From an uncultured Actinomycetes bacterium (GTDB lineage: Bacteria > Actinomycetota > UBA4738 > HRBIN12): a stretch of 64,000 nt of DNA. The stretch is from contig CAWEPH010000006.1 in assembly GCA_963810915.1 (NCBI GenBank), positions 939,030 through 1,003,029 on the forward strand, in the 5' to 3' direction. How positions within the stretch are numbered: the stretch's first letter is position 1; each line of letters begins with the position of its first letter. A program made the position numbers and the translations under genes. Shown here in pieces: positions 1 to 64,000 of this stretch. The notes beneath the pieces were generated by a model, which saw only the letters and a program-made list of their open reading frames with translations, was not told the DNA's origin and made no database searches.

Positions 1-28
1 CCAGCGGAACTGGGGACGTCGCGCGACG

Positions 29-445
29 ATGCCGTGGACGACGCTGGCCGACGCGTTCCGCCAGGCGGATCACCTCTTCTCCTACTGGATGGTGGACCTG
101 CTCGTCGTGGCGGTGGTGCTCGTGGCGGTGGTAGCCGGGGTGCGCATCCTGCGCGGCCCCTACTTCGTGTACGCCGGCCTGAGCGTGCTCGTGGAGCTGA
201 GCGCCCCGATGCCCGGTCGCGCGCTGATGTCGATGCCGCGCTTCGTGGCGGTGATCTTCCCCGTGTTCTGGGTGCTGGCCGTCGGCGTCGAACGTCGCAA
301 GCTCACCGAACCGCTGGTGGTGGGCACCTTCGCCGCAGGCTACGGCGTCCTCGGCCGTGCTCTTCATGAACTGGTGGCACATCTTCTGATGCGGTGCGCG
401 CGAGCGAGTAGGATGTGCCGAGCCACACCGACGGAGGACGCGTGA
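29..445 (+). CDS. C-terminal fragment of a polytopic membrane protein (5' end outside window)
   Basis: ORF continues from the window start. It is hydrophobic with several predicted TM segments. The stop at 443-445 overlaps the GTG start of the next gene (GTGA). Family not identified with confidence. Confidence 0.4.
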   Translation: MPWTTLADAFRQADHLFSYWMVDLLVVAVVLVAVVAGVRILRGPYFVYAGLSVLVELSAPMPGRALMSMPRFVAVIFPVFWVLAVGVERRKLTEPLVVGTFAAGYGVLGRALHELVAHLLMRCARASRMCRATPTEDA

Positions 446-1080
446 CGATCAGGGTTGCCATCGCCGACGACCATTCACTCGTCCGCCAAGGCCTGCGCCG
501 ATACCTGGACATGGCGGACGGGATCGAGGTGGTCGGCGAGGCATCCAACGGCGTCGAGCTGCTCGAGCTGGTGGGCACGGAAGAGCCCGACATCGCGCTC
601 GTGGACATCCGGATGCCGGAGATGGACGGCCTCGAGGCGGCCCGGGAGCTCCGCGACAAGCACCCGAAGATCGGCGTGATCATGCTCACCGCGTACGACG
701 ACCGGCAGTTCGTGGTGGAGGCCGTGCGCAGCGGGGCCCGCGGCTACGTGTTGAAGGCCCGCGACGCCGAGCACCTGATCCAGACCGTGCGCCTCGTGGC
801 GGGCGGCAACATGGTCATCGACCCCCAGCTCGTGGTTGCGCTCGCCGAGGAGCTGTCCACCGCGAAGGAGCGCGACCGCAAGGCCGAGACCCTCACCGCC
901 CGGGAGATCGAGGTGCTGCAGCTCCTCGCCTTCGGTCACACCAACCGGGACATCGCCGAGCGTCTCTACATCTCGCCGGACACCGTGAAGACCCACCTCG
1001 AGCACATCTTCGAGAAGCTCGGCGCCTCAGACCGCACCGCGGCCGTCGCCGAAGCGCTCCGCAGACGCCTGATCGAGTAG
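442..1080 (+). CDS. NarL/LuxR-family two-component response regulator
   Basis: N-terminal receiver domain (IADDH, DIALVDIRMPEMDG, K in VIMLTAYDD) and C-terminal LuxR-type HTH (TAREIEVLQLLAFGHTNRDIAERLYISPDTVKTHLEHIF). Intact 213-221 aa reading frame. Confidence 0.85.
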   Translation: MTIRVAIADDHSLVRQGLRRYLDMADGIEVVGEASNGVELLELVGTEEPDIALVDIRMPEMDGLEAARELRDKHPKIGVIMLTAYDDRQFVVEAVRSGARGYVLKARDAEHLIQTVRLVAGGNMVIDPQLVVALAEELSTAKERDRKAETLTAREIEVLQLLAFGHTNRDIAERLYISPDTVKTHLEHIFEKLGASDRTAAVAEALRRRLIE

Positions 1081-1179
1081 GTCCCCCGCCGTTCGCCGGC
1101 GGTCCGAACGGCCCCTCCGTGGGCCGGACGGGGGTTACTCCTTCGGGCCCGCGAGTTCCCTCCGACGGGTGATGGAGCG

Positions 1180-3327
1180 ATGAGCCACAACCCGCCATCA
1201 TGGGTGGACATGAGCGAGGCCTCCCGCGTCGGCCGTTCCCGGGGAACGGCGATCCTCCTCGCCATCGTCGCGGTCGCGATGGTGGTGGTGTACGCGCTGG
1301 TCCCATCGGACACGCACGGGCGTTCGCTCGTCACCGAGGCCCTCGTCGCCGCGTCCTGCGTGATCGGCGCGATGGTGATCACACGCGCCGTCATCAACGG
1401 GGCATGGCGGGGTGCGATCTGGCTCGCCTGGACGCTCCTGGTGCTGGGCGCCGCGAGCGCCCTGTTCTTCGTGCTCGATGCCTCCGGCCGCGCGAACTAC
1501 CGGCCCGGACCGATCGATCTCTGCTTCCTGGTCCTGCTGATCCCGCTGCTGAAGCTGGCGGGCGCGGAGGCGCGTCTGCACTTCGCGCCGCGCCTGCGCA
1601 GGGAGCTCAGCGTCGACCTCGTGCTCATCACGGCCTCGCTCACGGTGATCGGATACCTGGCGATCCGGCCGCCCTTCGCAGACGCTCAGGCCTCCATCTC
1701 GTCCGCGATCTTCGCACTCCTCGCGGCAACACAGTTCGCGGTCTTCGGCGCGATCGCTCTCTGGGTCCCCACCCGTCCCCACCTCCTGCAGGCGCTCCTG
1801 TTCGCGATCACGGCCGCCATCACGGCGAGCTTCGGATGGCAGTGGCTGCACGGCACGTTCGCGGGGACGACCACGTGGGTCGACCTCACCCTGGCGCTGA
1901 TCCCCCTGGGGTTCGCCGCGATCACCGTCCTGGAGCCGTCGCACACGGAGGCGCCGCCCGCACGCCCGCACCGGTGGACCCGCCCGGTGCTCACGAGCCT
2001 GGCGGTCGCGACCGCCTGCGCGGCCCTGATCTTGGTCGCGCTCTACGACGGCACCCGAGGGATGCCCTCCGCCGAGTCCACCGCCCTGATCGCGCTGCTC
2101 GGCCTCGGCATCGCGGCACGCATCATCGCGAACCAGGTGGCGAGCACGCAGTCCCATCGGGACGTGGAGGCCGCGCTCGCCGACAAGGAGGCCGCGCTCG
2201 CCGAGGCCGACCACGCGCTCGAGCAGGTGCGCGAGGCGAACGAGACGCTGAGCGAGTCCGAGGAACACCTCCGCCTCGTGTTCGACGCCGCCACCGATGG
2301 CGTCGCGGAGCTCGACCAGCGCGGGGTGGTGCTCCGCGCCAACCAGGCGCTCTGCCGGATGATGGGGATGGATCGTGAGGCCGTCGAAGGTCAACCCTGG
2401 TCCGCGCTGGCCGCCTCGGTGAACGGCGCGGAGGACAGCTTCGCCTCGCTGCCGGGCGCGGGAGAGACGGTCGTGCGACGGACGGACGGGCAGCCGCTCT
2501 TCCTGGAGTCGCGCGTCTCGAAGATCCCCGGCACGGTCCCGCGCACGCTCATGTTGGTGCGCGACGTGACCGCCGCCCGCGTGGCCGACCGCACGATCCG
2601 CTCGCTCTTCCAGTTCCTCCAGGACCGCGACGAGGATCGCACGCGGCTGCTGCGGCGGACGAACGCGGCGATCGAGGCGGAGCGCAACCGGATCGCGCGC
2701 GACCTGCACGACGGGCCTGTCCAGGGCGTGAGCGCTGCGTCGCTGTCGCTGGAGGCGGCCCTGCTGATGATCAAGGCGGGCGACACCGATCGCGGGATGG
2801 AGGTGCTCGCCCGGATCCGCGAGGAGCTCACGTCCGAGGCGGACGCCCTCCGTCGCCTGATGTCGGGCCTGCGTCCACCCGTGCTCGAGGAGCGAGGGCT
2901 CGTCCCCGCCCTGCAGGAGATGGTGCTCCGCTTCGGCGACGAGCAGGCGATCCACACCGAATTCGCCGGGCGTCTGAGTGGCGATCTACCCGACGACCTC
3001 GAGACGCTCGCCTACCGGGTCGTACAGGAAGCGCTCTCCAACGCGGCGAAGCACGCCGACGCCGCCATGCTCACCGTGAGCGTCGAGTCCGACGGCACCC
3101 AGCTGCGCATCGAGGTCCAGGACGACGGCAGGGGGTTCGACGCGACGCAACGCGCGGGAGTACCTGCGCGAGGGTCGGGTGGGCCTGGCGTCGATGCGTG
3201 AGCGGGTCGAGCTCGCGAGCGGCACCTTCGTCGTGCGCTCCTCGCCCGGTCGCGGGACCACGATCCTGGCCACCTTGCCGGTCGGACACACCGGCGTCGG
3301 ATCGCGAGCTGACCGTCAAGGTCTAGG
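1180..3327 (+). CDS. Membrane sensor histidine kinase (multi-TM N-domain, PAS, HisKA_3 H-box DLHDGPVQ, HATPase_c); reading frame broken near 3145
   Basis: About 8 TM helices, a PAS-like segment (LRLVFDAATDGVAELDQRG) and a NarX/DesK-type H-box. The HATPase motif DDGRGFD is in frame 1 and stops at 3201. The expected G-box and C-terminus (GLASMRERVELASGTFVVRSSPGRGTTILATLPV) continue in the +1 frame. A 1-nt indel is therefore inferred in or near the ggggg run at ~3130-3150. The true stop is ambiguous and may need a second shift at ~3290-3327. Confidence 0.7.
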
Positions 3328-5570
3328 TCGCGCCAGCTCGGATCAGTGTCGAAGGAAGCGGACCCTGCGCGGGAGGTGGTCCGGCGCCCTCGCCTCTGCG
3401 GGAGCCGCCGGCCCCTTGGTCGGTGACGGCGAACCGGTCGGGGACCCCGAGCCCGACGGCGACGGCGACGCGCTCGGGGTCGGCGTGGCCGTGGGCGAGG
3501 GCGTCGGGGACGGCGTGGGGCTCGGGCGTCGGCGTGGGGCTGACCGAGGGCGCGGGCGAGTAGACCGGTGTCTGCGGCCCGAGGGAGCCCGTGAACGTGA
3601 TGCTCGGGAACGACTCGTACTTGTCGCCCTGCGTCGCCACCGTCATGTAGTCGTGCCAGATCTGCGCGGGGATCGTGCCGCCGTAGACCGAGGGCACGCC
3701 CATGATGTTCTCGAGCGGGATCTCGCCCTGCGGCCAGCCCACCCAGACACACGTGGCGAGCTGCACGGTGTAGCCGCAGAACCAGGCGTCCACGTTCTCG
3801 TTCGCGGTGCCGGTCTTGCCCGCCACCTCGCGCGCGCCGAGGCTCGCCGAGGTGCCGGTGCCCCCGATCACGACGTAGCGCAACGCGTAGCGTCACCTCG
3901 TTCGCGATGTTGGGTTCCACGACCTGCTTGCCCTTGGAGGCGACGTCGTCGATCGGGGAGCCGGCGCCGTTGTCCACCGAGACGAACGGCGTGGCCCAGT
4001 GCCGCATGCCGCTCGCCGCGAGCGTCGCGTACGCGTTCGTCATCTCGAGCGGGTTCACGGCGACGCTCCCGAGCGTGATCGAGCACGCGTCGGGGAGGTA
4101 GGACCTGATGCCGAGCCGGTGCGCGGCGTCGACGACCGGTTCCGGCGTGAGCTGCGCGATCACCTGCGCGAAGACGGTGTTCACGGAGTGCTCGGTGGCC
4201 TGCAGGAGCGTGAACGTGCCCGCCTCGCCGTCGCCGGCGTTCACGGGCGTCCACGGCCCGTCGGGCCCGTTGCAGATCGATTGCGGGATCGTGATCGAGG
4301 ACGGTCCCTGCCAGTACGAGTTCAGGGAATAGTCGTTCTCCAACGCCGCCGTGAGTGTGTACGCCTTGAACGCGGAGCCCGACTGGCGGCCCGAGCCTCC
4401 CCGCAGCGTGGCGAGGTTCAGCTTCGACTTGTTGAAGTCCCGGCCCCCCACCATCGCCAGGACCTCGCCGGTCTGCGGATCGATCGACACGACGGCGGCG
4501 GACGGGTTGTCCTTCGTGAACGGGAGATCCTTGCGGACCGCGGCCCAGGCCGCATGCTGCATCTGCGGGTCCAGGCTCGTGGTCACGTCGAGCCCGCCGC
4601 CGTACACCCTGGCGCTGCCGTAGCGATCGAAGAGCTCTTGGCGCGCGTAGTCGACGAAGTAGGCGGCGCCGTTCTTGGCCTGGATGTTGTCGCCGGCGTC
4701 GGGCACCGTCCCGCAGCATTTGTGCTCCTTCAGCGTCGCGGCCTTCGCCGCGTCGAGGTACCCGTAGCGCACCATCTGATCCAGGGAGTAGTCACGGCGG
4801 AACTTGTTGTCGTACGGGCTCGCGATGGGGTCGTAGAGCGACGGGGCGTGCAGGACCCCCGCGAGCGACGCGGACTCGAGCACGGTGAGCTCGCTCGCCG
4901 GCTTCCCGAAGTAGGTCTGGGCCGCGGCCTCCGCGCCGTAGGCCCCGTGGCCGAAGTACACGGTGTTGAGGTACTTCGCGAGGATCTGTTCCTTCGTGTA
5001 GGTCTGCTCCAGCTTGATCGCGAGCAAGCCCTCCCGGATCTTCTCCTTGATCGTGCGAGGAGGGATCACGTAGTCGGTGGTGCCGTCGGCGTTGCGCACG
5101 TACTGCCCGGCGTAGACGTTCTTCACCAGCTGCTCCGTGAGCGTGGATGCCCCCTGCACCGTCCCCCGCTTCACGAGGTCGGTCCAGGCCGCCCGGAAGA
5201 TGCCCTTGAGATCCACGCCGGGGTGGTTGTAGAAGCCGGCGTCCTCGGTGGCGATCACCGCGTGCTGCAGGTTGGGCGAGATCTTGTTGAGCGGCACGAT
5301 GGTCCGGTCCACCGCCCCGTGCAGGGACGCGAGCTGGTTGCCGTCGCGGTCGTAGAGGTACGAGGTGCGGATGGGTGGCAGGGCGCTCGGTAGCTCGATG
5401 CGCTCGTAGGCGACGAGCAGCGCCAGCATGCCCATCGCCACCATCACGAACGGCGCGAGCACGAACACCCACCAGAATCGACGGAAGAAGCCCCTCTTCG
5501 CCTTGGAGCTCTTGGCGGGGGCGTGCCTGGGGATGTGCCGTTTCTGCGGGAGTGGAACGTCGGTTGCCAC
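3323..5570 (-). CDS. ponA: Class A penicillin-binding protein (bifunctional transglycosylase/transpeptidase, PonA-like); frame broken by 7-bp insertion near 3885
   Basis: N-terminal TM anchor. GT51 transglycosylase motifs (EDAGFYNHPGVD, LTEQLVKN). Transpeptidase SxxK (SGSAFK), SxN, and KTG (GKTGTANE) in the downstream frame. The sequence gacgctACGCGTTgcgctacg contains a 7-bp insertion; deleting acgcgtt restores NEVTLRYVVIGGTG. Pro-rich C-terminal tail. Confidence 0.8.
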
Positions 5571-5710
5571 GAGATGCCGATTCTATCTGGGGAGCTGCGC
5601 TCGACGAGGTCCGGCATGCGGGTACCGGGGTGCTGCTTCCGTGGAGATTCGTTGCCGGGAAGCCGGTGGTTCGCTGACCGGTCGCTCGGGAGCGCGGCGG
5701 CGTGCGCGGA

Positions 5711-6127
5711 TCAGCCGGTGGCGGAGTCCTGGTGACGAGCCGTGAACGACTCCCGGAGGTGGTTCCACTGGCACTCGGTGCAGACCTCCACGACGTGACA
5801 CGTGGCCCCCAGATGCGCCGCTGCGAGCTTCAGCCCCGTCTCGATGCTCCACACGCGCCCGTTCTGCTCGCGGAGGTCGTCGCCGTATACGTAGGCGAGG
5901 AGCACGAGTTTGACCCTCCCGCAGACCGGGCAGTCGTTGCGCGTGGATTCCCCGACGTGGCGCGCGGCCCGGATCAGCTCGGGATGCGCGTCGCAGATGT
6001 CGGTGAGGCCCAGGACGCCGACCTGCGCGTCGCGCAGCAGCGCGCGCTTCGCGAGCGTGTAGTCGATGACGCCGAGCTCGGCCCGGCGGCTGCGACCCAG
6101 TGGGGTGCGCCTCAGCTGCTTCGCCAT
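5711..6127 (-). CDS. DUF5318-like conserved actinobacterial protein (Rv0049-like), immediately upstream of the PBP gene
   Basis: 138-aa ORF with Cys pairs (CPVCG ... CTEC). Its position upstream of ponA matches M. tuberculosis Rv0049-Rv0050 synteny. Family assignment is from memory of the family, not a search. Confidence 0.55.
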   Translation of the reverse strand: MAKQLRRTPLGRSRRAELGVIDYTLAKRALLRDAQVGVLGLTDICDAHPELIRAARHVGESTRNDCPVCGRVKLVLLAYVYGDDLREQNGRVWSIETGLKLAAAHLGATCHVVEVCTECQWNHLRESFTARHQDSATG

Positions 6128-6252
6128 GGTCGGAGCAGTGTACCCCTGGTGCCCGACGAAGGGACCCTCCTTCCGCCCTCCCCCGCCGCATCGGTCTACC
6201 CCGACGAGCGGGGTAGCCTGGGGCGTAGGAGCGTTCGATCGGGAGGTCGGAG

Positions 6253-6597
6253 ATGAGCGAGATCCGCGTCGTATCCTCGGCGGACCGGGACGGCTGGACC
6301 GAGATGGCGGATCCCCCCGGCGAGATCCCGTCCGCTTGGCGCGACCTCACGATCCTCGAGTCCGGGGGCGGCGCGTTCACGACCGGACTGTGGGAGCGCG
6401 AGCCCGACACGTGGCCTCTGGAGCGAACCTACGACGAGGTGGCGGTGATCCTGGAGGGTTCGGCAGACATCGAGACCGACGACGGCACGATGCTGCACGT
6501 AGGTCCGGGCGACGTCCTGGTGACCCCCAAGGGGTCCAGGGGCGTATGGCACGTGCGCGAGACCATCGTGAAGTTCTTCGCGATCTACGACGCGTGA
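6253..6597 (+). CDS. Cupin-domain protein (cupin_3/DUF861-like)
   Basis: 114-aa ORF with conserved cupin beta-barrel motifs (GxWEREPDTW..., HVGPGDVLVTPKGSRGVWHV). Confidence 0.6.
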   Translation: MSEIRVVSSADRDGWTEMADPPGEIPSAWRDLTILESGGGAFTTGLWEREPDTWPLERTYDEVAVILEGSADIETDDGTMLHVGPGDVLVTPKGSRGVWHVRETIVKFFAIYDA

Positions 6598-7091
6598 TCA
6601 CGGTGGACCCGTCGTCGCCGAACCCGTGGGGCTCCCTCGAGCCGGAGGGCGAAGAGCCTGGCGCACCGATGCCCCTGTACCCCGAGGTGGGCTCGTGGAG
6701 GACCCTCGGCCGCGGGCTCCGCAAGCGATGCCCGCGATGCGCATCGGGAGGCATCTTCTCGTCGTGGTTCACGTTGCGGGCGGCGTGCCCGCGATGCGAG
6801 CTCCGGTTCGAGAAGGAGGAGGGCGGCTACCTCGGCGCCATGGTGCTGAACTTCATCGTGGCGGTGGGGCTCTGGGTCGCACTGATGGCGATCTGGCTGG
6901 TCTTCACGGTGCCCGACGTGCCGGTGGCGCCGCTCTCCGTCGCGAGCTGCGTGCTGTTGATCGTGGTCCCCCTGATCTTCTATCCCAACTCCAAGGCGAT
7001 CTGGGCCGCGGTCGAGTTCCTGGTCCTGAAGACCGATCCGGACTACCGACCGCCGGTGCGGCGCGACCCCCGGGCGAAGGGCCTGGAGTAG
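6594..7091 (+). CDS. DUF983-family zinc-ribbon membrane protein
   Basis: CPRC...CPRC zinc ribbon followed by two TM helices. The GTG start overlaps the cupin stop. The upstream part of the long ORF 6066..7091 is antisense to other genes and was rejected. Confidence 0.55.
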   Translation: MITVDPSSPNPWGSLEPEGEEPGAPMPLYPEVGSWRTLGRGLRKRCPRCASGGIFSSWFTLRAACPRCELRFEKEEGGYLGAMVLNFIVAVGLWVALMAIWLVFTVPDVPVAPLSVASCVLLIVVPLIFYPNSKAIWAAVEFLVLKTDPDYRPPVRRDPRAKGLE

Positions 7092-7102
7092 CCGCTGGGC
7101 GA

Positions 7103-7493
7103 TCACGGCGGCGCAGCGCCGGGCGAGGCCACCGGCAGATCGACGACCGCGCGCGAGCGCGCCGTGATGAAACGATCTCCGGGGAGCAACAGCAGCGAGC
7201 CGACGGGAACACGCACATCGACGAGCACCTCCGTGCCTCCGGCGTCACAGGCACACGCCGTGAGGGTGCCGCCGTTGCGCTCCGCGTACTCGGTCGCCAC
7301 CTCCGACGGTTCCATGCCCGTGGAGAACGCCATGCTCCTCGGCGGCGGCGAGCGCGGCGGCGTCCGCCGCCTGCTCCGCGTGCGCGCGTGCCACGAGCGC
7401 GTGCCCGACGTCGGCCGCGCCCATCGTGATGACCACGAGCAGCGCGATCACCGCCGCCGTCACGACGGTCACCGAGCCCCGCTCCTCGCTCAA
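7103..7493 (-). CDS. TadE-like pilus-assembly protein of the actinobacterial helicase/secretion neighbourhood type (TIGR03816-like); apparent frameshift near 7330
   Basis: N-terminal VTVVTAAVIALLVVITMGAADVG...AADAAALAAA signature. The C-terminal NGGTLTACACDAGGTEVLVDVRVPV segment continues in another frame (ORF 7103..7333). Confidence 0.55.
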
Positions 7494-7885
7494 CCGAACT
7501 CCTGACGATCGGTCGAGGTGGCATGCATGGGCACGCTGCCGCCGAACAACCAGTCGATCAACGGCACGCGCACGGCGGAGACGTAGTCCACCGTCACCGT
7601 GACGGGGTCGCCACGGACGCCCGCTCTGCCCACTGAGAGCGAGAGCGCGGCCGGGTCGAGCGAGGGCGCGGCGGCAGCCGCGGCATCGCGGATCGCTGCC
7701 GCATCGTCCTGGAGGGCGGCGGCGCGCGCCCCGGCGCGCGCCGCCGACTCCACCAGCAGCCGGTCCCGGACCAGCAGCCCGACCTGGACGACGGCCAGCG
7801 TGATCACGAGGAGCAGCGGGAGCACGAGCGCGAACTCGACGGCGGCGGTTCCCCGCTCAGCGTCGATGCCGGTCCTACGCCGCAC
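7490..7885 (-). CDS. TadE-family pilus assembly protein
   Basis: N-terminal class-III-like signal/TM with the AAVEFALVLPLLLVITLAV motif typical of TadE/TadF. 4-nt overlap with the downstream gene. Confidence 0.7.
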   Translation of the reverse strand: MRRRTGIDAERGTAAVEFALVLPLLLVITLAVVQVGLLVRDRLLVESAARAGARAAALQDDAAAIRDAAAAAAPSLDPAALSLSVGRAGVRGDPVTVTVDYVSAVRVPLIDWLFGGSVPMHATSTDRQEFG

Positions 7886-8090
7886 CGGCGTTCCCGATCA
7901 CGTCGTCGATCACCTGGTCGAAGAACGCGGGCAGCTTCCCCGACGAGTGCGCCCACGCGATCAGCACGACGGCCACGGCGGCCGCCGCCAGGATCACGAG
8001 CGCGTACTCCGCCGTGGTCTGTCCCTCCTCGCGTCGAAGGAGCCCCAGCGCACGGAACCACAGGACGTGCACGAGCACCATCCGATCCAC
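7875..8090 (-). CDS. Flp-pilin-like / DUF4244 small membrane protein (Rv3656c-like)
   Basis: 71-aa ORF with G-TTAEYALVILAAAAVAVVLIAW, the Flp/DUF4244 hallmark (G/xxxxEY followed by a hydrophobic helix). Confidence 0.6.
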   Translation of the reverse strand: MDRMVLVHVLWFRALGLLRREEGQTTAEYALVILAAAAVAVVLIAWAHSSGKLPAFFDQVIDDVIGNAGAA

Positions 8091-8100
8091 CTCCTCTCGC

Positions 8101-8938
8101 TCAACGGATGGACTGCACGGTGGTGAGCAGCACGGGCACCACCGTCAGGAGGAGGAAGGCGGGGAGGACGAGGAACACGAGCGGGAAGAGCATCTTCACC
8201 GGGCGCGGTGCGGGCCCGCTCGGTGATCGCGGCGCGTCGGGTGGCACGAACCGTCGACGGCGAGCTCGGCCGTCGCTTCGGCCAAGGACGAACCCAACGA
8301 CTCCGTGCGGGTGACGGCCGCCACCGCTCGCGTGAAGTCGGGGAGTCCGAGCCGGCCTGCGAGCGCCCGCAGCTCGTCGCGCCAGCGGGCCCCCAGATCG
8401 ACGCTGTCGAGCGTGCGGCGTAGCTCGCCTGCGAGCGGACCCTGCAGGCCGTCGGTGGCTCGCCGCAGGGCGAGGGGTGCTGCGAGTCCCGCCGACGACC
8501 CGGCCGCGAGGAGGTCGAGGAGCTGCGGGATCTCGGCGTCGATCGCCGTCCGTCGTCGTCTGGCGGCCCGAGCCGCCACGAAGCAGCGGCAGCCTGAGGC
8601 CGACGAGACCGAGCACCGGCGCGATCAAGCGGACCCGGCCCGGGTACGAGGAGCCCGAGCAGGACGCCCGCCCCACCCGTCACCAGACGGAGGCCCGCGA
8701 ATCGCGCCGGGGTGAAGGTCCATCCGCTCGTCGCGAGCGCTGCGTCGGCGCGGGATCCGCGAAGCCGCCGGCCCACCCGAGTCCTGCCGAGCCTCGTCAA
8801 CGGATCGGCGGGAGCGACGCCCGCGTCATCGTGGGCAAGGGGAAGCCGTCGCAGGATGGGGACCGTCGAGGCGGTGCATACGGCCAGCGCACACGCAGCG
8901 GCCGCGCCGAAGGCGAGCAGCATGGTGACCTCCGTCAT
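8101..8938 (-). CDS. TadC-like type II secretion system F-domain membrane protein; reading frame broken at least twice
   Basis: Frame X (8938 down to ~8590) holds the N-terminal TM and an internal TM. Frame Y (8579..8196) holds the T2SSF core (IPQLLDLLAAGSSAGL...). Frame Z (down to 8101) holds the C-terminus (PVKMLFPLVFLVLPAFLLLTVVPVLL). Confidence 0.55.
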
Positions 8939-9758
8939 CGGACCTCGAGGAGGTGCCGGATCCAAAGGAACGCCAGCCCCTCCATCGCGAGGCCGACCGT
9001 CACGGCGGCGATGCCCGCGGGCGTGCGGAACGCGCCCTCGATGTCGCTGCGCGAAGTGAGCCAGAGGAAGCCGAAGAACCCGATGGGGAGGAACCCGAGG
9101 ATCGCGCCGGAGAGGCGTGCCTGAGCGGTGAGGGCTCGCACTTCCTGGGCGGCCGCCCGTCGTTCGCGCAGCGTGACACCCACCTGATCGAGGACCATCG
9201 GGAGATCGCCACCGCTTCGGCGATGCAGGTGCAGGACGCCCGCGAGGAGCCTCGCGTCGCCGGTTCCCAAGCGTCGTCGACCCAGCCGTCGAGCGCGTGC
9301 TCCAGCGGGACGCCGACCGCGAGCTCGTCCACCACCCGACGGATGCTCAAGCTCAACGGGGCGGGCGTCTCCTCGGCGGCGTATCCGATCGCCTGCGGGA
9401 GCGACCGGCCCGCCCGCAGTGCCGCGGACAGCGCCCCCACCGCGTCGGCGAGCTGCTCGTCTTCCGTCGCCGATCGCTTGGCAGCCCGCCGCCTGGTGAC
9501 GAGCCGACGCACGAAGAGGGCGGCGGCGGCTCCCAACGCGGCGCCGAGCGGCGCGACGAGCACCCATCCGACCACCGCGCCCGCGGCCACCCACGGGACC
9601 CAGGTCGGCACCGAACGCATCTGCAAGCCGGCACCGAGCGCCGCTACACCCTCGGGCCGGTGCACGCGTTCCAGCAGCGCCGCTCGCCGATGCGCCGCGC
9701 CAGCCCGGCCGCCGAGCCAGACGAGGAGGAACGCGAGGACCCCGACCAGCGCGATCAT
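8935..9758 (-). CDS. TadB-like type II secretion system F-family membrane protein; apparent 1-nt deletion near 9290
   Basis: The N-terminal part is in ORF 9000..9758 (MIALVGVLAFLLVWL...). The C-terminal part is in the frame of ORF 8935..9765 (GDLPMVLDQVGVTLRERRAAAQEVRALTAQARLSGAILGFLPIGFF). Inserting 1 nt at the junction restores the frame. Confidence 0.6.
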
Positions 9759-9761
9759 GCG

Positions 9762-11046
<1,285 letters not shown>

Positions 11047-11251
11047 CGCCGACCTCCGTCCGCGCCGAACCCACGTGTCATCAACGAGGGGAAGCTGCGA
11101 GGGGGAAGCGACGGTCGGTGTTCTGGTGACCGCCGAGGGGAAAGCGAACGATAGCGAGCCCGGCGCGTCGAACCCATCCCCAGCCCGACCGATTCCCGGT
11201 TCTTGTCGGGGGACGATGTCCGAACGTGTCGGGTGAGACGGCCGCGGTTCG

Positions 11252-12910
11252 TTACCGCTCGCCGGGGTCGGTCGGCATGCGTTCGTCCACGATCGCCTGT
11301 GCGCGTTCGCGGCTCTGGGGATGACCGGTGACGGCCTCGAGGAACGGTTCCCGCTCGAGCGCCAGGAGCGTCATCGGCGTCGCAGCCGTGACGGTCGCCG
11401 TTCGCGGCACGTCGCGCAGCAACGCGATCTCACCGATGTGCTCGCCGACGCCGCGGTCGGTCACGTGCGCGCCATCCCGGGTCACCTCGGCCTCGCCCGT
11501 CTCGATGACGTAGAAACGCTCCCCTACCTCCCCCTCGCGGATCAGGACGTCGCCGGCCGCGAGCTCCGTCCGCTTGAGGTTGACGAGGATCCGCTGGATG
11601 GCCGGCGCAGGCAGCGGAGCGAAGATCGGTATGCCGCGTATCAGCTTCAGCATCTCGGCGTCCGGGGCCCTCGCCTCGCGGTCGATCGCTGAGAGCGGGA
11701 CCCAGAGCGCGAGGGCGGAGATCGGAGCTAGCGCACCGACCACGATGAGGGCCGTCCGCACGCCGAACGCCGCCATCAGCGCTGAGGCGCCCAGTGCGCC
11801 GGCCGCCGTCCCCAATGTCCCCAATCCTTCGACGATGCCGAACACGCGCGCCAGGACCTCGTCGGGCGCGATCCGCTGCAGGAGGGTGTTGCCGGCCATC
11901 CACGAGACGCTGCCTCCGGCACCGGCCGCCGCAAAGAGGAGGGGCGCGCTCGCTGCGGACGGAGCCGCGCCGACGACGATGATGGGCGCCCCGAACAGGA
12001 GCGTGCCGCCGGCGAGGGACGGGACCAATCGGCGCCGACCGACCAACGCCACCGTGAGGAGCGCCCCGACCAAGGCACCGACCCCCGCGGCCGAGTTGAG
12101 GAATCCGGCCCACCCCTGACCCTTGTGGAGCAGGTCGATGGCCACGCCGACGTAGATCACGTCGAGGGCTCCCAACAGGAGCATGCTCGCGGCCATCACG
12201 ATCACGAGCAGGCCCGCCCTGCGTTCCTCAGCGAGCACGCGGAAGCCTCCGAACGCCTCGCGTACCACGTCGTGCGCATCCATCGGCTCCTCGGGGCGCA
12301 TCCCGCCGGAGGCCACATCGAGACGCGCGACCAAAAGGGCACCGACGAACACGACCACCGCGAAGAGGGCGAACACCGCGGCCGGTCCGGTCTTCGCGAG
12401 CACCACGCCGGCAACGAACGGTCCGATCACCAGCGAGGCGCTCTCGGCCATGGCCGACACGGAGTTGGCCGCGGTCAGCTCCTTCGGGCTGAGAGCCACG
12501 CTGGGCAGGAGCGCGGACTGGGTGGGTCTCGTGAACGTCATGCTGGCGGCCGCGACGGTCGCGAAGACCAACGTCAGCCCGAACGGCGCGTCCGCGGCCA
12601 GGGCGATCGCGACCACGCCGAGCGCGACCGCCTGCGCGAGGTAGCTCACGAAGAGCACACGGTCGCGCGCGAACCGGTCGCCGGCGAAGGCCCCGAACGG
12701 CGCCACGAGCCCCGCCGGGACCAGCTGGATCGCCGCGGCCAGCCCGGCGGCCGTAGCCCCCCCGCGGTCGTACGCATAGACGAGGATCGCGATCCACGTG
12801 CCGTACTCCGACATGCCGAACCCGAAGAACGCGAGCTCGATCCGTGCCATCCGAGGATCGCGCGCGATGGCGCTCACGGTGCGCACCTGATCCCTCATGC
12901 CGCGCAGCAT
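11252..12910 (-). CDS. MFS transporter fused to a C-terminal cyclic-nucleotide-binding (CAP effector-type) domain
   Basis: About 12 TM helices with an MFS loop motif (GDRFARDRV). The C-terminal ~120 aa carry cNMP-binding motifs (FYVIETGEAEV...GEHIGEIALL...RTATVTAAT). Start may be 12910, 12898 or 12850. Confidence 0.75.
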   Translation of the reverse strand: MLRGMRDQVRTVSAIARDPRMARIELAFFGFGMSEYGTWIAILVYAYDRGGATAAGLAAAIQLVPAGLVAPFGAFAGDRFARDRVLFVSYLAQAVALGVVAIALAADAPFGLTLVFATVAAASMTFTRPTQSALLPSVALSPKELTAANSVSAMAESASLVIGPFVAGVVLAKTGPAAVFALFAVVVFVGALLVARLDVASGGMRPEEPMDAHDVVREAFGGFRVLAEERRAGLLVIVMAASMLLLGALDVIYVGVAIDLLHKGQGWAGFLNSAAGVGALVGALLTVALVGRRRLVPSLAGGTLLFGAPIIVVGAAPSAASAPLLFAAAGAGGSVSWMAGNTLLQRIAPDEVLARVFGIVEGLGTLGTAAGALGASALMAAFGVRTALIVVGALAPISALALWVPLSAIDREARAPDAEMLKLIRGIPIFAPLPAPAIQRILVNLKRTELAAGDVLIREGEVGERFYVIETGEAEVTRDGAHVTDRGVGEHIGEIALLRDVPRTATVTAATPMTLLALEREPFLEAVTGHPQSRERAQAIVDERMPTDPGER

Positions 12911-12959
12911 CGCACCCTCGGGCTCACCCGGTTTGCGGCCCCGAACCCCTGGCCCGAGG

Positions 12960-14342
12960 ATGGGCCCCGTGGAGATCCCGGAGATCCGCTACGCGAAGAC
13001 CCGTGACGGGATCCACATCGCCTATCAGGTGCTCGGCGACGGCCCGGCCGACCTGTTGTTCGTTCCGGGCTTCGCGTCGAACCTGATCTGGAACTGGCAG
13101 CTCCCCTCGTACGCCCACTTCCTGCGGCGACTGGGTTCGTTCTGCCGACTCATCATCGTCGACCGCCGCGGCTGCGGGGTCTCCGACCGGCTCTCACCCG
13201 AGGATCTCCCGTCCCTGGAGGTGATCGCGGACGACCTCGGCGCGGTGCTGGACGCCGTGGCGTCCGAGCGCGCGTCGATGTTCGCGGCGGATGAAGGCGC
13301 GCAGGGCGTGGCGCTCTTCGCAGCGACCCATCCCGAGCGGGTCGAGCGCCTGATCATCTACACGATGGACCCGATGGGCGACTTCCAGCCCTGGGCCGAC
13401 GGCTACAAGTCGCGCGAAGAGCGCGAGGCGTTCCTGGAGGCGTTCATCGTCGAGGTCGTCAAAGGTTGGGGCACGAGGGAGTTCGCGCATTCCGACCCGC
13501 TCGGAGGTCTCGTGATCTGCGGACCTTCCCTAGCCGACGATCCGAACGCGATCGATTGGTACACGGCGTTGTTGCTCCTCTCCACCAGCCCGAGTGGAGC
13601 GGTCGCGTTCCATCGCATGTACTTCGAGACTGACGCCCAGCCGATCCTCGCGTCCATCCGCGTCCCGACGTTGTTGCTCCACCGCGTCGGCGATCTGCTC
13701 GAACCGATCGAAGCGTCGCGCTTCATGGCCGGGCTGATCCCCGGCGCCCGCTTGATCGAACTGGACGGGGACGATCACGTGTGGTTCGCGGGCGACACCG
13801 ACTCCATCGTGGACCCGATCCAGGAGTTCATGACGGGTGCCCGGCCGGCGCACGACCTCGACCGCGTCCTGGCGACCGTGCTGTTCACCGACATCGTCGG
13901 CTCGACCGAGATGGCGGCCAGGCTGGGCGACACGGCATGGAAGGAACTGCTCGCCACGCATGACGAGTGGGCAAAGACGGAGATCGCAAGACATCGAGGG
14001 AACTACGTCCACACGACGGGCGATGGTCTGCTCGCGACCTTCGACGGACCGGCACGAGCGGTGCGATGCGCACAGGCGATCGGTGAGGCGGTTCGGTCGC
14101 TCGGGATCGAGCTCCGGTCGGGTTGCCATACGGGTGAGATCGAGCTCACCGCTGATGACGTGCAGGGTCTCGCCGTGCACATCGGCGCCCGAGTGGCCGC
14201 TGCCGCCGGGCCGGCCCAAGTTCTCGTCTCCTCCACGGTGAAGGATCTCGTGGCCGGATCCGGTCTCAGCTTCGAGGATGCCGGCGTGCACGAGCTGAAG
14301 GGCGTGCCCGACACCTGGCATCTCTATCGGGTTGTCGGCTGA
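12960..14342 (+). CDS. Paralog 1: alpha/beta-hydrolase-fold domain fused to class III nucleotidyl cyclase domain (LipJ/Rv1900c-like)
   Basis: N-domain has hydrolase-fold motifs (FVPGF...IIVDRRGCGVSD...). The cyclase homology domain has [44 protein letters not shown]. The stop overlaps the next start (TGATG). Confidence 0.8.
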   Translation: MGPVEIPEIRYAKTRDGIHIAYQVLGDGPADLLFVPGFASNLIWNWQLPSYAHFLRRLGSFCRLIIVDRRGCGVSDRLSPEDLPSLEVIADDLGAVLDAVASERASMFAADEGAQGVALFAATHPERVERLIIYTMDPMGDFQPWADGYKSREEREAFLEAFIVEVVKGWGTREFAHSDPLGGLVICGPSLADDPNAIDWYTALLLLSTSPSGAVAFHRMYFETDAQPILASIRVPTLLLHRVGDLLEPIEASRFMAGLIPGARLIELDGDDHVWFAGDTDSIVDPIQEFMTGARPAHDLDRVLATVLFTDIVGSTEMAARLGDTAWKELLATHDEWAKTEIARHRGNYVHTTGDGLLATFDGPARAVRCAQAIGEAVRSLGIELRSGCHTGEIELTADDVQGLAVHIGARVAAAAGPAQVLVSSTVKDLVAGSGLSFEDAGVHELKGVPDTWHLYRVVG

Positions 14343-15700
14343 TGGAGACCCCTCGCACGCGGTACGCGAAGACCGTCGACGGGGTCAGCATCGCCTATCA
14401 GGTGCGGGGTGACGGGCCCGTCGATCTCATCTACGCGAGGGGGTGGACCCAGAACCTCGAGATCGAGCTCGAGGGACCGCGGAGCGGCGCCTGGTTCAGT
14501 GGGCTCGCCTCCATCTCGCGTTTGATCCTCTTCGACAAGCGAGGGACGGGCCTCTCGGACCGCACCGCGACGCCCGACCTCGAGATACGCGCCGACGACC
14601 TGCGAGCGGTGCTCGACGCCGCCGGCTCGGACCGCGCTGTCGTGATGGGCGACGCCGACGGTGGCGCCCTCGCGGTGTTCTTCGCGGCGACCCACCCGGA
14701 GCGCGTGCAGGCCCTGATCCTCAATGGGGCGTACGCGCGCGCCGCATGGGCCCCCGACTACCCGATCGGGCAGAAGGAGGACGACTTCCTGGCAGACCGA
14801 GAAGACACGGCCAGACGATGGGGCACGATCGAGTTCGCGCAGGAATGGGTCGATCGACAGGCGCCCTCGCTCTCGAACGACACCGAATACGTCGAATGGT
14901 TCGCGAAGACCTTGCGGCACGGGGCCTCTCCCGCGGCCGAGCTCGAGTTCGAAGACATGTGGCGCGAGATCGACGTCCGCTCCGTGCTCGGAAGCGTGCA
15001 GGCGCCAACGCTCGTGGTCGCCACGCCGGGTGCGGGCGATCTGGTCAAGGGGACGGGGGACGTGGCCCGCGAGCGTTACCTCGTCGAGCGGATCCCCGGC
15101 GCGAAGTACGTGGAGCTCCCTGGCCGCGACCTCATCATCGAGCACACGAACCCAACCCTGCTCCTGGATGAGATCGAACGGTTCATCCGATCGGTGAGCG
15201 CGGAGGAGCGCGAGATCGATCGGGTCCTGGCGACCGTCATGTTCACCGACATCGTGGGCTCGACCGAACGAGCGTCCACGTTGGGCGACGCAGCATGGAG
15301 AGATCTGCTGGAGCGCCACCATCGAACGGTGCGAGCGATGATCGGCCGCTATCGGGGACAGGAGATCAACACGGCGGGCGACGGGTTCCTGGCCACGTTC
15401 GACGGCCCCGCTCGAGGGGTGAGATGCGCGCAAGCGATCGCCGAAGCGGTACATCCCCTTGGCCTCGAGGTCCGAGCCGGCCTGCACACGGGCGAGATCG
15501 ACGTCACCGGCGACGATGTTCAGGGTATCGCCGTGCATATCGGTGCCCGTGTCGGGGCCCTGGCGGGTCCGTCCGAGGTCTTGGTCTCGCAGACGGTCAA
15601 GGACCTCGTCGCCGGGAGCGGGCTCACGTTTGAGGAGGCCGGCGAGCACGAGCTCAAGGGCGTCCCTGACCGCTGGCACCTCTACCGGGTGGTGAGCTGA
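14342..15700 (+). CDS. Paralog 2: hydrolase-fold + class III cyclase fusion
   Basis: 452 aa, intact. METPRTRYAKTVDG...FTDIVGSTERA...[26 protein letters not shown]...RAGLHTGEI...[10 protein letters not shown]. Confidence 0.85.
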   Translation: METPRTRYAKTVDGVSIAYQVRGDGPVDLIYARGWTQNLEIELEGPRSGAWFSGLASISRLILFDKRGTGLSDRTATPDLEIRADDLRAVLDAAGSDRAVVMGDADGGALAVFFAATHPERVQALILNGAYARAAWAPDYPIGQKEDDFLADREDTARRWGTIEFAQEWVDRQAPSLSNDTEYVEWFAKTLRHGASPAAELEFEDMWREIDVRSVLGSVQAPTLVVATPGAGDLVKGTGDVARERYLVERIPGAKYVELPGRDLIIEHTNPTLLLDEIERFIRSVSAEEREIDRVLATVMFTDIVGSTERASTLGDAAWRDLLERHHRTVRAMIGRYRGQEINTAGDGFLATFDGPARGVRCAQAIAEAVHPLGLEVRAGLHTGEIDVTGDDVQGIAVHIGARVGALAGPSEVLVSQTVKDLVAGSGLTFEEAGEHELKGVPDRWHLYRVVS

Positions 15701-15701
15701 C

Positions 15702-17060
15702 TTGGAGACCTACCGGACGCGGTACGCGATGACCGTCGACGGGGTGAACATCGCCTACCAGGTACGAGGGAACGGACCGGTCGATCTCCTCTGGGTCGGG
15801 GGGTTCACCGCGAACCTCGAGGTTGAATACGACGGCCCAAGGAACAACGCCTCCTTCTACGCGGAGCTCGCCGCGTTCACCCGGCTGATCTTGTTCGACA
15901 AGCGCGGGACCGGGTTGTCGGATCGCACGCAGACCCCCGACCTCGAGAAGCGTGTCGACGATATGCGGGCGGTGTTGGACGCGGTCGGCTCCGAGCGAGC
16001 GGTGGTGCTTGGCGCCGCGGACGGCGCGGCCCTGGCGGCGTTCTTCGCGGCGACACATCCCGAACGGGTTCAGGCGCTGATCCTCAAGTCTCCCAGCGCG
16101 CGCACCGCATGGGCCCCCGACTACCCGCAGGGGATGAAGGAGGAGGACTACCTGGCGGAACGGGAGGATATGGCGCGACGATGGGGCTCGATCGAGCTGG
16201 CGCAGGAATGGGTGTCACGTGAGGCCCCCTCGCTCGCGCACGACACCGAATACGTCGAGTGGTTCGCGAAGTCGATGCGACATGGTGCATCCCCGGGGTC
16301 CGCCGTCGCGTTCGAGGACGTTTACTACGCGATCGACGTGCGGTCGATCCTCGGGAGCGTCCAGGCGCCCACCCTCGTGCTCGCCATCCCAGGAGCGGAC
16401 GAGCAGTTCGAGACCGTAGGCGCTGGACAGGACCGAGACCTCGCCGATGGGATCCCCGGCGCGAAGTACGTCGAGTTGTTTGGGCGAGATCTCGTCATCA
16501 TCGCCACGAACCCGCGAGTGCTTCTCGACGAGATCCACGGATTCATCAACTCGGTGAGCGCCGAGGAGGCCGAGTTCGATCGCGTACTCGCGACCGTGCT
16601 CTTCACCGACATCGTCGGCTCGACCGAGCGCGCGTCGGCGTTGGGAGACGGGGCGTGGAAGGACCTACTCCGACGCCACCACGAGGTGGTTCGCGCCATG
16701 ATCGGCCGTTACCGCGGCAAGGAGATCGGCACGGCGGGCGATGGGTTCCTCGCGACCTTCGACGGCCCCGCTCGAGGCGTGCGCTGCGCGCAGGCGATCG
16801 CCGAGGCCGTGCAACCCCTAGGTCTGGAGATCCGAGCCGGCCTGCACACCGGCGAGATCGAGGTGACGGGCGACGATGTCCAGGGCATCGCCGTCCACAC
16901 GGGCGCCCGCGTCGGTGCCCTCGCGGGACCGTCCGAAATCCTGGTCTCCCAAACCGTCAAGGATCTCGTGGCCGGATCGGGTCTCGCCTTCGAGGACGCC
17001 GGCGAGCACGAGCTGAAGGGCGTGCCCGACCGCTGGCGCCTCTATCGGGTGGTGGGCTGA
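15702..17060 (+). CDS. Paralog 3: hydrolase-fold + class III cyclase fusion
   Basis: 452 aa, intact, TTG start 1 nt after the previous stop. More than 70% identical to paralogs 2 and 4 by eye. Confidence 0.85.
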   Translation: METYRTRYAMTVDGVNIAYQVRGNGPVDLLWVGGFTANLEVEYDGPRNNASFYAELAAFTRLILFDKRGTGLSDRTQTPDLEKRVDDMRAVLDAVGSERAVVLGAADGAALAAFFAATHPERVQALILKSPSARTAWAPDYPQGMKEEDYLAEREDMARRWGSIELAQEWVSREAPSLAHDTEYVEWFAKSMRHGASPGSAVAFEDVYYAIDVRSILGSVQAPTLVLAIPGADEQFETVGAGQDRDLADGIPGAKYVELFGRDLVIIATNPRVLLDEIHGFINSVSAEEAEFDRVLATVLFTDIVGSTERASALGDGAWKDLLRRHHEVVRAMIGRYRGKEIGTAGDGFLATFDGPARGVRCAQAIAEAVQPLGLEIRAGLHTGEIEVTGDDVQGIAVHTGARVGALAGPSEILVSQTVKDLVAGSGLAFEDAGEHELKGVPDRWRLYRVVG

Positions 17061-17061
17061 G

Positions 17062-18405
17062 GTGGACATCCCTCGCACCCGGTATGCGAAGACCGTCGAC
17101 GGGGTCCACATCGCGTATCAGGTACGGGGTGACGGGCCTGTCGATCTCATCTACGCGATGGGATACACGGCGAACTTCGAGGTGGAGCTCGAAGGACCTC
17201 GGAGCGGCATGTACTTCGATGGGCTTGCCTCGCTCGCCCGACTGATCCTGTTCGACAAGCGTGGGACCGGGTTGTCGGACCGAACCCAGACACCCGACCT
17301 CGAGATGCGCGCGGACGACCTGCGAGCGGTGCTGGACGCGGTCGGATCCGAACGAGCAGTGGTGCTCGGTGCTGCCGACGCCGGCGCCCTGGCGGCCTTC
17401 TTCGCGGCCGCCCATCCGGAGCGGGTGCGGGCCCTGATCCTCAACGGGGCCTACGCGCGGAAGGCGTGGGCTCCCGACTACCCGAACGGGCAGACGGAGG
17501 AGGACTACCGCGAAGGTCGAGAAGACATGGCACGACGCTGGGGGACGATGGAGCTGGCACAGGACTGGGTCGATGCCGAGGCGCCGTCGCTCTCGCACGA
17601 CGCGGAGTACCTGGAATGGTTCACCAAGACCATGCGCTACGGCGCTTCCCCTGCGGCCGCCGTCGAGTTCGAGGACGCGATCTACGCCATCGATGTACGG
17701 GCGATCCTCGGGACGGTGCAGGCGCCGACCCTCGTGCTGGCGCAGCCCGGTTCTCTGGACACCGCCGGCGGGCGCGAACGCGATCTTGCAGACCGGATCC
17801 CCGGCGCGAAGTACGTCGAGCTTCCGGGGCGGGACTTCATCATGGAGCACACCAACCCCGCCCCCCTGCTGGATGCGATCGGAGGGTTCATCCGATCGGT
17901 GAGTGCTGAGGAGCGCGAGATCGACCGGGTCCTGGCGACCGTCCTGTTCACCGACATCGTGGGTTCGACGGAGCGGGCGGCCCAACTCGGGGATGGAGCG
18001 TGGAGGGCCTTGCTGGAGCGGCACCACGAGGTGGTGCGGGCGATGATCGGGCGGTACCGGGGCACCGAGGTCAGCACGGCGGGCGACGGGTTCCTCGCGA
18101 CGTTCGACGGACCCGCCCGAGGGGTTCGCTGCGCGCAGGCGATCGCTGAAGCGGTGCAGCCGTTGGGGCTCGAGATCCGAGCCGGTTTGCACACGGGTGA
18201 GGTGGAGACGATCGACGGCTCGGTAGGCGGCATCGCCGTCCACACCGGCGCGCGCGTGGGTGCCCTCGCAGCACCGTCCGAGGTCCTCGTCTCGCAGACC
18301 GTCAAGGATCCGGTGGCCGGCTCCGGCCTCTCGTTCGAGGATGCCGGTGAGCACGAGCTGAAGGGTGTCCCCGACCGGTGGCGCCTGTACCGGGTGGTGA
18401 GCTGA
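17062..18405 (+). CDS. Paralog 4: hydrolase-fold + class III cyclase fusion
   Basis: 447 aa, intact, GTG start. Same motif set. The stop overlaps the next ATG (TGATG). Confidence 0.85.
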   Translation: MDIPRTRYAKTVDGVHIAYQVRGDGPVDLIYAMGYTANFEVELEGPRSGMYFDGLASLARLILFDKRGTGLSDRTQTPDLEMRADDLRAVLDAVGSERAVVLGAADAGALAAFFAAAHPERVRALILNGAYARKAWAPDYPNGQTEEDYREGREDMARRWGTMELAQDWVDAEAPSLSHDAEYLEWFTKTMRYGASPAAAVEFEDAIYAIDVRAILGTVQAPTLVLAQPGSLDTAGGRERDLADRIPGAKYVELPGRDFIMEHTNPAPLLDAIGGFIRSVSAEEREIDRVLATVLFTDIVGSTERAAQLGDGAWRALLERHHEVVRAMIGRYRGTEVSTAGDGFLATFDGPARGVRCAQAIAEAVQPLGLEIRAGLHTGEVETIDGSVGGIAVHTGARVGALAAPSEVLVSQTVKDPVAGSGLSFEDAGEHELKGVPDRWRLYRVVS

Positions 18406-19760
18406 TGGAGTCCCCTGAGACCAGGTACGCCCTGACCTCGGACGGCGTCTACGTCGCGTACCAGATGCTCGGCGAGGGCCCCATCGACCTAGTGTTCGCC
18501 TTCGGCTGGCTCAACAACGTCGATTCCGTCTGGTCGATCCCGGAGATCGCATCGTTCTATCGACGCCTGGCCGCCTTCTCTCGCTTGATCATCTTCGACC
18601 GGCGCGGCACGGGGTTGTCGGACCGCATCACCGAGGGTGAGGCTGCAACCTTCGAAGCCGGCATGGACGACATCCGAGCAGTGATGGATGCGGCAGGATC
18701 CGAACGGGCCCTGCAGGTCGGGTTCCAAGACGGCGGGATGCTCTGCGCGCTGTTCGCGGCATCCTTCCCGGAGCGAGCCACCGGCCTCGTGATCATCGGG
18801 AGCTCGCCGGTAACCATCTGGGCACCGGACGCTCCCTGGGGATGGACGGAACAGGAGTATCAGCCATACCTCGATGCCTTGGTGCAAGGCTGGGGCACAC
18901 CCGGATGGACCGCGCGGCACATGGAATCGATGGCACCTTCGTTCCGAAGCAGCGACCGGGCGGCCGTGGAGCGCTTCGCCAAGCATTTCCGCGCGTGTGC
19001 GAGTCCGGGTACGGCGCTGGCGATCGAACGGATGCTCATGCACAGCGACGTGCGAGGCGTGCTCCCGACGATCCAGGTGCCGACGCTCGTGATCCACAAC
19101 GTCGATGATGCGGTCGAAGAGGTCAGAGCAGCGCGCTACACGGCTGAAGAGATCCCCGGGGCCAAGCTCGTCGAGCTGCCGTTCACGGAGCATGCGCCCT
19201 TCTACGAGAGCGCGAACCCGACCCTTGAAGCTGTGGAGACGTTCGCCTCGCAGGTTCGAGCGGAGCAGGCCGAGTTCGACCGCGTGCTCGCCACCGTGCT
19301 GTTCACCGACATCGTGGACTCCACCGCCCAAAGCGCGGCCATGGGCGACCACCTGTGGCGGGACGTGCAGCAACGACACGACCGCATCGTGCGGGCGAAC
19401 CTCGCACGCTACCGAGGGAGAGAGATCAAGACGATGGGCGACGGATTCCTCGCCACGTTCGACGGACCCGCACGCGGCGTGCGGTGCGCCGAGTCGATAG
19501 CGGCGGCGATACTGCCGCTCGGGATCGAGATCCGCGCCGGGCTGCATACGGGCGAGGTGGCGTTCGAAGGCGACGATGTCAACGGCCTGGGGGTGGCGAT
19601 CGGGGCGCGCGTCGGAGCCCTCGCTAGAGCGTCCGAGGTGCTGGTCTCCCAAACCGTCAAGGACCTCGTGGCCGGCTCCGGACTCACGTTCGAGGACGCC
19701 GGTGAGCACGAGCTGAAGGGCGTGCCCGACCGCTGGCGCCTCTACCGGGTGGTGGGCTGA
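18405..19760 (+). CDS. Paralog 5: hydrolase-fold + class III cyclase fusion (more divergent; Lys retained in KTMGDGF)
   Basis: MESPETRYALTSDG...FTDIVDSTA...[29 protein letters not shown]...RAGLHTGEV...GLGVAIGARV. Confidence 0.8.
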   Translation: MESPETRYALTSDGVYVAYQMLGEGPIDLVFAFGWLNNVDSVWSIPEIASFYRRLAAFSRLIIFDRRGTGLSDRITEGEAATFEAGMDDIRAVMDAAGSERALQVGFQDGGMLCALFAASFPERATGLVIIGSSPVTIWAPDAPWGWTEQEYQPYLDALVQGWGTPGWTARHMESMAPSFRSSDRAAVERFAKHFRACASPGTALAIERMLMHSDVRGVLPTIQVPTLVIHNVDDAVEEVRAARYTAEEIPGAKLVELPFTEHAPFYESANPTLEAVETFASQVRAEQAEFDRVLATVLFTDIVDSTAQSAAMGDHLWRDVQQRHDRIVRANLARYRGREIKTMGDGFLATFDGPARGVRCAESIAAAILPLGIEIRAGLHTGEVAFEGDDVNGLGVAIGARVGALARASEVLVSQTVKDLVAGSGLTFEDAGEHELKGVPDRWRLYRVVG

Positions 19761-19761
19761 G

Positions 19762-21211
19762 GTGAACACGCCTCGCACCCAGTACGTAAAGACCGACGAC
19801 GAGGTGTATATCGCCTACCAGGTCGTCGGCGACGGTCCAGTCGACCTGGTCTGGCAGTTCGACTACTTCGGGAACGTCGACGCCGTGTGGGAGCACCCGC
19901 TGTGGGCGCGCTTCCTCGGCGGCTTCGCGGAATTCTCTCGGCTGATCCTCCTTGATCGTCGAGGGACAGGGCAGTCGAGCCGCAACGTACCGCCGTCCGA
20001 TCTTGAGACCCGCGCCAGGGACCTGCGGACGGTCCTCGATGCATTGGGATCCGACGTCGTGGTGGCGGCTGGCCACGGTCAAGGAGGAGCCGCGAGCGCC
20101 CTCGCAACGTACCGCCGTCCGATCTTGAGACCCGCGCGAGTGACCTGCGGACGGTCCTCGATGCGTTGGGGTCCGACGTCGTGGTGGCGGCCGGCCACGG
20201 CCAGGGGGGAGCAGCGAGCGCCCTGTTCGCCGCTACGGAGCCGGATCGGGTGCGCTCGTTCGTGTGGGATGAACCGGTAGCGCGGACGTTGTGGGCACCC
20301 GACTATCCGTGGGGCGTGAGCATCGCATATCTCGAGCGACGCACGTCGGCTGACCCAGGACCACTGGGGAACGGATGCCTTCTTCGCGATGTTGGCGGCG
20401 CTTGATGACTATCCCGTGCCGACGGAGGTGACGATCGGGTACGGGAAGCTCTGCCGATCCACCGCCACCCCGGACGTCGCGCTCGAGATCGATCGCATCT
20501 GGAACGAGACCGACATCCGCGGGGCACTTCCGTCCGTGCGCGCGCCCGCACTCCTCACCGAGCTGGATTCCGGTGATCCGGGCCAGATCAACTACATCGC
20601 GTCGCTGATGCCGGACGCACGGGTGGTTCGGATCCCCGGCGAAGATGGATACCAGCCCGAGGTGATCGACCGCACTCACGATGCGATCCGGGCCTTCCTC
20701 GGGCTGGCGACGGCACCACCTGGCGCGGACCGGATCCTGGCAACGGTGCTGTTCACCGACATCGTCGATTCCACAGGACGAGCGGCCGAGCTCGGTGACT
20801 CCGCCTGGAGGCAGGTCCTGGCGGCGCACGACGAGCGAGCTCGCGACCGAGATCGAGCGGTATGACGGACGCTATGTCCATACGACCGGCGATGGGCTGC
20901 TCGCCACGTTCGATGGACCCGCGCGGGCGGTGCGTTGCGCGCGTGCGATCGCGGACGCGGTCCGCTCGCTCGGTCTCGAGATCCGCGCGGGCTGTCACAC
21001 CGGCGAGATCGAGCTGGTCGGCGACGACGTGCAGGGCCTCGCCGTGCACATCGGCGCGCGCGTGGCGGCGCTGGCCGGAACCCCCGACGTGCTCGTTTCC
21101 TCGACGGTGAAGGATCTCGTCGCCGGCTCCGGCCTCACCTTCGAGGATGCCGGCGAGCACGAACTGAAGGGCGTGCCCGACCGCTGGCACCTGTATCGGG
21201 TGACGGGCTGA
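19762..21211 (+). pseudogene. Paralog 6: hydrolase-cyclase fusion disrupted by a ~122-bp internal tandem duplication plus at least two further frameshifts
   Basis: Homologous segments are spread over three frames (ORFs 19762..20280, 20166..20405, 20389..20865, 20681..21211). The duplicated peptide GSDVVVAAGHGQGGAASAL is encoded twice. Confidence 0.7.
19981..20224 (+). repeat. Direct tandem duplication, 2 x ~122 bp (about 93-95% identical), inside paralog 6
   Basis: The run gcaacgtaccgccgtccgatcttgagacccgcgc...gacctgcggacggtcctcgatgc.ttggg.tccgacgtcgtggtggcggc.ggccacgg... occurs at 19982 and again at 20104. The unit length is not a multiple of 3. Confidence 0.85.
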
Positions 21212-22549
21212 TGGAACGTCCCGAGGTCCAGTTCGCGAGGGCGTCCGACGGCGCGTACCTCGCCTATCAGACCTTCGGGAGCGGTCCTATCGACATCTTC
21301 TGGCAGGAAGAGTTCCTCGCCTTGGTCGACCAGTTCTGGGACTCCCCACCGGAGCGCGCGTTGCACGAGGGATTGGCCGAGTACGGCCGCGTGACCATCT
21401 ACGATCGGAGAGGCACGGGCTCTCGAGCCGCAACGTGGCGCCCGGCAACCTCGAGACCCAGGTCGCGGACACCCTCGCCGTCCTCGATGCTCAAGGCATC
21501 GAGCGCGCGGTCTTCGGTGGGATCCTCGAATGTGGAGCCGCGAACGCGCTGCTCGCCGCCACCTACCCGGACCGCGTCCAGGCGCTCCTGTGGATGACGC
21601 CTGTTCCTCGGACGACCACGACGTCGGACTACCCATGGGGAGTCGGACCCGAGTACGTCGAACGCGAGCGGAGATCCTCGAACGCTGGGGGACGTTACGA
21701 TGGGCTCGCGAGTTCGTCGAGATGAACTCGATGGTGATGGGCGGACCGTGGGCAAGCGGAGGAGTACATCCGGTTCATCACGAGAGCGAGCCGCAGGACC
21801 TGCACGCCCGACGTCGCGAAGGAGCTCAGCCGCATCTGGTACGACACCGACATCCGGGGCATCCTCCCGACGATCCAGGCACCGATGCTGCTGGTGACCT
21901 CCGAGGACGACTGACGACCTGGAATTAGCAGGCTCCGTCGCCGAGCGAGTTCCTCTCGCCGAGATCAGAACGTTCCCGGGTCCGTACCTCGAGATCGAGG
22001 ACTTCGCCTCGATCCATTCTGCGATCAGCCGATTCATCGGCGCCGAGCGGCCGCCTCTGGGCCTCGATTCCGTGCTCGCGACGGTGCTGTTCACGGACAT
22101 CGTCGGGTCGACCGAGCGCGGGGCCGCACTGGGGGACTGCGGCATGGCAGGAGATCCACGAACGCCACGACAGGATCGTGCGGGGCGAGCTCGAACGCCA
22201 TCGTGGCCGTGAGATCAAGCGCACGGGCGACGGCTTCCTCGCGACGTTCGACGGACCTGCACGCGGTGTGCACTGCGCCCGGGCGATCGCCGAGGAGATG
22301 CAGACCCTCGGGATCGAGATCCGCGCAGGGCTCCACACCGGGGAGATCGAACTCGACGCCGACGACATCGCGGGGCTCACGGTTTCGATCGGCGCCCGCG
22401 TGAGCGCGAAGGCCGGTCCGTCCGAGGTCCTGATCTCCCAGACCGTGAAGGATCTGATCGCAGGTTCGGGCCTCTCGTTCGAGGATGCGGGCGAGCACGA
22501 GCTGAAGGGCGTCCCGGACGTGTGGCACCTCTATCGGGTGGTCGACTGA
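21211..22549 (+). pseudogene. Paralog 7: hydrolase-cyclase fusion with multiple frameshifts
   Basis: Recognisable pieces sit in at least four frames: MERPEVQFARASDGAYLAYQ..., ...AVLDAQGIERAVFGG..., [21 protein letters not shown], and [26 protein letters not shown]...HLYRVVD. Confidence 0.65.
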
Positions 22550-23854
22550 GTGGACACCCCGGAGACGCGGTACGCGAAGGCGCCCGACGGGGTCTCGATC
22601 GCGTACCACGTCGTGGGCGACGGACCCATCGACCTCATCTGGCTCCACGCCTTCATGGGAGGGCTGGAGGTCATCTGGGAACACGAGGCGATGCGGTCGC
22701 TCACGACCAAGCTCACATCCTTCGCCCGCGTGATCAGGCACGACATGCGCGCGACGGGCCTCTCGAGCCGCGCGGCCGAGCTCCCCGACCTCGAGACGCA
22801 GGTGCAGGATGCGGCGGCGGTGCTCGACGCGGTTGGCTCTCGTTCGACCGTCATCTTGGGAGCGGGCCCCGGAGCGCACGCCGCGTCGCTGTTCGCGGCC
22901 ACCTACCCCGATCGCACCCGGGCGCTCGTCCTCTGGGACTTCTACGCGTGGGCCGGCAACGTGTTCCGCCCCACCGACCTCGACCTCCTGAGCCGGACCT
23001 GGGGCACCGAGGCGTCGGCCGCCGCCGCGATGGCCCAGGTGGCCCCATCGATGATCGACGACCGCGAGTTCCTCCGCTGGTACGCCAAGGTCCAGCGCCA
23101 CTTCGTGCCCCCCGACGTCGCCGCCGAGCTCATCCAGAGCGCGATCGACACCGACATCCGGCCCGTCCTACCCGTGATCCACGTCCCCACCCTGGTGTTG
23201 GCCCGAGGATGGTCCAACCACGAGAAGGATCGCGACGTGGCCCAGACGATCGAGGGGTCGACGTTCCTCCTGCTCCCGGGCTCGGACCGGGCGACCTTCG
23301 CCGGCAATCAGGACGACCTCGTCGGCGCGGTCAGGGACTTCGTCGGAGGTGGTCCAGCCGCCAGGTCGGGGCAGACCCTTCTGCGAGCCGTGTTGTTCAC
23401 CGACATCGTGGGGTCAACCGAGCATCTCGCGCGGGTCGGAGATCAGGCCTGGCGGGAGCTGATCGTCGCGCACGACGATCGCTCCCGACGCGCGATCGAA
23501 CGACACGGGGGCCACATCGTCAAGAGCACGGGAGACGGCGTGCTCGCGACGTTCGAGGGACCCGCGCAGGCCGTGCGTGGGGCGCAGGAGGTCGCGGCAT
23601 CGCTCGAGGAGCTGGGACTCGAGATCCGCGCGGGGGTCCACGTAGGCGAGATCGAGACCATCGGCGACGACGTCACGGGCGTGAGCGTGAACGTCGCGGC
23701 GCGGGTCGCGGCGATGGCGGGCGCCTCGGAGGTCCTCGTCTCCTCGACGGTGAAGGACCTGACCCCGGGATCGGGCCTCACCTTCGAAGACGCGGGGGAG
23801 CACGAGCTGAAGGGCGTCCCCGACACGTGGCACCTCTACCGGGTGATCCTGTGA
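22550..23854 (+). CDS. Paralog 8: hydrolase-fold + class III cyclase fusion (most divergent; canonical Asn retained in VNVAARV)
   Basis: 434 aa, intact, GTG start adjacent to the paralog 7 stop. FTDIVGSTEH, KSTGDGVLATFEGPAQAVRGAQ, RAGVHVGEIE, GVSVNVAARVAAMAG. Confidence 0.8.
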   Translation: MDTPETRYAKAPDGVSIAYHVVGDGPIDLIWLHAFMGGLEVIWEHEAMRSLTTKLTSFARVIRHDMRATGLSSRAAELPDLETQVQDAAAVLDAVGSRSTVILGAGPGAHAASLFAATYPDRTRALVLWDFYAWAGNVFRPTDLDLLSRTWGTEASAAAAMAQVAPSMIDDREFLRWYAKVQRHFVPPDVAAELIQSAIDTDIRPVLPVIHVPTLVLARGWSNHEKDRDVAQTIEGSTFLLLPGSDRATFAGNQDDLVGAVRDFVGGGPAARSGQTLLRAVLFTDIVGSTEHLARVGDQAWRELIVAHDDRSRRAIERHGGHIVKSTGDGVLATFEGPAQAVRGAQEVAASLEELGLEIRAGVHVGEIETIGDDVTGVSVNVAARVAAMAGASEVLVSSTVKDLTPGSGLTFEDAGEHELKGVPDTWHLYRVIL

Positions 23855-23897
23855 TCGATGGTGGTCACCTGACCTGAGTCGACCCGCGGGCCTGCGC

Positions 23898-24758
23898 CTA
23901 TCCGAGCCCTCGCCCCACGTATTCGGCTCCGTACCGGCCCTCCATCACACGCCTGACGACCTCCGCGACGAGTACGAGGACGAGCGACGTGAAGAGGATG
24001 AGCGACGCCACCGCAACCAGCTCCGGGAGCTGACTCGGGATCCGCAACTGGGCGAAGAGGTAGACGGGCCAGGTGGCCGACGTTCCGGCGAGGAACGATG
24101 CGATCGCGAACTCGTCGAAGGAGAGCGTGAACGAGATCAGGAACGCCGAGATGAGGGCGGGGAGCAGCAGCGGGAAGGTGACGCGGCGGAACGTCTGCCA
24201 TGTCCCGGCCCCGAGGTCGCGGGCCGCCTCCTCGAGCGACAGGCTCAGGCGCCCGAGGAGCGGCATGATCGTGAGGATCACGTACGGGAGCGACACGACG
24301 ACGTGGCCGATCACGACGGCGTGCAGACCCAGGCCGATGTAGACGCCGGCCACCCGGGTGAGCACCTTGTCCACGAGGGTGAACAGCAGCAACAGCGTGA
24401 TCCCGAAGACGAGGTACGGGATCACGAGCGGCGAGAAGAACAGCGCCGACGCCGCGGACTTCCCGGCGAACCTCCTGCGGACCAGGGCGAACGAGGCCAT
24501 CACGCCCAGCGCAACGGCGATGCAGCTCGAGGCCGTGGCGACGATCAGGCTCCTCTTGAGCGCCCCGATCAGCAAGGCGTTGTGGAAGAACTGCGCGTAC
24601 CAGTGCGTCGTGAATCCCTGGAGGGGGAACGACACATCCCCCTTGTCGAACGAGAAGATCGCGAGGATCACGATCGGCGCATAGAGGAACACCACGAGGA
24701 GCGCGAAGAAGACCTGCAACAACCTCAGCCCCAGCTTGGATGCGGCGGCCTCCATCAG
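23898..24758 (-). CDS. ABC transporter permease (PotC/PotI-like)
   Basis: 6 TM helices with the EAA-type motif region (LSLEEAARDLGAGTWQTFRRVTFPLLLPAL). Start chosen at MEAAASKLG. Confidence 0.7.
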   Translation of the reverse strand: MMEAAASKLGLRLLQVFFALLVVFLYAPIVILAIFSFDKGDVSFPLQGFTTHWYAQFFHNALLIGALKRSLIVATASSCIAVALGVMASFALVRRRFAGKSAASALFFSPLVIPYLVFGITLLLLFTLVDKVLTRVAGVYIGLGLHAVVIGHVVVSLPYVILTIMPLLGRLSLSLEEAARDLGAGTWQTFRRVTFPLLLPALISAFLISFTLSFDEFAIASFLAGTSATWPVYLFAQLRIPSQLPELVAVASLILFTSLVLVLVAEVVRRVMEGRYGAEYVGRGLG

Positions 24759-25663
24759 CCGCCCACACTCCCCACCCGCACGTAGCGCCCGAAGAGCGCC
24801 ATCAGCAACGCGACGACGATCAGCAGGAACATCGCCAGCACCGAGCCCGTCTGCCAGTCGAGACCTCGTGTGAACAGGTCTTGGATCGCGTTGCCGTACA
24901 TGTATCCACTGGTCCCACCCACCAGGAGCGGGGTCACGAACTCCCCGATCGTCGGGACGAACACGAAGACGAACGCGGCGATGACCCCCGGCATGCTCAG
25001 TCGGAGCGTGACCCGCCAGAACGCCCGCAACCGGCTGGCGCCCAGGTCTCCCGCCGCCTCCAACAGGCTCGGATCGAGGCTGTCGAGCGAGACGAAGATC
25101 GGCAGCGCCACGAACGGGATCCACACGTACGCGAGCACCAAGGTGACGGAGAACTGGCTGTACAGCAGCCACGTGACCGGGTGGTCAGGGCTCCGCAGAT
25201 GCAGGGAGAACAGCAAGCTGTTGATCACCCCGGAGTCACCCAGGATCACCTTCCACGCGAGGACACGCAGGAGGTAACTCGTGAGGAACGGCGCGATGAT
25301 CAGCAGGAGCAACACGTACTTCCGCTTCTTCACGCAGAGCGCCAAGAAGTACCCGATCGGGTACGAGAGCACGACGACGATGAAGGAGACCGTGAGCGAG
25401 ATCCGGAGCGACTTCCAGAAGAGCCGGAGGTAGACGGACCCACCAAGGAAGCGACGCCAGGCGTCCAACGACACGACGCCGGTGTCGGTCGGGAAGACCT
25501 TGACGGCCCCGATGCTGTACACCGCCACGTAGACGACCGGCGCGATGAAGAACAGCAGCAGCCAGAGCAGCGGGCCGGAGAGCAGGCCGGCGGTGGCCCC
25601 GCGCTCCCGTCCCCGGCTCTGCTTGGCGGACTCAGCCTCCACCGAACCGCTCCCCATCCGCAC
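24755..25663 (-). CDS. ABC transporter permease (PotB/PotH-like)
   Basis: 6 TM helices with EAA-type loop (LLEAAGDLGASRLRAFWRVTLRLSMPGV). 4-nt overlap with the downstream permease. Confidence 0.7.
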   Translation of the reverse strand: MRMGSGSVEAESAKQSRGRERGATAGLLSGPLLWLLLFFIAPVVYVAVYSIGAVKVFPTDTGVVSLDAWRRFLGGSVYLRLFWKSLRISLTVSFIVVVLSYPIGYFLALCVKKRKYVLLLLIIAPFLTSYLLRVLAWKVILGDSGVINSLLFSLHLRSPDHPVTWLLYSQFSVTLVLAYVWIPFVALPIFVSLDSLDPSLLEAAGDLGASRLRAFWRVTLRLSMPGVIAAFVFVFVPTIGEFVTPLLVGGTSGYMYGNAIQDLFTRGLDWQTGSVLAMFLLIVVALLMALFGRYVRVGSVGG

Positions 25664-25696
25664 ACGGCCCGCCGCGCCGAGCGTGAAGGGCTCTCA

Positions 25697-26866
25697 CTAT
25701 GCCGACGACACCTCGGTCCAGTACTGCGAGTACACGGAGCGACGGGAGATCCAGGACTCGATGTGCGCCTTGGGCTCCTCGAGGGCGGAGGGATCATCCA
25801 GGCTCAGCGCCTGGACCATGGCCGCGGGAAGCACCGACACATCGACCTTGGTGTTCGCGTGACCGTAGTAGTAGTAGCCCTCCAGGAACTGCGCTGCCTT
25901 CGTGCTCGACCAGGAGTCGACGTAGGCGTGCGCGTGCCGGTAGTTCTTGGTGCTCGACGAGAGCCCCATCCCACACGACCACCAGATCCGGCCCTCTTTC
26001 GGCTGCATGTAGACGACGTCCATCCCGGCGGTGGTCGCGTAGCCGACCGTGTCGGGCCACGCGTACCCGATCCAGATATCCCCCTTCTTGAACGCCGTCC
26101 ACAGGTCGTAGGACTGGTCCCACATGAAGCTGACGAGGTGTTTCTTGGAGATCAGGAAGTCACGCATCTGCCCGAGCTCATCGTCCGTCATGGTCCACGG
26201 ATCGCTGACGCCGTGGTAGTAGCCGGCGATGACGAGCATCTCCAGCGTATTGATCCACGAGATCCTCCCGGCGTAGCGATCGTCCCAGAGCAGGCTCCAC
26301 GAATCCTCCGCGGGCTGGACCTTGTCCGCCCGGTACAGGGGGGCGATGAACCCCCAGTCCTCGACGATGAAGTACTGCTTCCCGTCGATCTGGCCGGCGG
26401 TCTCGAGCTTCGGGCTCATCTGCGCGTAGTTCGAGATGAGCGAGGTGTCCCATGGCTGGACGGCGCCGAGCTCCACGTAGTCCTTGAAGCGATACGCGCA
26501 GGGATGGACAACGTCGAAATCCACGCTGCCCGCCACCGTCTTCGTGTACCCGTCGTCGTCGTTCGGGAAGAGGATGAACTTCGGTGTGTCCCCGGTCGCC
26601 TGGGCGTAGGCCGCCCAGAGGTTCTGCTTCTCCTTGTCGGGGTAGTACTCCCCGCCCCCGTACCCCGCCCAGTCGAACACCGCGAGGTTGCCGGGCTCGC
26701 TCGTGATCGCCGGATGGGTGGAAGCCGAGCCGCTGACCGCGGAGCCGGACGTCGTCGCCTTCTTGCAGGCCGCCAGGACGCCCGCGCCCGCCGCCACGCC
26801 CGCGTAGCGCAGGAGGTCTCTCCGTCCGAACTTCCGCGCGATGAACCGATCCAGCTCGTCAGTCAT
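25697..26866 (-). CDS. ABC transporter substrate-binding protein (PotD/PotF polyamine-binding family-like) with Tat signal and lipobox
   Basis: N-terminal RRDLLRYAGVAAGAGVLAAC (twin-arginine plus lipobox Cys). Aromatic-rich periplasmic binding fold. The ORF 5' extension was rejected. Confidence 0.65.
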   Translation of the reverse strand: MTDELDRFIARKFGRRDLLRYAGVAAGAGVLAACKKATTSGSAVSGSASTHPAITSEPGNLAVFDWAGYGGGEYYPDKEKQNLWAAYAQATGDTPKFILFPNDDDGYTKTVAGSVDFDVVHPCAYRFKDYVELGAVQPWDTSLISNYAQMSPKLETAGQIDGKQYFIVEDWGFIAPLYRADKVQPAEDSWSLLWDDRYAGRISWINTLEMLVIAGYYHGVSDPWTMTDDELGQMRDFLISKKHLVSFMWDQSYDLWTAFKKGDIWIGYAWPDTVGYATTAGMDVVYMQPKEGRIWWSCGMGLSSSTKNYRHAHAYVDSWSSTKAAQFLEGYYYYGHANTKVDVSVLPAAMVQALSLDDPSALEEPKAHIESWISRRSVYSQYWTEVSSA

Positions 26867-26969
26867 CTTCCCCCCCAAGCGCTCCCAACGGACACGCGTA
26901 TGATGCCCCCGACTTCGCCGCCTGGATAGTGCCTGGCGGGAAAAAGGTGCGCCTGAGGGGACCGAGGTC

Positions 26970-27587
26970 GTGCAGGGTTGCGTCAGATGGGCCGCGTTCG
27001 CGATCGTCCTGCTGACCGCGTGCTCCATGGGCGACCCTCAGCCTTCGGCGCCGCCGAGCGGGTCGCCATCGAGTGCCGATCACGTACCCATCGCGCACGT
27101 CCCGACCCTCCCCGCCACCGCCATGCACGGGTACGTCACGCGCCTGACGCCGATCGACGCCGCGGGCCTGGCCGGCGAAGCGCTGAACGCGCCCGCGCTC
27201 GCGTCGGTCCTTGCCGGCGCAGGATTCGAGGGAGGTGTGGAGCGGAGGTTCACGGCGCGAGCGAGGGCCCTGACGGAGGTGGTGGCGCGCGTCCTGAAGT
27301 TCGGCACCCCGGAGGGCGCCACCGCGTACGTCGCTTGGTTCGCGTCGCACGGCACCGACCTCCTCGGATCTCGAGCGCAGCCAGCCGATCCCCCCGACGT
27401 CCCCGGCGCAGTCGCGTTCCGACACGGCGTGAGCGGCTGCTGCACGAAAGACACGTTCCAGTACATCGCCGCGTGGACCCGGGGTCCCTATGCGATGACG
27501 CTTCTCGTCGGCGGCCCGGACGCGGGGCACGGATCCGCGTCACCGCTGGCCGCCGAACTCGATGCCCGTGTGCGGAAGGATGGATGA
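26970..27587 (+). CDS. Hypothetical lipoprotein
   Basis: Signal peptide plus lipobox (AIVLLTAC). No recognisable family. Confidence 0.45.
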   Translation: MQGCVRWAAFAIVLLTACSMGDPQPSAPPSGSPSSADHVPIAHVPTLPATAMHGYVTRLTPIDAAGLAGEALNAPALASVLAGAGFEGGVERRFTARARALTEVVARVLKFGTPEGATAYVAWFASHGTDLLGSRAQPADPPDVPGAVAFRHGVSGCCTKDTFQYIAAWTRGPYAMTLLVGGPDAGHGSASPLAAELDARVRKDG

Positions 27588-28464
27588 GCTGATGAGCCTC
27601 GACATGTTCTCCGAACTCGCAGGTGGCCTGGATCATCCCGAGGGGATCGCGCAGGGACCCGACGGTCGCATCTACGCCGGCGGCGAGGCGGGCCAGATCT
27701 ACGCGATCTCGACGACCGGCTCGGTGGACACGATCGCGTCGACGGACGGCTTCATCTACGGCGTCGCGGTGGACGGCAACGCCAACGTCTATGCATGCGA
27801 CTTCGGTCATGCAGCGGTCTCACGCATCGCACCTTCGGGTGCCATCGCCACCTATTCCACCGGGACGCCCGAACGTCCGATGCGCGTGCCGAACTTCGCC
27901 GCCTTCGACGACGCCGGCAACCTCTACGTCACCGACTCCGGCGAGTGGAGCGATGACGACGGGCTCGTGTTCCGTGTCGCGCCTGACGGCACGACCGTGG
28001 TCTGGAGCGACGGCGTTCCCCGGTTCCCGAACGGGTGTTGCCTGGACGCCGACGGGGGCGCGCTCTACGTGATCGAGTCACACGGTCGGTGCGTGTCCCG
28101 CGTCCCGATCCAAGGCGACGGATCCGCGGGCCCTGCCGAGGTCGTCGTCGCGCTCCCCGGATGCCAGCCGGACGGGATGGCGTTCGCGCAGGACGGCAGC
28201 CTCCTCGTCGGCTGCTACCGGCCGGACAGGATCTACCGGATCCCGCCCGACGGAGAGCCCGAGATCCTCGCCGAGGATCCGGACGGGGTCGTCCTGAACC
28301 AGCCCACCAACGTGGCGTTCGTCGGCTCAGCGCTCGACAGGCTCGCGGTCGCGAGCCTCGGCGGGTGGAGCGTGATGTGGGCCGACGTCGGTGTGAAGGG
28401 TCTGCCCTGCGCCATCCGTTGCTCTGACGCCACCCGGTCGGGCCGGTGTCGGCTTCGGCGATGA
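27580..28464 (+). CDS. SMP-30/gluconolactonase/LRE-like beta-propeller protein
   Basis: Repeated motifs typical of SGL six-bladed propellers: EGIAQGPDGRIY, GVAVDGNANVYACD, PNFAAFDDAGNLYVTDSG, PNGCCLDADGGALYV, PDGMAFAQDGSLLVG. Confidence 0.65.
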   Translation: MDELMSLDMFSELAGGLDHPEGIAQGPDGRIYAGGEAGQIYAISTTGSVDTIASTDGFIYGVAVDGNANVYACDFGHAAVSRIAPSGAIATYSTGTPERPMRVPNFAAFDDAGNLYVTDSGEWSDDDGLVFRVAPDGTTVVWSDGVPRFPNGCCLDADGGALYVIESHGRCVSRVPIQGDGSAGPAEVVVALPGCQPDGMAFAQDGSLLVGCYRPDRIYRIPPDGEPEILAEDPDGVVLNQPTNVAFVGSALDRLAVASLGGWSVMWADVGVKGLPCAIRCSDATRSGRCRLRR

Positions 28465-28497
28465 CGGCCAGCTCGGCGACGGGAAAGGAGTCCTCAG

Positions 28498-29451
28498 CTA
28501 CGTGCCCGTGCGCGTGCATCTGATCTGAGGACGACTCACGCCTGGTCGATCGGCTGCGTCGTCCCGTAGACGTTGGGGCTGATGCGGTAGGCGCGGGCCT
28601 CCTGCGCGAGCACCGTCTGACGGACCTCCTCCATCTGGGTGGCGCTCAGATGTTCGAGCGACGATCAGTACCAAGACCTCCCGCTCCTCTTCGCTGGCCC
28701 CCCGCCACCCCACGCGGACGCCGCCGACCTCGGGCGCGTAGTACTTGAGCTGGTGGGCACCCGGCTCGTCGGGATTGAACTCGTCGACCACCAGCACGTC
28801 GGTGTAGCAGTCGACCGGAACGCACGTCTGTAGTCCCACCTGATCCACCTTGCCGCGATCGGTCCAGTTGACGTCGGACCCTCCCCAACCCTCGGCGTAG
28901 CTCGGAGTGTGCAGACGAGGCACGGCCTGCATCGTCACGCCCGGGCGAGCGCCATGAAGACCCGCGATCCACGTCGGCGTCTTCACGATCTCCTTGCCGT
29001 CGTATTCCTCTGGGTACTGCCCGAAGTGCCAGATGTTGCCGTCGTCGTCCTGCGCGAAGAACGCCAGTTCGTTCTCCTCGAGGGTGCCGCCGGTGAAGTC
29101 GCGGTCCCACGCGACGATCGTGCGCACGCCGTCGACCAACTTGGTGAGATCGGTGACGGTGAACACGACCTTGCGACTGACCCGCTCTCCCTCGTCCAGC
29201 GCGTGACCCTTCCACGTGAACCGCGTCCCGGGAACGAGCGGGAACCACGGGTTCGTCACCTGGGTCGGGTGGCTGAAGTTGGCGGGGTCGAAGTCCTCGT
29301 CACTCGCCACGGGCGGCAGGCTGGACACCGGCTCGGTGCTGGTTCCCCCTCCCGCCCGGTCGCCGCACGCCGAGAGGACGACCAGCGACACCGACACCGC
29401 GAGCAGGACGGTCATCCGAGAACCACGCATCACGATCCTCCTGATCTTCAT
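28498..29451 (-). CDS. Secreted lipoprotein of unknown function; apparent frameshift near 28650
   Basis: Signal plus lipobox (LVVLSAC). A plausible C-terminus (...LEHLSATQMEEVRQTVLAQEARAYRISPNVYGTTQPIDQA*) lies in a different frame from the body. Confidence 0.45.
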   Translation of the reverse strand: MKIRRIVMRGSRMTVLLAVSVSLVVLSACGDRAGGGTSTEPVSSLPPVASDEDFDPANFSHPTQVTNPWFPLVPGTRFTWKGHALDEGERVSRKVVFTVTDLTKLVDGVRTIVAWDRDFTGGTLEENELAFFAQDDDGNIWHFGQYPEEYDGKEIVKTPTWIAGLHGARPGVTMQAVPRLHTPSYAEGWGGSDVNWTDRGKVDQVGLQTCVPVDCYTDVLVVDEFNPDEPGAHQLKYYAPEVGGVRVGWRGASEEEREVLVLIVARTSERHPDGGGPSDGARAGGPRLPHQPQRLRDDAADRPGVSRPQIRCTRTGT

Positions 29452-29503
29452 GTACGCCCCTTCCGAGACCTCGTCTCGGAAGCGCGGGGTCCTCCGAACC
29501 GGT

Positions 29504-32656
<3,153 letters not shown>

Positions 32657-32678
32657 GGCCGACGCGATCCTTCCGTGG

Positions 32679-33110
32679 TCACTCTTCGACTTCGGTCTCG
32701 GTCCCGTACAGCTCCGACGCGCCTTGGGTGACGACCTCCATCCCTGAGGGCGGACCCTCCGAGAGGTACGCGCGATCCCCGCGGATGTGGTCGACGACGA
32801 TCGGTACGCGCACGTACGTGAGCGGCTCTGGGTTCGTGTACGCCCAGGTGTCGCCGGTCGCTGTGTAGAACACCGCGGCGTAAGGCATCACCGTTTCCGA
32901 GCCCACCGCGACGACGGGATCGGCCTCGATGTCCACCCGCTCGACCGCCTCCGCGGTCAGCGTGATGCGCGAGGTCTCCGACCCCTCGATCGCCTCGAGG
33001 GTGGCCGGCTCGTCGATCGCCTCCTCCTCCTCGGCGACGTGTGCGCACGCCGACAGCAACAGACCGCAGAAGATCAGGAGCCCTGCCATCCATCGACGAC
33101 CATGCGGCAT
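32679..33110 (-). CDS. Small lipoprotein between the two RND genes (possible truncated periplasmic adaptor-like protein)
   Basis: Signal plus lipobox (LLLSAC), an acidic linker, then beta-rich ~100 aa. Family not identified. Confidence 0.4.
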   Translation of the reverse strand: MPHGRRWMAGLLIFCGLLLSACAHVAEEEEAIDEPATLEAIEGSETSRITLTAEAVERVDIEADPVVAVGSETVMPYAAVFYTATGDTWAYTNPEPLTYVRVPIVVDHIRGDRAYLSEGPPSGMEVVTQGASELYGTETEVEE

Positions 33111-33123
33111 CGCGGCCCTCCTC

Positions 33124-36100
33124 CTATGAACTCGTGAGCTCGATTGACTCGACGTCGGTGAGATCGATCGTCTGCTCGGCGAACACCGTCGTGAGGTCGG
33201 GTTCCGAGCGTGCCCCGAAGCGCTTGTAGAGCGCGGGGACGATGAACAGCGTGAGCAGTGTGGTCGAGACCAGCCCTCCGAGGACCACCACGGCCATCGG
33301 CTGCACGATCTCGAGCCCCGCGATCCGTCCTGCGATCGCCAGGGGCGCGAACACGAGGGCCGTGGTGAAGACCGAGGTCATCACGGGCGAGAACCGTTCC
33401 CCCGCTCCGCGCAGGACGAGTTCGTCGCCGAAGGCCTGGCCCTCATGCCGCTCGAGGTGCTGCGCATGCCGGATCTGCATGAGGGCCTGACGGGCGGCGA
33501 GCCCGAGGATCGCGAGGAACCCGGCGACGGACCCGATCGAGACGGCTCGTCCGTCGACCAGCGCGGCGACCGCGCCGCCGGAGAGGCTGAGGGGGAGCAT
33601 CAGGAAGATCAGCGCCGCCAGGCGCCAGTTGCCGATGGCCGCCTGCACCAGCAGGAGGACGGCGATCGCGGCGGCGATCGCGAAGCCAAGCGCCTGCCGG
33701 TCCGCTGCCCTGCCGTCCGCGTAGTCTCCGACGAGGGCGGCGTGATACTCCATCGGGAACTCGACCTGGCCGAGACCGGCCTGTACGTCGTCGGTGATGG
33801 CCCCCAGGTCACGACCCGATGTGGCGGCGGTGACGTCGATGCTTCTGGAGACGTCCACGTGCCGGATGACCGTGGGGCTCGATCCGATCCGCACGTCGGC
33901 CACATCGCCCAACCGAACCTGCCCGCCGGCGGGGGTGTCGATCGCGAGATCCTGGACGCTGGAGAGATCGTGGCGAACCTCCGGCGTTCCCCACACCACG
34001 ACGTCGAACACCTTCTGATCGTCGAAGAGGCTGCCGACCTGGATGCCGGACAGCAGCGTCGCGGCCGCCCGCCTGACATCGCCCGGCACGATCTCGTACC
34101 GCTCGGCCGCATCCAGGTCGACCTCGATCTCGAGGGTGGGCTCCTCGGACTGGGCGGCGACCCGTGGGTCCTCGATCCCGTCGATCCCGGAGAGGACCTG
34201 CCGCACCTCCTCGGCCTTGCTGCGCAGGATCCCCAGGTCCTGCCCGAAGATCCGCACGGTGATGGGATCGTTCGACCCCCCCAGGACCTGATCGATCCGT
34301 GCGGAGGGGTAGGTCACCACGTCGCGGCGAAGCCCTGGATAACCGTGAACGACCTCTTCGATCGAGGCCCTGGTCGCGTCGTAGTCGGCCCCGGGGTCGA
34401 TGGTGACCCACAACTCGCTCGCCTCCGTGCCGACGACCTGATCCGACAGGAGTGCACGCCCCGCATGTCCGCCCACGTTCAGCACCCCGGGAACGGCGCG
34501 GATCTCGTTGCTCATCAGCGCCGTGACCCGGTCCATCTCGGTGAGGGAGGTGCCCGGTGGGCCACTCAGTCGTACAAGCAGGTCCGTGTCCTTGAACTCG
34601 GGCGTGAACGACCGTCCGAGGAAGGGCACGGCGAGGAGTCCGACCAATAGGAGCCCCCCCGCCAGGACGAACGCCGGACGCGCCGAACGGAGCACGCGCG
34701 AGACGCCTCGCTGGTACCGGGGCCGCAGCGAGCGAACGATCGGGGACTCGCGGACCTCGGTCGGCGCCTTGGCGAGCAGCGTCAGTCCGAGCGCCGGCGT
34801 CACCAAGAGGGCGACCGACATCGACGCCACCACCGCCACCCCGTAGGCGATCGCGATCGAGGGGACGAACGCCCCGAACGCCCCTCGCGTGAAGAAGACC
34901 GGAACGAACACGACGAGCGCGATCAGGACGGCATACAGGCCGGCGGTGCGCATCTCCATGAAGGCGTCGCGGACGGTCAGCGCGAGGAGACCCGTGCCGC
35001 CGTTGCCGCTCGCGCGGCGTTCACGCATGCGTCGGGCGACGTTCTCCGTGTCGCCCACCGCATCATCGATCACGACGACGAGCGCCAGGATCAGGCCGGC
35101 CACGATCATGGAGTTGAACGTCGTGTGGGTCCAGGTCAGCACGAGCACCGCCGTCAGCAGCGACGTGGCCATCGCGACGACGGCGATGAGCGCGCTGCGC
35201 CATGAGAAGAGGAAGGCCCCGAGGGCGAGCAGCAGGAGCAACGCACCGATGATCAGCGCGGTCGTGAGGTTGTGACTCGACGACTCGATGTAGGTCCCGG
35301 GTCGGAAGAGCGATGTGTCGATGGTGATCCCCGAGAGACCGGGGCGAAGGTCGTCGAGCGCCGCCTCGACCCCGCGCGTCACGTCCAGCGGGTTCGCGCC
35401 TGGGAGCTTCTCGATGACGAGCAGCAGGCCGGGCCCGTCCGAGAACACGGCGTCGCCGATGAGCGGTTGATGATCCACGACGATGTCGCTGACGTCGCCC
35501 AGGCGGAGCGGCGCTCCTCCGGTGTCCTGGACGATCACCTTCGCGAGGTCGGCCGGCGAGGCGAAGGGCACACCGTGCTGGATGCCGAATCGCTGGTTCG
35601 GGGTCTCGATGATCCCCCCGGTGCCCGGCGTGGATGCCTCGACGAAGGTCAGGTTCGAGACGAACTGCGCGTTCGCGGTCGTCTCGATGATCTGCTGCAG
35701 GGACACGTCGTTCGCCTGGAGGCGCGCGGGATCGACCAGCACCTGTAGCTGCCGCTCGCGCTGTCCCCAGACGGACACGTTGGCCACCCCCGGAACCCCC
35801 ATCAGCCGGGGTCGGATGTTCCAGCGGGCGAGCAGGGACATGTCGATCAGCGAGAGCTCTTCCGAGGTGAGGCCGACCATCATCACGCGGCTCGTCGACG
35901 AGACCGGCTGGAGCATCTGGGGAGGCTTCGAGACCTGTGGCAGCGCGTGGGCCTGTGTGAGGCGCTCCTCCACGACCTGACGGGCGTCCAGGATGTCCGT
36001 GCCGGGCTCGAAGACCATCTCGATCGAGGAGAGCCCGGGGAGCGAAGCCGACTTGATCGTGTGGAGGAACGCGACACCGTTGAGGAGGTCCTGCTCGAGC

Positions 36101-36303
36101 GGGACGGTGATCAGCTCCTCGACCTCCGCCGCGGAAAGCCCGAGCGCTTCCGTCTGGACCTCGACCGTCGGGGGCGTGAACTCCGGCAGGACGTCCTTGG
36201 GCACGCTCCGGAGCTGCGCGATGCCCAGAGCCATCAACAGCGCTGCGAGGAACAACATGAACCCACGCGCCTTGAGGCTCGATCCGATGATCCACCTCAT
36301 CAT
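33124..36303 (-). CDS. RND efflux transporter permease subunit, paralog 2
   Basis: About 1060 aa from MMRWIIGSSLKARGFML.... Clear paralog of 29504..32656 across its full length. Confidence 0.85.
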   Translation of the reverse strand: MMRWIIGSSLKARGFMLFLAALLMALGIAQLRSVPKDVLPEFTPPTVEVQTEALGLSAAEVEELITVPLEQDLLNGVAFLHTIKSASLPGLSSIEMVFEPGTDILDARQVVEERLTQAHALPQVSKPPQMLQPVSSTSRVMMVGLTSEELSLIDMSLLARWNIRPRLMGVPGVANVSVWGQRERQLQVLVDPARLQANDVSLQQIIETTANAQFVSNLTFVEASTPGTGGIIETPNQRFGIQHGVPFASPADLAKVIVQDTGGAPLRLGDVSDIVVDHQPLIGDAVFSDGPGLLLVIEKLPGANPLDVTRGVEAALDDLRPGLSGITIDTSLFRPGTYIESSSHNLTTALIIGALLLLLALGAFLFSWRSALIAVVAMATSLLTAVLVLTWTHTTFNSMIVAGLILALVVVIDDAVGDTENVARRMRERRASGNGGTGLLALTVRDAFMEMRTAGLYAVLIALVVFVPVFFTRGAFGAFVPSIAIAYGVAVVASMSVALLVTPALGLTLLAKAPTEVRESPIVRSLRPRYQRGVSRVLRSARPAFVLAGGLLLVGLLAVPFLGRSFTPEFKDTDLLVRLSGPPGTSLTEMDRVTALMSNEIRAVPGVLNVGGHAGRALLSDQVVGTEASELWVTIDPGADYDATRASIEEVVHGYPGLRRDVVTYPSARIDQVLGGSNDPITVRIFGQDLGILRSKAEEVRQVLSGIDGIEDPRVAAQSEEPTLEIEVDLDAAERYEIVPGDVRRAAATLLSGIQVGSLFDDQKVFDVVVWGTPEVRHDLSSVQDLAIDTPAGGQVRLGDVADVRIGSSPTVIRHVDVSRSIDVTAATSGRDLGAITDDVQAGLGQVEFPMEYHAALVGDYADGRAADRQALGFAIAAAIAVLLLVQAAIGNWRLAALIFLMLPLSLSGGAVAALVDGRAVSIGSVAGFLAILGLAARQALMQIRHAQHLERHEGQAFGDELVLRGAGERFSPVMTSVFTTALVFAPLAIAGRIAGLEIVQPMAVVVLGGLVSTTLLTLFIVPALYKRFGARSEPDLTTVFAEQTIDLTDVESIELTSS

Positions 36304-36435
36304 GATGCCCGAACCTCCCTCGACGGATCGCCCGATGCGCACACTAGGAACGGGGAGGGTGCCGAACATCGTCGTGTGGGATGAATCCCGTCGTCCCCGG
36401 AGACGACAGGCGCTCGCCTCGCGGAGGTGGTCGAC

Positions 36436-37098
36436 CTAGCGCCGGGTGGGCTTGACCAGACCGGTGCTGTAGGCGAGCACGACCGCCTGCACGCGGTCAC
36501 GGAGTTCGAGTTTCTCGAAGATGTGCCGAACGTGGGTGCGCACGGTGGTGTCCGCGATGAAGAGCTCAGCGGCGATCTCGCCGTTCGAACGCCCCTGTCC
36601 GACCAACGTGAGGACCGTGCGTTCGGTCGGCGTGAGCGTGTCGAGCTCGTGCGCCTGTTCCGGACCCGGCACGCGCGGCTCGATGAACGTTTCAACGAGA
36701 CGCCGGGTCACCGAGGGCGCGAGGAGCGTGTCGCCGTCGGCCACGACCCTGATGGCGTGCACCAACTCATCCGCGCGGACATCCTTCAGTAAGAAGCCGC
36801 TCGCACCCGCCCTGAGCGCTTCGAGCACGTACTCGTCGATGTCGAAGGTCGTGAGGATCAGGATCTTGATGGCGCCGCCCTCGGCCGCCAGGATCCTCGT
36901 CGCCTCCACGCCATCGATCCCGGGCATCCGGATGTCCATCAGGACGACGTCGGGTTGTAAGAGGTGAGCCTGTTCGATCGCTTCACTTCCGTCGGCGGCC
37001 TCGCCGACGAGCTCGATGTCGTCTTCAGACCGCAGTGTCATCTCGAAGGCGGCGCGCATCAGTGGTTGATCGTCGGCAACCAGAACGCGGATGGTCAC
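36436..37098 (-). CDS. NarL/LuxR-family response regulator
   Basis: Receiver domain (VADDQ, DVVLMDIRMPGIDG, K in ILILTTFD) plus LuxR HTH. Overlaps the upstream kinase gene by 4 nt. Confidence 0.85.
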   Translation of the reverse strand: MTIRVLVADDQPLMRAAFEMTLRSEDDIELVGEAADGSEAIEQAHLLQPDVVLMDIRMPGIDGVEATRILAAEGGAIKILILTTFDIDEYVLEALRAGASGFLLKDVRADELVHAIRVVADGDTLLAPSVTRRLVETFIEPRVPGPEQAHELDTLTPTERTVLTLVGQGRSNGEIAAELFIADTTVRTHVRHIFEKLELRDRVQAVVLAYSTGLVKPTRR

Positions 37099-38405
37099 GC
37101 CGGGTCCGCATCCAGCGGCAACGACGCCGCGACCTCGTACCCCCCGCTGAACCTCGCTCCTACCCGGAGTTGACCCCCGAAGAGCCCGACACGCTCTCGC
37201 ATGCCGAGATGTCCGTACCGCGACCGTTGCGGATCCGCATCGTCGAGAGAGAACCCTCCCCCGTTGTCCGTGATCACGAGATCCAGCGTCGAGGTCCCGT
37301 AGCGGATCAAGACCGACGCGCTCGCGGGCCCTGCGTGCTTCAGGACGTTGGTGAGGCCCTCCTGAACGATGCGGAACGCCGAGAGATCGAGTCCCGCGGG
37401 CAGGGTCCTCGGGGTGCCCTCCACCGTGAGCTCCACGGGAAGCCCAGCCTCTCGCACTTGCGAGAGCAGCGTCTCGATATCGCCCAGCCCTTGTTGTGGG
37501 TCGCGGACGTCGGGTCGATCGTCGTCGGTCCTCAGCAGTCCCAACATCCGCCGCATCTCCACCAGCGCCTCTCGACCCGAGTCCTCGATCGAGCGCAACG
37601 CTGAGCGCCCCTCCTCGGGATCGCCGTCGAACACGCGCTGCGCGGCGGCCGATTGAGCCACGATGACGCTCACGTTGTGCGCCACCATGTCGTGAAGCTC
37701 ACGCGCGATCACTCGGCGCTCTTCGGCCACCGCCTGCTGCGCCGCCAATTCGCGTTCCCGCTCGAGGCGCGTCGCCCGATCCTCAAGATCACTCACCTGA
37801 GTCCGCTTGCTCCGCAGACCGTCACCGATGAACCAGACGGCGCCCACCACGAGGCCCTCGGCGAAGATCGTGTCGAACTCGATGGGTTCTCTCGACAGGA
37901 TGAGGAGCAGCAGCACGACGCCGCCACTCGCGACGGCGGCCGGGATCGAGACCCGACGATCGGTGTGTGCGGCCACCGAGTAGAGCGCGAGGAGGAATCC
38001 GAAGGAGGCGAACGACGGAAGGTAGCCGAACGAGAAGAACAGGAACATCGCGGAGCTGCACACCGCGAGGACGGCAACCGGTGCCGCCCGCCTCCAGACG
38101 AGAGGCACGGTCTGCATCAGCGCAAGCACGAGGCCGAGCGTGTCGAGACTGCGATCCCTTGGCGTACCGCCCTCGGGGAGATCGACGTGGAAGTGCGCCA
38201 AGAGACCGACCAACGACGCTGCCGTCAGCAGCGCCGCGACGATGGTGTCTTGGACGAGCGGATCGGCGAGCGCGTGCCGGAGTGCTCGGCTCGCCGATCC
38301 GGGGTGCTCGCGCACACGGAGGGCGACGGCGGGTGAGCCCGTAGGTTCCGGGCTCGGATGTGAACGGGAGAGCCTCAGGAGACCGCGATCCCCACCGTTC
38401 ATGTC
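37095..38405 (-). CDS. Sensor histidine kinase (multi-TM intramembrane-sensing N-domain, HisKA_3, HATPase_c)
   Basis: H-box ELHDMVAHNVSVI, N-box LTNVLKHA, G-boxes DNGGGF / GHLGMRERVGLFGG. 4-6 TM helices with no large extracytoplasmic loop. Start uncertain (38405-38495). Confidence 0.8.
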   Translation of the reverse strand, partial: DMNGGDRGLLRLSRSHPSPEPTGSPAVALRVREHPGSASRALRHALADPLVQDTIVAALLTAASLVGLLAHFHVDLPEGGTPRDRSLDTLGLVLALMQTVPLVWRRAAPVAVLAVCSSAMFLFFSFGYLPSFASFGFLLALYSVAAHTDRRVSIPAAVASGGVVLLLLILSREPIEFDTIFAEGLVVGAVWFIGDGLRSKRTQVSDLEDRATRLERERELAAQQAVAEERRVIARELHDMVAHNVSVIVAQSAAAQRVFDGDPEEGRSALRSIEDSGREALVEMRRMLGLLRTDDDRPDVRDPQQGLGDIETLLSQVREAGLPVELTVEGTPRTLPAGLDLSAFRIVQEGLTNVLKHAGPASASVLIRYGTSTLDLVITDNGGGFSLDDADPQRSRYGHLGMRERVGLFGGQLRVGARFSGGYEVAASLPLDADPA

Positions 38406-38571
38406 GACACCGGCTCTCAGGGAGTGACCGCGAGGGGCCGGATCACTCATGCCATGCGGACGTTTGCCGGAACATAAACCCTGAGGGCGGCTCAACTCAA
38501 TAGTCTGTATGGGCAGGAGATCCCGCAGGCCGCGGAGGGTGATGATGCACGCAGCTCACGCCAACGGCTCC

Positions 38572-39888
38572 TCACGCGGGGGGATCCGCGGCAGGGGCAA
38601 CCGCCGGTTCTCGTCGTGGGACGGATCCGCCCCCAGGTGGGGGACGCGGCCGCTCGAACCGCCCGAAGATCGCGATCAGGCCGAGCAGGATGACGCCGGG
38701 CACGACGATCCAGACCGGCCGCTCCAGCCACCATCGCAGGGTGCTGTCGGTCTCCTGCCCGAACCCGAGCGGCCAGAGCAGCAAGATCGCGAGCAGGTAG
38801 GCGGTCATGTGCCAGAGGAAGAGGGTCATGATCACGCCGTTCATCGCCACCGTGAACGTCCAGGGCCGCCGATACTGGAGCCACCGGTTCGCTCGATCGC
38901 GCAGCAGCATCGCCGCACCGATCGACCACACGCCGCCCAACAGGAAGCAGAGGGTTGGCGGGTACGCGTTGGAGACCGCCTCCACGTCGGTCCCGAGAAG
39001 GCTCTTGGGGTACGCGCCGATGCCCGGGAACCACGTGTGGCGCGCGTCGCCGAAGAGCTGCCAGAAGGGCGGGTTGGTCAGGACCACGAGACCGCCCAGC
39101 CCCGCGGCCACCATCGCCCAGAATACCGGGCGCGGCCACCGCAGCATGCTGCCGTCCCCGTAGGCATGACCGAGCTGGTGCGGGAACAACAGCACGAACG
39201 CCACGTTGCCCCAGCGTGCGATGGGATGGCCGCCCATGAACCCGATCGCGTCGCAGAGCACCGCGCCGAGCACCATCGCGGCCGGCACCCACAGGCCGAA
39301 GCGTCGGTGCAGCCAGATCGTGCCCGGCGCGACGGCCACGACGACGAGGTACACGGCGAGGAACCACAGGGGCCCGAACGGGATGGTGGCGCCCGGAGGC
39401 AGGACGCCGCGGAGCAGGCGCGTGTCGCCCCACAACGGCGGGCCGGCCGGGGCGCCGATGTCCGCCACGTGCAGCACGACGAGCACCACCGCCCACACGC
39501 CGAGGAAGACGAGCGACGGACGGAGCAGGCGCGCGGCCCGGCTCCGCACGAACGCACCCGCGGTCCGGCCGCGCGCCCGGTACGCGTCGTACGTGCGCAG
39601 GTTCGCGAAGCCGCCCACGAAGAAGAAGATGGGCATCACCTGCAGCAGCCAGGTGGCGAGCCAGAGGTACGGCGTCAGGCCGATCGCGCTCGTGTCCCTG
39701 ATCACCCCGTGGTCCCACACGATCACGCCGATCATCCAGTGCCCGCACACCACGGCGAGGATGCTGACGGCGCGCAGGAAGTCGACGTAGCGGTCCCGCG
39801 TCGACGGCGTCTGCGCGACGAGCTCACTCACGTTGCCGCCCACGGCACCTCCCATCCCCGGTGTAGCCGCCGAATCGGTCCCGGTCAA
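38572..39888 (-). CDS. Acyltransferase family 3 (OafA/OpgC-like) integral membrane acyltransferase
   Basis: About 10 TM helices. N-terminal RYVDFLRAVSILAVVCGHW motif characteristic of Acyltransferase_3. Confidence 0.7.
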   Translation of the reverse strand: MTGTDSAATPGMGGAVGGNVSELVAQTPSTRDRYVDFLRAVSILAVVCGHWMIGVIVWDHGVIRDTSAIGLTPYLWLATWLLQVMPIFFFVGGFANLRTYDAYRARGRTAGAFVRSRAARLLRPSLVFLGVWAVVLVVLHVADIGAPAGPPLWGDTRLLRGVLPPGATIPFGPLWFLAVYLVVVAVAPGTIWLHRRFGLWVPAAMVLGAVLCDAIGFMGGHPIARWGNVAFVLLFPHQLGHAYGDGSMLRWPRPVFWAMVAAGLGGLVVLTNPPFWQLFGDARHTWFPGIGAYPKSLLGTDVEAVSNAYPPTLCFLLGGVWSIGAAMLLRDRANRWLQYRRPWTFTVAMNGVIMTLFLWHMTAYLLAILLLWPLGFGQETDSTLRWWLERPVWIVVPGVILLGLIAIFGRFERPRPPPGGGSVPRREPAVAPAADPPA

Positions 39889-39909
39889 CCTGCTCGACGC
39901 GGTTGGTGC

Positions 39910-41541
39910 TCAGGCGCGGTAGACGACGTCGCCGCCAACGATCGTGTGGGTGACGCGCACGTCGAGGATCCGGCGCGGCTCGGCCTCGAGCGCGAACAGA
40001 TCCTCGGATAGCACGACGAGATCCGCGTACTTGCCCACGGTCACCGAACCGCGGTTCGACTCGGCGAAGCACGCTCCGGCGCCCCCCATCGTGTAGGCGC
40101 GCAGCGTGCTGGCGAGGTCGAGGGTCTCCTCCGGGATCCAGGCATCGGAGCCATCGAGGTTCGCGCGCGTGAGCGCCGTGTAGATGCCCACCATCGGATC
40201 CATCTCCGCCACGTTCCAGTCGCTCGAGAACGTGAGCCTGGCGCCCGCGTCCCGGAGGCTCCGGAACGCCCACGCGTAGCGCCAACGCTCTGGGCCGACG
40301 TTCGCGCGCCAATCCGCCACGATCTCGGGTGCGCAGTGCCGCGGCTGCATGCACGGCATCACGCCGAGCGCGCCGAACCGCGGCACCTCGGCGGCGTCCA
40401 AGCATTCGGTGTGCACCATGAGGTGGCGGCGATCGCCCGGGCCGTTGGCTGCGCGCGCGGCCTCGATGCCGTCGAGCGCGGTGCGGAGCCCACGGTCGCC
40501 GGTCCCGTGGATGTGGCACTGGAACCCGCGGCCCTCGAGATCGGTGATCAGCTCGGCGAACTCCCGCGGCTGCCAGAAGAGCTCGCCGCGCTCGCCGGGA
40601 CGGTTCGCGTACGGCTCGAGCATGGCGGCGGTCCACGGCTCGATCACGTCGTCGATGTAGAGCTTGATGGGCCCCACTCGCAGCCGGTCGTCGTCCAGAC
40701 GCGCGCGCGCGGCCTCGAACTCGCGCACCTCGGCCTCGGAGGTCCCCACCGGGTGGAACATCGCCGCGACGAGACGCGAGCGCAGCCGTCCTTCCTCGCG
40801 GGCACGCTCGAAGATCCACAGGTCGTCGGGCGAGTTCTGCGGCTCCACGACCGTGGTGATGCCGAAGGCAGTGGCCATGTCGAGGCTCTCGATCGTGCGC
40901 TCGTACTGGAGCGCCCGCTCGTACCCGGGGAGGACGCCCTCCAGCGCCGCCTGTCCGGTGCGCGAGATGCCCATCACGGCGAACCCCGTCACGAACCCGG
41001 TCGGCTCCCCCGTCGCGTCCAGCTGCACGTGACCGAACGGCACCGTCGTCGCGTCGCGCGTGATCCCGAACGCCCGCATCGCCTCGCGGTTCATCCAGAC
41101 GTTGTGCGCGTCGTAGCTGAACAGGAACGCCGGCCGGCCACCCGTGAGGCCGTCGAGGTCCTCCCAGGTGGGAAGGCGTCCGCCGGGCATGGCGCCGTAG
41201 TTCCAGCCCACGCCCTCGATCCAGGTGAGCTCCGGATGGGCGTCGGCGTGGGCGCGCACCCGGGCGCGGAGCTCGTCGAGGCTAAGGGCGCCCGCGAGGT
41301 CGACCTCCGCCGGGTTCGACCCCAGCCGCACGTGGTTGTGCGAGTCGATGAACCCGGGCAGCACCGTCGCGCCGCGCGCATCGAGCACGTCGGTGTTGGG
41401 TCCGGCGAGGACTCGCGCCTCCTCGTCCGCTCCCACCCAGGCGACGCGCTCCCCCTCGATGGCGACGGCGCTCGCCTCGGGCATGGCGTCATCCATCGTG
41501 TGGACGCGCGCGTTCACGATCAGGAGATCGGGTTCCAAGCA
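39910..41541 (-). CDS. Amidohydrolase-family (Amidohydro_3-like) metal-dependent hydrolase
   Basis: LIVNARVHTMDD...GFIDSHNHV (HxH metal site) ...HIHGTGD... with a C-terminal DxH-type motif. TTG start at 41541 with GGAGGA 5 nt upstream. The long 5' ORF extension was rejected. Confidence 0.7.
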   Translation of the reverse strand, partial: CLEPDLLIVNARVHTMDDAMPEASAVAIEGERVAWVGADEEARVLAGPNTDVLDARGATVLPGFIDSHNHVRLGSNPAEVDLAGALSLDELRARVRAHADAHPELTWIEGVGWNYGAMPGGRLPTWEDLDGLTGGRPAFLFSYDAHNVWMNREAMRAFGITRDATTVPFGHVQLDATGEPTGFVTGFAVMGISRTGQAALEGVLPGYERALQYERTIESLDMATAFGITTVVEPQNSPDDLWIFERAREEGRLRSRLVAAMFHPVGTSEAEVREFEAARARLDDDRLRVGPIKLYIDDVIEPWTAAMLEPYANRPGERGELFWQPREFAELITDLEGRGFQCHIHGTGDRGLRTALDGIEAARAANGPGDRRHLMVHTECLDAAEVPRFGALGVMPCMQPRHCAPEIVADWRANVGPERWRYAWAFRSLRDAGARLTFSSDWNVAEMDPMVGIYTALTRANLDGSDAWIPEETLDLASTLRAYTMGGAGACFAESNRGSVTVGKYADLVVLSEDLFALEAEPRRILDVRVTHTIVGGDVVYRA

Positions 41542-41613
41542 TCCTCCTCGGGCTCGGAAGAGGTCATAGGCTTGCACGGTTGCCTCCCCCCCGCGAGTCG
41601 AAAGGACTTCCCC

Positions 41614-42516
41614 GTGGCCAAACGCAAGAAGCAGATCGAGCGGATCAAGCGGTTCACCGTCCCGCTGCGGGTCGAGCCGGGGAGCGCCGTGCGGCTCCCG
41701 AAGGGCTTCAACCCGCGCTTCAAGGCGGGGCTCCGCAAGAAGGACGCCAAGGACCTGCTGAGCCGCGGCGTGGAGATGCTCGCGGACTACCAGACGCGGC
41801 TCGCGGCCCAGGACACCTGGGCGGTCCTGGTGGTGCTGCAGGCGATCGACGCCGCCGGCAAGGACGGGACGATCAAGCACGTGATGAGCGGCGTGAACCC
41901 GCAGGGTGTGTCGGTGCGCTCGTTCAAGGTGCCCTCGACGGAAGAGCTCTCCCACGACTACCTGTGGCGCTATCAGAAAGCGCTCCCCGAGCGCGGGCAG
42001 ATCGGCATCTTCAACCGCTCGCACTACGAGGAGACGCTCGTCGTCCGCGTGCATCCGGAGCTCCTCGAGCGTCAGCTCCTGCCCACGGACCCCAAACCCA
42101 ACCAGGTCTGGAAGCGCCGGTACCGGGAGATCAACGAATGGGAGCACTACCTCGTGGAGAACGGCGTGAAGGTCGTGAAGCTCTTCCTGAACCTGTCCAA
42201 GGAGGAGCAGCGCGAGCGGTTCCTGGCGCGCATCGACGAGCCGGAGAAGAACTGGAAGTTCTCGGCCGCGGACGTGCGGGAGCGGGTCTTCTGGGAGGAC
42301 TACCAGGCGGCGTTCTCCGACATGCTCACGCACACGAGCACGCCGTGGGCGCCCTGGCACGTGATCCCGGCGGACCGCAAGTGGTTCGCGCGGGTCGCCG
42401 CCGCGGGCGTGATCATCGAGGCGCTGGCCGACATCGATCCCCGGTTCCCCGAGGTGAGCGAGGAGGACCGGGCAGCGCTGCTGGAGGAGCGCGCGATGCT
42501 GGTGGCCGAGCGCTGA
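41614..42516 (+). CDS. Polyphosphate kinase 2 (PPK2) family polyphosphate:nucleotide phosphotransferase
   Basis: Walker A-like (VLQAIDAAGKDGTIKHV) and PPK2 lid motifs (FNRSHYEETLVVRVH, WKRRYREINEWE). Confidence 0.75.
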   Translation: MAKRKKQIERIKRFTVPLRVEPGSAVRLPKGFNPRFKAGLRKKDAKDLLSRGVEMLADYQTRLAAQDTWAVLVVLQAIDAAGKDGTIKHVMSGVNPQGVSVRSFKVPSTEELSHDYLWRYQKALPERGQIGIFNRSHYEETLVVRVHPELLERQLLPTDPKPNQVWKRRYREINEWEHYLVENGVKVVKLFLNLSKEEQRERFLARIDEPEKNWKFSAADVRERVFWEDYQAAFSDMLTHTSTPWAPWHVIPADRKWFARVAAAGVIIEALADIDPRFPEVSEEDRAALLEERAMLVAER

Positions 42517-42561
42517 GGCTCCCTGTCCGGCCCGACCGCCGGTTGCGGTAGGGTCCGCCGC

Positions 42562-44577
42562 GTGAGCGAGGGAGCGGGATCGAGCCCGTCGCGCGTGGCG
42601 TTGGCGTGGCTGCTCGTCGCGGCGGCGGTCGCGGTGGCGGCGTGGGCGGTCGCCCTGGGACTTCGCGACGGCGGGACGACCCAGGACACCTGGCTGTTCG
42701 TCGTGGCGGCCGGCTCCGTCACGACGGCCGCCGTCGGTGCTCTGATCGGGGGGAAGACCGGGAACGCGACGGGCTGGCTCCTCGCGGTCGGCGGCGTTGG
42801 GCTCGGGGTAGGGGTCCTGCTGGGCCAGGCGGCGTCCGGGTGCGGCGAGCCGGCCGCGCTGACCGCCATCCCGGCAACGTTCTCCGCCACGCCCGGCTGG
42901 CAGGTCGCCGGCTCCGTCGCCGGGGTCGCCGTCTGGGGCGCGTGCCTGGTCACCGCCGTGACCTTCTATCCGTTCGGCCCGTCGAGGATGCGGGACGGGT
43001 GGGCTGCAGAACGCCAATCGCTCGTGGCACCGGCATTGGCGTGGACGGGCGCCGTCGTGGCGACCGTTGCCGCCTCGGCTGCCGATGGGCGCGTCGCACC
43101 CTTCGGGGCCACCTCCGACCGGCTATGCGGGACGCCCTTCCCCGGGACGACGCGCCCCCCCGCACTCACCGCCGGCGTGGTCCTCCTGGCCCTCGGCGCG
43201 GCCGCGGCGCTGGCGATCGCCTGGCGGCGGGAACGCGCGGTGTCCGGGTCGGATCGGGCGCAACTGCTCCCCGTGGTGGCGACCGCGACCGTCGCCGCGC
43301 TCGCGCTCGCCGCCACGCTCCTGATCACCGAGCCGGGACCCCTGTGGGGAGACTCGTGGCCGTTCGTGGTGGCTTGGGCGCTCGCGGCCGTCGCCCTCCC
43401 GCTGGCGGTCGCCGTCACGATCGTCCGCTCGCACGCGTTCGGCATCTACCGGTTCGTGGGATTCATGGCGGACTACCGGATCTGGACGGCCGCCCTCGGG
43501 GTGGGCGCGATCGCGGCCGTGCTGGGGCTCACCTGGCTCATCGCCTGGATCCTCGGTGTCGATGATCTTCCCGTCGCCGTCGCGGCCGTGGCGCTCGCGA
43601 TGGGCGCGGCGGTGTATCCGTCCTGGCGGGGATGGCAGGCCCGGGTGGACGCGCGTTACGGCCAGCACCAGGAGGACCCCGCGGAGACCCTCGAGCGCCT
43701 CACGGCCGAGGTCGACGATCCCGCCCAGGTCCGAGGACCGGTCTTCGATCTCCTGGCCCGGGTGGCGCCGATGGTGGTGGTCCAGGGAGAGGCGGGGATG
43801 CGATTCCTCGTGTCCACCGACGATCGCGAGGTGGGCCGCCACACCTTCGTGCACGGGGGCTACGACCTCGGCACGATGCGCTGCGCGATGGACCTCCTCG
43901 CAGCGTCGCGGGGGGTCGTGCCGGGGATCGTGCTCGCAGGCGGCGCGGTCCTCGACATCGGAGCGAACATCGGAACCTCCGTGGTGCCGTTGCTCCGACT
44001 CTTCGGTGCGGACCGAGGGATCGCGGTCGAGCCCGCGCCCGGCAACGTGGAGCTCCTCCTGCTCAACATCGAACTGAACGATCTCGCCGGTCGCGTCGAC
44101 GTGATCCCGGTGGGAGCTTCGGACCGCGACGGGTTCCTCGAGCTCGCGCTCTCGGCCGAGAACTCGGGCGACCACCGGATGCGGGTCGGGACCGATGACG
44201 TGTTCGAACGCTCCAGCGTGACGGTACAGGTCCATCGCGTGGACACGTTGGTGGAGACGGGCGCGCTCGACCCGTCCGATCTCACGCTCGTCTGGTTGGA
44301 CGTGCAGGGCCACGAGGGGCACGTGCTGAGCGGCGCCACGTCGATCCTTCGCGGATCCGTCCCCCTGGTGAGCGAGTTCTGGCCCTCGGAGATGCGCCGC
44401 ACCGGCGGACTCCTCGCGTTCACGGACGCGGTCTCGGAGCACTTCGGACGCATGATCGATCTGCGCCGCACCCAGGACGAAGGGGCGACGGTGGACGCGC
44501 CGGCCTCGGAGATCGCGACGTGGACCCAGCGGTACGAAGACGAGGGCGCGTTCACGGACCTCCTGCTCCTCCCGTAG
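42562..44577 (+). CDS. Polytopic membrane domain (~370 aa, at least 8 TM) fused to C-terminal FkbM-family methyltransferase domain
   Basis: The C-terminal ~250 aa carry the FkbM motif LDIGANIGTSVVPLLRLFG...IAVEPAPGNVELLLLNIELN. Confidence 0.65.
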   Translation: MSEGAGSSPSRVALAWLLVAAAVAVAAWAVALGLRDGGTTQDTWLFVVAAGSVTTAAVGALIGGKTGNATGWLLAVGGVGLGVGVLLGQAASGCGEPAALTAIPATFSATPGWQVAGSVAGVAVWGACLVTAVTFYPFGPSRMRDGWAAERQSLVAPALAWTGAVVATVAASAADGRVAPFGATSDRLCGTPFPGTTRPPALTAGVVLLALGAAAALAIAWRRERAVSGSDRAQLLPVVATATVAALALAATLLITEPGPLWGDSWPFVVAWALAAVALPLAVAVTIVRSHAFGIYRFVGFMADYRIWTAALGVGAIAAVLGLTWLIAWILGVDDLPVAVAAVALAMGAAVYPSWRGWQARVDARYGQHQEDPAETLERLTAEVDDPAQVRGPVFDLLARVAPMVVVQGEAGMRFLVSTDDREVGRHTFVHGGYDLGTMRCAMDLLAASRGVVPGIVLAGGAVLDIGANIGTSVVPLLRLFGADRGIAVEPAPGNVELLLLNIELNDLAGRVDVIPVGASDRDGFLELALSAENSGDHRMRVGTDDVFERSSVTVQVHRVDTLVETGALDPSDLTLVWLDVQGHEGHVLSGATSILRGSVPLVSEFWPSEMRRTGGLLAFTDAVSEHFGRMIDLRRTQDEGATVDAPASEIATWTQRYEDEGAFTDLLLLP

Positions 44578-45688
44578 GGGCGACGATCGGCTCGGTGCCG
44601 TCGGATGCCGCTTCGATCGGGTGCATGAGCTCGGCGGCCAGCCGATCGAACGCTCGGGCGAGACGCCCGCGCGCGGGCATGAGCCGTCCGTGATCCTGCG
44701 CGCGCGCCACGCCGCGTTCGAACGGCACGACGGCGAGCGGCTCGACCCCGAACACCCGACGGACGTCGGCGGGCGTGATCTCGCTCCGTACAGACCTGTT
44801 CACCACGAACCCGATCCGGTCGCCGGCCCCGATCGGCAGGAGGGCCTCGAGCGCGCGTGTAGCCGCGCGGAACGAGAGCACGTCCAGCGAGAGCACCTCG
44901 ATCACCCGGTCCGCCTCGGCGACCGCCGCGCGCCCCAGCGGATCGAGTGCGCGCGGGAGATGCAGGACCAACGCGTCACAGGCCGTTGCCGCCGCGCCCG
45001 TCAACGAGCGCAGATCCTCTGCGCGGACGGAAGCCGCCTGCTCGGGAACCGGCGGGAGCAGCAGGCGGATGCCGCTCGGATGGGTCCAAAGTGCCTCGCC
45101 GAGATGCTCGGCCGAGAGCTCGTCGACGAGTGGAAGCAGGTCCGCGACCGTGTGCACGTCCTCCGTGGGGGCGCCGAGCGCGGCCGCCACGTCGCCGTAG
45201 AGCGGATCGGCGTCCAGCACGACGCAATCCAGACCGCGCCGGACGACGGCGGCGGCCAGGTGGGTCGCCACGAACGTCGTGCCAGCTCCCCCGCGCGCTC
45301 CGTGCACCGCGACGACCCGGGCACGCCGCTCCTCGATCCCCCCCGAGATCACGGTGGCCGCCGCGGCGCCCGCGAGGGCGTCGCGGTCGGCGGGCCACAG
45401 GTAGAAGCCGTGCGCGCCCGCCTGGATGGCCGCGCGCAGCGACGCCACGGACTCCCTCGTGTCGAGCGCCAGGAGGGAGGTTCCGCGTACCCCGGCCGGA
45501 TCGACGAGAGAGGGCTGGGCGACGACGGCGTCGGGCTCCAGCTGTCGGATGGCGGCGGCGAGCTGACGGTCGTCCTGCGCGGTGGCCACCACGCGTGCCG
45601 ACCCGCTGCGGTCCAGGAAGTGCATCACCTCCTCGACGACGTCGGGCGCTTCGAGCGCCAGCACCACGCGTGCGATCTGTTCCACCAC
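44552..45688 (-). CDS. ssd: Ssd / CpaE-like ATPase of the actinobacterial helicase/secretion neighbourhood (TIGR03815-like; Rv3660c-like)
   Basis: N-terminal receiver-like domain followed by a MinD/ParA-type deviant Walker A (VAVHGARGGAGTTFVATHLAAA). GTG start with GGGAGGAG 3 nt upstream. Confidence 0.7.
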   Translation of the reverse strand: MVEQIARVVLALEAPDVVEEVMHFLDRSGSARVVATAQDDRQLAAAIRQLEPDAVVAQPSLVDPAGVRGTSLLALDTRESVASLRAAIQAGAHGFYLWPADRDALAGAAAATVISGGIEERRARVVAVHGARGGAGTTFVATHLAAAVVRRGLDCVVLDADPLYGDVAAALGAPTEDVHTVADLLPLVDELSAEHLGEALWTHPSGIRLLLPPVPEQAASVRAEDLRSLTGAAATACDALVLHLPRALDPLGRAAVAEADRVIEVLSLDVLSFRAATRALEALLPIGAGDRIGFVVNRSVRSEITPADVRRVFGVEPLAVVPFERGVARAQDHGRLMPARGRLARAFDRLAAELMHPIEAASDGTEPIVAPTGGAGGP

Positions 45689-45819
45689 CGGCTCCTCCCG
45701 GGGTCGCAGGGGAGGCGAGCCTGGAGGCAGCCACCGTAGGCCGTCGGACTGCTCTGGGGCCGTGACGCAGGTCACGTCGGAGCGGCGCAGACGCGCGTCT
45801 CGCCCCGTAGGCTGGGCCG

Positions 45820-47055
45820 GTGCCGCCGCGTCCCTCCCCCAGCGCAGCCGTCCGCCGTCGACGCACGTTCGCGGTCCTGATCGCCGCGCTCTTCCTGGTG
45901 CTCGGCGGCGTGGTGTTCTTCGCACCGCACGCGTCGGCGCCACTCCCCACCGGGACGGCCGCCGCGCACGGCAGTGTCACGCCGAGCGCCTCGTCGACGT
46001 CCGCGCCCGCCGAGGCCGCCCCCACGGCTTACCTCGCGTGGATGTCGGGCGGGTTCCCGCCCGCGGTGCGTACCGGGGTCCGCTCCCTCCCGCACATCAC
46101 GCACTCGGTCGTCGTTGCCGGCGACACGCGTTGGATGACCGCCTCCCACGCCGCCGACGGGTCCGTCGCAGATGATCCACGGGACCCACTCGGCATCCCG
46201 ATCGACGCGTTCAGCGTGGACCCCGGTGCGTACGCGCCGTTCCTGCCCGCGGACCTGCGCGATGCCGTCGTCAGCACGCTGCGCGCGGGCGAGGGGGTGA
46301 TCGGGCAGGCCAGTGCGGATCTGCGAGGCATCGGGGCGGGCGGCACGATGACGTTCGGGGACCGGACCGTGAAGATCGGCCTCGTCGCACCCGACGATGC
46401 GGTCGGCTGGAGCGAGCTCCTCGTCTCCCGCGACGTGGGCCGGTCTCTCGGGATCCTCGACGAGCGCTACCTGCTCGCGCAGATGCAGCCGCAACCCACC
46501 GATGCCGCGTTCGGCAGGTTGATCGGATCGCTCCTGCCCGGCGGGACCCCGCTACGGGTGCAGCACACCGGCGAGACGCCGTACCTGCGTGTGGCGAGCG
46601 GCGTGAACCCGCCCGTCGTGATGAAGGAGACGTTCGGCGAGTTCGCGGCGCACCCCGACCCATCGGATCCCGCCTACCTCACGATCGATCCGGCCTGGGT
46701 CCGCGCGCGCATCCAGACGAGATCCGTGCCGCTGTTGGGTCGGATCACGTGCAATCGCGCCCTCTTCCCGATGTTGATCGCGTCGCTGAACGATGTGCGG
46801 CAAGCGGGCCTCGGGAACCTGATCCATACCAACTCCGGCTGCTACGCCGCGCGGACGGTGGCCCGCAGCCCCACGGCGCCGCCCTCCAACCACGCGTACG
46901 GAGCGGCCGTCGACATCAACGCGCCGGAGAACCCGTATGGCGCCACCCCGACGATGGATCCACGGGTCGTGCGGATCTTCGAGGCCCACGGATTCCTCTG
47001 GGGCGGGGACTTCCTGATCCCCGACGGGATGCACTTCGAGTACGGCTCGGGCTGA
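45820..47055 (+). CDS. Membrane-anchored peptidase M15 (LAS-family D-Ala-D-Ala carboxypeptidase/VanY-like) domain protein
   Basis: N-terminal TM. C-terminal SNHAYGAAVDIN...GFLWGGDF...DGMHFEY is the H-x6-D / H motif set of the M15 zinc peptidase fold. Confidence 0.65.
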   Translation: MPPRPSPSAAVRRRRTFAVLIAALFLVLGGVVFFAPHASAPLPTGTAAAHGSVTPSASSTSAPAEAAPTAYLAWMSGGFPPAVRTGVRSLPHITHSVVVAGDTRWMTASHAADGSVADDPRDPLGIPIDAFSVDPGAYAPFLPADLRDAVVSTLRAGEGVIGQASADLRGIGAGGTMTFGDRTVKIGLVAPDDAVGWSELLVSRDVGRSLGILDERYLLAQMQPQPTDAAFGRLIGSLLPGGTPLRVQHTGETPYLRVASGVNPPVVMKETFGEFAAHPDPSDPAYLTIDPAWVRARIQTRSVPLLGRITCNRALFPMLIASLNDVRQAGLGNLIHTNSGCYAARTVARSPTAPPSNHAYGAAVDINAPENPYGATPTMDPRVVRIFEAHGFLWGGDFLIPDGMHFEYGSG

Positions 47056-47172
47056 ACGGCCCTGAGCCCGCGGGCCGCTCGCGGACCCGATGCGCCCGAG
47101 CGACCTGGGACCAGCGGCCCCGGGCGTTCATCCGGCCTCCCGGTATCCCTTGTAGTAGGAGACAGGAGGTGC

Positions 47173-47799
47173 GTGATGGTCCGCACTGCCGCGAAGATCG
47201 ATCTGAAGCACGAACTCGGCGACCTCTACAAGGCGCGGAGCCAACCGATGGTGGTCGAGGTGCCGGAGCTGGACTTCCTGATGATCGACGGCCATGGCGA
47301 GCCCGCCGGGCCGGCGTTCCAGGAGTCCGTGGACGCGCTCTACGCGGCAGCCTACGGGTTGAAGTTCCGCGTTCGGGCGTTGGACGGTGCGGACTACCGG
47401 GTGATGCCCCTGGAGGGGCTCTGGTGGATCCCGAACGCGCGCGTTTGGGACTTCGAGGACAAGTCCGACTGGGACTGGACGCTCATGATCGTCCAGCCCG
47501 AGATCGTCACCGCCGATCTCGTCCGAGAGGTGATGGCCGCGGTCCGCGTCAAGCGTGGTTCCCCGGCCCTCGAGCGTGTGCGGCTCGAGGCGTACGAGGA
47601 AGGCCTGTCGGTCCAGACGATGCACGTCGGCCCATGGGAGGCCGAGCGTCCCACCCTCGAACGGTTGCAGTTGTTCATCGCGGAGTCCGATCTGGTGCCC
47701 GTCGGCAAGCACCACGAGATCTACCTCAGCGACCCCGGCCGCGTGGCGCCGGATCGGATGCGGACGATCGTGCGCCAGCCCGTCGTACGCAGGACCTGA
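47173..47799 (+). CDS. GyrI-like small-molecule-binding domain protein
   Basis: 208-aa ORF. Family assignment from overall pattern is moderate. Confidence 0.45.
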   Translation: MMVRTAAKIDLKHELGDLYKARSQPMVVEVPELDFLMIDGHGEPAGPAFQESVDALYAAAYGLKFRVRALDGADYRVMPLEGLWWIPNARVWDFEDKSDWDWTLMIVQPEIVTADLVREVMAAVRVKRGSPALERVRLEAYEEGLSVQTMHVGPWEAERPTLERLQLFIAESDLVPVGKHHEIYLSDPGRVAPDRMRTIVRQPVVRRT

Positions 47800-47838
47800 A
47801 CGCCACGGTGTCTGTGAGCCGGAGTAGGCTCTTGGCCC

Positions 47839-48099
47839 ATGGCGGTGGTGAGGCTTCGCGCGCCGTTGCGGGAGCGTGCCGGGGGGAACGCACATCACGA
47901 CCTCCCCGGAACGACCGTGGGCGACGTGCTTCGTGAGTTGGAGCGTCGATATCCGCCCGTGTCCGGCTGGATCCTCGATGAACAGGGGCGGGTCCGCGCA
48001 CACGTGAACGTCTTCGTGAACGGCGAACGCACCCGGGAGGACACGCCGCTCGCGCCGGACGACGTGATCCAGGTCCTCCCGTCGATCTCAGGGGGTTAG
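47839..48099 (+). CDS. MoaD/ThiS-family small sulfur-carrier-like protein (C-terminal GG)
   Basis: 86-aa ORF ending ...DDVIQVLPSISGG*. 3-nt gap to the downstream BNR-repeat gene. Confidence 0.55.
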   Translation: MAVVRLRAPLRERAGGNAHHDLPGTTVGDVLRELERRYPPVSGWILDEQGRVRAHVNVFVNGERTREDTPLAPDDVIQVLPSISGG

Positions 48100-48102
48100 G
48101 AC

Positions 48103-49173
48103 GTGACGGAGCTGTTGGTGGGTACCAAGAAGGGTCTCTTCGTGCTGCGCGGCGACCCGGCGCAGCGCGATCGGTTCGCGCTGGTGACGCGCGAATTCGC
48201 CGGCGACGTCGTGGAGTTCGCCATCAAGGATCCACGCACGGGTCGCTACTTCGCCTCGGTGACCTCGGGGTTCTACGGACCACGGCTGATGTTCACCGAC
48301 GATCCGACGGGCGAGTGGCAGCAGGCCTCCGGTCCCGCGTTCCCCGAGGGGACCGAGACCTCGCTCGAGCGCATCTGGGTCGTCAAGCCGGGCGAGGCCG
48401 ACGGCGTGCTCTACGCCGGCGTCGCCCCGGCCGCGCTGTTCGAGAGCAGGGACGACGGCGAGACCTGGACGCTGAACGAGGCGTTGTGGAAGGAGCGCGA
48501 GGCCGGCGACTGGAACCCGGGGGCCGGCGGGCTCGCGTTGCATTCCATCTGCCCGTGGCCGGGGGACCCTCGTCGACTGGCCATCGGCGTGAGCGCCGCC
48601 GGCGTCTGGATCACGGAGGACGCGGGCCAGACCTGGAGGACCGGCTACCCCGGCCTCGTTCCCCAGTACGTGCCCGAGGAGGCGCGGGCGACCACCAACG
48701 CCCTCTGCGTGCACAACATGCATCGCGCGCCGCTGCGGCCGGAGCGCCTCTTCCTGCAGTTCCACGGGAGCGTCTACCGCAGCGACGACGCCGGCGCCAC
48801 GTGGAACGACATCGCCGAAGGCCTGCCGAGCGGCTTCGGCTTCCCGCTCGTGATCGACCCCGGCGACCCCGACAGCGCGTTCGTGATCCCGCTCACGGCC
48901 GACGTCGACCGCGTCACGCCCGATGGGCGGATGCGCGTCTACGGCACGCGCGATGCGGGCGCGTCGTGGACGGCGCTCGCCGACGGGCTCCCCGACGACG
49001 AGGCGTACCTCACCATCCTGCGTCAGGCATTCGATCGCGAGGGGTCGGGCGACGACCTGGGCCTCTTCTTCGGGGCGACGAGCGGGGACGTCTTCGGATC
49101 GGCGGACGCGGGCGCGCACTGGTTCTCCGTGCACGACCGCCTGGCGCCGGTCACGAGCGTCCGGGTCGCCTGA
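48103..49173 (+). CDS. BNR/Asp-box repeat beta-propeller protein (Ycf48-like / sialidase-like fold)
   Basis: Four or more Asp-box repeats: SRDDGETW, TEDAGQTW, SDDAGATW, TRDAGASW, SADAGAHW. Confidence 0.65.
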   Translation: MTELLVGTKKGLFVLRGDPAQRDRFALVTREFAGDVVEFAIKDPRTGRYFASVTSGFYGPRLMFTDDPTGEWQQASGPAFPEGTETSLERIWVVKPGEADGVLYAGVAPAALFESRDDGETWTLNEALWKEREAGDWNPGAGGLALHSICPWPGDPRRLAIGVSAAGVWITEDAGQTWRTGYPGLVPQYVPEEARATTNALCVHNMHRAPLRPERLFLQFHGSVYRSDDAGATWNDIAEGLPSGFGFPLVIDPGDPDSAFVIPLTADVDRVTPDGRMRVYGTRDAGASWTALADGLPDDEAYLTILRQAFDREGSGDDLGLFFGATSGDVFGSADAGAHWFSVHDRLAPVTSVRVA

Positions 49174-49217
49174 GAGGTCCCACGATCCGTGTCAGACCCC
49201 CTCACTATGGTGAGGAC

Positions 49218-49469
49218 ATGGCACAGATCATCTCGCTCGATGAGTACCGGAGGCGACGCGCCCGCGGGGTGTCGTCGCTGCAACGGCTCGACCTCGCGGT
49301 CGGACGGCTCGAACCCCTGGTGGAGGGACGCGAGGGACACATGTCGCCGGCCGTCGAGCGGGAGCTGACGCGGATCGCGACCGCCGTCTCCGCAGGATTG
49401 CCCGATGTCGCCGCGGCACGCGCGGAACGGCTCGCGGACCTCCTGGAGCACCCCGCCGCCCTCGGCTGA
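49218..49469 (+). CDS. Hypothetical small protein
   Basis: 83-aa ORF with GGTGAGGA upstream of the ATG. No family recognised. Confidence 0.35.
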   Translation: MAQIISLDEYRRRRARGVSSLQRLDLAVGRLEPLVEGREGHMSPAVERELTRIATAVSAGLPDVAAARAERLADLLEHPAALG

Positions 49470-49535
49470 GGCCGTTCGGGCCCAGACGCGATGCGAGGGG
49501 AGCAGGTATCAAGCGTCTCGTCTGCACGTGCTCGG

Positions 49536-49556
49536 GAGCCGGGGACTGATCGCCCC
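49536..49556. terminator. GC-rich hairpin (CCGGGG-actgatcg-CCCCGG) between convergent genes
   Basis: Perfect 6-bp inverted repeat in the 215-bp gap between the 49218..49469 (+) and HAD (-) genes. No U-tract. Confidence 0.3.
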
Positions 49557-49683
49557 GGGTCCTGAGCATGCCTCCCGCGGCATGACTCGCGCGTGGGTTC
49601 TGCTCCCCTCGCGGTCACCTCTCGGCGACCGCCGCCAACGTACCCCGGCCTGGAACGGGCCGCAAACGCCGAGCGTCCGGCCC

Positions 49684-50496
49684 TCAGGACGCGCTGCGAT
49701 CGCCGCGCGAGCGGAGCGCGACCCACACGAGCACGGCCGCCACCGCCACGGCCCCCACCGCCGCCGCAGGGATCGTGGCCTTGGGCGCCGGCACCGTCTG
49801 GGCGATCCGGGTGCGCAAGCGCACCGGCCGGCGGAAATCGCGGATCTGCCAGCCGCGCTCCTCCGCCTCGCGCCGGAGCTCCTTGTCGGGATTGACCGCC
49901 ACCGGGTTCCCGACCTCGGCCAGCATCGGGAGGTCCGTGACGGAGTCGCTGTATGCGTAGGAGCGCGTGAGGTCGATCCCCACGCGATCGGCGAGCGAGC
50001 GGATCGCCTCCGCCTTCTGCTCGCCGTAAGCGTAGAACTCGAGCTCGCCCGTGTACTGACCGGTCTCGTCGATCGCCGCACGGGTGGCGATCACCCCGCT
50101 CACACCGAAGTGGCGCGCGAGGGGGCGGACGACCTCCTCCGGCGAGGACGACACGATGTAGATGCGGCGCCCCTCGCTGCGGTGCAGCGCCATCAGGTCG
50201 AGCGCCTCCTGATACACGTACGGATCGATCACCTCGAAGATGACCTCGCGCACCAACTGCTCGACCTGGTTCCGGTCCCACCCGCGGGTGAGGCTGAGCA
50301 TGCCCTCCTTCAGACGCTCCATCTTGTCCTCGTCCGCGCCCACCAGGAGGTAGACGAGCTGAGCGTACGCGCCGCGCAGGAGCTGGGTCCGCGAGACCAT
50401 CCCGGCGCGGTACAAGGGCCGGGAGAGCGCGAGCGACGAGGATCGCGAGATGATCGTCTTGTCGAGGTCGAAGAACGCCGCTTCCATCCCGTCCAT
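49684..50496 (-). CDS. HAD-superfamily subfamily IB hydrolase (phosphoserine-phosphatase-like) with C-terminal TM
   Basis: Motif I FFDLDKTII, motif II region, motif IV AYSDSVTDLPML. 12 nt downstream of padR on the same strand. Confidence 0.7.
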   Translation of the reverse strand: MDGMEAAFFDLDKTIISRSSSLALSRPLYRAGMVSRTQLLRGAYAQLVYLLVGADEDKMERLKEGMLSLTRGWDRNQVEQLVREVIFEVIDPYVYQEALDLMALHRSEGRRIYIVSSSPEEVVRPLARHFGVSGVIATRAAIDETGQYTGELEFYAYGEQKAEAIRSLADRVGIDLTRSYAYSDSVTDLPMLAEVGNPVAVNPDKELRREAEERGWQIRDFRRPVRLRTRIAQTVPAPKATIPAAAVGAVAVAAVLVWVALRSRGDRSAS

Positions 50497-50507
50497 CCTA
50501 CGGTGGC

Positions 50508-51056
50508 TCAACGACGGATCTTCCCGATCGACGATCGGAACGTCCGGAGCCACGTGAGCTCCGCGCGCGCCAGCGCCTCCTGCCGATCCAACATGGCGTC
50601 GGCCACCGACCGCGCCGGGCCATGCGCCCGGCCGCCGCGGGCGCGCTCGTCCGCGATCGCGTCCAACAGGTCGCGCACCGCGCGGTCTCGCGCCTCCACC
50701 GCCTTGCGGGCCTGCGGCGCGCTCAACAGGTGGGCGAACCCGAGCGCGAGGCCGGCGTCGGTCTCGTATGGAGTGAGCTCGTCGAACCGTTCGGCCAGGC
50801 CTTGGGCCAGCCTAGCCCGCCCGGTGCGCGAGATCCGATAGACGCGACGATCTGGCCCCTCGCTCCCCTCCTGCGCCCGGCCGCCGATCAGGCCTCGGCG
50901 CTCGAGGCGCAGCAGCGCCTGGTACACGGACGCCTTCCCTACCTCGGCCCAGAAGCTCATGCTCCGTGCCCGCATCCGCTCCAGCAGGTCATACCCGTAG
51001 AGCGGCTCCTCCGCCAGGCATCCCAGCACCACGACGTCGACCTTCGAGACGGCCAT
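50508..51056 (-). CDS. PadR-family transcriptional regulator
   Basis: Winged HTH VVLGCLAEEPLYGYDLLERM...ASVYQALLRLERRGLI. Confidence 0.8.
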   Translation of the reverse strand: MAVSKVDVVVLGCLAEEPLYGYDLLERMRARSMSFWAEVGKASVYQALLRLERRGLIGGRAQEGSEGPDRRVYRISRTGRARLAQGLAERFDELTPYETDAGLALGFAHLLSAPQARKAVEARDRAVRDLLDAIADERARGGRAHGPARSVADAMLDRQEALARAELTWLRTFRSSIGKIRR

Positions 51057-51066
51057 GCATCACTCC

Positions 51067-51085
51067 TAGTCTGATATGGACTAGT
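51067..51085. promoter_or_regulatory. AT-rich 6-7-6 inverted repeat CTAGTC-tgatatg-GACTAG in the padR/tag divergent intergenic region; candidate PadR operator
   Basis: Perfect palindrome, followed by a second partial one (GACTAGTAAGTC) at 51080-51091. Locally AT-rich in a >65% GC context. Confidence 0.5.
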
Positions 51086-51137
51086 AAGTCTAGCGCGCAG
51101 GGCGCGCGTGTCGGCAGCGCGAGGTAGCGTGGGCGCG

Positions 51138-51704
51138 ATGGCACGCGTGCGCTGCGCCTGGGTGGAGGGTTCCTCGGATCCGAGGATGGTCGCCTATCAC
51201 GACGAGGAGTGGGGCACGCCCTCGTACGACGACCGGCACCTGTTCGAGATGCTCGTGCTCGAGGGCGCGCAGGCGGGGCTGTCCTGGAAGACCATCCTCG
51301 ACAAGCGTGAGGGCTACGTTCGGGCCTTCGCCGGGTTCGACCCCGTCAAGGTGGCACGGTTCACCCCCGCCAAGGTCGAGCGTCTCCTGCGGGACCCGGG
51401 CATCGTGCGCAACCGACTGAAAGTGGGATCCGCGGTCGCCAACGCCAATGCGGTGCTCCGTGTCCAGGCGGAGTCCGGCTCCCTCAGCACGTACCTGTGG
51501 AGCTTCGTGGGAGGCGAGCCCTTGGTGAACGCCTTCACCGGCATCGCGCAGATCCCGTCGGAGACGGCGGAATCCCGCGCCATGAGCAAGGACCTGAAAC
51601 GCCGGGGCTTCCAGTTCGTCGGCCCGACGGTCTGCTACGCCTTCATGCAAGCAACGGGTCTCGTGAACGATCACGAGACCCGTTGCTTCCGCTATCCGCG
51701 CTGA
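51138..51704 (+). CDS. tag: DNA-3-methyladenine glycosylase I
   Basis: CAWVEGSSDPRMVAYHDEEWGTP...LFEMLVLEGAQAGLSW...VCYAFMQATGLVNDH. Zinc ligands and HhH core typical of Tag. Confidence 0.8.
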   Translation: MARVRCAWVEGSSDPRMVAYHDEEWGTPSYDDRHLFEMLVLEGAQAGLSWKTILDKREGYVRAFAGFDPVKVARFTPAKVERLLRDPGIVRNRLKVGSAVANANAVLRVQAESGSLSTYLWSFVGGEPLVNAFTGIAQIPSETAESRAMSKDLKRRGFQFVGPTVCYAFMQATGLVNDHETRCFRYPR

Positions 51705-51708
51705 GCGC

Positions 51709-52110
51709 TCAGATGGAAGCGCGCCCCACGCAGGTCTCCCCCGAGTGCACGTTCGTTGCGCGTGCCACGAACGCGTCGTGGCCGGCAGCGTCGTGGGCCA
51801 GCTTGGTGAACGTGAAGGATCCGCTCGGACGGCTCGTGGTCCGCCGCCCGCTCGCGATCTGCGTCCCGTTCTCGGCGAGCCGGACGCGCCAGGCCTGCCC
51901 CGAGACGTTCTGATCGACCTCGAACTCCACCTCGATCCCCGTGTCCTCCGTCTTGAGCTTCAGCTTCCAATGGCTCGATCCGCTGCACGAGCCGCTCTTC
52001 GTGACGCGCGGGCCGTGTGCGCCGTGTGTGGCGCGCGCCGCGGGCGCGAACGCGGTCAGCGAGGCGATCACGGCGGTGGCGGTGATGAGCCGCACCAGGG
52101 TGGTCTTCAT
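51709..52110 (-). CDS. Secreted hypothetical protein
   Basis: Signal peptide MKTTLVRLITATAVIASLTAFAPAARA. No family recognised. Confidence 0.4.
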   Translation of the reverse strand: MKTTLVRLITATAVIASLTAFAPAARATHGAHGPRVTKSGSCSGSSHWKLKLKTEDTGIEVEFEVDQNVSGQAWRVRLAENGTQIASGRRTTSRPSGSFTFTKLAHDAAGHDAFVARATNVHSGETCVGRASI

Positions 52111-52182
52111 GGAGCTCCCTCCTTCGGATGCACGACGTCCGTGCATGTCGGGGGTAGTACGGGCGCTCCGACGTCCGCGCCC

Positions 52183-53004
52183 TCAGGACGCGGACAAGGT
52201 TGGGTTAAGAGCGGGTGAAGCGGCTTCGCGTCGCCGGATCCGCCAGACCATCACCAGACCGCCGACGATCATCGCGAGGCAGAGGTACTGGGCACCCGTC
52301 AGCCCGCCGACACGCTCATCGTAGGCACGCAGGAAGTCCGTCAGGAATCGCTGCGTGCCGTACCAGAGCAGGAACGTGGCGGTCATCACGCCCTCGGGTG
52401 CGTGCCGACGGGCCAACCAGAACAGGAACGCTGCGAGCGGCGCCAGCAGCAGGATCTCGTAGAGCGCGGTGTTGTGGACCACGGTGCCGACGACGATCGG
52501 ACCCTCCCTGGTCGCGCCGCCAAGGTACTTCACCCCCAGGAAGAACGACGTCGTGTGGCCGAGGTGTTCGCCGACCGAGTAGCACCCGATCCGCCCGATC
52601 ATCAGGCCCGGCACCAGGCCCAGCACGATACCGTCCGTGAGCAGGAGCCCCCGTACCTCGGGATGCTTGCGGAGCCAGAGCACGATCACGACGATCGAGA
52701 TCACGAACGCGCCGGAGAACTGGAGCCCGCCCTGCCAGACGGCGAACGCGGAGAGGGGCTGGTCCGAGAAATCGGAGAGGTGGGTGAGCACGTACAGGAC
52801 CCGCGACCCGATGATCCCGTAGATCACCACGCGCCACGCGAGCGAGGCCAGCGCATCAGCGTCGAGCCCGCGTTGACGCGCGAACCGCAGGAAGACCCAG
52901 GTCCCGACGAGGATACCGACCGCGACGAACACCCCGAACACGTGGATCGGCACGGGCCCCACGTTCACCACGGGGAACGTTCGATACGGGATCGCGGCAT
53001 ACAC
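52183..53004 (-). CDS. lgt: Prolipoprotein diacylglyceryl transferase-like membrane protein
   Basis: 7 TM helices with the GRIGC motif (MIGRIGCYSVGEHLG) and overall Lgt-like topology. Assigned from motifs only. Confidence 0.55.
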   Translation of the reverse strand: MYAAIPYRTFPVVNVGPVPIHVFGVFVAVGILVGTWVFLRFARQRGLDADALASLAWRVVIYGIIGSRVLYVLTHLSDFSDQPLSAFAVWQGGLQFSGAFVISIVVIVLWLRKHPEVRGLLLTDGIVLGLVPGLMIGRIGCYSVGEHLGHTTSFFLGVKYLGGATREGPIVVGTVVHNTALYEILLLAPLAAFLFWLARRHAPEGVMTATFLLWYGTQRFLTDFLRAYDERVGGLTGAQYLCLAMIVGGLVMVWRIRRREAASPALNPTLSAS

Positions 53005-53052
53005 CCCTCCATGGTACGGACCTCGCGCGCGGCGAAGGACTGCAACGCACCG

Positions 53053-55353
53053 TCAGAACTGAGGGAATCCACCCCACACCGCCGCGTTCTCGTCCGACTC
53101 GGCGTGATCGACCCCGGCACCGAGCAACGCGACACCTGACCCCCCGAGCGTCACGAGCGCCCGCAGCTCCTGATCCGACGGACCTCCGAGATCCTCGAGC
53201 GCGAGCGACAAGGGGTCCCCGCGCGCCCAGGTCACTCCGTCGACCGATATCCAGGCGGCGCCGTCGACATCGCCCTGCGCCGACGCGGCGTGGCCGGCCG
53301 CCACGAACCCGCCGCGATACGCGGTCACGGTGAGCATCCGCTGCGGCCCCTCGCCCGCGGCAACGGCAGGCGTCATCGCGACCCGCTCCCAGGTCCGGCC
53401 GTCGACGGAACGCCAGACGGCTACGCTGTCCGACCCGATCGAATCGTCGTAGCCGACCGCGACCGAGACCGAGCCGCGGCCGGCGGCGATCGAGAACGCG
53501 ATCTGGTTACCCGGACCCGCAAGGGGATCGTCGTTCGCCCTCGTCCAATCTCCCTGACGGAGCACCCAGAACGCTGGATCGACATCACCTCGTTCGGAGG
53601 TGGATCCCGTGGCCACGACGACGCCCGCCGACTCGACCACGGCCGAGTCCACCTCCATCGCGCCGACGCCACCGAGGTCCTCGTCCTGCATGCGTCTCCA
53701 ACGCAGGCCGTCGGAGGAGCGCCACGCCGCCCCTTGCGGCTCCCCGCTCGATGCGTCGTATCCGACCGCCACGAACGAGCCGTGCGAGACGACGACATCG
53801 CGAACGACCTGGTCGCCCGGCTGTGCCCAGCTCGGGGATCGGACCGGGGTCCAGGACGTGCCGTCGTCCGTTGAGCGCCAACCCATCGCGTCGAGGTCGG
53901 ACCCACCCGAGGTCCAGCCGAGGGCCAGGATGACCCCGTCCTTCACTCCCACGGTGGTCGCCCGCTGCTCTCCCGACATGTGGAGACCCGGCGCGTCGGC
54001 GGACCGCCATCGTTGCCCGTTCGGGGACATCCATATCGCAACATCGGAAGGATCTCCCGCCCGCGCGGCGTGGCCGACCGCGACGACACCGCTCGGCGAC
54101 AACGCCAAATCGTTGATCGCTTGCTCCCCCGATCCTCGAAACCCCTGAGGGACCTTCTGCAGGCCGTGCCACAGGAAATGCCTCCAGGTATCTGCGGCCG
54201 GACCCCCGGATCCAGCGGGGAACGACGATCCGGCGTGCGGCGAGGGCGGCGGCGATCCGGCGCCACCGGAGGCGACCACCATCCATATGACGAGCGACGC
54301 CACGACGGCGCCCCCGATCGCCAGGGATGGCCAGGCCCGACGAGGTCGTCGGGTGGTCTTCGGCCCGGGGAGGATCTCGGTGGGCGTGCGCTCGACCTCG
54401 CGAACGTGGGTGTCTTCCGCGACGTCGTCACCGTCGCGCCGTTCGGCCGGAACCCGCAGTGGCGTCCGCTCGGTCGTGACCGTGGCCGCGCCGATCGTGT
54501 TCCTCGCGGCCTCCACCAATCCGGTGCACGTGGCATAACGGTCATCCGGGTGCTTCGCGAGGGCGCGCGCGACCACCGTGTCGAGACCGGGCCACGTCCC
54601 GATGCCCTCCGGCAACGGAGGAGGAGGGTCCTGTAGGTGTCCGTAGATCGTTGCGACATCTGTGTCGCGTGGGAACGGGACGCGCCCCGAAAGACAGTGA
54701 TAGAGCACGCACCCGAGGGAATAGACGTCAGCGCGTCCGTCGATCGGGTCGCCCGCGATCTGTTCCGGCGCCACGTAATCGACGGTCCCGACGAACTGAC
54801 CGGTTCTGGTCAACGCCGTTCGCGAGGTGATCCGCTTCGTGACTCCGAAATCCGAAAGGAACGCCCGTTCGGGGAAGGTGTCGCTCGCCTCGAGGAGGAT
54901 GTTGCCCGGCTTCACGTCGCGATGCACGAGCCCTTCCTCGTGTGCCGCATCGAGCGCACCCGCAACCTGGCGGAGGAGGAGGACGGTGCGCCAAGGGTCC
55001 ATCGCCCCCTCGGCGTCGAGTAGTCGCCCCAGGTCCGTCCCTGCGACGTATCGCATCGACAGGTACAGGATCCCGTCGGCTTCTCCGGCGTCGTACACGG
55101 TCACGACGCTGGGATGGTCGAGCCCTGCGGCGATGCGCGACTCACGGATGAAGCGCTCACGGAACGCCGCGTCATCGGCGAGATGGGGAGCCAGAAGCTT
55201 GAGTGCCACCAACCGCCCGAGCCGCACATGTTCGGCCAGGTAGACGACACTCGCTCCGCCTCGTCCGATGATCCGTTCGATCCGGTGACCGGCGAGTTCT
55301 GTCCCCAGTCGCGCATCGTCGACCATCGTGTTCGTCGTTGTATCACTTCGCAA
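53053..55353 (-). CDS. Ser/Thr protein kinase with single TM and extracellular BNR/sialidase-like beta-propeller domain
   Basis: Kinase subdomains (GRGGASVVY...ALK, HRDVKPGNILL, DFG, APE). TM at ~aa 330. Repeated W-x-S-x-DG-x-W-like propeller motifs. Confidence 0.8.
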   Translation of the reverse strand: MRSDTTTNTMVDDARLGTELAGHRIERIIGRGGASVVYLAEHVRLGRLVALKLLAPHLADDAAFRERFIRESRIAAGLDHPSVVTVYDAGEADGILYLSMRYVAGTDLGRLLDAEGAMDPWRTVLLLRQVAGALDAAHEEGLVHRDVKPGNILLEASDTFPERAFLSDFGVTKRITSRTALTRTGQFVGTVDYVAPEQIAGDPIDGRADVYSLGCVLYHCLSGRVPFPRDTDVATIYGHLQDPPPPLPEGIGTWPGLDTVVARALAKHPDDRYATCTGLVEAARNTIGAATVTTERTPLRVPAERRDGDDVAEDTHVREVERTPTEILPGPKTTRRPRRAWPSLAIGGAVVASLVIWMVVASGGAGSPPPSPHAGSSFPAGSGGPAADTWRHFLWHGLQKVPQGFRGSGEQAINDLALSPSGVVAVGHAARAGDPSDVAIWMSPNGQRWRSADAPGLHMSGEQRATTVGVKDGVILALGWTSGGSDLDAMGWRSTDDGTSWTPVRSPSWAQPGDQVVRDVVVSHGSFVAVGYDASSGEPQGAAWRSSDGLRWRRMQDEDLGGVGAMEVDSAVVESAGVVVATGSTSERGDVDPAFWVLRQGDWTRANDDPLAGPGNQIAFSIAAGRGSVSVAVGYDDSIGSDSVAVWRSVDGRTWERVAMTPAVAAGEGPQRMLTVTAYRGGFVAAGHAASAQGDVDGAAWISVDGVTWARGDPLSLALEDLGGPSDQELRALVTLGGSGVALLGAGVDHAESDENAAVWGGFPQF

Positions 55354-55462
55354 CGGGCGGGGCGAGCGGAACGCAGCCGGGTGCGGTCAAACAACCGTGT
55401 TCCCTCGGATGCCTCGTGGAACCCCTCACACGTAGCGTCGCGTCGCGGGAAGGAGGAGAGCG

Positions 55463-55711
55463 ATGCGGGTGGATCAGATCGAAGACCCGATCCCGGGGCT
55501 CGGACAGCTGATCGCGGCGGGGGTCGCGATGGCCATCGTGCTCGTCGTGCTCTTGCTCGCCAGCAACGTCATGGCCGAAGGCACGAGACGCCCCGCTTCG
55601 TCGGATCTGGCCCCCGCCGTCGTGTCGTTCACCACGCCGGCGCATCAACCGCGTGTCATCGCCGACGGGCATCCACGACACGGGCGCTCGCGCGTCGGAC
55701 AAGCGCTCTGA
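55463..55711 (+). CDS. Small hypothetical membrane protein upstream of the LAL regulator
   Basis: Strong SD (GGAAGGAGGAG) 6 nt before the ATG. One TM helix (LIAAGVAMAIVLVVLLLA). Confidence 0.4.
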   Translation: MRVDQIEDPIPGLGQLIAAGVAMAIVLVVLLLASNVMAEGTRRPASSDLAPAVVSFTTPAHQPRVIADGHPRHGRSRVGQAL

Positions 55712-55780
55712 GGATGGACGATCGGCCTCCGGGTCCGATCGTGCCCGCCCGAGTTGACCTGGAACGCCACGCCTCCCACG

Positions 55781-58582
55781 ATGGTTCCTCAGCCCTTGGT
55801 TGGGGGGATCATGATCGTCGGGCGAGACGGGGAACTCGACGCGCTCGCGGCGTTCGTCGCTGACATAGGGTGGCCGGCGGTTGCACTCATCGAGGGAGAG
55901 CCCGGCATCGGCAAGTCCACCCTGTGGGACTCCGCCGTGGACGCGGCGCGCGATCGAGGACACACCATCATGAGTTGCCGGCCGGCGGCCTCGGACGCGG
56001 AACTGGCGTTCACAGGTCTGAGCGATCTCCTGGACGACGTGTCGCCTCGCGCGTTCGACCCGCTCCCGCCACCACAACGCCGTGCATTGGACGCCGCGCT
56101 TCTCCGAGGACCGTCTGACGCCCCGGCTCCGGGATGGCGGGCCGTTTCGACGGCGATGCTCGGGTTGCTCCGCGAGGTCGCGTCGGCGGGACCGTTGCTG
56201 GTGGCCATCGACGATCTTCAGTGGTTGGATCCCAGCACGCTGCGGATCCTGTCGTTCGCCATGCGACGGATCGGCACGGCCGAGGTGGGACTCTTGGGCG
56301 CCGCTCGCTCCACCGGAGGAGTTTCCGCAGCCCGGGAGCTCACCTCTTCGTTCCCTGGAGACCTGATCCAGCACCTGACCGTGCAGGGACTTCCCGTAGA
56401 CGCCCTGGCGCGGATCCTCCGCGAGCGTGCCGGTGCCGGCCTCGACCGCGCCGACATCCGTTGGATCCACGAGCAGACTGGTGGCAACCCCTTCTACGCC
56501 CTCGAGTTCGCGCGTGCGGTGCTGGCCAAGGAACCTCGAGCCACCGGCCGAGCCCTCCCCGTTCCCCGGAGCCTCTCGGACGACTTCGTCCGTCATCGTT
56601 TGGCGACGCTTTCGGTCGACGCGCACGAGTCGATGCTCGCGGTCGCTGCGACCTCGCGACCGACCCCGCGACTGCTGCGCGAGGCCGTAGAGGGGTTCGA
56701 TGTCGACGCCGGACTGGATGAGGCTCGGCGTGCACAGGTCCTGGTGATCGCAGACGGCGTGGTCGCGTTCACGCATCCCCTCTACGGATCGGCGATCTAC
56801 GACGATGCCTCGCGCTCTCACCGGCATCGGGTGCATGCCGTCCTCGCTGCCCACGTCGACGACCTCGAGGAGCGCGCTCGACATCTCGCGTTGTCCCGTG
56901 ACGAGCCGGATGCCCGAGTCGCCGAGGAGTTGGAGCGAGCCGCTTCGTTGAGCATCGCCCGCGGAGCGCCGGATGCCGCCGCCTCGCTGCTCGCGCTGTC
57001 CGTGCGGTCGACACCTCCTGAGGACATCGCGTCCCTCGTTCGACGGTGGACCTCCGAGGCGACGGCACGGTTCCAGTTGGGCGACACGGATGGCGCCATC
57101 GACGCGGCATCCGCGGCCACGCGCTCGGCGCGCGCCGGTGATGAACGGGCGGAGGCGCTCAGGGTCCTGGCTCGTCTGCACGCTCAGACCGACGACCTTC
57201 AGGAAGCTCGGATCTTGCTCGATCGGGCGATCGCCGAGCCGGACCTCGGGCCCGCTCTCAGTGCGGAGATACATGCGGAACTGTTCTGGATCCTCCACGG
57301 CCTCGGAGAGTTCGAGTCCTCACGCAGGCACGCCGAGGAGGCGCTGAGACAACCGCTCGCCGCCGACGCCAGGCCCGTCCGAGCGATCGTCTCGATGAGG
57401 CGTGTGCTTCGCCTGGAAGGGGTCCCGGATGTCTCCGACTCAGTAACCGATTCCCTTTCGGCGATGCAGGAACCGACGGACCTGCCCATGCTGGAATGGC
57501 CGGCGCTCGCCGACGCCGAAGAGCTCCTGTATGTCGGTCGACACGAGGAGGCGTCGACGAGGCTCGGCGACCTTCTCGCCACATCCGAGGCGCGCGGCGA
57601 CGAGTCGGGTCGTGCGCGCATCCTCGCCCTCCTCGCTGAGCTCGAGCGCAGATGCGGACGCCTCGCGTCTGCAGAGGCCTATGCCGAAGCCGCGTTGGAG
57701 CTCGTGGAGCAATTGGGCTACAACCCTGCCAAGGAGGTCGCGCTTCTGGGATCCATCCACGCGCTCCGCGGGAAGGAGGAACAGGCGACCTCCGGATTCG
57801 CGCGGGCGCGCTCCCTCGCCGAGACCGCCTCTTCCATCACGCGACTCCTGGGCTATGGGCACGTCGGCGCCTTCGCGTTGTCCCTTCGTCATCTCGCGGA
57901 GGCACGCGCTGCGCTGTCGTCCGCGACGGAGATCCTGTTCGGAGCGGGGATCGGAGAGCCGGGGGCCTACCTGATGGTCCATGATGCCGCCGAGACCGCG
58001 GTGCTCATCGGGGAGCTCGGGGAGGCAGAAGGCCTCATCTCCTGGCTCGAGGAACGAGGCGCTGCGCTCGATCGACCTTACGCCTTGGCCACGGGAGCGC
58101 GGTGCCGCGCGATGCTGCTCGAAGCGCAGGGCGACAGGCCGGCCGCGCTCGCGCATCTGACAGGCGCCCTGAAGGAGCACGAGCACCTGGGCATGCCGTT
58201 GGAGCTGGGCAGAACGTTCTTCATCACAGGAGGCGTGATGCGTCGCGACGGTCAGAAGCGGGCGGCGCGCAGATCGCTGGAAGCAGCGCTGGCCATCTTC
58301 GAGGATCTTGGGGCAGCGATCTGGGCGCAGCGTGTCCACGACGAGCTGGGACACATCGCGGGTCGCCGTCCGGCGCCCGGGAGGCTCACCGACGCCGAGG
58401 ATAGGGTCGCGCGTCTGGCCAGGTCCGGCCTGCGAAACCAAGAGATCGCCGACACGCTCGTGATGAGCGTCCGCACCGTAGAAAGCCACCTCTCGCACGT
58501 CTACGCGAAGCTCGGCATCCGGTCCCGCACGGAGCTGGCGATCTTCTATGAGGATCCACGATCCGAACTCCCGCCTCCCTGA
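55781..58582 (+). CDS. Large ATP-binding LuxR-family regulator (LAL/MalT-like: AAA+ NTPase, TPR-like middle, C-terminal LuxR HTH)
   Basis: Walker A GEPGIGKST. C-terminal LTDAEDRVARLARSGLRNQEIADTLVMSVRTVESHLSHVYAKLGI. Start between 55754 and 55811. Confidence 0.8.
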   Translation: MVPQPLVGGIMIVGRDGELDALAAFVADIGWPAVALIEGEPGIGKSTLWDSAVDAARDRGHTIMSCRPAASDAELAFTGLSDLLDDVSPRAFDPLPPPQRRALDAALLRGPSDAPAPGWRAVSTAMLGLLREVASAGPLLVAIDDLQWLDPSTLRILSFAMRRIGTAEVGLLGAARSTGGVSAARELTSSFPGDLIQHLTVQGLPVDALARILRERAGAGLDRADIRWIHEQTGGNPFYALEFARAVLAKEPRATGRALPVPRSLSDDFVRHRLATLSVDAHESMLAVAATSRPTPRLLREAVEGFDVDAGLDEARRAQVLVIADGVVAFTHPLYGSAIYDDASRSHRHRVHAVLAAHVDDLEERARHLALSRDEPDARVAEELERAASLSIARGAPDAAASLLALSVRSTPPEDIASLVRRWTSEATARFQLGDTDGAIDAASAATRSARAGDERAEALRVLARLHAQTDDLQEARILLDRAIAEPDLGPALSAEIHAELFWILHGLGEFESSRRHAEEALRQPLAADARPVRAIVSMRRVLRLEGVPDVSDSVTDSLSAMQEPTDLPMLEWPALADAEELLYVGRHEEASTRLGDLLATSEARGDESGRARILALLAELERRCGRLASAEAYAEAALELVEQLGYNPAKEVALLGSIHALRGKEEQATSGFARARSLAETASSITRLLGYGHVGAFALSLRHLAEARAALSSATEILFGAGIGEPGAYLMVHDAAETAVLIGELGEAEGLISWLEERGAALDRPYALATGARCRAMLLEAQGDRPAALAHLTGALKEHEHLGMPLELGRTFFITGGVMRRDGQKRAARRSLEAALAIFEDLGAAIWAQRVHDELGHIAGRRPAPGRLTDAEDRVARLARSGLRNQEIADTLVMSVRTVESHLSHVYAKLGIRSRTELAIFYEDPRSELPPP

Positions 58583-58711
58583 GCGGATCCTCTCGCCGAC
58601 TCCTCCGTAGTGGGATCGCGATTGTTCCGAGCTCGCCCTGGTCCCGCCGTCGCGGTCCGTCCCTAGCGTCGCACCACGACCGACGAAGGAGTCGGGCGGG
58701 AGGTGGGACCC

Positions 58712-60172
58712 ATGGAGGGGTTCATCAGGCGCGACGCGGCCAGCCGAACGGACCGATCTCGAGGAGGTTGGCGTTGGCTCATCGTTCCGTCCATCCTCGT
58801 CGTCGCCCTGGCCGCCCACCTCACGTCGATACAGAGCCTGCCGGGGGCGATCGCGGCGCTGTCATCCGCTCGACGGGTCCCACCGAACATCGTCCTCATC
58901 GTGACCGACGACCAACGAGCCGACACGCTTTGGGCGATGCCGAACGTGCGTGCATTGCTCGCCGGTCCTGGCATCGAGTTCACCAATGGCTTCGTGGTGA
59001 ATCCCCTCTGCTGCCCGAGTCGTACATCGATCCTGACCGGTCGTTACTCCCACTCGACGCGGGTCTACACGAACCACGACGGGCACAAGTACGGGGGGAT
59101 GCACGCGTTCGACGACCACGACACCATCGCCACGCGCCTGGATGCGCATGGGTACCGAACCGGCCTGTTCGGCAAGTACCTCAACGGCTATAAGGGCTCC
59201 TACATCCCGCCGGGTTGGGACCGCTGGTTCTGCACGTACCATTCTGGTGCCTACTACGACTACGTGGCCCAAGACGGGCCCCGGGTGGTGCGGTACGGAC
59301 ACGCGCCGCGTGACTACGGAACGGACGTCGTGGCTCGGCAGACCACGGCGTTCATCCGTGGAACGGACCCCTCCCATCCCCTGTTCGCCTACGTGGCCCC
59401 TCACGCACCTCACGGGCCGGCCATCCCGGCCCCCGGTGACCGACACGCTTTCGCCCGCCACGTGGCGCGACCAGCCGCCTACGATGAGGCAGACGTTTCC
59501 GACAAGCCAACGTACGTTCGATCGCACCCTCGACTGACGCGACGAGGCGGCAGGATCGCTCGTTTCCGCCGTCAGCAACTCGAGACGCTCAGGGCCATCG
59601 ACAGGATGGTCGCCAAGATCGTCCACGCCCTCGAAGACACCGGACGGCTCCGCGACACGCTCATCGTCTTCACCTCAGACAACGGGTATCTCTGGGGTGA
59701 GCATCGCCTCGTGGGGAAGAACGCCCCGTACGACGAGAGCATCCGTGTCCCCTTCGTCGCGCGATACGACGCAGCCATAGCGACGCCGCGTCGTGACGCG
59801 CACCTCGTCCTCAACATCGACCTCGCCCCAACGTTCGCCAACGCAGCCGGCGTGAGCCTTCACGACCCTGACGGCAAGGATCTCGGAGACCTCTTCGCCA
59901 GTCCGGCCGCGCCATGGAGGTCGACCTTCCTGATCGAGCATCTCCGCGACGACCACACGAAGCTCCCTTCTTATTGTGCCGTACGTTCGGCGACTGCGGT
60001 CCTCGTCTGGTACGAGGACGGTGAGCGGGAGCTCTACGATCTCCTCATGGACCCCGAGGAGCTCTACAACCTCGCGTCAACCGGCCAGCTGCAGGAGGAG
60101 CGTCAAGCACTCGCTGGGGAGATGCGGAGGCTGTGCTCCCCGCCGCCCCCCGGGATGTCGTTGGCGCGCTAG
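58712..60172 (+). CDS. Sulfatase (arylsulfatase/N-acetylglucosamine-6-sulfatase-like), membrane anchored/secreted
   Basis: PNIVLIVTDDQRAD, formylglycine motif CCPSRTSILTGRY, and C-terminal sulfatase motifs. Confidence 0.8.
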   Translation: MEGFIRRDAASRTDRSRGGWRWLIVPSILVVALAAHLTSIQSLPGAIAALSSARRVPPNIVLIVTDDQRADTLWAMPNVRALLAGPGIEFTNGFVVNPLCCPSRTSILTGRYSHSTRVYTNHDGHKYGGMHAFDDHDTIATRLDAHGYRTGLFGKYLNGYKGSYIPPGWDRWFCTYHSGAYYDYVAQDGPRVVRYGHAPRDYGTDVVARQTTAFIRGTDPSHPLFAYVAPHAPHGPAIPAPGDRHAFARHVARPAAYDEADVSDKPTYVRSHPRLTRRGGRIARFRRQQLETLRAIDRMVAKIVHALEDTGRLRDTLIVFTSDNGYLWGEHRLVGKNAPYDESIRVPFVARYDAAIATPRRDAHLVLNIDLAPTFANAAGVSLHDPDGKDLGDLFASPAAPWRSTFLIEHLRDDHTKLPSYCAVRSATAVLVWYEDGERELYDLLMDPEELYNLASTGQLQEERQALAGEMRRLCSPPPPGMSLAR

Positions 60173-60228
60173 TCCTCGTCCCAGGAGACCTCCGGACCCG
60201 CGACTCGGACCGAGGCCGACTATCCTTC

Positions 60229-60322
60229 CGGTGGAGGCGTCAGGGTTCCTGGTGGGCCCCGCGGTCTTCAACACCGTAGTGGGGGCGCGAGCTCCCAGGC
60301 GGGTTCGATTCCCGTCCGCCTC
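60229..60322 (+). tRNA. selC: tRNA-like gene with anticodon UCA and long variable arm: candidate selC (tRNA-Sec)
   Basis: Acceptor halves GGAGGCG (60230-36) and CGCCTCC (60314-20) are perfectly complementary. Canonical T-arm GCGGG-TTCGATT-CCCGT. Anticodon stem GCGGT/ACCGT with loop CTTCAAC (U33, anticodon UCA, A37), identical in context to E. coli selC (CUUCAAA). Short 4-nt D-loop (GTTC) with a 4-6 bp D-stem. GNRA-capped variable stem (GGGGGC-GCGA-GCTCCC). Discriminator G. Hand-folded only. Confidence 0.5.
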
Positions 60323-60323
60323 C

Positions 60324-63044
60324 GCGATGACCGACACCGATGCCACCTATCCGGTCCACCGGGAGGCCGACGTCGTCCTGCGCGACGGCAGTACCGTGCA
60401 CATCCGTCCCGCGCGCGCGGAGGACCAGGAACCGCTCGAGGACTATTTCATCGGCCTGTCCGACGAGAGTCGCCGCCTTCGGTTCTGGGGGGCGTCGGTA
60501 GACGTTCGCGAACAATCATCCCGAGCCGTCAATATCGACTACGCGGATCACCTGACGCTGCTCGCGTTCGAGGGGGCGGAGAAGCCCGTCGTGGTGGGCG
60601 GCGCGCAGTACATCCGCGAGCCGGGCAGCGCCCGCGCCGAGGTGGCGATGAGCACCGCCGACCACTTCCAGGGACGCGGGCTGGCCTCGCTGTTGATCGC
60701 GCAGCTCGCGCAGGCGGCGGACGAACACGGCATCCGGTTCTTCTTCGCCGAGGTGCTCCCCGAGAACCACAAGATGATCGACGTCTTCCGTCGCACCGGC
60801 TTCCCGGTCTCGATCCACGCGAAGCCCGGCGTGGTCGAGGTGGAGTTCCCCACGATCATCACCGACGCGACGGCGGAGCGTTACGGCGACCGCGAGCGGA
60901 TCGCCGCCGCGAACGCGGTCAGGACCTTCCTCCAGCCCTCGTCGATCGCGGTGATCGGCGCCTCGCGCGACCCGGCCACGATCGGCGGCAGGCTCCTGAA
61001 GAACCTGCTGGGGCAGCCGTTCTCCGGCGTGGTGTATCCGGTGAACCCCACGGCGGACCACGTCCAGGCCGTGCCGGCGTTCGCCTCGGTCACGGACATC
61101 CCCGACGAGGTCGATCTCGCGATCGTGGCGGTGCCCGCCGCCGGGGTCCTCGATGTCGCACGGCGATGCGCGGAGAAGGGCGTCAAGGGCCTCGTCGTGA
61201 TCTCAGCCGGGTTCGGCGAGACCGACGACGAGGGTCGCGCTCGCCAGCACGAGCTCGTGGAGATCTGCCGGGCCACGGGGATGCGGCTGATCGGGCCCAA
61301 CTGCATGGGCGTGATCAACACTGACCCCGAGGTGCGCATGAATGGCACCTTCGCGCAGGCCTATCCGCCCGAGGGACATGTGGCCTTCATGTCGCAGTCC
61401 GGGGCGCTGGGGATCGCGGTGATCAACATGGCCACGGCCCTCGGCATGGGCCTGTCGTCGTTCGTCTCCGTGGGCAACAAGGCCGACATCTCCGGCAACG
61501 ACCTGCTGTGCTACTGGGACGAGGATCCGAACACCGACGTGGTGCTCCTGTATCTGGAGTCGTTCGGGAACCCGCGGCGCTTCGGACAGCTGGCCCGCCA
61601 GATCGGCAAACGCAAGCCGATCGTGGCCGTCAAGAGCGGTCGCAGCGCCGCGGGGCAGCGCGCGGCAAGTTCGCACACCGGGGCGCTGCTCTCCTCGTCC
61701 GACACCACCGTGGACGCGCTCTTCCGTCAGTACGGGGTGATCCGGACCGACACGCTCGAGGAGATGTTCGATGTCGCCACCCTCCTGGTGAACCAGCCCG
61801 TCCCGAAGGGGCGCAACGTGGCCATCGTCACGAACGCGGGCGGCCTCGCGATCCAGTGCGCCGACACCTGCGAGGCGCGCGGGCTCCACGTACCCGAGCT
61901 CGCCGAGGCCACCGTGGCTGAGCTCCGGACGTTCCTCCCGCCGGCCGCCGGCGTCTCCAATCCGGTGGACATGATCGCGTCGGCCTCGGGCGAGGATTAC
62001 GGGCACACGATCCGCACGGTGGCTTCGGATCCGAGCGTCGACGCCCTGATCGTGATCTACATCCCGCCGATCGAGGCCGACGCGCCGGAGATCGCGCAGC
62101 ACATGGTGGAGGCGATCGGCGCGCTCGACGAACGGATCCCCGTCCTTACGTGCTTCATGTCCTCCCGTGGCCTTCCCGACGATCTCTCGGCCCCGGGCGT
62201 GCGCATCCCTTCGTATCCCTTCCCCGAGCAGGCGGCGATCGCGCTCGCGCATGCCGCGGACCTCGGCACCTGGCGCGAGAAGCCGGAGGGCGCCGTACCG
62301 GAGTTCCCGGGGATCCGCGAGGACGAGGCGACGGCGGTCATCGCCACCGCGCTCGAGCGCGGCGAGGGGTGGCTGGAGCCGCAGGAGATCGAGCGCCTGT
62401 TCGCCTGCTACGGGATCCCGACGGCCCGCGAGGAACAGGTGCGGACGGCGCAGGAGGCCGCGGAGGCCGCCGCGGGGTTCCACGGGAAGGTCGCGTTGAA
62501 GGCCGTGGGCCCGCTCCACAAGACCGAGAGCGGTGCCGTGACGCTCGGCTTGGACGCCATGGAGGTGGCCGCGGAGGCGGAGGCGATGCGGACCCGCGTG
62601 GCGGCGGTGGGCGAGCCGTTCGAGGGCTTCCTGCTCCAGGAGATGCTCTCGGGCGGCGTGGAGATGCTCGTGGGCATGGCCGCGGATCCAGTGTTCGGGC
62701 CGATCGTCGCGGCCGGCGCCGGAGGGGTCATGGTCGAGCTCACCCGGGATGTCGCCATCCGGGTGGCTCCGCTCACCGATCTCGACGCGAGCGAGATGAT
62801 CCGCTCGCTGACCAGCTTCCCGTTGCTGGACGGGTTCCGCGGCGACGCCCCCAAGGATGTGCACGCCCTCGAAGACATCGTGCTCAGGGTCTCGGCCCTC
62901 GCGGCCGAGCACCCGGCCATCGTTGAGATGGACTGCAACCCGGTCATCGTGTTGGAACGAGGCGCGGCCGTGGTAGACGCGCGCGTCCGCGTGCGCGAGC
63001 CGAGGCCCGAGCCCCCGTTCGCCGCTCGCACGTCCGGCAGCTAG
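60324..63044 (+). CDS. Bifunctional GNAT acetyltransferase / NDP-forming acyl-CoA synthetase-like protein (Streptomyces-type Pat protein-lysine acetyltransferase architecture)
   Basis: N-terminal GNAT (...HFQGRGLASLLIAQL..., acetyl-CoA site). Then CoA-binding (SIAVIGASRDP...GGRLLKNLL), succinyl-CoA-synthetase-like and ATP-grasp domains. 906 aa, intact. Confidence 0.75.
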   Translation, partial: AMTDTDATYPVHREADVVLRDGSTVHIRPARAEDQEPLEDYFIGLSDESRRLRFWGASVDVREQSSRAVNIDYADHLTLLAFEGAEKPVVVGGAQYIREPGSARAEVAMSTADHFQGRGLASLLIAQLAQAADEHGIRFFFAEVLPENHKMIDVFRRTGFPVSIHAKPGVVEVEFPTIITDATAERYGDRERIAAANAVRTFLQPSSIAVIGASRDPATIGGRLLKNLLGQPFSGVVYPVNPTADHVQAVPAFASVTDIPDEVDLAIVAVPAAGVLDVARRCAEKGVKGLVVISAGFGETDDEGRARQHELVEICRATGMRLIGPNCMGVINTDPEVRMNGTFAQAYPPEGHVAFMSQSGALGIAVINMATALGMGLSSFVSVGNKADISGNDLLCYWDEDPNTDVVLLYLESFGNPRRFGQLARQIGKRKPIVAVKSGRSAAGQRAASSHTGALLSSSDTTVDALFRQYGVIRTDTLEEMFDVATLLVNQPVPKGRNVAIVTNAGGLAIQCADTCEARGLHVPELAEATVAELRTFLPPAAGVSNPVDMIASASGEDYGHTIRTVASDPSVDALIVIYIPPIEADAPEIAQHMVEAIGALDERIPVLTCFMSSRGLPDDLSAPGVRIPSYPFPEQAAIALAHAADLGTWREKPEGAVPEFPGIREDEATAVIATALERGEGWLEPQEIERLFACYGIPTAREEQVRTAQEAAEAAAGFHGKVALKAVGPLHKTESGAVTLGLDAMEVAAEAEAMRTRVAAVGEPFEGFLLQEMLSGGVEMLVGMAADPVFGPIVAAGAGGVMVELTRDVAIRVAPLTDLDASEMIRSLTSFPLLDGFRGDAPKDVHALEDIVLRVSALAAEHPAIVEMDCNPVIVLERGAAVVDARVRVREPRPEPPFAARTSGS

Positions 63045-63054
63045 CATCGACGGC

Positions 63055-63396
63055 ATGAGCAGACAACCCGCCCCCGCGCACCGGTTCGATATGGCCCGGT
63101 TCAAGGAACTCGCCGAGCACGTCAACATGACCGTAGACGAGTTCCTCATGTTCCTGGACTCCCCACCGGGGCGTCGGTTGCGGCAGGTCGTGGCCACCGG
63201 GCTGATCGTGTCGGTGCCGTTCGTGATGCGCATCCCCGGCTTGCGCCGCTCTCCGATCGGCCGCGCGATCGAGCTCGTGGGCGGCGCCGCCCTCGTGATG
63301 CGTCTCGCCGACGCGATCCGCGATTGGGAGCGCTCGGAGTCCGCCAAGCGAGGGGGCGGCCGCGGCCCGGTCATCGACGTTCCGCCCGCGACCTGA
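63055..63396 (+). CDS. Hypothetical protein
   Basis: 113-aa ORF 10 nt after the Pat stop. One hydrophobic segment. No family recognised. Confidence 0.35.
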   Translation: MSRQPAPAHRFDMARFKELAEHVNMTVDEFLMFLDSPPGRRLRQVVATGLIVSVPFVMRIPGLRRSPIGRAIELVGGAALVMRLADAIRDWERSESAKRGGGRGPVIDVPPAT

Positions 63397-63425
63397 CGAG
63401 CCTCCGTTCATATCGCCGACACCCG

Positions 63426-64000
63426 TTCGTGGGAGCATAGGGTCGATGAGCGCGGTGCCGTACCCCGCCCCCGACGACCGGCCCTTCGCCGTCGTGGACA
63501 TCGGCTCCAACTCGGGCCGCATGATCGTCTTTCGCCTCCGCGACGGCGAACACCTCGATGTCATCGAGGACGCTCGTGCCCCCCTTCGCTTGGCACGGGA
63601 CCTCCGCGATTCGGACACCCTGGGACCGGAAGCGATCGAGCGCACCCTGGAGGCGCTGCGCGATTTCAAGGCGGTCGCGCGAGGCGCCGGGGCTGCACGC
63701 ATGATCGCGGTGGCCACGGCCGCGGTGCGCGACGCCGAGGACGGCGACGAGCTGGTGGAGCGCGCGCAACACCTGGGGGTGCCGCTGCAGGTGATCGACG
63801 GCGACCACGAGGCGCGGCTCGGATTCTTCGGTGCGGTGCACGATCTGCCCGTGACGAGCGGGCTCACGATGGACGTCGGCGGCGGGAGCGTCGAGCTGGT
63901 GCGCTTCCGCGACCGGCGACTCGAGCGCGCTTGGTCGATGCAGCTCGGCTCCCTCCGCATGAGCGACCGGTTCCTCGAGTCGGATCCACCCGCCGCCACG
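63426..64000 (+). CDS. Ppx/GppA-family phosphatase (exopolyphosphatase / pppGpp phosphohydrolase), 3' end outside window
   Basis: FAVVDIGSNSGRMIVFRL...IAVATAAVRDA...GFFGAVHDL...DVGGGSVEL are ASKHA-fold Ppx/GppA motifs. No stop before the window end. Confidence 0.7.

Follow-up and report, generated by a model that had tools for sequence, protein, structure and literature searches.

The 33.5-kb block of accessory genes that separates ssd from tadA in the 64,000-nucleotide stretch analyzed here (the window) is, with good confidence, a lineage-specific plasticity zone, formed by repeated and independent gene gains at a permissive ssd-tadA junction. It is the product of stepwise accretion at an ordinary chromosomal hotspot, and not one mobile island. 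Comparison with related loci shows that ssd and tadA were ancestrally adjacent, translationally coupled behind a single promoter/leader upstream of ssd, and that in several clades of these uncultured soil bacteria the junction has opened up.

The two parts of the locus both lie on the minus strand: ssd at 44552-45688 and the Tad operon from 11046 down to 7103, leaving a gap of 33,505 bp. These positions, proposed in a preliminary description of the window, are correct as judged from ORFs, Pfam and conspecific gene calls, and the separation that it reported is repeated, at 36.5 kb, in a conspecific 485-kb contig. The ssd gene (tadZ, or cpaE-like ParA-MinD ATPase) is an intact ORF with a Pfam CbiA/ParA match and MinD/ParA proteins as its PDB relatives; its top NCBIfam match is TIGR03815, 'septum site-determining protein Ssd' (E=1.1e-27, 97 bits, for a curated cut-off of 154). 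The secretion ATPase gene tadA (9758-11046) begins with a GTG at 11046, as in the conspecific gene call. It is followed on the same strand by two T2SSF genes, tadB (8935-9758) and tadC (8101-8923), the DUF4244 pilin gene flp (7875-8081; intact, 100% identity, PF14029 on the conspecific gene), the minor pilin gene tadE (7490-7885; intact, Pfam TadE E=7.8e-14, 100% identical to the conspecific protein) and tadF (7103-7472), encoding a TadE-like minor pilin of the Rv3654c family. Conspecific gene calls give the same order (T2SSF twice, DUF4244, TadE, PF13400), collinear with 7103-9758, and the conspecific TadF protein matches TIGR03816 at 56.3 bits, above the cut-off of 50.95. The downstream neighbor of the operon at 3345-5570 encodes a PBP1A-family protein, and not a helicase.

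The Tad ORFs are not all intact in the window: nine single-base insertions were found relative to the intact conspecific contig L081: two in tadA (9937 and 10378), two in tadB (9275 and 9283), four in tadC (8200, 8258, 8580 and 8630) and one in tadF (7332), where tblastn uses two frames. The window tadA is spread over three reading frames when compared with the conspecific protein, and because of the frameshift the Pfam T2SSE match of its ORF is limited to profile positions 4-161, that is, up to the Walker A motif. The intact conspecific TadA, 429 aa long, matches TIGR03819 at 332.6 bits (cut-off 373). These nine insertions are probably assembly errors, but may reflect real decay. Such error-prone, MAG-type data, with 14 single-base insertions in the window relative to a conspecific contig, might lead one to suspect that the separation itself arose in metagenome assembly or binning, as a chimeric contig. 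This is hardly conceivable, since the arrangement recurs in independent material: the 485-kb conspecific contig (ERZ25039602 contig_12166) spans both ends, with ssd and tadA 36.5 kb apart and the gene order of the window, and that order is found again on contigs of a second sample (L082, L085 and L087), in another species (L001) and on a short-read contig (L084). For practical purposes, the artefact is refuted.

To place the separation in context, 80 related loci were compared. All of them come from MAGs of uncultured soil Actinomycetota; the lineage is not Mycobacterium, the genus with which the window had first been compared. Immediate adjacency of ssd and tadA, which the window lacks, is seen in about 45 of the 80; six others have a spacer of 0.2-0.7 kb, 21 an insert of 1-9.2 kb, and eight an insert of more than 10 kb. 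Seven adjacent junctions were read, and in each the stop codon of ssd overlaps the start of tadA or abuts on it (GTGA, ATGA or TGATG). Adjacent loci are basal in both the ssd and the TadA neighbor joining trees, which agree with each other, and at least five insert-bearing clades are interleaved with adjacent ones; each tree is built from one gene and carries no support values, and so how many independent openings there were, and in which order genes were gained, is known approximately. One locus, L063, represents the empty site: both flanks of the window are collinear with it (g45 to g41, ssd, tadA, then down to g6, g5, g4 and g3), with no insert. This empty site and the basal position of adjacent loci make separation the derived state.

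The opposite polarity, in which separation is ancestral in the lineage and adjacency arose secondarily by deletion, would fit the sub-clade of the window, in which every locus is separated (L001, L003, L013, L017, L026, L084 and the conspecific contigs) and composition is uniform. The preliminary description had proposed that precisely these two observations would mark an ancestral state; both were made, but they do not outweigh the trees, in which adjacent loci occupy the basal clades and are interleaved with opened ones. Repeated deletions would moreover have had to re-create a 4-nt stop/start overlap, which is unlikely, and the two genes bear consecutive locus numbers in a distant actinobacterium, M. 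tuberculosis (PMC9531140). We consider ancestral separation quite improbable.

What fills the opened junctions is unrelated from clade to clade; the shortest inserts measure 0.2 kb and the longest exceed 10 kb. The cargo comprises, depending on the clade, DUF11 giant proteins, an OmpR two-component system with Germane/Gmad2, a GT4 protein with a glycogen-debranching-like enzyme, peptide ABC transporters, a GDSL lipase, a dienelactone hydrolase, or cyclases. A single interval between conserved syntenic genes thus carries different cargo in different genomes, as a hotspot does.

Opening of the junction involved more than the arrival of new genes. A conserved Tad promoter/leader is predicted at 11047-11251 (minus strand), directly upstream of tadA; it consists of a AATCGGTCGGGCTGGGGAT box, a TATCGT -10-like hexamer, a C-rich 5' leader containing TTCCCCCTCGC and CTTCCCCTCG, and a GGAGG ribosome-binding site followed by the tadA GTG. 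The leader has no match in Rfam. Its 9-mer CTCTCCCTC is almost leader-specific: it occurs 68 times in 1.3 Mb, and 44 of these occurrences fall in leaders. The element directly precedes tadA in the window and in all 29 opened loci; where the two genes abut, it is upstream of ssd. Since it is placed before tadA at opening, plain insertion between two ORFs is not sufficient to explain the separated state. In one clade (L006, L065, L079, L007 and L009) the element is present at both positions, before ssd and before tadA, as would be expected of a duplication intermediate, a step proposed from sequence similarity. A promoter/leader of its own would free tadA-tadF from read-through out of ssd, and the interval between the ssd stop codon and the tadA promoter could then take in DNA harmlessly.

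The gene content announced for the block (cyclases, cNMP-MFS, ABC importer, RND pumps with a two-component system, acyltransferase, amidohydrolase, PPK2 and FkbM genes) was found in full. Next to the tadA leader lies a gene for an MFS transporter with a C-terminal cyclic-nucleotide-binding domain (11252-12910, minus; Pfam MFS_1 and cNMP_binding), then, on the plus strand, eight tandem LipJ-like units, each combining an alpha/beta-hydrolase with a class III cyclase (12969-23854, period about 1350 bp, from Pfam and repeat analysis). The cyclase domain has M. tuberculosis LipJ (1YBT, E=1.7e-54) as its top PDB match; units 6 (19762-21211) and 7 (21211-22549) are degenerate and frameshifted. An ABC importer lacking an ATPase follows (23898-27028, minus; Pfam BPD_transp_1 and SBP_bac_8), made of permease 2 (23898 to about 24695), permease 1 (24755-25663) and a solute-binding protein (25697-27028), and then, on the plus strand, a lipoprotein-like ORF (26970-27587) and an SMP-30/gluconolactonase-like (SGL) gene (27562-28464); importer, ORF and SGL gene are all shared with L001. 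An RCC1-repeat-like gene, 1.13-1.15 kb long where it is complete, as in L001 and conspecific contigs, has left an 80-bp remnant of its 3' end in the window (28451-28530, plus). Beyond this remnant lies a self-contained cassette of six genes, identified with Pfam (28531-38571, minus): a secreted protein (28498-29451), an RND pump (29504-32656), a 143-aa lipoprotein (32679-33110), a second RND pump (33124-36369), a LuxR response regulator (36436-37098) and a HisKA_3 kinase (37095-38495). On the ssd side are Acyltransferase_3 (38572-39888, minus) and Amidohydro_3 (39910-41541, minus) genes, both assigned by Pfam, a PPK2 gene (41650-42516, plus; Pfam E=1.1e-65), and an FkbM-family methyltransferase gene (42562-44577, plus; Methyltransf_21, TIGR01444), whose 3' end overlaps that of ssd by 26 bp.

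These parts differ in how widely they are shared. The amidohydrolase/acyltransferase and FkbM/PPK2 genes are common to distant relatives: Acyltransferase_3 and the amidohydrolase adjoin ssd in L017, the amidohydrolase adjoins it in L019 and L024, and FkbM does so in L001, L003, L013 and L026. The ABC/SGL and cyclase+MFS genes are shared with the nearest relatives outside the species, L001 and L084, which are about 90% identical at the amino acid level; in L084 the MFS-cNMP gene is likewise near tadA, with an extra kinase gene between them (cyclase-MFS-kinase gene-tadA). The closest species lacks the RND cassette, which forms a clean 10.1-kb indel relative to L001; the cassette occurs elsewhere in the L003 genome, 2 Mb from ssd, and L089 has two copies of it in tandem. 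Even conspecific contigs, 98.2-99.7% identical at the nucleotide level, differ in cyclase copy number, in an FtsX block, in the 1.13-kb gene and by small indels. Content therefore turns over both between close relatives (L001 lacks the RND cassette, L084 has an extra gene) and between strains, again as in a hotspot. The distribution suggests an order of events in which the amidohydrolase/acyltransferase and FkbM/PPK2 genes would be the oldest gain, on the ssd side; the ABC/lactonase genes, and the cyclase and cNMP-MFS genes on the tadA side, would have come second, when the lineage had not yet separated from the relatives of about 90% identity; and the RND/two-component cassette, found at other chromosomal sites in relatives, would be a later gain. 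Among conspecific strains turnover would still be going on, as seen in the number of cyclase units, the FtsX block and a deletion of 1.1 kb.

Signs of a mobile element were sought throughout the block. As previously noted, there is no integrase or transposase, nor any recombinase domain, in Pfam scans of the called block ORFs, and repeat scans revealed no flanking direct or inverted (att) repeats beyond chance-level inverted matches, the only true repeats being the internal cyclase array. No tRNA is present at the block ends; the sole tRNA of the window, tRNA-Sec (60233-60325), lies 15.7 kb outside the block. Three block ORFs (26970-27587, 28498-29451 and 32679-33110) have no family assignment, and an unrecognized mobility function may be hidden among them. 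GC content is 68.4% in the block and 70.0% in the flanks, with a tetranucleotide correlation of 0.987, and the values for separate sub-blocks (0.963-0.986) and for flank segments overlap. As the separation is shared by the nearest relatives and composition is uniform, the block is old and native-looking rather than a recent foreign island.

An older island could still be imagined, that is, one classical element (ICE, prophage remnant or integrative element) acquired in a single insertion, whose mobility genes were later lost. The block is indeed large and composed of accessory-type genes, and the RND cassette within it acts as one movable piece. In addition, L010 carries an element of about 4.5 kb inside tadA, at about codon 96, encoding a Resolvase+Recombinase+Zn-ribbon protein and a NERD nuclease-like protein; this large serine recombinase element indicates that site-specific elements do visit the neighborhood, and that the locus can be their target. 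Nevertheless, neither end of the block has an integrase, transposase, att-like repeat or tRNA, its composition is indistinguishable from that of the flanks, its parts differ in phylogenetic depth, and relatives have inserts of all sizes between 0.2 kb and over 10 kb, whose cargo is unrelated. A single island is highly improbable on these grounds. The initial proposal of an 'insertion or island-like accretion' is hence upheld for accretion, by the layers, the 45 or so adjacent loci among 80 and the empty site, and is not supported for a single insertion.

Because these signs are absent, we infer that the gains underlying stepwise accretion came about by recombination, probably through homologous exchange, for which the conserved flanks would serve as anchors, and through illegitimate recombination, and that the cyclase array probably grew by unequal crossing-over; no breakpoint signatures of recombination were seen. 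A site-specific mobile element is an unlikely mechanism for the gains.

A further question is whether the cargo is neutral. Eight LipJ-like cyclases and a cNMP-binding MFS protein could form a cAMP module recruited beside tadA, with the Tad pilus under cAMP-CRP control; the region would then be a functional signalling-pilus supra-locus, a reading compatible with accretion. A cyclase gene lies directly upstream of tadA, divergently oriented, in three other clades (L021, L023 and L034), a recurrence that could mean that function was selected and that accretion was not neutral, and an MFS-cNMP gene and a LipJ-like cyclase are close together at an unrelated locus of the L003 genome. A conserved CRP-like palindrome, GTGACGCAGGTCAC (GTGA-N6-TCAC; 45762-45775, plus), precedes the start of ssd by 74 nt, and its like precedes ssd in 18 of 77 loci, where about one is expected by chance, restricted to the clade of the window and one other. 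However, this candidate site may bind another regulator, and no CRP-like site was found in the tadA leader itself. The cargo of most relatives has nothing to do with cAMP, and since these genomes commonly carry paralogous LipJ-like cyclases, chance adjacency is plausible. Judged from sequence patterns, cAMP control is a rather doubtful possibility, to be weighed alongside accretion.

In M. tuberculosis, tadZ (Rv3660c) adjoins tadA (Rv3659c) within a seven-gene cluster (PMC9531140), in agreement with the adjacency that had been claimed for that species. The window resembles this Flp/Tad cluster (Rv3660c-Rv3654c) in its seven gene types, their order and their orientation, and the top NCBIfam matches of the Tad proteins are actinobacterial models: TIGR03815 (Ssd), TIGR03819 (TadA-family ATPase), NF041390 (Rv3655c TadE) and TIGR03816 (Rv3654c family). 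It differs in that ssd and tadA, contiguous in M. tuberculosis, are 33.5 kb apart, that four Tad ORFs are frameshifted in the assembly, that ssd (97 of 154 bits) and TadA (333 of 373) score below the curated equivalog cut-offs, and that the organism is a member of an uncultured soil lineage and not of Mycobacterium. The TIGRFAM 'helicase/secretion neighbourhood' includes a DEAH helicase, whereas a PBP1A-family gene lies downstream in the window. The cyclase units share with M. tuberculosis LipJ (Rv1900c) the two-domain architecture of alpha/beta-hydrolase and class III adenylyl cyclase, a likeness of architecture and sequence, but in the window eight paralogues stand in tandem, of which two are degenerate, and their copy number varies between strains. 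Among gene-interrupting elements with serine recombinases, that of L010 cuts tadA itself and not the ssd-tadA junction, and none is present in the window.

Chromosomal hotspots, or plasticity zones, where genes are gained between conserved core genes, are known from the comparative genomics of horizontal transfer. The ssd-tadA junction resembles them in that one syntenic interval carries unrelated accessory genes in different genomes, turns over among conspecific strains and has no mobility genes of its own. Unlike plasticity zones situated between operons, it is found within an operon, between two genes that are translationally coupled, and its opening went along with the placement of the operon's promoter/leader before the downstream gene.

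The window has a G+C content of about 69%; its genes were called from third-position GC content, and the calls were checked with Pfam, NCBIfam and homologues. [quoted passage not shown] The best NCBIfam match of ssd is TIGR03815, the actinobacterial Ssd model, with 97 bits against a curated cut-off of 154. The organism is no Mycobacterium, the genus with which the preliminary description had compared the locus: all 80 loci matched by ssd in a species-representative genome collection belong to uncultured soil Actinomycetes/Actinomycetota MAGs, and the closest ssd protein among them is 90% identical.

To establish which arrangement is ancestral, all window proteins were searched against these 80 loci, each taken with 10-kb flanks. 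The two genes abut in about 45 loci, are separated by a non-coding spacer of 0.2 to 0.7 kb in 6 and by an insert of 1 to 9.2 kb in 21; in the remaining 8, tadA is out of reach at 10 kb. In all seven abutting junctions that were read, the stop codon of ssd either overlaps the start of tadA or directly abuts it (GTGA, ATGA or TGATG), and a ribosome-binding site lies inside the end of ssd, which indicates that the pair is translationally coupled where it abuts. Neighbor joining trees of ssd and TadA have abutting loci as their basal clades, with at least five insert-bearing clades interleaved among abutting ones; the two trees are broadly congruent, which argues against a spread of the split arrangement by recombination. 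In one related locus, L063, both flanks of the window keep their gene order, and no insert separates ssd from tadA. In M. tuberculosis, as the preliminary description had it, the genes are adjacent, tadZ/Rv3660c and tadA/Rv3659c having consecutive locus numbers in a seven-gene cluster (PMC9531140). Because of the stop/start overlap, the basal abutting loci, L063 and the M. tuberculosis order, we conclude that adjacency is ancestral and that the junction was opened repeatedly.

The gene content listed for the block in the preliminary description was borne out. It comprises an MFS transporter that bears a cNMP-binding domain; eight units of a LipJ-like hydrolase and cyclase in tandem, two of them degenerate (12969-23854); a solute-binding protein, for which an exact-match look-up gave no match, accompanied by two permeases but by no ATPase; a gene resembling lactonases; two RND pumps together with a response regulator of the LuxR type and a HisKA_3 kinase; and an acyltransferase, an amidohydrolase, PPK2 and a methyltransferase of the FkbM family. 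The ssd and FkbM genes converge and overlap by 26 bp at their 3' ends (44552-44577), also in the conspecific gene calls. Elsewhere, each clade has cargo of its own at the junction: giant DUF11 proteins, a two-component system of the OmpR type alongside a Germane/Gmad2 lipoprotein, a glycosyltransferase paired with a protein resembling debranching enzymes, ABC importers for peptides, a GDSL lipase, a dienelactone hydrolase, or single cyclase genes.

Synteny with relatives, which carry parts of the block, resolves it into layers. In the deepest, the amidohydrolase adjoins ssd in three related loci (L017, L019 and L024, the first also with the acyltransferase), and FkbM does so in three others (L003, L013 and L026), PPK2 being present as well in L003 and L026. 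The segment from ssd through FkbM, PPK2, amidohydrolase and acyltransferase, with the lactonase and ABC genes, is shared at about 90% nucleotide identity with the relative L001, and the tadA-proximal end is shared with a second such relative, L084, where one additional gene separates the MFS gene from tadA. Conspecific contigs are 99.4 to 99.7% identical over 23.9 to 58 kb; their ssd-tadA interval measures 36.5 kb, with fewer cyclase units and an added FtsX block. The copy number of the cyclase array differs among conspecific assemblies, window positions 17351-20102 being missing from the conspecific contig L081; units 6 and 7 each have several frameshifts, and unit 6 contains a 122-bp tandem duplication (19981-20102 / 20103-20224) at what seems to be an unequal-crossover joint.

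The RND/two-component cassette is a further layer. It consists of six genes (kinase, regulator, RND, 143-aa protein, RND, secreted protein), and 28531-38631 is cleanly missing from L001, which has a 1.15-kb RCC1-like gene in its place. This RCC1-repeat-like gene is complete in L001 and kept complete in the conspecific contigs, and its last 80 bp remain at 28451-28530 of the window. Just beside it, 27580-28443 is only 91% identical to the conspecific contig L085, as against 99.4% over the next 11 kb, which suggests a recombination breakpoint. The six genes lie 2 Mb away from ssd in the genome that carries L003. The cassette moves as a unit: it is seen at unrelated chromosomal sites in L088 (4333-14067) and, as a head-to-tail double copy, in L089 (4297-23156), with no mobility gene beside it. 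Recent horizontal transfer was considered, the RND1 protein being 94% identical to its counterpart in the L003 genome and the cassette 83% identical at the nucleotide level, versus 70 to 78% for the flanks; we rejected it, since 83% fits a strongly conserved protein instead. Recombination between FkbM paralogues was also discarded as the route by which the cassette moved, as the FkbM-like gene that adjoins it in L088 is unrelated to that of the window.

By every criterion tested, the block fails as a mobile genomic island. In agreement with the preliminary description, no integrase or transposase domain was found in the ORFs scanned, and no flanking repeat. The borders have no tRNA either, and where att-like or terminal repeats were looked for, at the two junctions, matches stayed at chance level. 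Nor is the block set apart from its flanks by composition: GC content is 68.4% against 70.0%, the tetranucleotide correlation is 0.987, and neither measure gives a signal of foreign origin. Clade-specific cargo, layering and native composition together support stepwise accretion at a hotspot, so that of the insertion or island-like accretion first proposed, accretion stands but a single insertion does not. Much of the block looks old and vertically inherited, with turnover continuing.

Directly before tadA, on the minus strand (11047-11251), lies a conserved and undescribed element, a predicted promoter/leader. It has a box AATCGGnCGG-nnn-TGGGGAT (the GGGGAT box), a -10-like TAnnGT hexamer about 22 nt past it, a C-rich leader of 110 to 130 nt in which CTCTCCCTC is near-invariant and a further motif, TTCCCC, occurs, and a terminal GGAGG ribosome-binding site, with which the near-invariant CUCUCCCUC of the leader could pair. 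Before tadA the hexamer reads TATCGT (11148-11153, minus strand) and before ssd TACGGT; transcription of tadA would begin a few bases past the former, and that of ssd, separately, past the latter. The leader 9-mer is concentrated here, 44 of its 68 occurrences in 1.3 Mb of loci falling inside these leaders. Scans of the tadA-proximal junction for sigma-70 promoters and terminators gave no match. A structured RNA was considered and set aside: there was no Rfam family match, no consensus structure from RNAalifold on a 53-sequence alignment, and folding energies were no better than those of shuffles. Conservation of the leader may act on DNA or primary sequence.

The position of this element tracks the state of the locus. 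It precedes tadA in 29/29 loci with a spacer or insert and ssd in nearly all abutting loci, and the pre-tadA and pre-ssd copies align as one family. One clade (L006, L065, L079, L007 and L009) has it before both genes; in the other opened clades, what ssd keeps is a shorter leader whose -10 hexamer is similar. This distribution points to a duplication that placed a copy of the promoter/leader before tadA, an inference from sequence. Such a copy would free the Tad assembly genes from dependence on ssd, and the stretch left between ssd and the tadA promoter could then receive DNA without harm.

A predicted CRP-type palindrome, GTGACGCAGGTCAC, is found upstream of ssd at 45762-45775; it occurs at this place in 18 of 77 loci, about 1 being expected by chance, and is limited to the clade of the window and one other. 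Cyclase genes adjoin tadA in three further clades, and the cargo elsewhere is mostly unrelated to cAMP. The palindrome and the neighboring cyclases make cAMP control of the Tad locus conceivable. A further-reaching and rather unlikely reading is that the split is regulatory rather than accidental, the duplicated leader uncoupling the pilus assembly genes from ssd, the ssd of this clade keeping a CRP-type operator, and the putatively cAMP-producing cyclase array and cNMP-gated transporter having been recruited beside tadA; all this would amount to a cAMP-controlled Tad pilus switch. If true, this switch would sit in an uncultured soil actinobacterial lineage.

The Tad reading frames are not intact in the window. 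Relative to the conspecific contig L081, it carries 14 single-base insertions, with hardly any deletions: five of the insertions lie in a PBP1A-family gene (3147, 3283, 3335, 3528 and 3890) and nine in tadF, tadC, tadB and tadA (7332, 8200, 8258, 8580, 8630, 9275, 9283, 9937 and 10378), all five genes being frameshifted. None occurs in the next 6 kb (11.2 to 17.1 kb), and most fall outside homopolymers. Given this pattern, and since other assemblies of the species have different frameshifts of their own, the insertions are probably assembly errors, real decay being the alternative. Within tadA, the conspecific contig L082 has 1.5 kb of extra DNA (10479-11973, corresponding to window position 10104/10105); an insertion sequence was considered, but a fragment in it resembles the 5' end of the cyclase genes, so that it looks like a rearrangement or misassembly. 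At L010, an element of about 4.5 kb (11226-15992) splits tadA at about codon 96 and encodes a large serine recombinase (Resolvase, Recombinase and Zn ribbon) and a NERD-domain protein; at L023, a tadA fragment ending at the same codon (16496-16768) is followed by a cyclase gene.

The window has a second variable region, at 53027-60192: 7.2 kb absent from L001, the closest other species, and present in conspecific contigs. It encodes a Ser/Thr kinase, an 82-aa ORF, an AAA_16-TPR-LuxR regulator and a 489-aa ORF, stops 40 bp before tRNA-Sec (60233-60325), and has a short CGGACC-like repeat at each end.

The ssd-tadA junction is a well-resolved gene-gain hotspot, opened several times independently within an operon at a translationally coupled pair. 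It offers a useful natural series for the breaking and re-promoting of an operon, with distances that start at 0 bp, pass over spacers of 0.2 kb and inserts of 1 to 9 kb, and reach 33 to 36 kb. The Tad leader and the CRP-like site, which most deserve further work, are testable handles on Tad pilus regulation in uncultured soil Actinomycetota. The main value lies in a corrected reading of the block: it is real, but a mobile element does not account for it, nor is this a Mycobacterium-type locus that a foreign island has recently entered. Specialists of genome plasticity will find nothing surprising here. The block fits an established category, that of plasticity zones or chromosomal hotspots bounded by conserved genes, and adds a new case to it, the unusual point being that this hotspot lies inside an operon. 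Its flanking genes make up a divergent version of the Tad/Flp locus that actinobacteria have as Rv3660c-Rv3654c, from which the window differs in that several components score under curated equivalog cut-offs and in that the defining contiguity of ssd and tadA is broken.

Follow-up and report, generated by a model that had tools for sequence, protein, structure and literature searches.

In the window (the whole 64-kb stretch of DNA that was analysed), the gene of an MFS permease with a C-terminal cyclic-nucleotide-binding (CNB) domain stands back to back with an array of eight tandem LipJ/Rv1900c-like abhydrolase plus class III cyclase genes on the opposite strand. The ligand site of the CNB domain is intact and conserved, and the link with cyclase genes recurs within a single clade of the fusion family. 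On balance, we favour the view that the protein is a cAMP-regulated, EntS/DHA3-like proton-coupled exporter which, in this lineage, is linked to, and probably expressed with, cAMP producers. The features on which this view is built are listed in Table 1.

Table 1. Features of the MFS-CNB fusion gene, the divergent intergenic region and the cyclase array (positions in the window).
Feature	Position	Strand	Details
MFS-CNB fusion gene	11252..12910	minus	ATG 12910, 552 aa; Pfam MFS_1 + cNMP_binding
CNB domain	11324..11608	minus	residues 435-529; Pfam, PDB matches, AF2
Phosphate-binding cassette (PBC)	11393..11446	minus	residues 489-506, GEHIGEIALLRDVPRTAT; Glu494, Arg503
Linker TM12-CNB	11609..11674	minus	residues 413-434; continues IDR-x-A-x-APD motif
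MFS transmembrane domain	11675..12856	minus	residues 19-412; AF2, Foldseek, hydropathy
Divergent intergenic region	12899..12968	both	conserved blocks, alignment of five divergent loci
Putative -10-like hexamer GATGCT	12906-12911	minus	
TTGCGG block	12933-12938		intergenic region
Putative -10-like hexamer GAGGAT	12956-12961	plus	
Cyclase paralog 1	12960..14342	plus	ATG 12960 or GTG 12969; Abhydrolase_1 + Guanylate_cyc (Pfam)
Cyclase paralog 2	14342-15700	plus	intact
Cyclase paralog 3	15702-17060	plus	intact
Cyclase paralog 4	17062-18405	plus	intact
Cyclase paralog 5	18405-19760	plus	intact
Cyclase paralog 6	19762-21211	plus	split over several reading frames (tblastn pieces)
Cyclase paralog 7	21211-22546	plus	split over several reading frames (tblastn pieces)
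Cyclase paralog 8	22550..23854	plus	sole paralog with canonical Lys-Asp-Asn-Arg adenylate cyclase signature

The two parts of the fusion protein, which an earlier note had proposed from the letters of the DNA, were both recovered by Pfam with scores well above the cut-offs: 96.5 bits for MFS_1 (E=1.9e-27, residues 26-317, cut-off 33.4) and 64.2 bits for cNMP_binding (E=1.1e-17, residues 449-527, cut-off 27.5); MFS_3 scored 32.1 bits. The AlphaFold2 (AF2) model (pLDDT 82, pTM 0.76) displays 12 transmembrane (TM) helices, arranged as 6+6 and followed by a beta-barrel CNB domain. Foldseek matched the N-terminal part to the 12-TM MFS transporters VMAT2 and MdfA (target TM-score 0.73-0.82), so that the predicted 12-TM topology stands; its matches for the C-terminal part were CNB domains, those of HCN2 and the PKA regulatory subunit. 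Position 12960, previously given as the end coordinate, is the ATG of the first cyclase; the MFS ORF itself covers 11252..12910. Comparison of start codons in an alignment of homologues indicates that the equivalent of ATG 12898 is the start in most of them, which would give a protein of 548 aa. The closest database match is 90% identical. Over the whole gene the dN/dS ratio was 0.14-0.18; within the segment coding for the linker plus CNB domain it was 0.12-0.23.

Among PDB sequences, the CNB domain (AF2 strands at residues 446-519) matched PKG, PKA-R, MlotiK1, HCN and mycobacterial Pat. The term 'CAP-type' that had been applied to it holds in the superfamily sense, but not beyond: the best solved matches are the PKG and PKA regulatory domains, and Pfam gave no HTH_Crp match in the fusion protein, the chain of which stops 23 residues past the CNB domain. 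The PBC reads GEIALLRDVPRTA / GEHIGEIALLRDVPRTATV, with G493, E494 and R503 all there; in such cassettes these positions touch the ribose and the cyclic phosphate. The Glu and Arg of the cassette, singled out for checking by the earlier note, proved near-invariant: among 78 relatives (37-91% identity) Gly-Glu was kept in 78 and Arg in 75. When 12-residue stretches were ranked by conservation in 30 relatives (54-90% identity), the PBC came first (0.95) and MFS motif A second. As to the ligand, the R-T-A motif is found in cGMP-selective PKG domains and in cAMP-binding bacterial domains alike, and the choice between cAMP and cGMP is therefore not assignable from sequence.

The membrane domain resembles those of MFS exporters. 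Motif A (G-x3-D-R/K-x-G-R-R/K, between TM2 and TM3) is present as GAFAGDRFARDR at residues 73-84; its residues D78 and R82 are invariant among aligned relatives, and so are two membrane-embedded acidic residues, E35 and D250. Acidic residues in such a position typically go with proton coupling or with cationic substrates, and would be a poor fit for an anionic nucleotide. Over residues 22-411, the transporter models with the highest scores were the TIGR00900 H+ antiporter, EntS, Tet(V), Mef(A) and MFS_3, all exporters and all scoring under their own family cut-offs. The protein is not a member of EntS (NCBIfam NF007792, 78.8 bits against a cut-off of 324) or of DHA3 (TIGR00900, 116.4 against 319.6), and transfer of a substrate from EntS, Tet(V) or Mef(A) was rejected on account of these distances. 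Between TM12 and the CNB domain, the linker motif has three invariant residues (D410, P416 and D417), and mean column identity over residues 405-434 is 0.74, against 0.70 for the TM core.

That the neighbouring genes code for cyclases, as had been claimed, is borne out by their catalytic residues. Both metal-binding Asp and the transition-state Arg are kept in the six intact cyclases, one of which bears the full adenylate cyclase signature (Table 1); the second substrate-specifying Asp is found in five of the six, paralog 4 having Ser instead. The orthologues of paralogs 6 and 7 are intact at L002, a related locus. Copy number of the array shifts by recombination: the window has 8 copies and L002 has 7, while L001, an 89% identical relative, retains a head-to-tail scar. 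All eight cyclases of the window lie inside the array, and none was found elsewhere in the 64 kb. A family HMM and Pfam scans of 29 other ORFs revealed no second CNB protein, CRP regulator or phosphodiesterase in the window, where the fusion protein thus has the only CNB domain found.

Is this neighbourhood conserved? At E<=1e-30 the fusion family comprises 1565 clusters (50% identity). Cyclase neighbours were present at about 11-12 of the ~20 independent loci with at least ~57% identity (11 of 20 from clustering, 12 with L059 added; raw counts of loci), and all of these loci belong to a single clade of the family tree. In this clade the LipJ-like cyclase is the commonest neighbour, and it directly adjoins the fusion gene in 7 loci. 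Its orientation is variable, i.e. divergent in some loci, convergent in three, and elsewhere co-directional or 1-7 kb off. The cyclase-linked relatives are only 57-66% identical and their flanking genes differ; with these different surroundings and orientations, the linkage recurs inside the clade beyond shared synteny. One locus, where the transporter is duplicated, has cyclases on both flanks, plus a CRP-type regulator.

Among more distant relatives the picture is different. None of the ~60 loci under 57% identity has a cyclase neighbour; they show another conserved neighbourhood (BrkB, GNAT, DedA, topA). Several closer loci lack the cyclase as well. In L001 the entire array has been deleted, leaving a 27-codon scar, and the fusion gene is intact and under purifying selection (dN/dS ~0.18), from which it follows that the sensor does not depend on cis-encoded cyclases. 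The pair of cyclase and MFS-CNB genes is therefore not conserved family-wide: it is lineage-specific and dispensable. The conserved-neighbour relationship expected by the earlier note holds for one clade and fails in the rest of the family.

The distance between the two starts, which had rightly been put at 50-110 bp, depends on the start chosen: if the longest MFS ORF (ATG 12910) is paired with the cyclase ATG 12960 it comes to 49 bp, and to 61-70 bp with the starts backed by homologues (MFS ATG 12898; cyclase ATG 12960 or GTG 12969). Five loci share a divergent spacer of this length (61-70 bp) in which blocks of sequence are conserved. L002, L003 and L059 have this same spacer together with cyclases, and L001 keeps it beside the cyclase scar. 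Divergent pairing recurs, but only in part of the clade, and since orientation varies among loci, what is conserved is not a shared promoter. The conserved blocks would fit two back-to-back -10-like hexamers, each 7 nt ahead of a start codon; we propose this layout with low confidence, because a promoter/terminator consensus scan of 11000-13200 gave nothing at threshold. An inverted repeat (12913-12923 / 12952-12962) was considered as an operator and rejected, as it is not conserved in L002. Inspection of the spacer, by eye only, revealed no TGTGA-N6-TCACA-like sequence that could act as a CRP site.

As we found no characterised member of the MFS-CNB fusions in the literature, gating of the transporter is argued from CNB-regulated channels and kinases. 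By this argument cAMP, or less likely cGMP, would bind the PBC of the cytoplasmic tail via Glu494 and Arg503, and the ensuing rearrangement of the CNB helices would be relayed through the short conserved linker (IDR-x-A-x-APD) to TM12 and the C-terminal six-helix bundle. The equilibrium between inward-facing and outward-facing states would then shift, and export of a small molecule would be switched on or off. With the array and the fusion gene sharing a compact bidirectional promoter region, the sensor and the cAMP producers would be inherited and expressed together; in this lineage they are, on this reading, co-inherited, and probably co-transcribed from that promoter. Adjacency of the genes is no sign of local signalling, since cAMP diffuses. 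The producer-receptor reading given earlier to this gene pair is only partly supported.

Three other explanations were weighed against that of a cAMP-regulated exporter linked to its cAMP producers. The transporter and the array could be functionally independent, with the CNB domain reading the cell-wide cAMP pool supplied by any cyclase, and their adjacency could stem from a tandem cyclase expansion at a recombination-prone spot beside the gene in one lineage. We consider this unlikely, though worth serious attention. It agrees with the recombinational changes in array size from the window to L002 and L001, with the purifying selection that persists on the transporter without the array, with the ~60 more distant family members that have no cyclase neighbour and with the lack of a conserved orientation. 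Against it, cyclases recur in over half of the clade loci, in differing surroundings and directly adjoining in 7 cases, the duplicated transporter is bracketed by cyclases and accompanied by a CRP-type regulator, and the window has no cyclase outside the array.

It is also conceivable, although quite improbable in our judgement, that cAMP itself is what the transporter exports; a rise in cAMP from the neighbouring cyclases would then be sensed by the CNB domain, which would open an overflow valve in a feed-forward manner. The MFS domain is of the exporter type, its gene adjoins eight cAMP producers, and mycobacteria are reported to secrete cAMP (PMC5855569, PMC3938503), all of which count in favour of this idea; the absence of a cyclase link from most of the family, and the acidic character of the invariant membrane residues E35 and D250, speak against it. 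Finally, the C-terminal domain may no longer sense cyclic nucleotides, having acquired a different ligand or a purely structural or dimerising role like that of some CRP/FNR members; there are indeed CNB-fold domains with other ligands, e.g. CooA, NtcA and CprK. This last explanation appears very improbable: Gly-Glu and Arg, which are absent from such non-cNMP members, are near-invariant here and make up the stretch of the protein where conservation is highest.

For c-di-AMP and CBS or RCK domains there is ample documentation that second messengers control bacterial transporters post-translationally; we know of no demonstrated case of cAMP acting directly on an MFS carrier. With its large size, its exceptionally conserved ligand site and its cyclase link in one clade, the present family offers a practical entry point for asking whether cAMP can gate a secondary transporter directly, and the linked cyclase arrays suggest a signal input feeding the transporter. 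We are aware of no cAMP exporter so far identified in actinobacteria. If the protein were a cAMP-activated cAMP exporter, it would constitute a self-regulating overflow valve in Actinomycetota, and the missing cAMP release route of actinobacteria would be identified.

Several known systems share part of this organisation. The M. tuberculosis proteins Rv3239c and Rv3728 reportedly combine cNMP-binding and patatin/NTE domains, a description ascribed to McCue et al. in 2000. Like the window protein they are actinobacterial, of the MFS efflux type and endowed with a CNB domain, but their length is roughly double and they bear the additional esterase domain, a distinction made from their description; Pfam found no patatin/NTE esterase domain in the 552-aa fusion protein. 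Both are listed as MFS pumps (PMC6300501). MFS transporters with C-terminal CNB domains were catalogued by Willson, Dalzell, Chapman & Thomas in 2019 (Microbiology 165:419), as cited in PMC10710835, where the CNB domain of such fusions is, with reference to the same authors, proposed to be a plug-on allosteric regulator. As described there, they have the same layout as the window protein, an MFS permease and then a cytoplasmic CNB domain; the fusion is thus already catalogued and no new kind of system is revealed. The 2019 study is a census of domain fusions, and the citing review (PMC10710835) is silent on a clade-restricted linkage with cyclase arrays.

The exporters of the EntS/DHA3/MFS_3 group (Tet(V), Mef(A)) have the 12 TM helices and motif A in common with the window protein, but none has a CNB domain. 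In MlotiK1 and SthK, a membrane transport domain is likewise followed by a C-terminal CNB domain, which uses the same PBC Glu and Arg to bind cAMP; the CNB domain studied here matches that of MlotiK1 with an E-value of about 1e-12, and that of SthK by fold. These two, however, are potassium channels, built as tetramers of 6-TM subunits and gated via a C-linker, whereas the window protein belongs to the 12-TM MFS carriers and its linker is different and shorter. The Foldseek matches to cyclic-nucleotide-gated channels (TM-score about 0.2) aligned well over the CNB part only; the membrane domain has the MFS fold and not the channel architecture of a six-TM voltage-sensor-like domain with a pore domain. 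As for the array, its paralogs share the alpha/beta-hydrolase plus class III cyclase layout of LipJ/Rv1900c: paralog 1 scored 164 bits against the cyclase domain of Rv1900c (PDB 1YBT, a solved adenylate cyclase) and 410 bits with the NCBIfam LipJ model, under its 800-bit cut-off, and paralogs 1-3 have the D...H...R residues as in Rv1900c. In contrast to the single LipJ/Rv1900c, there are eight tandem copies in the window, the nucleophile Ser of the hydrolase is missing in the array, and the first substrate-specifying residue varies from one paralog to another.

The earlier note had described a gene for an MFS permease with a C-terminal cyclic-nucleotide-binding (CNB) domain, divergent from an array of cyclases (see table), and the fusion itself is confirmed. 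In Pfam, MFS_1 matched residues 26-317 of the protein (E=1.9e-27, 96.5 bits), MFS_3 gave 32.1 bits and cNMP_binding matched residues 449-527 (E=1.1e-17, 64.2 bits). Since the N-terminus of most homologues corresponds to Met5, the true start is probably ATG 12898. The AlphaFold2 model (30 relatives as input; pLDDT 82.2, pTM 0.76) has 12 membrane helices grouped 6+6, and its central loop contains an amphipathic helix; a short helical linker connects this MFS part to the CNB part, an eight-stranded barrel with flanking helices. Foldseek comparison with the PDB placed the first 410 residues close to the 12-TM MFS carriers VMAT2 and MdfA (target TM-score 0.73-0.82) and the tail close to the CNB domains of HCN2 and of the PKA regulatory subunit; it returned no single solved chain superposing well on both parts together.

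Coordinates of the features (window positions unless a locus is named; L001, L003 and so on are loci of MFS-CNB relatives)
Feature	Position	Strand	Remark
Tad-pilus set	7490-11046	-	TadA-like T2SSE ATPase, two TadB/C-like T2SSF proteins, TadE
TadA-like ATPase	9762-11046	-	split across several frames
MFS-CNB ORF	11252..12910	-	552 aa
GATGCT	12911-12906	-	7 nt before ATG 12898
TTGCGG	12933-12938		17 nt upstream of GAGGAT
GAGGAT	12956-12961	+	7 nt before GTG 12969
Array of eight alpha/beta-hydrolase plus class III cyclase paralogs	from ATG 12960 or GTG 12969	+
Cyclase paralogs 1-5	12960-19760	+	intact
Cyclase paralogs 6 and 7	19762-22546	+	split across several frames
Cyclase paralog 8	22550-23854	+	intact
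GNAT acetyltransferase protein	59934-63044	+	1036 aa
Cyclase remnant, L001	~9870-9950	-	27 codons
DMFA2_C gene beside MFS-CNB, L003	5163-6626
DMFA2_C gene beside MFS-CNB, L008	1966-3426
DMFA2_C gene beside MFS-CNB, L009	4593-6050
DMFA2_C gene beside MFS-CNB, L052	~7932-9395
MFS-thymidylate kinase gene, L010	1208-3220	-	670 aa

Judged from its sequence, the CNB sensor domain looks functional. Its phosphate-binding cassette (residues 489-506) reads GEHIGEIALLRDVPRTATV. The Glu and Arg that the earlier note had singled out for checking are both there, as E494 and R503, and align with the residues that, in solved domains of PKG and PKA, bind the ribose 2'-OH and the cyclic phosphate, the usual roles of these two residues. 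With G493 and A505 they are invariant in 30 relatives (54-90% identity), and conservation along the whole protein peaks at residues 493-505 (mean column identity 0.95 over 12 residues), followed by MFS motif A. Among 78 family members (37-91% identity) the Gly-Glu pair is present in all 78, the Arg in 75 and the following Thr in 73. In the three closest genes dN/dS was 0.14-0.18 for the whole gene and 0.12-0.23 for the linker plus CNB domain. A D410...P416-D417 motif is invariant in the linker after TM12, as expected if movement of the sensor is passed on to the carrier. An Arg-Thr-Ala motif characterises PKG domains selective for cGMP and is also common in cAMP-binding bacterial domains, so the sequence fits either ligand; it is the neighbouring enzymes that point to cAMP.

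For the MFS part, the best curated models were all exporters: TIGR00900 (H+ antiporter, DHA3), EntS, Tet(V), Mef(A) and Pfam MFS_3. Because each score was far under its family cut-off, we propose only that this part would work like a proton-coupled exporter; the membrane-embedded E35 and D250, both invariant, are compatible with proton coupling. That the exported substrate is cAMP itself appears very unlikely.

Paralog 1 of the array gave 410 bits on the NCBIfam LipJ model, under its 800-bit cut-off, and 164 bits against the solved Rv1900c cyclase domain (PDB 1YBT); the other paralogs begin METPRTRY, and it is GTG 12969 that lines up with this start. All six intact paralogs retain the two metal-binding Asp residues as well as the transition-state Arg. 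Asp also occupies the second substrate-specifying position, except in paralog 4 (Ser), and the first such position differs from copy to copy (H, N, G, S, K, K). At the Asn position, paralogs 1-4 share the His of Rv1900c, paralog 5 has Ala and paralog 8 has Asn. The last is therefore the only one of the six with the canonical adenylate cyclase set K-D-N-R. Such variation could permit heterodimers that have a single active site, or else different nucleotide preferences. The hydrolase domain probably serves as a sensor or scaffold without catalytic activity; in all six the nucleophile Ser of the G-x-S-x-G motif is missing (GDADG, GAADG and FQDGG, for instance). The frame splits in paralogs 6 and 7, and in the TadA-like ATPase, are either assembly indel errors or recent pseudogenes; the orthologues of these two paralogs at L002 are intact.

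The window has a G+C content of ~69%, and its closest relatives are metagenome-assembled genomes labelled Actinomycetota or uncultured Actinomycetes. Conservation of the pairing was assessed on 92 related loci, gathered from genomes, exact-protein look-ups and a metagenome scan, all searched with the window cyclases. L002, whose transporter is 91% identical, carries seven cyclases, placed divergently as in the window; the first of them is orthologous to paralog 2 of the window (96%), a difference of at least one copy between the arrays. At L001 (89% identical) the transporter gene is intact, with an unchanged cassette, and there is no cyclase: in its place lies a remnant in which the first codons of a cyclase run into the final 17 codons of one, the mark of a deletion that arose when paralogs recombined. 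With eight, seven and no copies in these three loci, the array thus grows and collapses by such recombination.

At 57-67% identity cyclases are often present, in varied arrangements: divergent across a 67-bp spacer (L059), convergent and directly adjoining (L013, L022, L044), 0.8-1.5 kb away (L014, L016, L017), or single and 7 kb off (L005). At L003, cyclases lie on either side of two tandem transporter paralogs, with a CRP-type regulator near. L003 and L004 (ERZ25039488 contig_3430) form a denser cAMP gene island, in which six or seven hydrolase-cyclase genes bracket the MFS-CNB paralogs (65-66% identity with the window protein) and the regulator combines cNMP_binding with HTH_Crp_2. No cyclase was found near the transporter at seven clade loci (L007, L008, L009, L010, L015, L052, L060), nor at any of the ~60 loci below 57% identity, many of which share another conserved neighbourhood (BrkB-like, GNAT, DedA, topA and holB genes). 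All cyclase-linked loci fall in one clade of the neighbour-joining tree, where, of all neighbours, the LipJ-like cyclase occurs most often (11 of 20 loci, raw count). The claim that the two genes are conserved neighbours therefore stands for one clade and fails outside it: the link is real and recurrent, yet it is limited to one lineage, comes in several orientations and can be dispensed with.

Other neighbours recur as well. The gene for a ~486-aa protein with a C-terminal dimethylformamidase-like DMFA2_C domain, second in frequency after the cyclases, is found in four clade loci, as is a B12-binding/succinyl-CoA-ligase pair. L010 carries an unusual transporter-kinase fusion (MFS_3/MFS_1 plus a thymidylate kinase domain), recurring in several soil metagenome contigs (also L019, L025, L030 and L031), whose gene adjoins those for topoisomerase I and the DNA polymerase III delta' subunit.

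The spacer was aligned over five divergent loci (the window, L002, the L001 scar, L003 and L059), about three independent lineages, and contains conserved blocks. The second base (A) and the sixth (T) are invariant in both hexamers preceding the starts. The L003 counterpart of the plus-strand hexamer, CAAGAT, would be a poor ribosome-binding site, which favours a -10 element. The blocks are compatible with two back-to-back promoters giving leaderless mRNAs, which are common in Actinobacteria; our confidence is low, since only about three lineages are independent and a consensus scan of the spacer region found no promoter. An 11-nt inverted repeat was also seen and set aside as not conserved.

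No further cyclase was found outside the array in the 64-kb window, and family HMM and Pfam searches (29 other ORFs) found no other CNB domain, CRP-type regulator or phosphodiesterase there. The transporter gene is followed directly, on its own strand and 205 bp further downstream, by the Tad-pilus set; no terminator was predicted in the gap, and the arrangement is common to the window, L001 and L002. The GNAT protein also has CoA-binding, succinyl-CoA-ligase-like and ATP-grasp domains and may be a Pat-type protein acetyltransferase devoid of a CNB domain; this may be of interest, since in mycobacteria Pat is under cAMP control via a CNB domain fused to it.

Taken together, the transporter is most likely a cAMP-regulated MFS exporter that in this lineage is inherited along with a recombining array of cAMP producers and is probably co-expressed with it. 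The producer-receptor interpretation is partly supported.

The family is large. A word-indexed search gave 1452 related proteins at E<=1e-10; nearly all of the best 120 have both Pfam domains, and their source names are just 'MFS transporter' or 'MFS family permease'. When 1.84 billion cluster representatives were searched exhaustively, 1565 of them matched at E<=1e-30; of the best 150, over 140 align end to end at 540-560 aa. Rv3239c and Rv3728 of M. tuberculosis were reported in 2000 to be MFS-like and to carry cNMP-binding and esterase domains. Both are listed merely as MFS efflux pumps in PMC6300501. The review PMC10710835 cites the census of Willson et al. 2019 on MFS carriers with fused domains such as a C-terminal CNB domain, and terms the regulatory domain fusions of MFS carriers largely uncharacterised. 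The MFS-CNB fusion is thus of a kind already catalogued, to which the window protein adds a member.

Follow-up and report, generated by a model that had tools for sequence, protein, structure and literature searches.

Eight tandem LipJ-like genes with diverged hydrolase-fold halves and a divergent transporter gene bearing a cyclic-nucleotide-binding domain in an actinobacterial genome

The locus comprised eight head-to-tail units, each of about 1.35 kb, at positions 12969-23854 (+) of the window, by which we mean the whole stretch of 64,000 nucleotides that was analysed (Table 1). Each unit coded for a protein with an alpha/beta-hydrolase fold at the N terminus and a class III cyclase domain at the C terminus, in agreement with a preliminary description that had reported eight co-oriented, tandem copies of one two-domain architecture. 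That description placed the start of the array at 12960; the locus was right, but the ATG that it chose lies 9 nt upstream of the GTG at which c1 begins, a start codon that is kept in relatives and has GAGGA upstream. The source is a soil actinobacterial genome, and a convergent ABC permease gene lies downstream of c8.

As read from the sequence, unit junctions were TGATG overlaps (c1/c2, c4/c5, and c6/c7), TGA-N-NTG (c2/c3, c3/c4, and c5/c6), or TGAGTG (c7/c8), such that non-overlapping junctions had spacers of 0-1 nt. No terminator-like site was found at any of the c1-c8 unit boundaries, all of which were checked. The operon-like packing that had been described was thus evident, and from it we infer that the eight units are co-transcribed and translationally coupled.

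Table 1. Features of the array locus, with positions in the window. Four-letter sets give the residues at the Lys-, Asp-, Asn-, and Arg-equivalent substrate/transition-state positions of the cyclase.
Feature	Position	Strand	Description
MFS transporter with C-terminal cyclic-nucleotide-binding domain (MFS-CNB)	11252..12910	-	divergent to array; candidate local cNMP effector
Divergent intergenic region	12911..12968	.	58 nt, MFS-CNB start to c1 start; presumed shared promoter
c1	12969-14342	+	intact, 457 aa from GTG; nucleophile position Asp; H, D, H, R
c2	14342-15700	+	intact, 452 aa; nucleophile position Ala; N, D, H, R
c3	15702-17060	+	intact, 452 aa, TTG start; nucleophile position Ala; G, D, H, R
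c4	17062-18405	+	intact, 447 aa, GTG start; nucleophile position Ala; S, S, H, R
c5	18405-19760	+	intact, 451 aa from ATG of TGATG overlap; nucleophile position Gln; K, D, A, R
c6	19762-21211	+	interrupted in the window's assembly; conceptual H, D, H, R and both metal Asp
122-nt tandem duplication in c6	19981-20102 + 20103-20224 (19981..20224)	+	frame-shifting; 93%, family D17
c7	21211-22549	+	interrupted in the window's assembly, five single-base indels; conceptual K, D, S, R
c8	22550-23854	+	intact, 434 aa; GTG start abuts c7 stop; nucleophile position Gly; K, D, N, R

Six of the eight units are certainly intact, and both domains predicted for each copy, Abhydrolase_1 and Guanylate_cyc, scored above the Pfam gathering score in 6/6 of these, with Guanylate_cyc (PF00211) scoring 31-49 bits (cut-off 21.9). 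The NCBIfam LipJ model (NF058673), with which c1, c2, c5, and c8 were scanned, matched all four over their full length (model positions 6-448 of 449; E 1e-97 to 1e-125) at 410, 420, 405, and 327 bits, respectively. These scores lie below the equivalog cut-off of 800 bits, so the four are same-architecture homologs rather than equivalogs of mycobacterial LipJ. The cyclase domain of an AF2 model of c2 (pLDDT 90.4) aligned to that of Rv1900c/LipJ with 60% identity, a TM of 0.95, and an rmsd of 1.0 A (1ybu, Foldseek), and c2 matched PDB 1ybt with an E of 2.6e-55. Pfam, the LipJ model, and structure comparison of c2 therefore agree on the LipJ-like architecture first proposed.

The two metal-binding Asp residues and the transition-state Arg were invariant among all eight units, including c6 and c7 when read in their conceptual frames, and among 115 homologs. 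The catalytic core of the cyclase is thus intact throughout, as had been suggested, although the [TS]xGDG motif given for every copy fails in c7 (KRTGDG). The Lys-equivalent position varied among H, N, G, S, and K and the Asn-equivalent position among H, A, S, and N. Residues of c2 match N342, D395, H402, and R406 of Rv1900c exactly, including the unusual Asn in place of Lys and His in place of Asn; the other copies carry H/G/S/K at the first and H/A/S/N at the second of these non-canonical positions. The Lys...Asp pair of c5, c7, and c8 is of the canonical adenine type, and c8 is canonical at all four positions. In Rv1900c the Lys- and Asn-equivalent positions are reportedly dispensable, and variation at them need not imply a new nucleotide specificity. 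The His-for-Asn point in Rv1900c is also made in PMC4886424. The predicted product of the array cyclases is cAMP, with the variation at these two positions counting against this assignment.

Foldseek searches with the c2 model indicate that the N-terminal half is a capped alpha/beta hydrolase, with aryl esterases matching at a TM of 0.84-0.87. Alignment with three solved esterases placed D, A, A, A, Q, G, L, and G at the nucleophile Ser position of c1 to c8, such that neither Ser nor Cys was present at the elbow in any of the eight units, and c1 and c5 alone had His at the position of the triad His. Assignment to the catalytic serine alpha/beta hydrolases was rejected on the incomplete Ser-Asp-His triad and on an Sm-x-Ser-x-Sm elbow without Ser in all eight units. 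The sequence prerequisite of an active LipJ-style lipase/esterase half was likewise lacking, the elbow Ser being replaced in 8/8 units. Loss of the nucleophile Ser from all eight domains suggests that they probably serve in sensing or regulation and are not lipases. Residual catalysis by some copies may occur, given the Asp at the nucleophile position of c1 and the triad-position His of c1 and c5.

Whole-protein identity between units ranged from 41 to 79%. Copies c2-c4, previously thought to be near-identical, are not: they share 76-79% protein identity (c3 vs c2, 76%) and ~75-83% nucleotide identity, with a dS of 0.7-0.9, which indicates that they are old duplicates that have evolved under purifying selection. 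Indeed, every intact copy was under purifying selection. Mean pairwise identity was 71% for the cyclase domain (range 57-88%, with a nearly invariant C-terminal segment) versus 29-48% for parts of the hydrolase-fold half, and input halves as a whole were 33-75% identical. Likewise, omega was 0.2-0.8 in the hydrolase-fold half versus 0.06-0.46 in the cyclase half; among c2, c3, and c4 it was 0.23-0.31 versus 0.09-0.15. In the comparison of c1 with c6, the cyclase domains were 81% identical and the N-terminal halves 33%. Divergence of the hydrolase half includes the cap and the C-terminal core. The fast divergence of this half fits diversified inputs that would feed one output, in keeping with the diversification of input domains suggested at the outset.

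Independent assemblies carried 8, 8, 7, 7, at least 6, 5, or 0 units at the same locus, and the predicted variation in array size within the lineage was thus observed. One of these assemblies (L091), 89-96% identical, has the same c1-c8 order, and L083, L087, and L088 have 8, 7, and 7 units. Orthologs of c2, c6, c7, and c8 occur in the same order in a related species, with 96% identity for c2 (L083, L087, and L088) and 93% for c8 (L087/L088). A two-unit indel distinguishes the window from L001/L002: c4 and c5, which are present in L091, are absent from L001/L002, where gene 3 is identical to the first 1020 nt of c3 and then continues with a c5-like 3' end. The exact c4 protein is already on record from an NCBI/ENA contig of 1,064,317 bp (P0010). 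Rather than a one-off, the array is a trait conserved within a small clade. In other phyla the LipJ-like family was mostly single-copy, with a maximum of four in tandem among 80 loci, which bears out the view that an eight-member expansion is unusual. The array proteins are members of a known family, and the array, although unusually large, is an otherwise ordinary expansion of it.

Copies c6 and c7, which had been called decayed, are indeed interrupted in the window's assembly. Relative to L002, c6 carries two single-nucleotide insertions, near 20338 and 20841, in addition to the 122-nt duplication; the indels of c7 lie near 21415, 21670, 21756, 21912, and 22141. All of these breaks are private to the window's assembly and absent from four related assemblies, and intact orthologs were identified for c6 (441 aa in L002; 439 aa in L087/L088) and for c7 (445 aa in L001, L002, L083, L087, L088, and L091). 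These observations suggest either recent decay or consensus error. The first copy of the c6 duplication is L091-like (2 mismatches), the second equals L002 (0 mismatches), and the two differ at 9 sites; the duplication is thus a junction of two haplotype-like segments, generated either by real recombination or by an assembly join. If true, the interruptions would break translational coupling to c8. Private 1-nt indels were also present in Tad genes of the window.

The divergently oriented neighbor of c1 codes for a 12-TM-class MFS/EntS-like transporter (MFS_1, 1.9e-27) with a cNMP_binding domain at residues 449-527 (1.1e-17; PF00027, 64.2 bits against a cut-off of 27.5). Its phosphate-binding cassette, GEIALLRDVPRTATV, read from the translation, is intact, with the Glu and Arg present. 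The 58-nt spacer contains the GAGGA Shine-Dalgarno-like element ahead of the c1 GTG; a sigma-70 consensus was not found in it. Together with ~25 nt of flanking coding sequence at either end, the spacer was 92% conserved among five assemblies, in which the first unit was c1-type or c2-type. The MFS-CNB gene adjoins the array in divergent orientation in all six related arrays (L001, L002, L083, L087, L088, and L091). In L089/L090, an MFS-CNB gene that is at least 90% identical lies beside the Tad operon without an array, so the transporter is not strictly dedicated to the array cyclases. In unrelated MAGs (L023, L036, L049, and L007), LipJ-like genes likewise have genes with CNB domains beside or between them; a CNB gene was nearby in only 5/80 unrelated loci. 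MFS-CNB is likely the local effector of the array cyclases.

Collectively, these observations lead us to propose, with a probability of about 0.62, that the locus is one operon for a battery of soluble adenylyl cyclases of class III, all from the Rv1900c/LipJ family, which would operate as follows. The N-terminal hydrolase fold, with its helical cap and lost nucleophile Ser, is most likely a ligand-binding or regulatory input rather than an esterase, and a long linker helix would connect it to the cyclase homology domain. The latter, having kept both metal Asp residues and the transition-state Arg, should dimerise head-to-tail, as other class III cyclases do, and make cAMP. Different signals would feed into a single second messenger, because the paralogs kept their output and diversified their input half. 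MFS-CNB is the probable proximal receiver of this cAMP, which would then modulate transport. Birth and death of array units would result from unequal homologous recombination within the conserved 3' portion of the cyclase-domain sequence.

Several other explanations were weighed against this proposal. Paralogs might pair as heterodimers, as do mammalian C1/C2, with two inputs gating an interfacial site and integrating signals. Stop/start overlaps suggestive of stoichiometric co-production, the similarity of the cyclase domains with their nearly invariant C-terminal segment, the copy-to-copy differences at the Lys- and Asn-equivalent positions, and the location of class III active sites at the dimer interface are all compatible with such pairing. 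Homodimers of Rv1900c are said to be asymmetric, with half-of-sites reactivity; 'asymmetric homodimers' of this protein are also noted in PMC3938503. However, with two Asp and the Arg in every copy, none needs a partner, a complementary C1/C2-style pattern of loss is absent among the copies, and relatives retain different subsets of paralogs, which argues against obligate pairs; we regard heteromers as doubtful. Simple dosage amplification, or a decaying redundant family of functionally undifferentiated copies, would account for copy numbers of 0, 5, at least 6, 7, or 8 in close relatives and for two interrupted units, and unequal recombination readily makes tandem arrays. Yet inter-copy dS of 0.7-1.2 with omega well below 1 points to long-term separate maintenance, the input halves have diverged to the extent given above, and orthologs are kept in the same order across species. 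A dosage purpose, one of the roles first suggested, is therefore unlikely because the copies are old and individually conserved.

Even less probable is that the hydrolase halves are active esterases, making the array a set of bifunctional enzymes with different lipolytic substrates. The NCBIfam name ('bifunctional lipase/adenylate cyclase LipJ'), the complete capped fold, and the elbow Ser retained in 54/115 close homologs would accommodate this, and LipJ appears as a characterised esterase in PMC10865251, which cites Kumari and Kaur (2021). None of the eight units, however, has Ser or Cys at the elbow, and even relatives with the Ser vary at the triad His position. An anti-phage module of the Pycsar type, in which a cyclic (pyrimidine) nucleotide would activate a CNB-bearing membrane effector, shares the logic of a cyclase beside a membrane protein with a cNMP-binding domain, and PADLOC gave weak matches to PycC for c1, c3, c4, and c8 (best E 6e-8) and, for the CNB domain of MFS-CNB, to the corresponding part of PycTIR. 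The PycC matches cover only part of the profile (~75 positions out of 226-248), those to LipJ (327-420 bits) are far stronger, and neither a full-length PycC match nor a CNB-TM or CNB-TIR effector was found at the array locus. The effector is instead an MFS/EntS-like transporter, eight hydrolase-fold cyclases per effector is not a Pycsar layout, three copies carry the adenine-type pair, and the locus is chromosomal, without defence-island features and with a relative (L089) that has MFS-CNB and Tad genes without the array; we consider such a module highly improbable. Inflation of repeat number by mis-assembly, finally, deserves next to no weight. The source is a metagenome assembly with private 1-nt indels (c6, c7, and Tad genes) and the 122-nt duplication at a haplotype-like junction, but the units are too divergent for an assembler to collapse or expand, L091 independently repeats the c1-c8 order, L083, L087, and L088 have arrays of similar size, and c4-like and c5-like cluster members (>=90% identity) each derive from a 3,698-bp JGI contig, probably the same one. 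The array is thus real, as first described.

The adenylyl cyclase battery proposed here resembles Rv1900c/LipJ (1YBT, 1YBU, and NF058673) in domain order and length (~450 aa). LipJ is single-copy in M. tuberculosis, in contrast to the eight tandem copies of the array, and loss of the nucleophile Ser from all eight is a feature of the array units. The adjacent M. tuberculosis genes Rv1318c-Rv1319c-Rv1320c, three class III cyclase paralogs with HAMP domains, are likewise tandem actinobacterial cyclases from local duplication; they differ in being three membrane-anchored proteins with a HAMP input rather than eight with a soluble hydrolase-fold input, and we know of no CNB-fused transporter beside them. 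Rv3239c and Rv3728 of M. tuberculosis, which are MFS-cNMP-binding fusion proteins, provide a parallel for an MFS fused to a CNB domain in a cyclase-rich actinobacterium. They carry further domains and, to our knowledge, are not adjacent to LipJ, whereas MFS-CNB pairs divergently with cyclases across the 58-nt spacer.

The plant receptors D14/KAI2/HTL and GID1 and the Bacillus protein RsbQ also perceive small molecules with a capped alpha/beta-hydrolase fold. D14/KAI2 retain the Ser-His-Asp triad and hydrolyse their ligand, unlike the eight Ser-less units, and such receptors signal through protein-protein contacts rather than through a fused cyclase; the resemblance would be one of logic only. 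The Foldseek matches include rice D14 (9jqg, TMt 0.80) and Striga HTL1 (5z7w, TMt 0.80), and the expansion of HTL in Striga, with divergent pockets, parallels the divergent cap and C-terminal core of the array.

The locus is an unusually large, strain-polymorphic tandem expansion of the LipJ/Rv1900c-type family and does not represent a new type of system. Open reading frames (ORFs) and their translations delimit eight LipJ-like units (c1-c8), arranged head to tail with start-to-start spacings of 1305-1451 nt. Stop and start codons overlap as TGATG at the c1/c2, c4/c5, and c6/c7 junctions, stand 1 base apart at c2/c3, c3/c4, and c5/c6, and abut as TGAGTG at c7/c8, which bears out the overlapping or 1-nt-spaced junctions reported in the preliminary description. 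A promoter scan found no promoter-like site, and no sigma-70-like site at the array junctions, which has little meaning in DNA of ~68% G+C. Terminator-like matches numbered only two, fewer than in shuffled sequence, and neither lay at a unit boundary, a result that is uninformative in a high-GC organism.

Features of the array and of other parts of the window.
Feature	Position	Strand	Remarks
Tad pilus genes (TadE-like, two T2SSF, T2SSE)	7332-10378	-	
MFS/EntS-like transporter with C-terminal cNMP-binding domain (MFS-CNB)	11252-12910	-	Pfam 1.1e-17; upstream of array, divergent
Array, c1 to c8	12969-23854	+	eight units
c1	12969-14342	+	uninterrupted ORF
c2	14342-15700	+	uninterrupted ORF
c3	15702-17060	+	uninterrupted ORF
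c4	17062-18405	+	uninterrupted ORF
c5	18405-19760	+	uninterrupted ORF
c6	19762-21211	+	readable only across frameshifts
c7	21211-22549	+	readable only across frameshifts
c8	22550-23854	+	uninterrupted ORF
Stretch with two adjacent AcrB/RND-type transporter genes and the LuxR-type response regulator	29504-37098	-	transporters of 1050 and 1081 aa
LuxR-type response regulator	36436-37098		
Longest ORF call of the GNAT, CoA-binding, and ATP-grasp protein	59976-63044	+	
tRNA-Sec	60233-60325	+	Rfam 72.7 bits; ARAGORN anticodon TCA

The two-domain architecture proposed earlier, a hydrolase fold followed by a cyclase, was recovered with Pfam, with the LipJ model, and by structural comparison of c2. 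Each of the six intact copies exceeded the gathering score for both Abhydrolase_1 and Guanylate_cyc. The NCBIfam model ‘bifunctional lipase/adenylate cyclase LipJ’ aligned end to end (6-448 of 449) at 327-420 bits, far under its 800-bit equivalog cut-off. The cyclase half of c2 matched the solved cyclase domain of Rv1900c, the LipJ of M. tuberculosis, with an E value of 2.6e-55, and an AlphaFold model of c2 (pLDDT 90.4, pTM 0.67) superposed on that domain (1YBU/1YBT) with a TM of 0.95, an rmsd of 1.0 A, and 60% identity. The N-terminal 290 residues of the model superposed on capped aryl esterases and haloperoxidases (TM 0.84-0.87). Collectively, these matches indicate that the units are LipJ homologs of equal architecture and not mycobacterial equivalogs; the array proteins are new members of the LipJ/Rv1900c-type family. 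A query with the cyclase-domain sequence of M. tuberculosis LipJ did not return the full-length protein, only short cyclase-only proteins at up to 87% identity. Many homologous proteins of 160-280 aa (among P0143-P0262) comprise the cyclase domain alone, 72-87% identical to that of Rv1900c. Some of these are from contigs >100 kb, suggesting that stand-alone versions of the Rv1900c-type domain may exist; many others lie on short contigs and are possibly fragmentary.

The metal-binding Asp pair, said in the preliminary description to be kept by every copy, is indeed invariant, as is the transition-state Arg, in all eight units and in 115 close homologs. From c1 to c8, the Lys-equivalent position is occupied by H, N, G, S, K, H, K, and K, and the Asn-equivalent position by H, H, H, H, A, H, S, and N; the Asp-equivalent position is D in seven units and S in c4. 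At all compared positions c2 thus carries the residues of Rv1900c (Asn, Asp, His, Arg), and c8 the fully canonical set. The Asn and His of Rv1900c are reportedly dispensable and without contact to the substrate, so variation at these positions is read as relaxed constraint and not as evidence for new nucleotide specificities. Rv1900c is also said to exhibit half-of-sites reactivity. In an alignment of P0001-P0120, most close homologs have exchanged the residues at the two substrate-specifying positions compared with canonical adenylyl cyclases: of 115, 92 carry Asp at the Lys position and 82 carry Lys at the Asp position. The eight window copies all lack this exchange. The His-for-Asn substitution of Rv1900c has been noted previously (PMC4886424).

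Aligned with three solved esterases, c2 has Ala in place of their nucleophile-elbow Ser, and the nucleophile position reads D, A, A, A, Q, G, L, and G from c1 to c8. Because the elbow Ser is missing from every unit, the input domains of the array are not serine hydrolases. Among 115 homologs, this position holds Ser in 54 and another residue in 61, and the triad His position lacks conservation even among the Ser-bearing relatives. The input domain of c1 (Asp plus His) is the sole one for which another chemistry would be conceivable.

Copies 2-4 had been described as near-identical, which does not hold: dS among c2, c3, and c4 is 0.7-0.9, ruling out near identity and recent amplification. Protein identity to c2 across the copies is 46-79%. 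Among c2, c3, and c4, omega is 0.23-0.31 in the N-terminal half versus 0.09-0.15 in the cyclase half. Mean pairwise identity among all eight units is 71% in the cyclase domain, compared to 48% in the first hydrolase-core part, 32% in the cap, 33% in the second core part, and 29% in the linker helix, in keeping with the earlier suggestion of a diversified input domain feeding cNMP signaling. The overall picture is one of old duplicates, each maintained by selection, that combine diversified inputs with an output that stayed conserved. The cyclase domains of c1 and c6 are 81% identical and their input halves 33%, a contrast that points to old domain-level recombination among array members.

Proteins identical to c4, c5, c8, and the MFS protein are on record from one NCBI/ENA contig, and related assemblies from other samples harbor the same locus, flanked by the same genes. 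The preliminary description proposed checking other genomes of the lineage for variation in array size, and relatives carry 0-8 units. One assembly (L091) has c1-c8 in unchanged order at 89-96% identity, a second (L083) has eight units, and seven intact genes are present in each of L087 and L088, at least six units in L002, and five in L001. Two others (L089 and L090) carry an MFS-CNB gene that is at least 90% identical together with the Tad pilus operon, without the array. In L087 and L088, ordered orthologs of c2 (96%), c6 (83%), c7 (86%), and c8 (93%) are present, and other paralogs stand in place of c1, c3, c4, and c5. Exactly c4 and c5 are absent from L001 and L002, whose third gene is identical to c3 over 1020 nt and then c5-like for its last ~120 nt; such a switch is the trace expected of unequal recombination within the conserved 3' segment of the cyclase.

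Identity to L001/L002 is mosaic around the array. From MFS-CNB to c3 (11333-16833), the window differs from L001/L002 by 6 substitutions in 5.5 kb. Divergence is 1-2% on the Tad side (4333-11333), rising to 7.6% in a patch at 10833-11333, and 8-10% over c6-c8 (19762-23400), where L091-like blocks alternate with L002-like ones. This pattern suggests frequent homologous exchange among co-occurring strains. A ninth LipJ-like gene (447 aa, ~53% identical to c1-c4) was identified in L091 at 11676-13019 (-), beyond MFS-CNB and between it and the Tad operon. In L002, a 1.5-kb insertion (4270-5764) interrupts the T2SSE gene and contains, on the opposite strand, an 80-residue fragment (5462-5701, -) that is 64% identical to the N-terminus of c2, so part of a LipJ-like gene has moved out of the array.

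When compared to L002, c6 is interrupted by a tandem duplication of 122 nt and by two 1-nt insertions, and c7 contains two 1-nt deletions and three 1-nt insertions; none of these interruptions occurs in L091, L002, or L087. Six relatives have an intact c7, and L002, L087, and L088 an intact c6. At 9 sites one copy of the 122-nt repeat departs from the other; the first is L091-like (2 mismatches) and the second identical to L002, which places the duplication at a junction of two haplotype-like segments. Nine private 1-nt insertions relative to L001 break the window's Tad pilus ORFs, and no indel was found in 11333-17060. L091 has private 1-nt indels of its own in c1-c4, L001 has one in c6 within a G run, and the Tad genes of L083 and L091 are fragmented. 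Private single-base indels that hit different genes from one assembly to the next resemble consensus error, while clustering in two genes and a frame-breaking duplication look like recent decay; the Tad interruptions reflect either decay of the pilus operon in parallel or a consensus that is poor locally. The earlier designation of c6 and c7 as decayed is therefore correct in that both are interrupted in the window, but the interruptions are private and resemble consensus error or recent decay.

Beyond this clade the family is very large: a protein homolog search returned at least 8000 candidates, and a GTDB scan confirmed at least 579 among the 600 stretches listed, from Actinomycetota, Chloroflexota, Proteobacteria, and others; the closest GTDB relatives of the cyclase among the matches listed are 48-55% identical. 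Copy number was surveyed, including at most 10 kb of flanking sequence, at the best 80 of the at least 579 loci. A single copy is present at about 70 of these 80, and the largest clusters have 3-4 (L004, L023, and L034). An array of 7-8 units thus lies at the far end of a tendency already known and is conserved as a trait of a single small clade. An eight-member expansion is unusual, as was claimed, but arrays of 2-4 units are present elsewhere in the family. No description of tandem LipJ-like arrays was found in the searchable literature, which is weak evidence of absence.

The phosphate-binding cassette of MFS-CNB (GEIALLRDVPRTATV) is intact, and the 58-nt spacer between this gene and the array lies inside a 110-nt alignment that is 92% conserved across five assemblies, irrespective of which paralog comes first. 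In unrelated MAGs (L023, L036, L049, and L007), genes with CNB domains lie beside or between LipJ-like genes. The Thermoleophilia MAG locus L023 (9980-16979) is an independent cyclase-CNB cluster, in which four co-oriented LipJ-like genes are interspersed with a gene for a tandem-CNB protein (11418-12359) and a further CNB ORF (16602-16979) comes after them. At L084 8599-12649, another genome from the same sample as L083 carries two adjacent LipJ-like genes, one of them 83% identical to c2, and a same-direction MFS_1 gene without a CNB domain 16 nt downstream of the pair. This co-occurrence supports a local cyclase-to-CNB link short of proof; a CNB gene is nearby at only 5 of 80 unrelated loci (the best 80 inspected), and L089 has the transporter without the array. 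The convergent ABC transporter downstream of the array (permeases and binding protein) is probably unrelated to it.

A single transcript would extend from the divergent spacer through c8, and the junctions suggest that the paralogs would be translated in coupled fashion. Dimerization is a class property of class III cyclases; each protein would dimerize via its cyclase domain and make cAMP, the product that Rv1900c and the Lys/Asp or Asn/Asp pairs predict. Nucleophile loss, rapid divergence of the half with the cap and pocket, and purifying selection suggest that the serine-less capped hydrolase fold would be a regulatory or ligand-binding input. Adjacency suggests that cAMP may act on the MFS-CNB transporter, among other targets. 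The array might be a multi-input chemosensory device, in which coupled paralogs with dead, fast-diversifying receptor domains would respond to different small molecules, possibly as mixed dimers, and feed a local cAMP pool gating MFS-CNB, with the repertoire reshuffled between strains by unequal recombination in the conserved cyclase 3' segment. We regard this reading as speculative, with a probability of roughly 0.12.

Mixed dimers of co-translated paralogs are plausible, but nothing requires them since no copy has lost part of its active site. That the array encodes active lipases is contradicted by the missing nucleophile, and amplification for dosage by copies that are old, under selection, and divergent. 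A mis-assembled copy number is likewise contradicted by the divergence of the units and by independent assemblies in which their order is unchanged. We also rejected membership in a Pycsar-like defense module: matches to PycC were weak and partial only, and the effector is a transporter.

The locus provides a natural series of six to eight paralogs, predicted to be co-expressed, with a conserved cyclase output and strongly diverged serine-less inputs. It could serve as a comparative system for asking whether LipJ-type hydrolase-fold domains are ligand sensors, whether class III cyclase paralogs form mixed dimers, and how sensor repertoires turn over in soil Actinomycetota, with the convenience of an adjacent candidate cAMP receiver and of relatives spanning zero to eight units.

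Elsewhere in the window, tRNA-Sec was the only match of the Rfam and tRNA scans and lies far from the array. It lies just upstream of a GNAT, CoA-binding, and ATP-grasp protein (acetyl-CoA synthetase/acetyltransferase type), within the longest ORF call of that protein; the scanned window ORFs included no identified selenoprotein gene. A 143-aa ORF without a Pfam match lies between the two AcrB/RND-type transporter genes, and the LuxR-type response regulator adjoins this pair.

Follow-up and report, generated by a model that had tools for sequence, protein, structure and literature searches.

Frameshifts in two copies of a LipJ-like cyclase array probably reflect a mixed-strain consensus rather than gene decay

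Two adjacent genes in a tandem array of eight hydrolase-cyclase paralogues, copies 6 and 7, are disrupted in the window, as we call the whole 64,000-nucleotide stretch of DNA that was analysed. From the comparison with related contigs we consider it likely that both are intact genes and that their lesions are an artefact of consensus building and assembly from mixed strains, not gene decay. In the explanation that we favour, reads from at least two co-occurring strains, with alleles of copies 6 and 7 differing by about 4-12%, would have been merged during long-read metagenome assembly and polishing, leaving a corrupted consensus. Taken at face value, the sequence would lead to the annotation of two pseudogenes, which would then be cited as an example of birth-and-death evolution in a cAMP-signalling array.

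The array and the relatives compared

The window has a GC content of about 69%. On its plus strand, from about 12.9 to 23.9 kb, eight LipJ/Rv1900c-like hydrolase-cyclase genes follow each other head-to-tail. The genes p1 (12897/12969-14342), p2 (14342-15700), p3 (15702-17060), p4 (17062-18405) and p5 (18405-19760) are intact open reading frames. As assembled, copy 6 (19762-21211) is frameshifted and copy 7 (21211-22549) contains five frameshifts. The last gene, p8 or copy 8 (22550-23854), is again intact and encodes 434 amino acids. A Pfam search assigned to the array proteins an N-terminal alpha/beta-hydrolase domain (Abhydrolase_1, PF00561), followed at the C-terminus by a class III cyclase domain (Guanylate_cyc, PF00211). 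The cyclase domain of p2 matched the structure of Rv1900c/LipJ from M. tuberculosis (PDB 1YBT/1YBU) with E=2.6e-55, and the two-domain architecture of a hydrolase and a class III adenylyl cyclase, as seen by Pfam, is common to Rv1900c and the array genes. Judged by their sequences, the genes of the array are LipJ/Rv1900c-like hydrolase-cyclases with a predicted adenylyl cyclase activity.

Unlike Rv1900c, the genes in this uncultured soil actinomycete form eight tandem copies beside a cNMP-binding MFS transporter. The transporter gene (11252-12910, minus strand) adjoins the upstream end of the array and is divergent from it. Its product has a MFS_1 domain (1.9e-27 in Pfam) and a C-terminal cNMP_binding domain (1.1e-17), and is 100% identical in amino acids to its orthologue in the relative L001.

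L001 (ENA metagenome contig ERZ25039602 contig_12166) and L002 (ERZ25039502 contig_93275) were found by an exact-protein look-up of p2, and L002 carries the A-type haplotype. Cluster and further contig look-ups led to L003 (contig 93276) and L004 (contig 93274), from the assembly that also holds L002; both have the B-type haplotype and contain p4-p5. The A-type and the B-type haplotype therefore occur together in one assembly, ERZ25039502. L165, with B-like alleles, is a contig from an independent JGI project, and L005 is a sister-species MAG (MFD02159.bin.1.80) with about 85% nucleotide identity that came from a genome scan. Between 11250 and 16650, the window differs from L001 and L002 by 0-1 mismatches in every 300 bp.

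The eight paralogues share 41-78% amino acid identity, and their number differs between the strains. The genes p4-p5 are absent from L001, L002 and L165, and copies 6 and 7 directly follow p3 in L001 and L002. L003 has an additional array copy upstream of the MFS gene, and p8 is absent from L001. The array is dynamic, since its copy number differs between strains, and the real biology at this locus is a strain-variable array of 5-8 LipJ-like cyclase genes beside a cNMP-binding MFS transporter. A BLAST extension into p4 had raised the idea that the fourth gene of L001 and L002 is a p4/p6 hybrid formed by unequal crossover. This was rejected because in a windowed alignment the gene proved to be orthologous to copy 6 along its entire length.

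Lesions and selection in copies 6 and 7

In copy 6, the earlier note had described a direct repeat of 2 x about 122 bp at 19981-20224 with a unit length that is not a multiple of three. Tandem Repeats Finder returned the same span with a period of 122, 2.0 copies, 92% matches and a score of 425, and this was the sole long-period repeat in the window. The first unit lies at 19981-20102 and the second at 20103-20224 of the plus strand, and they differ from each other at 9 of 122 positions. When tblastn with the intact paralogues and frameshift-aware protein-to-DNA alignment were applied to copy 6, the frame followed the path 1, 3, 1, 2. Beside the duplication, copy 6 has two more single-base changes, in agreement with the at least two further frame changes that had been claimed. 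With the same approach, copy 7, which had been seen as broken over several frames, was indeed found to contain five single-base frame changes.

The exact positions of the lesions were set by alignment to intact orthologues, and all are given for the plus strand. Copy 6 has an additional A at 20339 and an additional G at 20849. In copy 7, one base is missing at 21415/16 and one at 21669/70, and a G at 21758, an A at 21910 and a T at 22138 are additional. Copies 6 and 7 together thus contain eight lesions, the 122-bp duplication and seven single-base indels, and every one of them disrupts the frame. The lesions which the earlier note had counted as about seven indels in 2.8 kb are real, but the aligned total is eight. 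When copies 6 and 7 were aligned to the intact orthologues, neither an in-frame indel nor a nonsense substitution was observed.

Seven of the eight lesions are private to the window. The only shared one is the inserted G at 20849, which is also found in L003, and none of the eight is present in L001, L002, L165 or L005. The 122-bp duplication is absent from all five other haplotypes that were aligned. Intact orthologues of copy 6 with 441 amino acids were found in L002, L165 and L005 and among the JGI proteins P0012-14. For copy 7, intact orthologues of 445 amino acids were found in L001, L002, L003 and L165, and the frame is also open in L005. L001 departs from the intact state only by a private one-base deletion in a homopolymer, from G6 to G5. 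Homopolymer slippage was rejected as the cause of the indels in the window, where the longest run at any of them has only 2-3 bases.

When the eight lesions were undone, clean open reading frames were obtained with 441 codons for copy 6 and 445 codons for copy 7. Copy 6 was repaired by dropping the bases at 20339 and 20849 together with one of the two 122-bp units, and copy 7 by adding two bases and removing three. The repaired reading frames had 95-97% amino acid identity to their closest intact orthologues, and the repaired copy 7 had 87% identity to the divergent L002 allele.

Selection was analysed by dN/dS according to Nei-Gojobori after removal of the indel columns. The window copy 6 gave a dN/dS of 0.10 against L002 and 0.11 against L003, and the window copy 7 gave 0.11 against L003 and 0.21 against L002. 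When the intact genes of L002 and L003 were compared with each other, the values were 0.08 for copy 6 and 0.18 for copy 7. Relaxed selection on the window copies 6 and 7 was not seen, with 0.10-0.21 compared to 0.08-0.18 between intact genes. Third codon positions held 65-75% of the differences between the window and the orthologues (36 of 48 and 64 of 91, for example), and neither non-synonymous nor private substitutions were in excess in copies 6 and 7. We conclude that eight frame-breaking indels without neutral substitutions do not look like a decaying gene.

Strain alleles at the lesions

The single-base indels were then compared with the alleles of the relatives. At 20339, the inserted A is the L003 allele and the C that follows is the allele of L165 and L002, so that both states of a CGA/CGC site stand side by side (CGA+C). 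At 20849, the inserted G is the L002 allele (GAG) and the C before it that of L165 (CAG), which gives the pattern C+G. The G at 21758 (C+G) and the A at 21910 (A+C) each equal the L002 allele at the adjoining site, where the window has a C. The T at 22138 (GAC+T) equals the allele of L165 and L005 (GAT) at the adjoining site, where the window has GAC. In all five insertions, the inserted base is the allele of another haplotype at the immediately adjoining polymorphic site.

The test for adjoining alleles was based on the alignment of three population haplotypes, L002, L003 and L165. When insertions were simulated at random positions of this alignment, 11.8% of them reproduced such a neighbouring allele; at 0.118 per insertion, five of five corresponds to about 2e-5. 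With two haplotypes, as in a previous form of the test, the value was 0.089 per site. A strict test for a common super- or subsequence within +/-4-6 nt did not hold at most sites, where nearby SNPs break the relation.

Both deletions are also located at polymorphic sites (p about 0.02). At 21415/16 the window reads GGCA-CGGG-CTC and has neither the T seen in haplotype A (GGCATCGGGCTC) nor the compensating A seen in haplotype B (GGCACGGGACTC). The base that is missing at 21669/70 is an A in L003, L004 and L165 and a G in L002 and L005.

When a pile-up is mixed, a consensus caller writes the two alleles of a SNP one behind the other or leaves both out. We know of no mutational process that would write both or neither. 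In the preferred explanation, the +1 insertions would arise where the consensus emits the two SNP alleles one after another, and the -1 deletions where it emits neither allele. The insertion at 20849 that the window has in common with L003 may be the same artefact, with both haplotypes present in the sample of L003, or may be a real inherited frameshift.

The strain alleles were also recognised in the 122-bp duplication. The second unit is an A-type allele with 0/122 mismatches to L002 and 7/122 to L003, and the first unit is a B-type allele with 2/122 mismatches to L003 and 9/122 to L002. The left flank of the first unit is B-like as well (10 mismatches versus 22). Since the second unit equals L002 and the first is close to L003, the nine differences between the units are differences between strain alleles. 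An old duplication whose units diverged afterwards was rejected because these differences are allelic between the haplotypes. The mosaic, for which roughly 320 sites distinguish A from B, extends over a larger part of the window. As far as about 16.65 kb the sequence is identical to A, and it then becomes B-like over p4-p5 and the beginning (5' part) of copy 6. Within copies 6 and 7, it is identical to A in the second unit and at 21204-21477, and otherwise B-like. We suggest that at the duplication the path of the contig might have left the B-type haplotype and continued on the A-type one with an offset of 122 bp, by an assembler mechanism that is hypothetical; one unit of each type would thereby have come to stand in tandem.

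The duplication, and possibly the mosaic, could instead be a real scar of recombination between A and B, and only the single-base indels would then be polishing errors. A-like and B-like blocks alternate along the window, and blocks with 0% divergence sit within flanks of 1-2% divergence, as would fit a recombining population. However, homologous recombination does not make a 122-bp duplication that is out of register, no microhomology was found in the sequence at the unit boundaries, and the duplication is seen in 0/5 other haplotypes. A haplotype switch in the assembly path gives the same mosaic and needs no additional event. We therefore regard a recombination origin of the duplication as unlikely.

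Pilus genes, gene decay and the assembly

Insertions of the same type were observed about 10 kb upstream of copies 6 and 7. When the intact tad/T2SS proteins of L001 were used in tblastn, four pilus genes on the minus strand (7332-10378), encoding Tad, two T2SSF proteins and the T2SSE ATPase, were found to be broken. Each of the proteins matched the window in 2-3 frames with 93-100% amino acid identity. Alignment to the relatives located nine private +1 insertions, at 7332, 8199, 8258, 8580, 8630, 9275, 9281, 9936 and 10378. L001 and L002, which are from different samples, agree at every insertion site that both cover; the site 10378 is covered by L001 and L003 only. At 9936 and 10378, the sites that L003 covers, the inserted base is the L003 allele. 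The indel density in copies 6 and 7 had been described as exceeding that of the flanking copies. This holds for p1-p5 and p8, which are intact, but the nine insertions at 7332-10378 show that copies 6 and 7 are not unique in the window. These pilus genes were located with the proteins of the relatives after a scan of the whole window for frameshifts by GC3 frame-plot and ORF tiling had proved too noisy and was replaced.

In the 5.4 kb stretch at 11250-16650, where the strains are identical, no indels were found. Other regions are polymorphic and yet free of indels, namely p8, with 19-63 differences per 858 bp, and 4333-7332; the strain-specific genes p4-p5 are also free of indels. The error process is thus patchy and not fully explained.

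With these data we considered whether copies 6 and 7 are real and very recent pseudogenes, which became dispensable after the expansion of the array and gained the duplication and seven frameshifts. The lesions affect only two of the eight copies and leave the neighbours intact, the copy number of the array varies between strains, and the insertion at 20849 is common to L003, all of which would fit such a decay. Eight diverged tandem paralogues and a strain-variable copy number are also features of birth-and-death arrays. In contrast to such arrays with resident pseudogenes, selection is unrelaxed here, the lesions follow strain alleles and the orthologues are intact in the relatives. A dN/dS of 0.10-0.21 without any nonsense codon argues against decay, and eight indels with essentially no neutral substitutions would be an implausible mutation spectrum. 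Bacterial pseudogenes have a bias towards deletions, whereas the genic one-base changes in the window comprise 14 insertions and 2 deletions. Further, all five inserted bases copy the alternative allele of the neighbouring SNP (p about 2e-5), the second unit of the duplication is identical to the allele of a different strain, and like insertions break the conserved tad genes. A recent pseudogenisation is for these reasons quite improbable, and the intact orthologues, the purifying selection and the match of the lesions to alleles of other strains speak against the birth-and-death reading that the earlier note had offered. Its alternative, a mis-assembled or collapsed repeat, is supported as far as mis-assembly or consensus error is concerned; what appears to be collapsed, however, are strain haplotypes and not a paralogous repeat.

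It is highly improbable that all lesions are real scars of heteroduplex processing during recombination between strains, with both parental alleles kept side by side at mismatched sites and the 122-bp junction out of register, which inactivated two cyclase paralogues and several pilus genes at the same time; if true, recombination in soil actinomycetes would leave a mutational signature that has not been described.

A mixed-strain consensus is also consistent with the probable origin of the contig. In NCBI and ENA, the proteins of the window are found on a single contig of 1,064,317 bp. The sister contigs have names of the Flye style ('contig_N'), and the nearest genome matches are Nanopore MAGs of Microflora Danica ('MFD...bin'). 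In that project, Nanopore reads were assembled by Flye with --meta --nano-hq and polished by one round of Medaka (PMC12313526). We infer that the contig of the window comes from the same project, made by Flye and Medaka from Nanopore reads, and that its own sample holds both haplotypes. Polishing errors of metaFlye in the presence of strain heterogeneity are documented (PMC12424758).

The window resembles long-read assemblies by metaFlye and Medaka with collapsed strains in several respects. Its indels are grouped at places where strains that occur together have different sequences, and its consensus is pieced together from several haplotypes. Contigs end within the same variable array, and the sister assemblies have indels of their own that are not shared. 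In contrast, the tandem signature of both alleles and the out-of-register junction of 122 bp were not found described in that literature and were deduced here from the sequences. For the annotation of long-read MAGs, this calls for caution: clustered frameshifts in which the inserted base is the adjacent allele of another strain are a recognisable fingerprint of mixed-strain polishing, and related contigs suffice to look for it when no reads are at hand.

Similar changes were seen in the relatives. L004 has an additional T at 21415 and thereby combines the A and B states of this site. In L003, several +1 insertions lie in T2SSE, and a private one is located about 25 bp upstream of 20849. The contigs 93274, 93275 and 93276, which are from one sample, all end inside the array.

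Copy number of the cyclase array

The array of LipJ-like hydrolase-cyclase genes adjoins an MFS transporter gene with a cNMP-binding domain (11252-23854 of the window). Its copy number differs among close relatives, namely the window, the metagenome contigs L001 (ERZ25039602) and L002 (ERZ25039502), the B-type contig L003, the sister-species MAG L005 and the JGI contig L165, which has B-like alleles. In L002 and L165, copy 6 directly follows the third gene p3, and in the window and L003 the genes p4-p5 are additionally present. L003 has a further copy of 447 aa inserted upstream of the MFS gene, and L005 carries one extra copy after p8. The array of L001 consists of five copies and is without p8. 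Past copy 7 on its downstream side, L001 contains an FtsX-family gene and other genes (L001 15383-21359) that the window lacks; the difference is due either to structural variation or to a chimeric junction formed at the array.

Beyond these relatives, scans of genomes and metagenome contigs recovered more than 500 relatives of the hydrolase-cyclase fusion with 45-59% identity in soil Actinomycetota MAGs. They were found in Gaiellales, Thermoleophilia and others, and one genome often encoded several of them. The family is thus widely distributed, and multiple copies are frequent.

Haplotype blocks around the array

When the window was compared with L001 and L002, which come from two other assemblies, a block of 5.4 kb (11250-16650) showed at most one mismatch per 300 bp, whereas its flank at 4333-11250 diverged by 1-2%. 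Within the 3' end of p3, at about 16.65-16.95 kb, the window changes to a different haplotype. The near-identical block and the switch reflect either a recent recombination event among strains of the population or an assembler that moved from one haplotype to another.

Genes flanking the array

On the minus strand at 7332-10378, the Tad, T2SSE and two T2SSF pilus genes are each broken into 2-3 frames. These splits are caused by nine single-base insertions that are private to the window, and all four genes are unbroken in both L001 and L002. The T2SSE gene of L002 holds an insertion of about 1.5 kb (L002 4270-5764, between 10104 and 10105 of the window), which may be a mobile element; its small ORFs of 122 and 198 aa had no match in Pfam.

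On the 3' side of the array, a 729-aa ORF on the plus strand (24740-26929) had no Pfam match. It lies over three minus-strand ORFs (23898-25172, 24755-25663 and 25697-27028), and the GC3 signal of coding sequence falls on these minus-strand ORFs. The counterpart of the first of them in the B-type contig L004 matched BPD_transp_1, an ABC permease domain. The plus-strand ORF is probably spurious.

Follow-up and report, generated by a model that had tools for sequence, protein, structure and literature searches.

A selenocysteine tRNA gene directly upstream of a protein acetyltransferase gene in an uncultured actinobacterium, with a proposed shared transcript

The selenocysteine tRNA (tRNA-Sec) of mycobacteria adopts a 7/6 variant of the fold with 13 bp, and its gene, selC, lies 11–75 nt upstream of selA, often with no Shine-Dalgarno motif, while paired-end reads show that the two genes are co-transcribed (Behra, Ramesh, Pettersson & Kirsebom, RNA Biol 2026, PMC13449736). 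The 13-bp acceptor/T domain of tRNA-Sec compares with 12 bp in elongator tRNAs (PMC5330540). In E. coli, selC is monocistronic and its 25-nt 5′ leader is removed by RNase P (PMC12439589). The 7/6 fold and a selC-led co-transcription are already published, and the tRNA described here is an unannotated member of this described kind; its one unusual feature is that the next gene begins just 2 nt past the end of the tRNA, an order also conserved in soil bacteria related to the source. Taking the whole locus together, a functional actinobacterial 7/6-type selC at 60233–60324 is very probably the right explanation, and the co-transcription with the downstream gene and the processing proposed below would go with it.

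The DNA analysed is a stretch of 64,000 nt (the window; GC content ~69%) from a MAG of an uncultured member of the Actinomycetota near Gaiellales. The original prediction, made from the letters alone, had placed a tRNA-Sec with anticodon UCA at 60229–60322 and had proposed ARAGORN and Rfam family RF01852 as checks on it. Both were run and both assign a Sec identity far over threshold. ARAGORN, applied to the 64-kb window, reports a tRNA-SeC with anticodon tca at 60233..60325 on the plus strand (anticodon at tRNA position 36), and an Infernal/Rfam scan of the whole window returns a full-length RF01852 match (1–91/91) at 60233..60323 (+) with 72.7 bits and an E value of 5.8e-13, ~26 bits higher than the gathering score of 47. 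ARAGORN finds no second tRNA in the 64 kb, and the Rfam scan gives no hit to any other family. Six tested relatives score 72.4–76.4 bits against RF01852, and the 92-nt RNA has a minimum free energy of −50 kcal/mol (z = −3.1 against dinucleotide shuffles). The limits had to be shifted: the 5′ end is 60233, and the mature tRNA ends with the discriminator G, position 60324, after which CCA is not encoded. The segment 60233..60324 (+), 92 nt through discriminator G73, is almost certainly a tRNA-Sec(UCA) gene.

The fold was compared with fixed anchors in 85 distinct variants, the metagenome part of which comes from among the matches listed. The acceptor stem pairs GGAGGCG (60233..60239) with the CGCCUCC that precedes the discriminator (60317..60324 with G60324, matching RF01852) in seven perfect base pairs, G1–C91 to G7–C85, just as the hand fold had it. 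A 3-nt linker, U8-C9-A10 (60240..60242), places U8 opposite C84 and precedes the D-stem, reading U/A8, N9, N10 in the variants. Specifically, position 8 is U in 78 of the 85 variants, A in 7 and G in none; because it is never G, it does not pair with C84, and the eighth acceptor pair that an E. coli-type 8/5 fold would have is therefore absent. The D-arm (60243..60259) comprises a 6-bp stem, in which 60243–45 and 60247–49 pair with 60254–59, a bulged U at 60246 and the predicted short loop, UGGU (60250–53). The bulge occurs in 68 variants, including the window, and another 17 have 6 bp without it. With the bulge, the three lower D-stem pairs form in 68/68 variants (types GC, AU, GU and CG); the bulge-free register of the Rfam model was rejected, as 0/68 variants pair at one position. 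The D and anticodon arms are joined by an invariant C.

The anticodon arm (60261..60277; ARAGORN, variants) has a 5-bp stem and the loop CUUCAAC (60266–72), as predicted, with anticodon UCA at 60268–60270. Its inner four pairs form in 85/85 variants and the outermost in 61, with a mismatch in the other 24. Loop position 38 is C in six of the 85 variants, including the window, and A in the others. An A36-A37-A38 motif is needed for the i6A37 modification, and C38 may abolish that motif in the window tRNA. The long variable arm (60280..60297) is 7 bp long and ends in a GNRA tetraloop, GCGA, which bears out the prediction; 594 of 595 cells are paired across the 85 variants, with 3–6 pair types per position, and the pair U48–A65 becomes A–U in L066 and L074. 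The T-arm (60298..60316) is canonical, as had been claimed (GGGUUCGAUUCCC), with 5 bp (G·U, C–G, G–C, G–C, G–C) and the loop UUCGAUU, and G66–C84 (60298/60316) is a possible sixth T-stem pair in a 7/6 reading after PMC13449736. The predicted helices are backed by heavy covariation in the 85 distinct variants, to which the invariant G66–C84 contributes no test.

The acceptor and T stems together with G66–C84 (7 + 5 + 1) make 13 layers; read as 8/5, the eighth layer would be a U·C mismatch. Because G66 and C84 are both invariant, covariation does not separate these two readings. A 13-layer acceptor/T helix would mark the RNA off as tRNA-Sec from elongator tRNAs, and the 7/6 reading can be extended to the window. 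The 7/6 architecture of tRNA-Sec would then reach beyond mycobacteria into uncultured, deep-branching lineages of Thermoleophilia-like type, with covariation that includes a bulged D-stem mis-registered by the Rfam model. The window tRNA also has the 6-bp D-stem with 4-nt D-loop that forms the SelA recognition element, and the long variable arm and discriminator G73 that serve as SerRS identity elements.

Downstream of the tRNA lies pat (60327..63044, +), which encodes a protein acetyltransferase of the actinobacterial type, 905 aa long, in which a GNAT domain at the N-terminus precedes CoA_binding, Succ_CoA_lig and ATP-grasp_5 domains (Pfam). The original prediction was right about the close abutment of the two genes but put the gap at 3 nt; the spacer after the discriminator is the 2-nt CG (60325..60326), followed by ATG 60327. 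The junction ...CCUCC-G-CG-AUG is identical in the window and in L014, L016, L017, L018, L024, L026 and L028. A scan of a genome collection with Pat gave 80 loci, nearly all of them in MAGs of uncultured Actinomycetota, Thermoleophilia or Gaiellales; a few loci at the far end (55–57% identity) are labelled Dehalococcoidia, Gemmatimonadetes or Firmicutes, and the closest is L014 (97% identity; MFD02159.bin.1.80). In 14 of the 80 Pat loci a tRNA-SeC lies upstream of pat on the same strand, adjacent in 10 and at 1.9–6.3 kb in 4. Fifteen pat-linked loci were used to compare the tRNA and the −10 region. Across them the tRNA, including UCA, is near-invariant, while Pat identity falls to 66–70% and the upstream DNA is unrelated.

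In a neighbour-joining tree of Pat, selC-pat linkage is restricted to one clade, with exact abutment in two subclades, and the linkage is lost in Gaiellales proper. L029 and L037, which carry kb-scale insertions, fall within an abutting subclade. In the sister lineages L006 and L034, as in the more distant L027, a hairpin-rich spacer of 45–70 nt separates selC from pat, with GC hairpins at L006:9928-9980, L034:9941-9990 and L027:9907-9980. L034 carries 'GCGATG' directly 3′ of the tRNA and 'TACGATG' again at the actual pat start; its spacer has the look of a short insert in a junction that was ancestrally abutting.

Several other features surround these loci. In the Gaiellales loci L005, L013 and L036, a tRNA-Lys/tRNA-Glu/tRNA-Val group stands upstream of pat instead of selC, and the −10 boxes of the group imply 2–6-nt leaders. 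A GGACTAGTGACA-like motif containing the palindrome ACTAGT lies ~35–50 nt upstream of the tRNA in L024, L029, L037, L017, L028 and L018/L026, between a divergent PadR gene and selC, and may be a PadR operator. A genomic island at selC was considered and rejected: no locus has a duplicated tRNA 3′ end (20-mer, ≤2 mismatches), and the insertions that part selC from pat in L029, L037, L066 and L074 hold ordinary cargo genes, with no integrases and no att-like repeat.

As the original prediction had stated, the window holds no recognizable Sec machinery: Pfam on ~50 window ORFs finds no SelA, SelB, SelD or formate dehydrogenase. No sel genes are found in the flanks either, to ~73 kb on the right (about +9 kb) and over 10 kb on the left, so that neither selA, selB or selD nor a selenoprotein gene with a UGA codon turns up in the ~83 kb of window and both flanks. 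Three sets of ORFs that share a frame and have only TGA between them (40012–44577, +; 45811–47799, +; 55386–51709, −) were examined as selenoprotein genes and proved to be unrelated neighbouring genes (PPK2/FkbM, M15 peptidase/GyrI-like and kinase/Lgt). Elsewhere in the window, Pfam identifies a tandem array of at least six paralogous alpha/beta-hydrolase and adenylate/guanylate cyclase domain fusions (12891–23854, +; LipJ-like), interrupted by a truncated copy at 19717–20280, and tandem large genes for AcrB/AcrD/AcrF-family RND transporters at 29504–32887 (−) and 33124–36435 (−), with ACR_tran scores of 720 and 585 bits.

Relatives of the tRNA were sought in metagenomes with its invariant 3′ 27-mer, which gave at least 120 contigs and 77 distinct full-length variants. 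Neighbouring sel genes were located, and only located, by tblastn with approximate E. coli SelA, SelB and SelD queries; matches to these approximate queries reach 40–50% identity and E values down to 1e-83. A cluster of selD (divergent), selC, selA and selB surrounds a tRNA of the same subfamily in ~40 of the at least 120 contigs, and SelD from one of these contigs clusters with those of Nocardioides, Gordonia, Mycobacterium and Arthrobacter. SelB is annotated in cultured Gaiella occulta. The conservation of the tRNA and its linkage to sel genes together identify the subfamily as bona fide Actinomycetota tRNA-Sec. Judging from these gene orders, selC in the source clade has separated from the sel cluster and now stands directly before pat.

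The wider set contains further variants of the tRNA and of its surroundings. In the Gaiellales MAG locus L060, selA-selB lies at 19791–22685 (−), 7–10 kb downstream of pat, and ARAGORN finds no tRNA-Sec in the 22.7 kb. The metagenome loci L085, L176 and L180 carry a tRNA-Sec of the same subfamily with loop CUCUAAA and the amber-reading anticodon CUA, in L176 with selA downstream; tRNA-Sec with anticodon CUA is known from Geodermatophilaceae (PMC5330540). At loop position 33, where U is near-universal, L084, L143 and L200 have C (loop CCUCAAA), and selA-selB follows the tRNA in L084. L094 and L100 show two tRNA-Sec 3′ halves ~5 kb apart on one contig, which may reflect either duplication of selC or a repeat of the att type.

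The selC product quite probably functions in Sec decoding in the source organism, an assignment that draws on purifying selection and on the linkage of the subfamily to sel genes rather than on sel genes of the genome itself. The strongest competing explanation is that selC is an exapted relic, in which Sec decoding has been lost and a tRNA-shaped element is kept only as the promoter-proximal processing module, or 5′ leader, of pat. The empty ~83 kb would fit such a relic, as would the detachment from the sel cluster, the tight and conserved selC-pat fusion, the A38C variant of the anticodon loop, and the fact that the closest metagenome variants, among the matches listed, also have no neighbouring sel genes. 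However, none of the 15 pat-linked copies departs from the anticodon UCA, U33 or A37, while drift is seen in the variable loop and at other positions, and the tRNA and its promoter stay intact in L029, L037, L066 and L074, where 2–6 kb insertions of unrelated genes uncouple selC from pat. In addition, the SerRS, SelA and SelB identity elements are all kept (G73, variable arm, 6-bp D-stem with 4-nt loop, 13-layer helix). Detachment alone is no evidence of loss, because E. coli selC is likewise remote from selAB (PMC13449736). We regard the relic as improbable and a decoding tRNA-Sec as the preferred reading.

Less probable still, and by our estimate very unlikely, is a look-alike of tRNA-Sec with another identity, such as an allo-tRNA or a UGA suppressor that inserts Ser or Cys. 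Measured against the E. coli 8/5 model, U8 opposite C84, the bulged D-stem and an anticodon stem of 5 rather than 6 bp would all be compatible with such an RNA. Allo-tRNAs (8/4 or 9/3; PMC5389517) combine a lengthened acceptor and a shortened T-stem in a 12-bp acceptor/T branch, whereas the window tRNA has a 7-bp acceptor, a 5–6-bp T-stem and 13 layers. Furthermore, the RF01852 score lies 26 bits over threshold, members of the same subfamily are physically linked to selA, selB and selD, and the published analysis of the mycobacterial counterpart treats it as tRNA-Sec (PMC13449736).

The tRNA gene has been overlooked in public annotation because a protein gene is drawn over it. The pat frame is open from 59934, and the listed ORF 59976–63044, which the original prediction had called spurious and which does cross the tRNA, starts at GTG 59976. 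In the source MAG, the public gene call P0001 (937 aa) takes GTG 60231 as its start, with the whole tRNA translated as 'MEASGFLVGPAVFNTVVGARAPRRVRFPSASA', and two more distant homologues, P0034 and P0069, show the same overcall artefact. Pat homologues are mostly 897–907 aa long with the N-terminus M..YP(A/V)H.E.DVVLRDG, and ATG 60327 is the only start that fits this conserved N-terminus; we treat 59976..60326 (+), with its GTG starts at 59976 and 60231, as a non-gene 5′ extension of the pat frame. That the 937-aa annotation is right and the segment is a chance-folding N-terminal extension (MEASGFLVGPAVFNTVVGAR...) has a negligible probability, for although an open frame crosses the tRNA and gene callers picked it in three lineages, most homologues begin at the ATG, the nucleotide conservation of the segment far exceeds that of pat, the same 92 nt are found detached from pat or beside selA and selD, and the Rfam E value is 5.8e-13. 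The drawing of a pat ORF over selC is a systematic error in at least three soil Actinomycetota MAG lineages, and it hides a marker gene of Sec use.

A −10-like hexamer, TATCCT (TANNNT), at 60221..60226 (+) is a putative promoter for selC at a conserved offset. Since 6 nt separate the hexamer from tRNA base 1, transcription is predicted to start at G60233. TANNNT starts at −12 or −13 from tRNA base 1 in 15/15 pat-linked loci, whose upstream sequence is otherwise unrelated (17–50% identity), and in 55 of 80 metagenome copies among the matches listed; the background frequency for the two offsets is 0.0014. Other tRNA genes in related MAGs have TANNNT at −14 to −18. The nucleotide at N-1 is C or U in 70 of 79 copies among the matches listed. 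A start within 1 nt of G1 is favoured over other positions, though by no wide measure. A scan of 59800–60700 for E. coli-type two-hexamer promoters and intrinsic terminators found none, and such a scan is uninformative in a 69% GC actinobacterial host.

The same geometry recurs before protein genes. TANNNT lies 6–7 nt before the start codon in 6 of 43 well-supported window ORFs, against 0.76 expected, and leaderless mRNAs seem to be common in the source genome. ORFs with this leaderless promoter geometry lie at window positions 42562, 45820, 50487 (−), 51138, 53004 (−) and 63055.

For pat itself, a promoter within the tRNA was considered and set aside, the tRNA being without any TANNNT, and no Shine-Dalgarno motif was found before the pat ATG. 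From these two observations we infer that pat is transcribed through selC, and co-transcription of the two genes is quite probable. Whether pat is then translated from a processed, near-leaderless mRNA we would put at even chances or a little below.

In the mechanism that we propose, transcription would begin from the −10 box at 60221–60226, at tRNA G1 or 1 nt before, and, given a start at the mature 5′ end, little or no trimming by RNase P would be needed. The transcript would continue into pat across the 2-nt gap, with no −10 motif in the tRNA. A cut at the CCA-less 3′ end of the tRNA, of the RNase Z type, would release a pat mRNA with a 2-nt leader, which would be translated as a leaderless message, and CCA would be added to the tRNA post-transcriptionally. 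By homology with the established bacterial pathway, SerRS would serylate the tRNA, SelA with selenophosphate from SelD would convert it to Sec-tRNA, and SelB would bring Sec-tRNA to UGA codons with a downstream SECIS element. One point against an RNase Z-type cut is that Propionibacterium acnes has no RNase Z (PMC3848588).

A comparable junction is seen at a sel cluster. In the metagenome contig L171, selA (MADSRRGIP...) starts at +2 after the discriminator and overlaps an encoded CCA. At L171:736-800, and possibly in L160, CCUCCG is followed by CCAUGGCUGAC, encoding MADSRRG, so that the selA start lies over the CCA; one L171 transcript cannot yield both an intact CCA end and an intact AUG unless it is cut after the discriminator.

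More tentatively, and with the odds somewhat against it, selC may serve as a transcribed 5′ module of pat, having a 5′ end formed without RNase P and a single 3′ cut that both matures the tRNA and frees a leaderless pat mRNA. If so, the locus would parallel, in a bacterium, the tRNA punctuation of mitochondria, the synthesis of a global protein acetyltransferase would be tied to selC transcription and processing, and the same design would apply to selA in relatives such as L171. Should the individual steps hold, selC-pat would offer a simple case of bacterial tRNA processing that makes a leaderless mRNA, and would also show a bacterial tRNA whose transcript has no 5′ leader.

Compared with known systems, the window tRNA is close to that of mycobacteria, which belong to the same phylum: both have 5′ GGAGGCG, a 7-bp acceptor with a T-stem of 6 bp (here one that can extend to 6 bp), discriminator G, and a 6-bp D-stem with variation at the acceptor/D junction. 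Both selC genes have a protein gene close behind, the mycobacterial one often without a Shine-Dalgarno motif and co-transcribed. They differ in that the downstream gene is pat at 2 nt here and selA at 11–75 nt in mycobacteria, and in that CCA is not encoded here but nearly always encoded there; in 60% of mycobacteria G occupies N-1, a position taken by a pyrimidine here, where a −10 box lies 6–7 nt upstream. E. coli selC shares the anticodon UCA, the 13-bp acceptor/T domain, the 6-bp D-stem with 4-nt loop, the long variable arm, G73, a G·U first T-stem pair and a position remote from selAB, but differs in its 8 Watson-Crick acceptor pairs, 6-bp anticodon stem, loop CUUCAAA and encoded CCA. With the selD/selC-selA-selB clusters of other Actinomycetota, the locus has in common the tRNA subfamily, an identical 3′ 27-mer and the same −10 box offset, and with L171 also the +2 start of the downstream ORF after the discriminator; unlike them, the source clade has pat as the downstream ORF and no sel gene nearby.

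In Streptomyces-type PatA, a GNAT domain forms the N-terminus and the part after it resembles an NDP-forming acyl-CoA synthetase, and Pfam finds the same domain order in the window Pat; we know of no reported link between PatA and selC. In mitochondrial tRNA punctuation, tRNA and mRNA share one transcript, tRNA processing sets the mRNA 5′ end, and the mRNAs are leaderless. The bacterial tRNA-tufB operon likewise has a shared transcript, but its mRNA keeps a normal leader with a Shine-Dalgarno motif. We use both only as working analogies for selC-pat. What appears to be new, at the level of sequence, is the conserved 2-nt selC-pat fusion, the same offset before selA in a relative, and a putative promoter placed for leaderless transcription of the tRNA.
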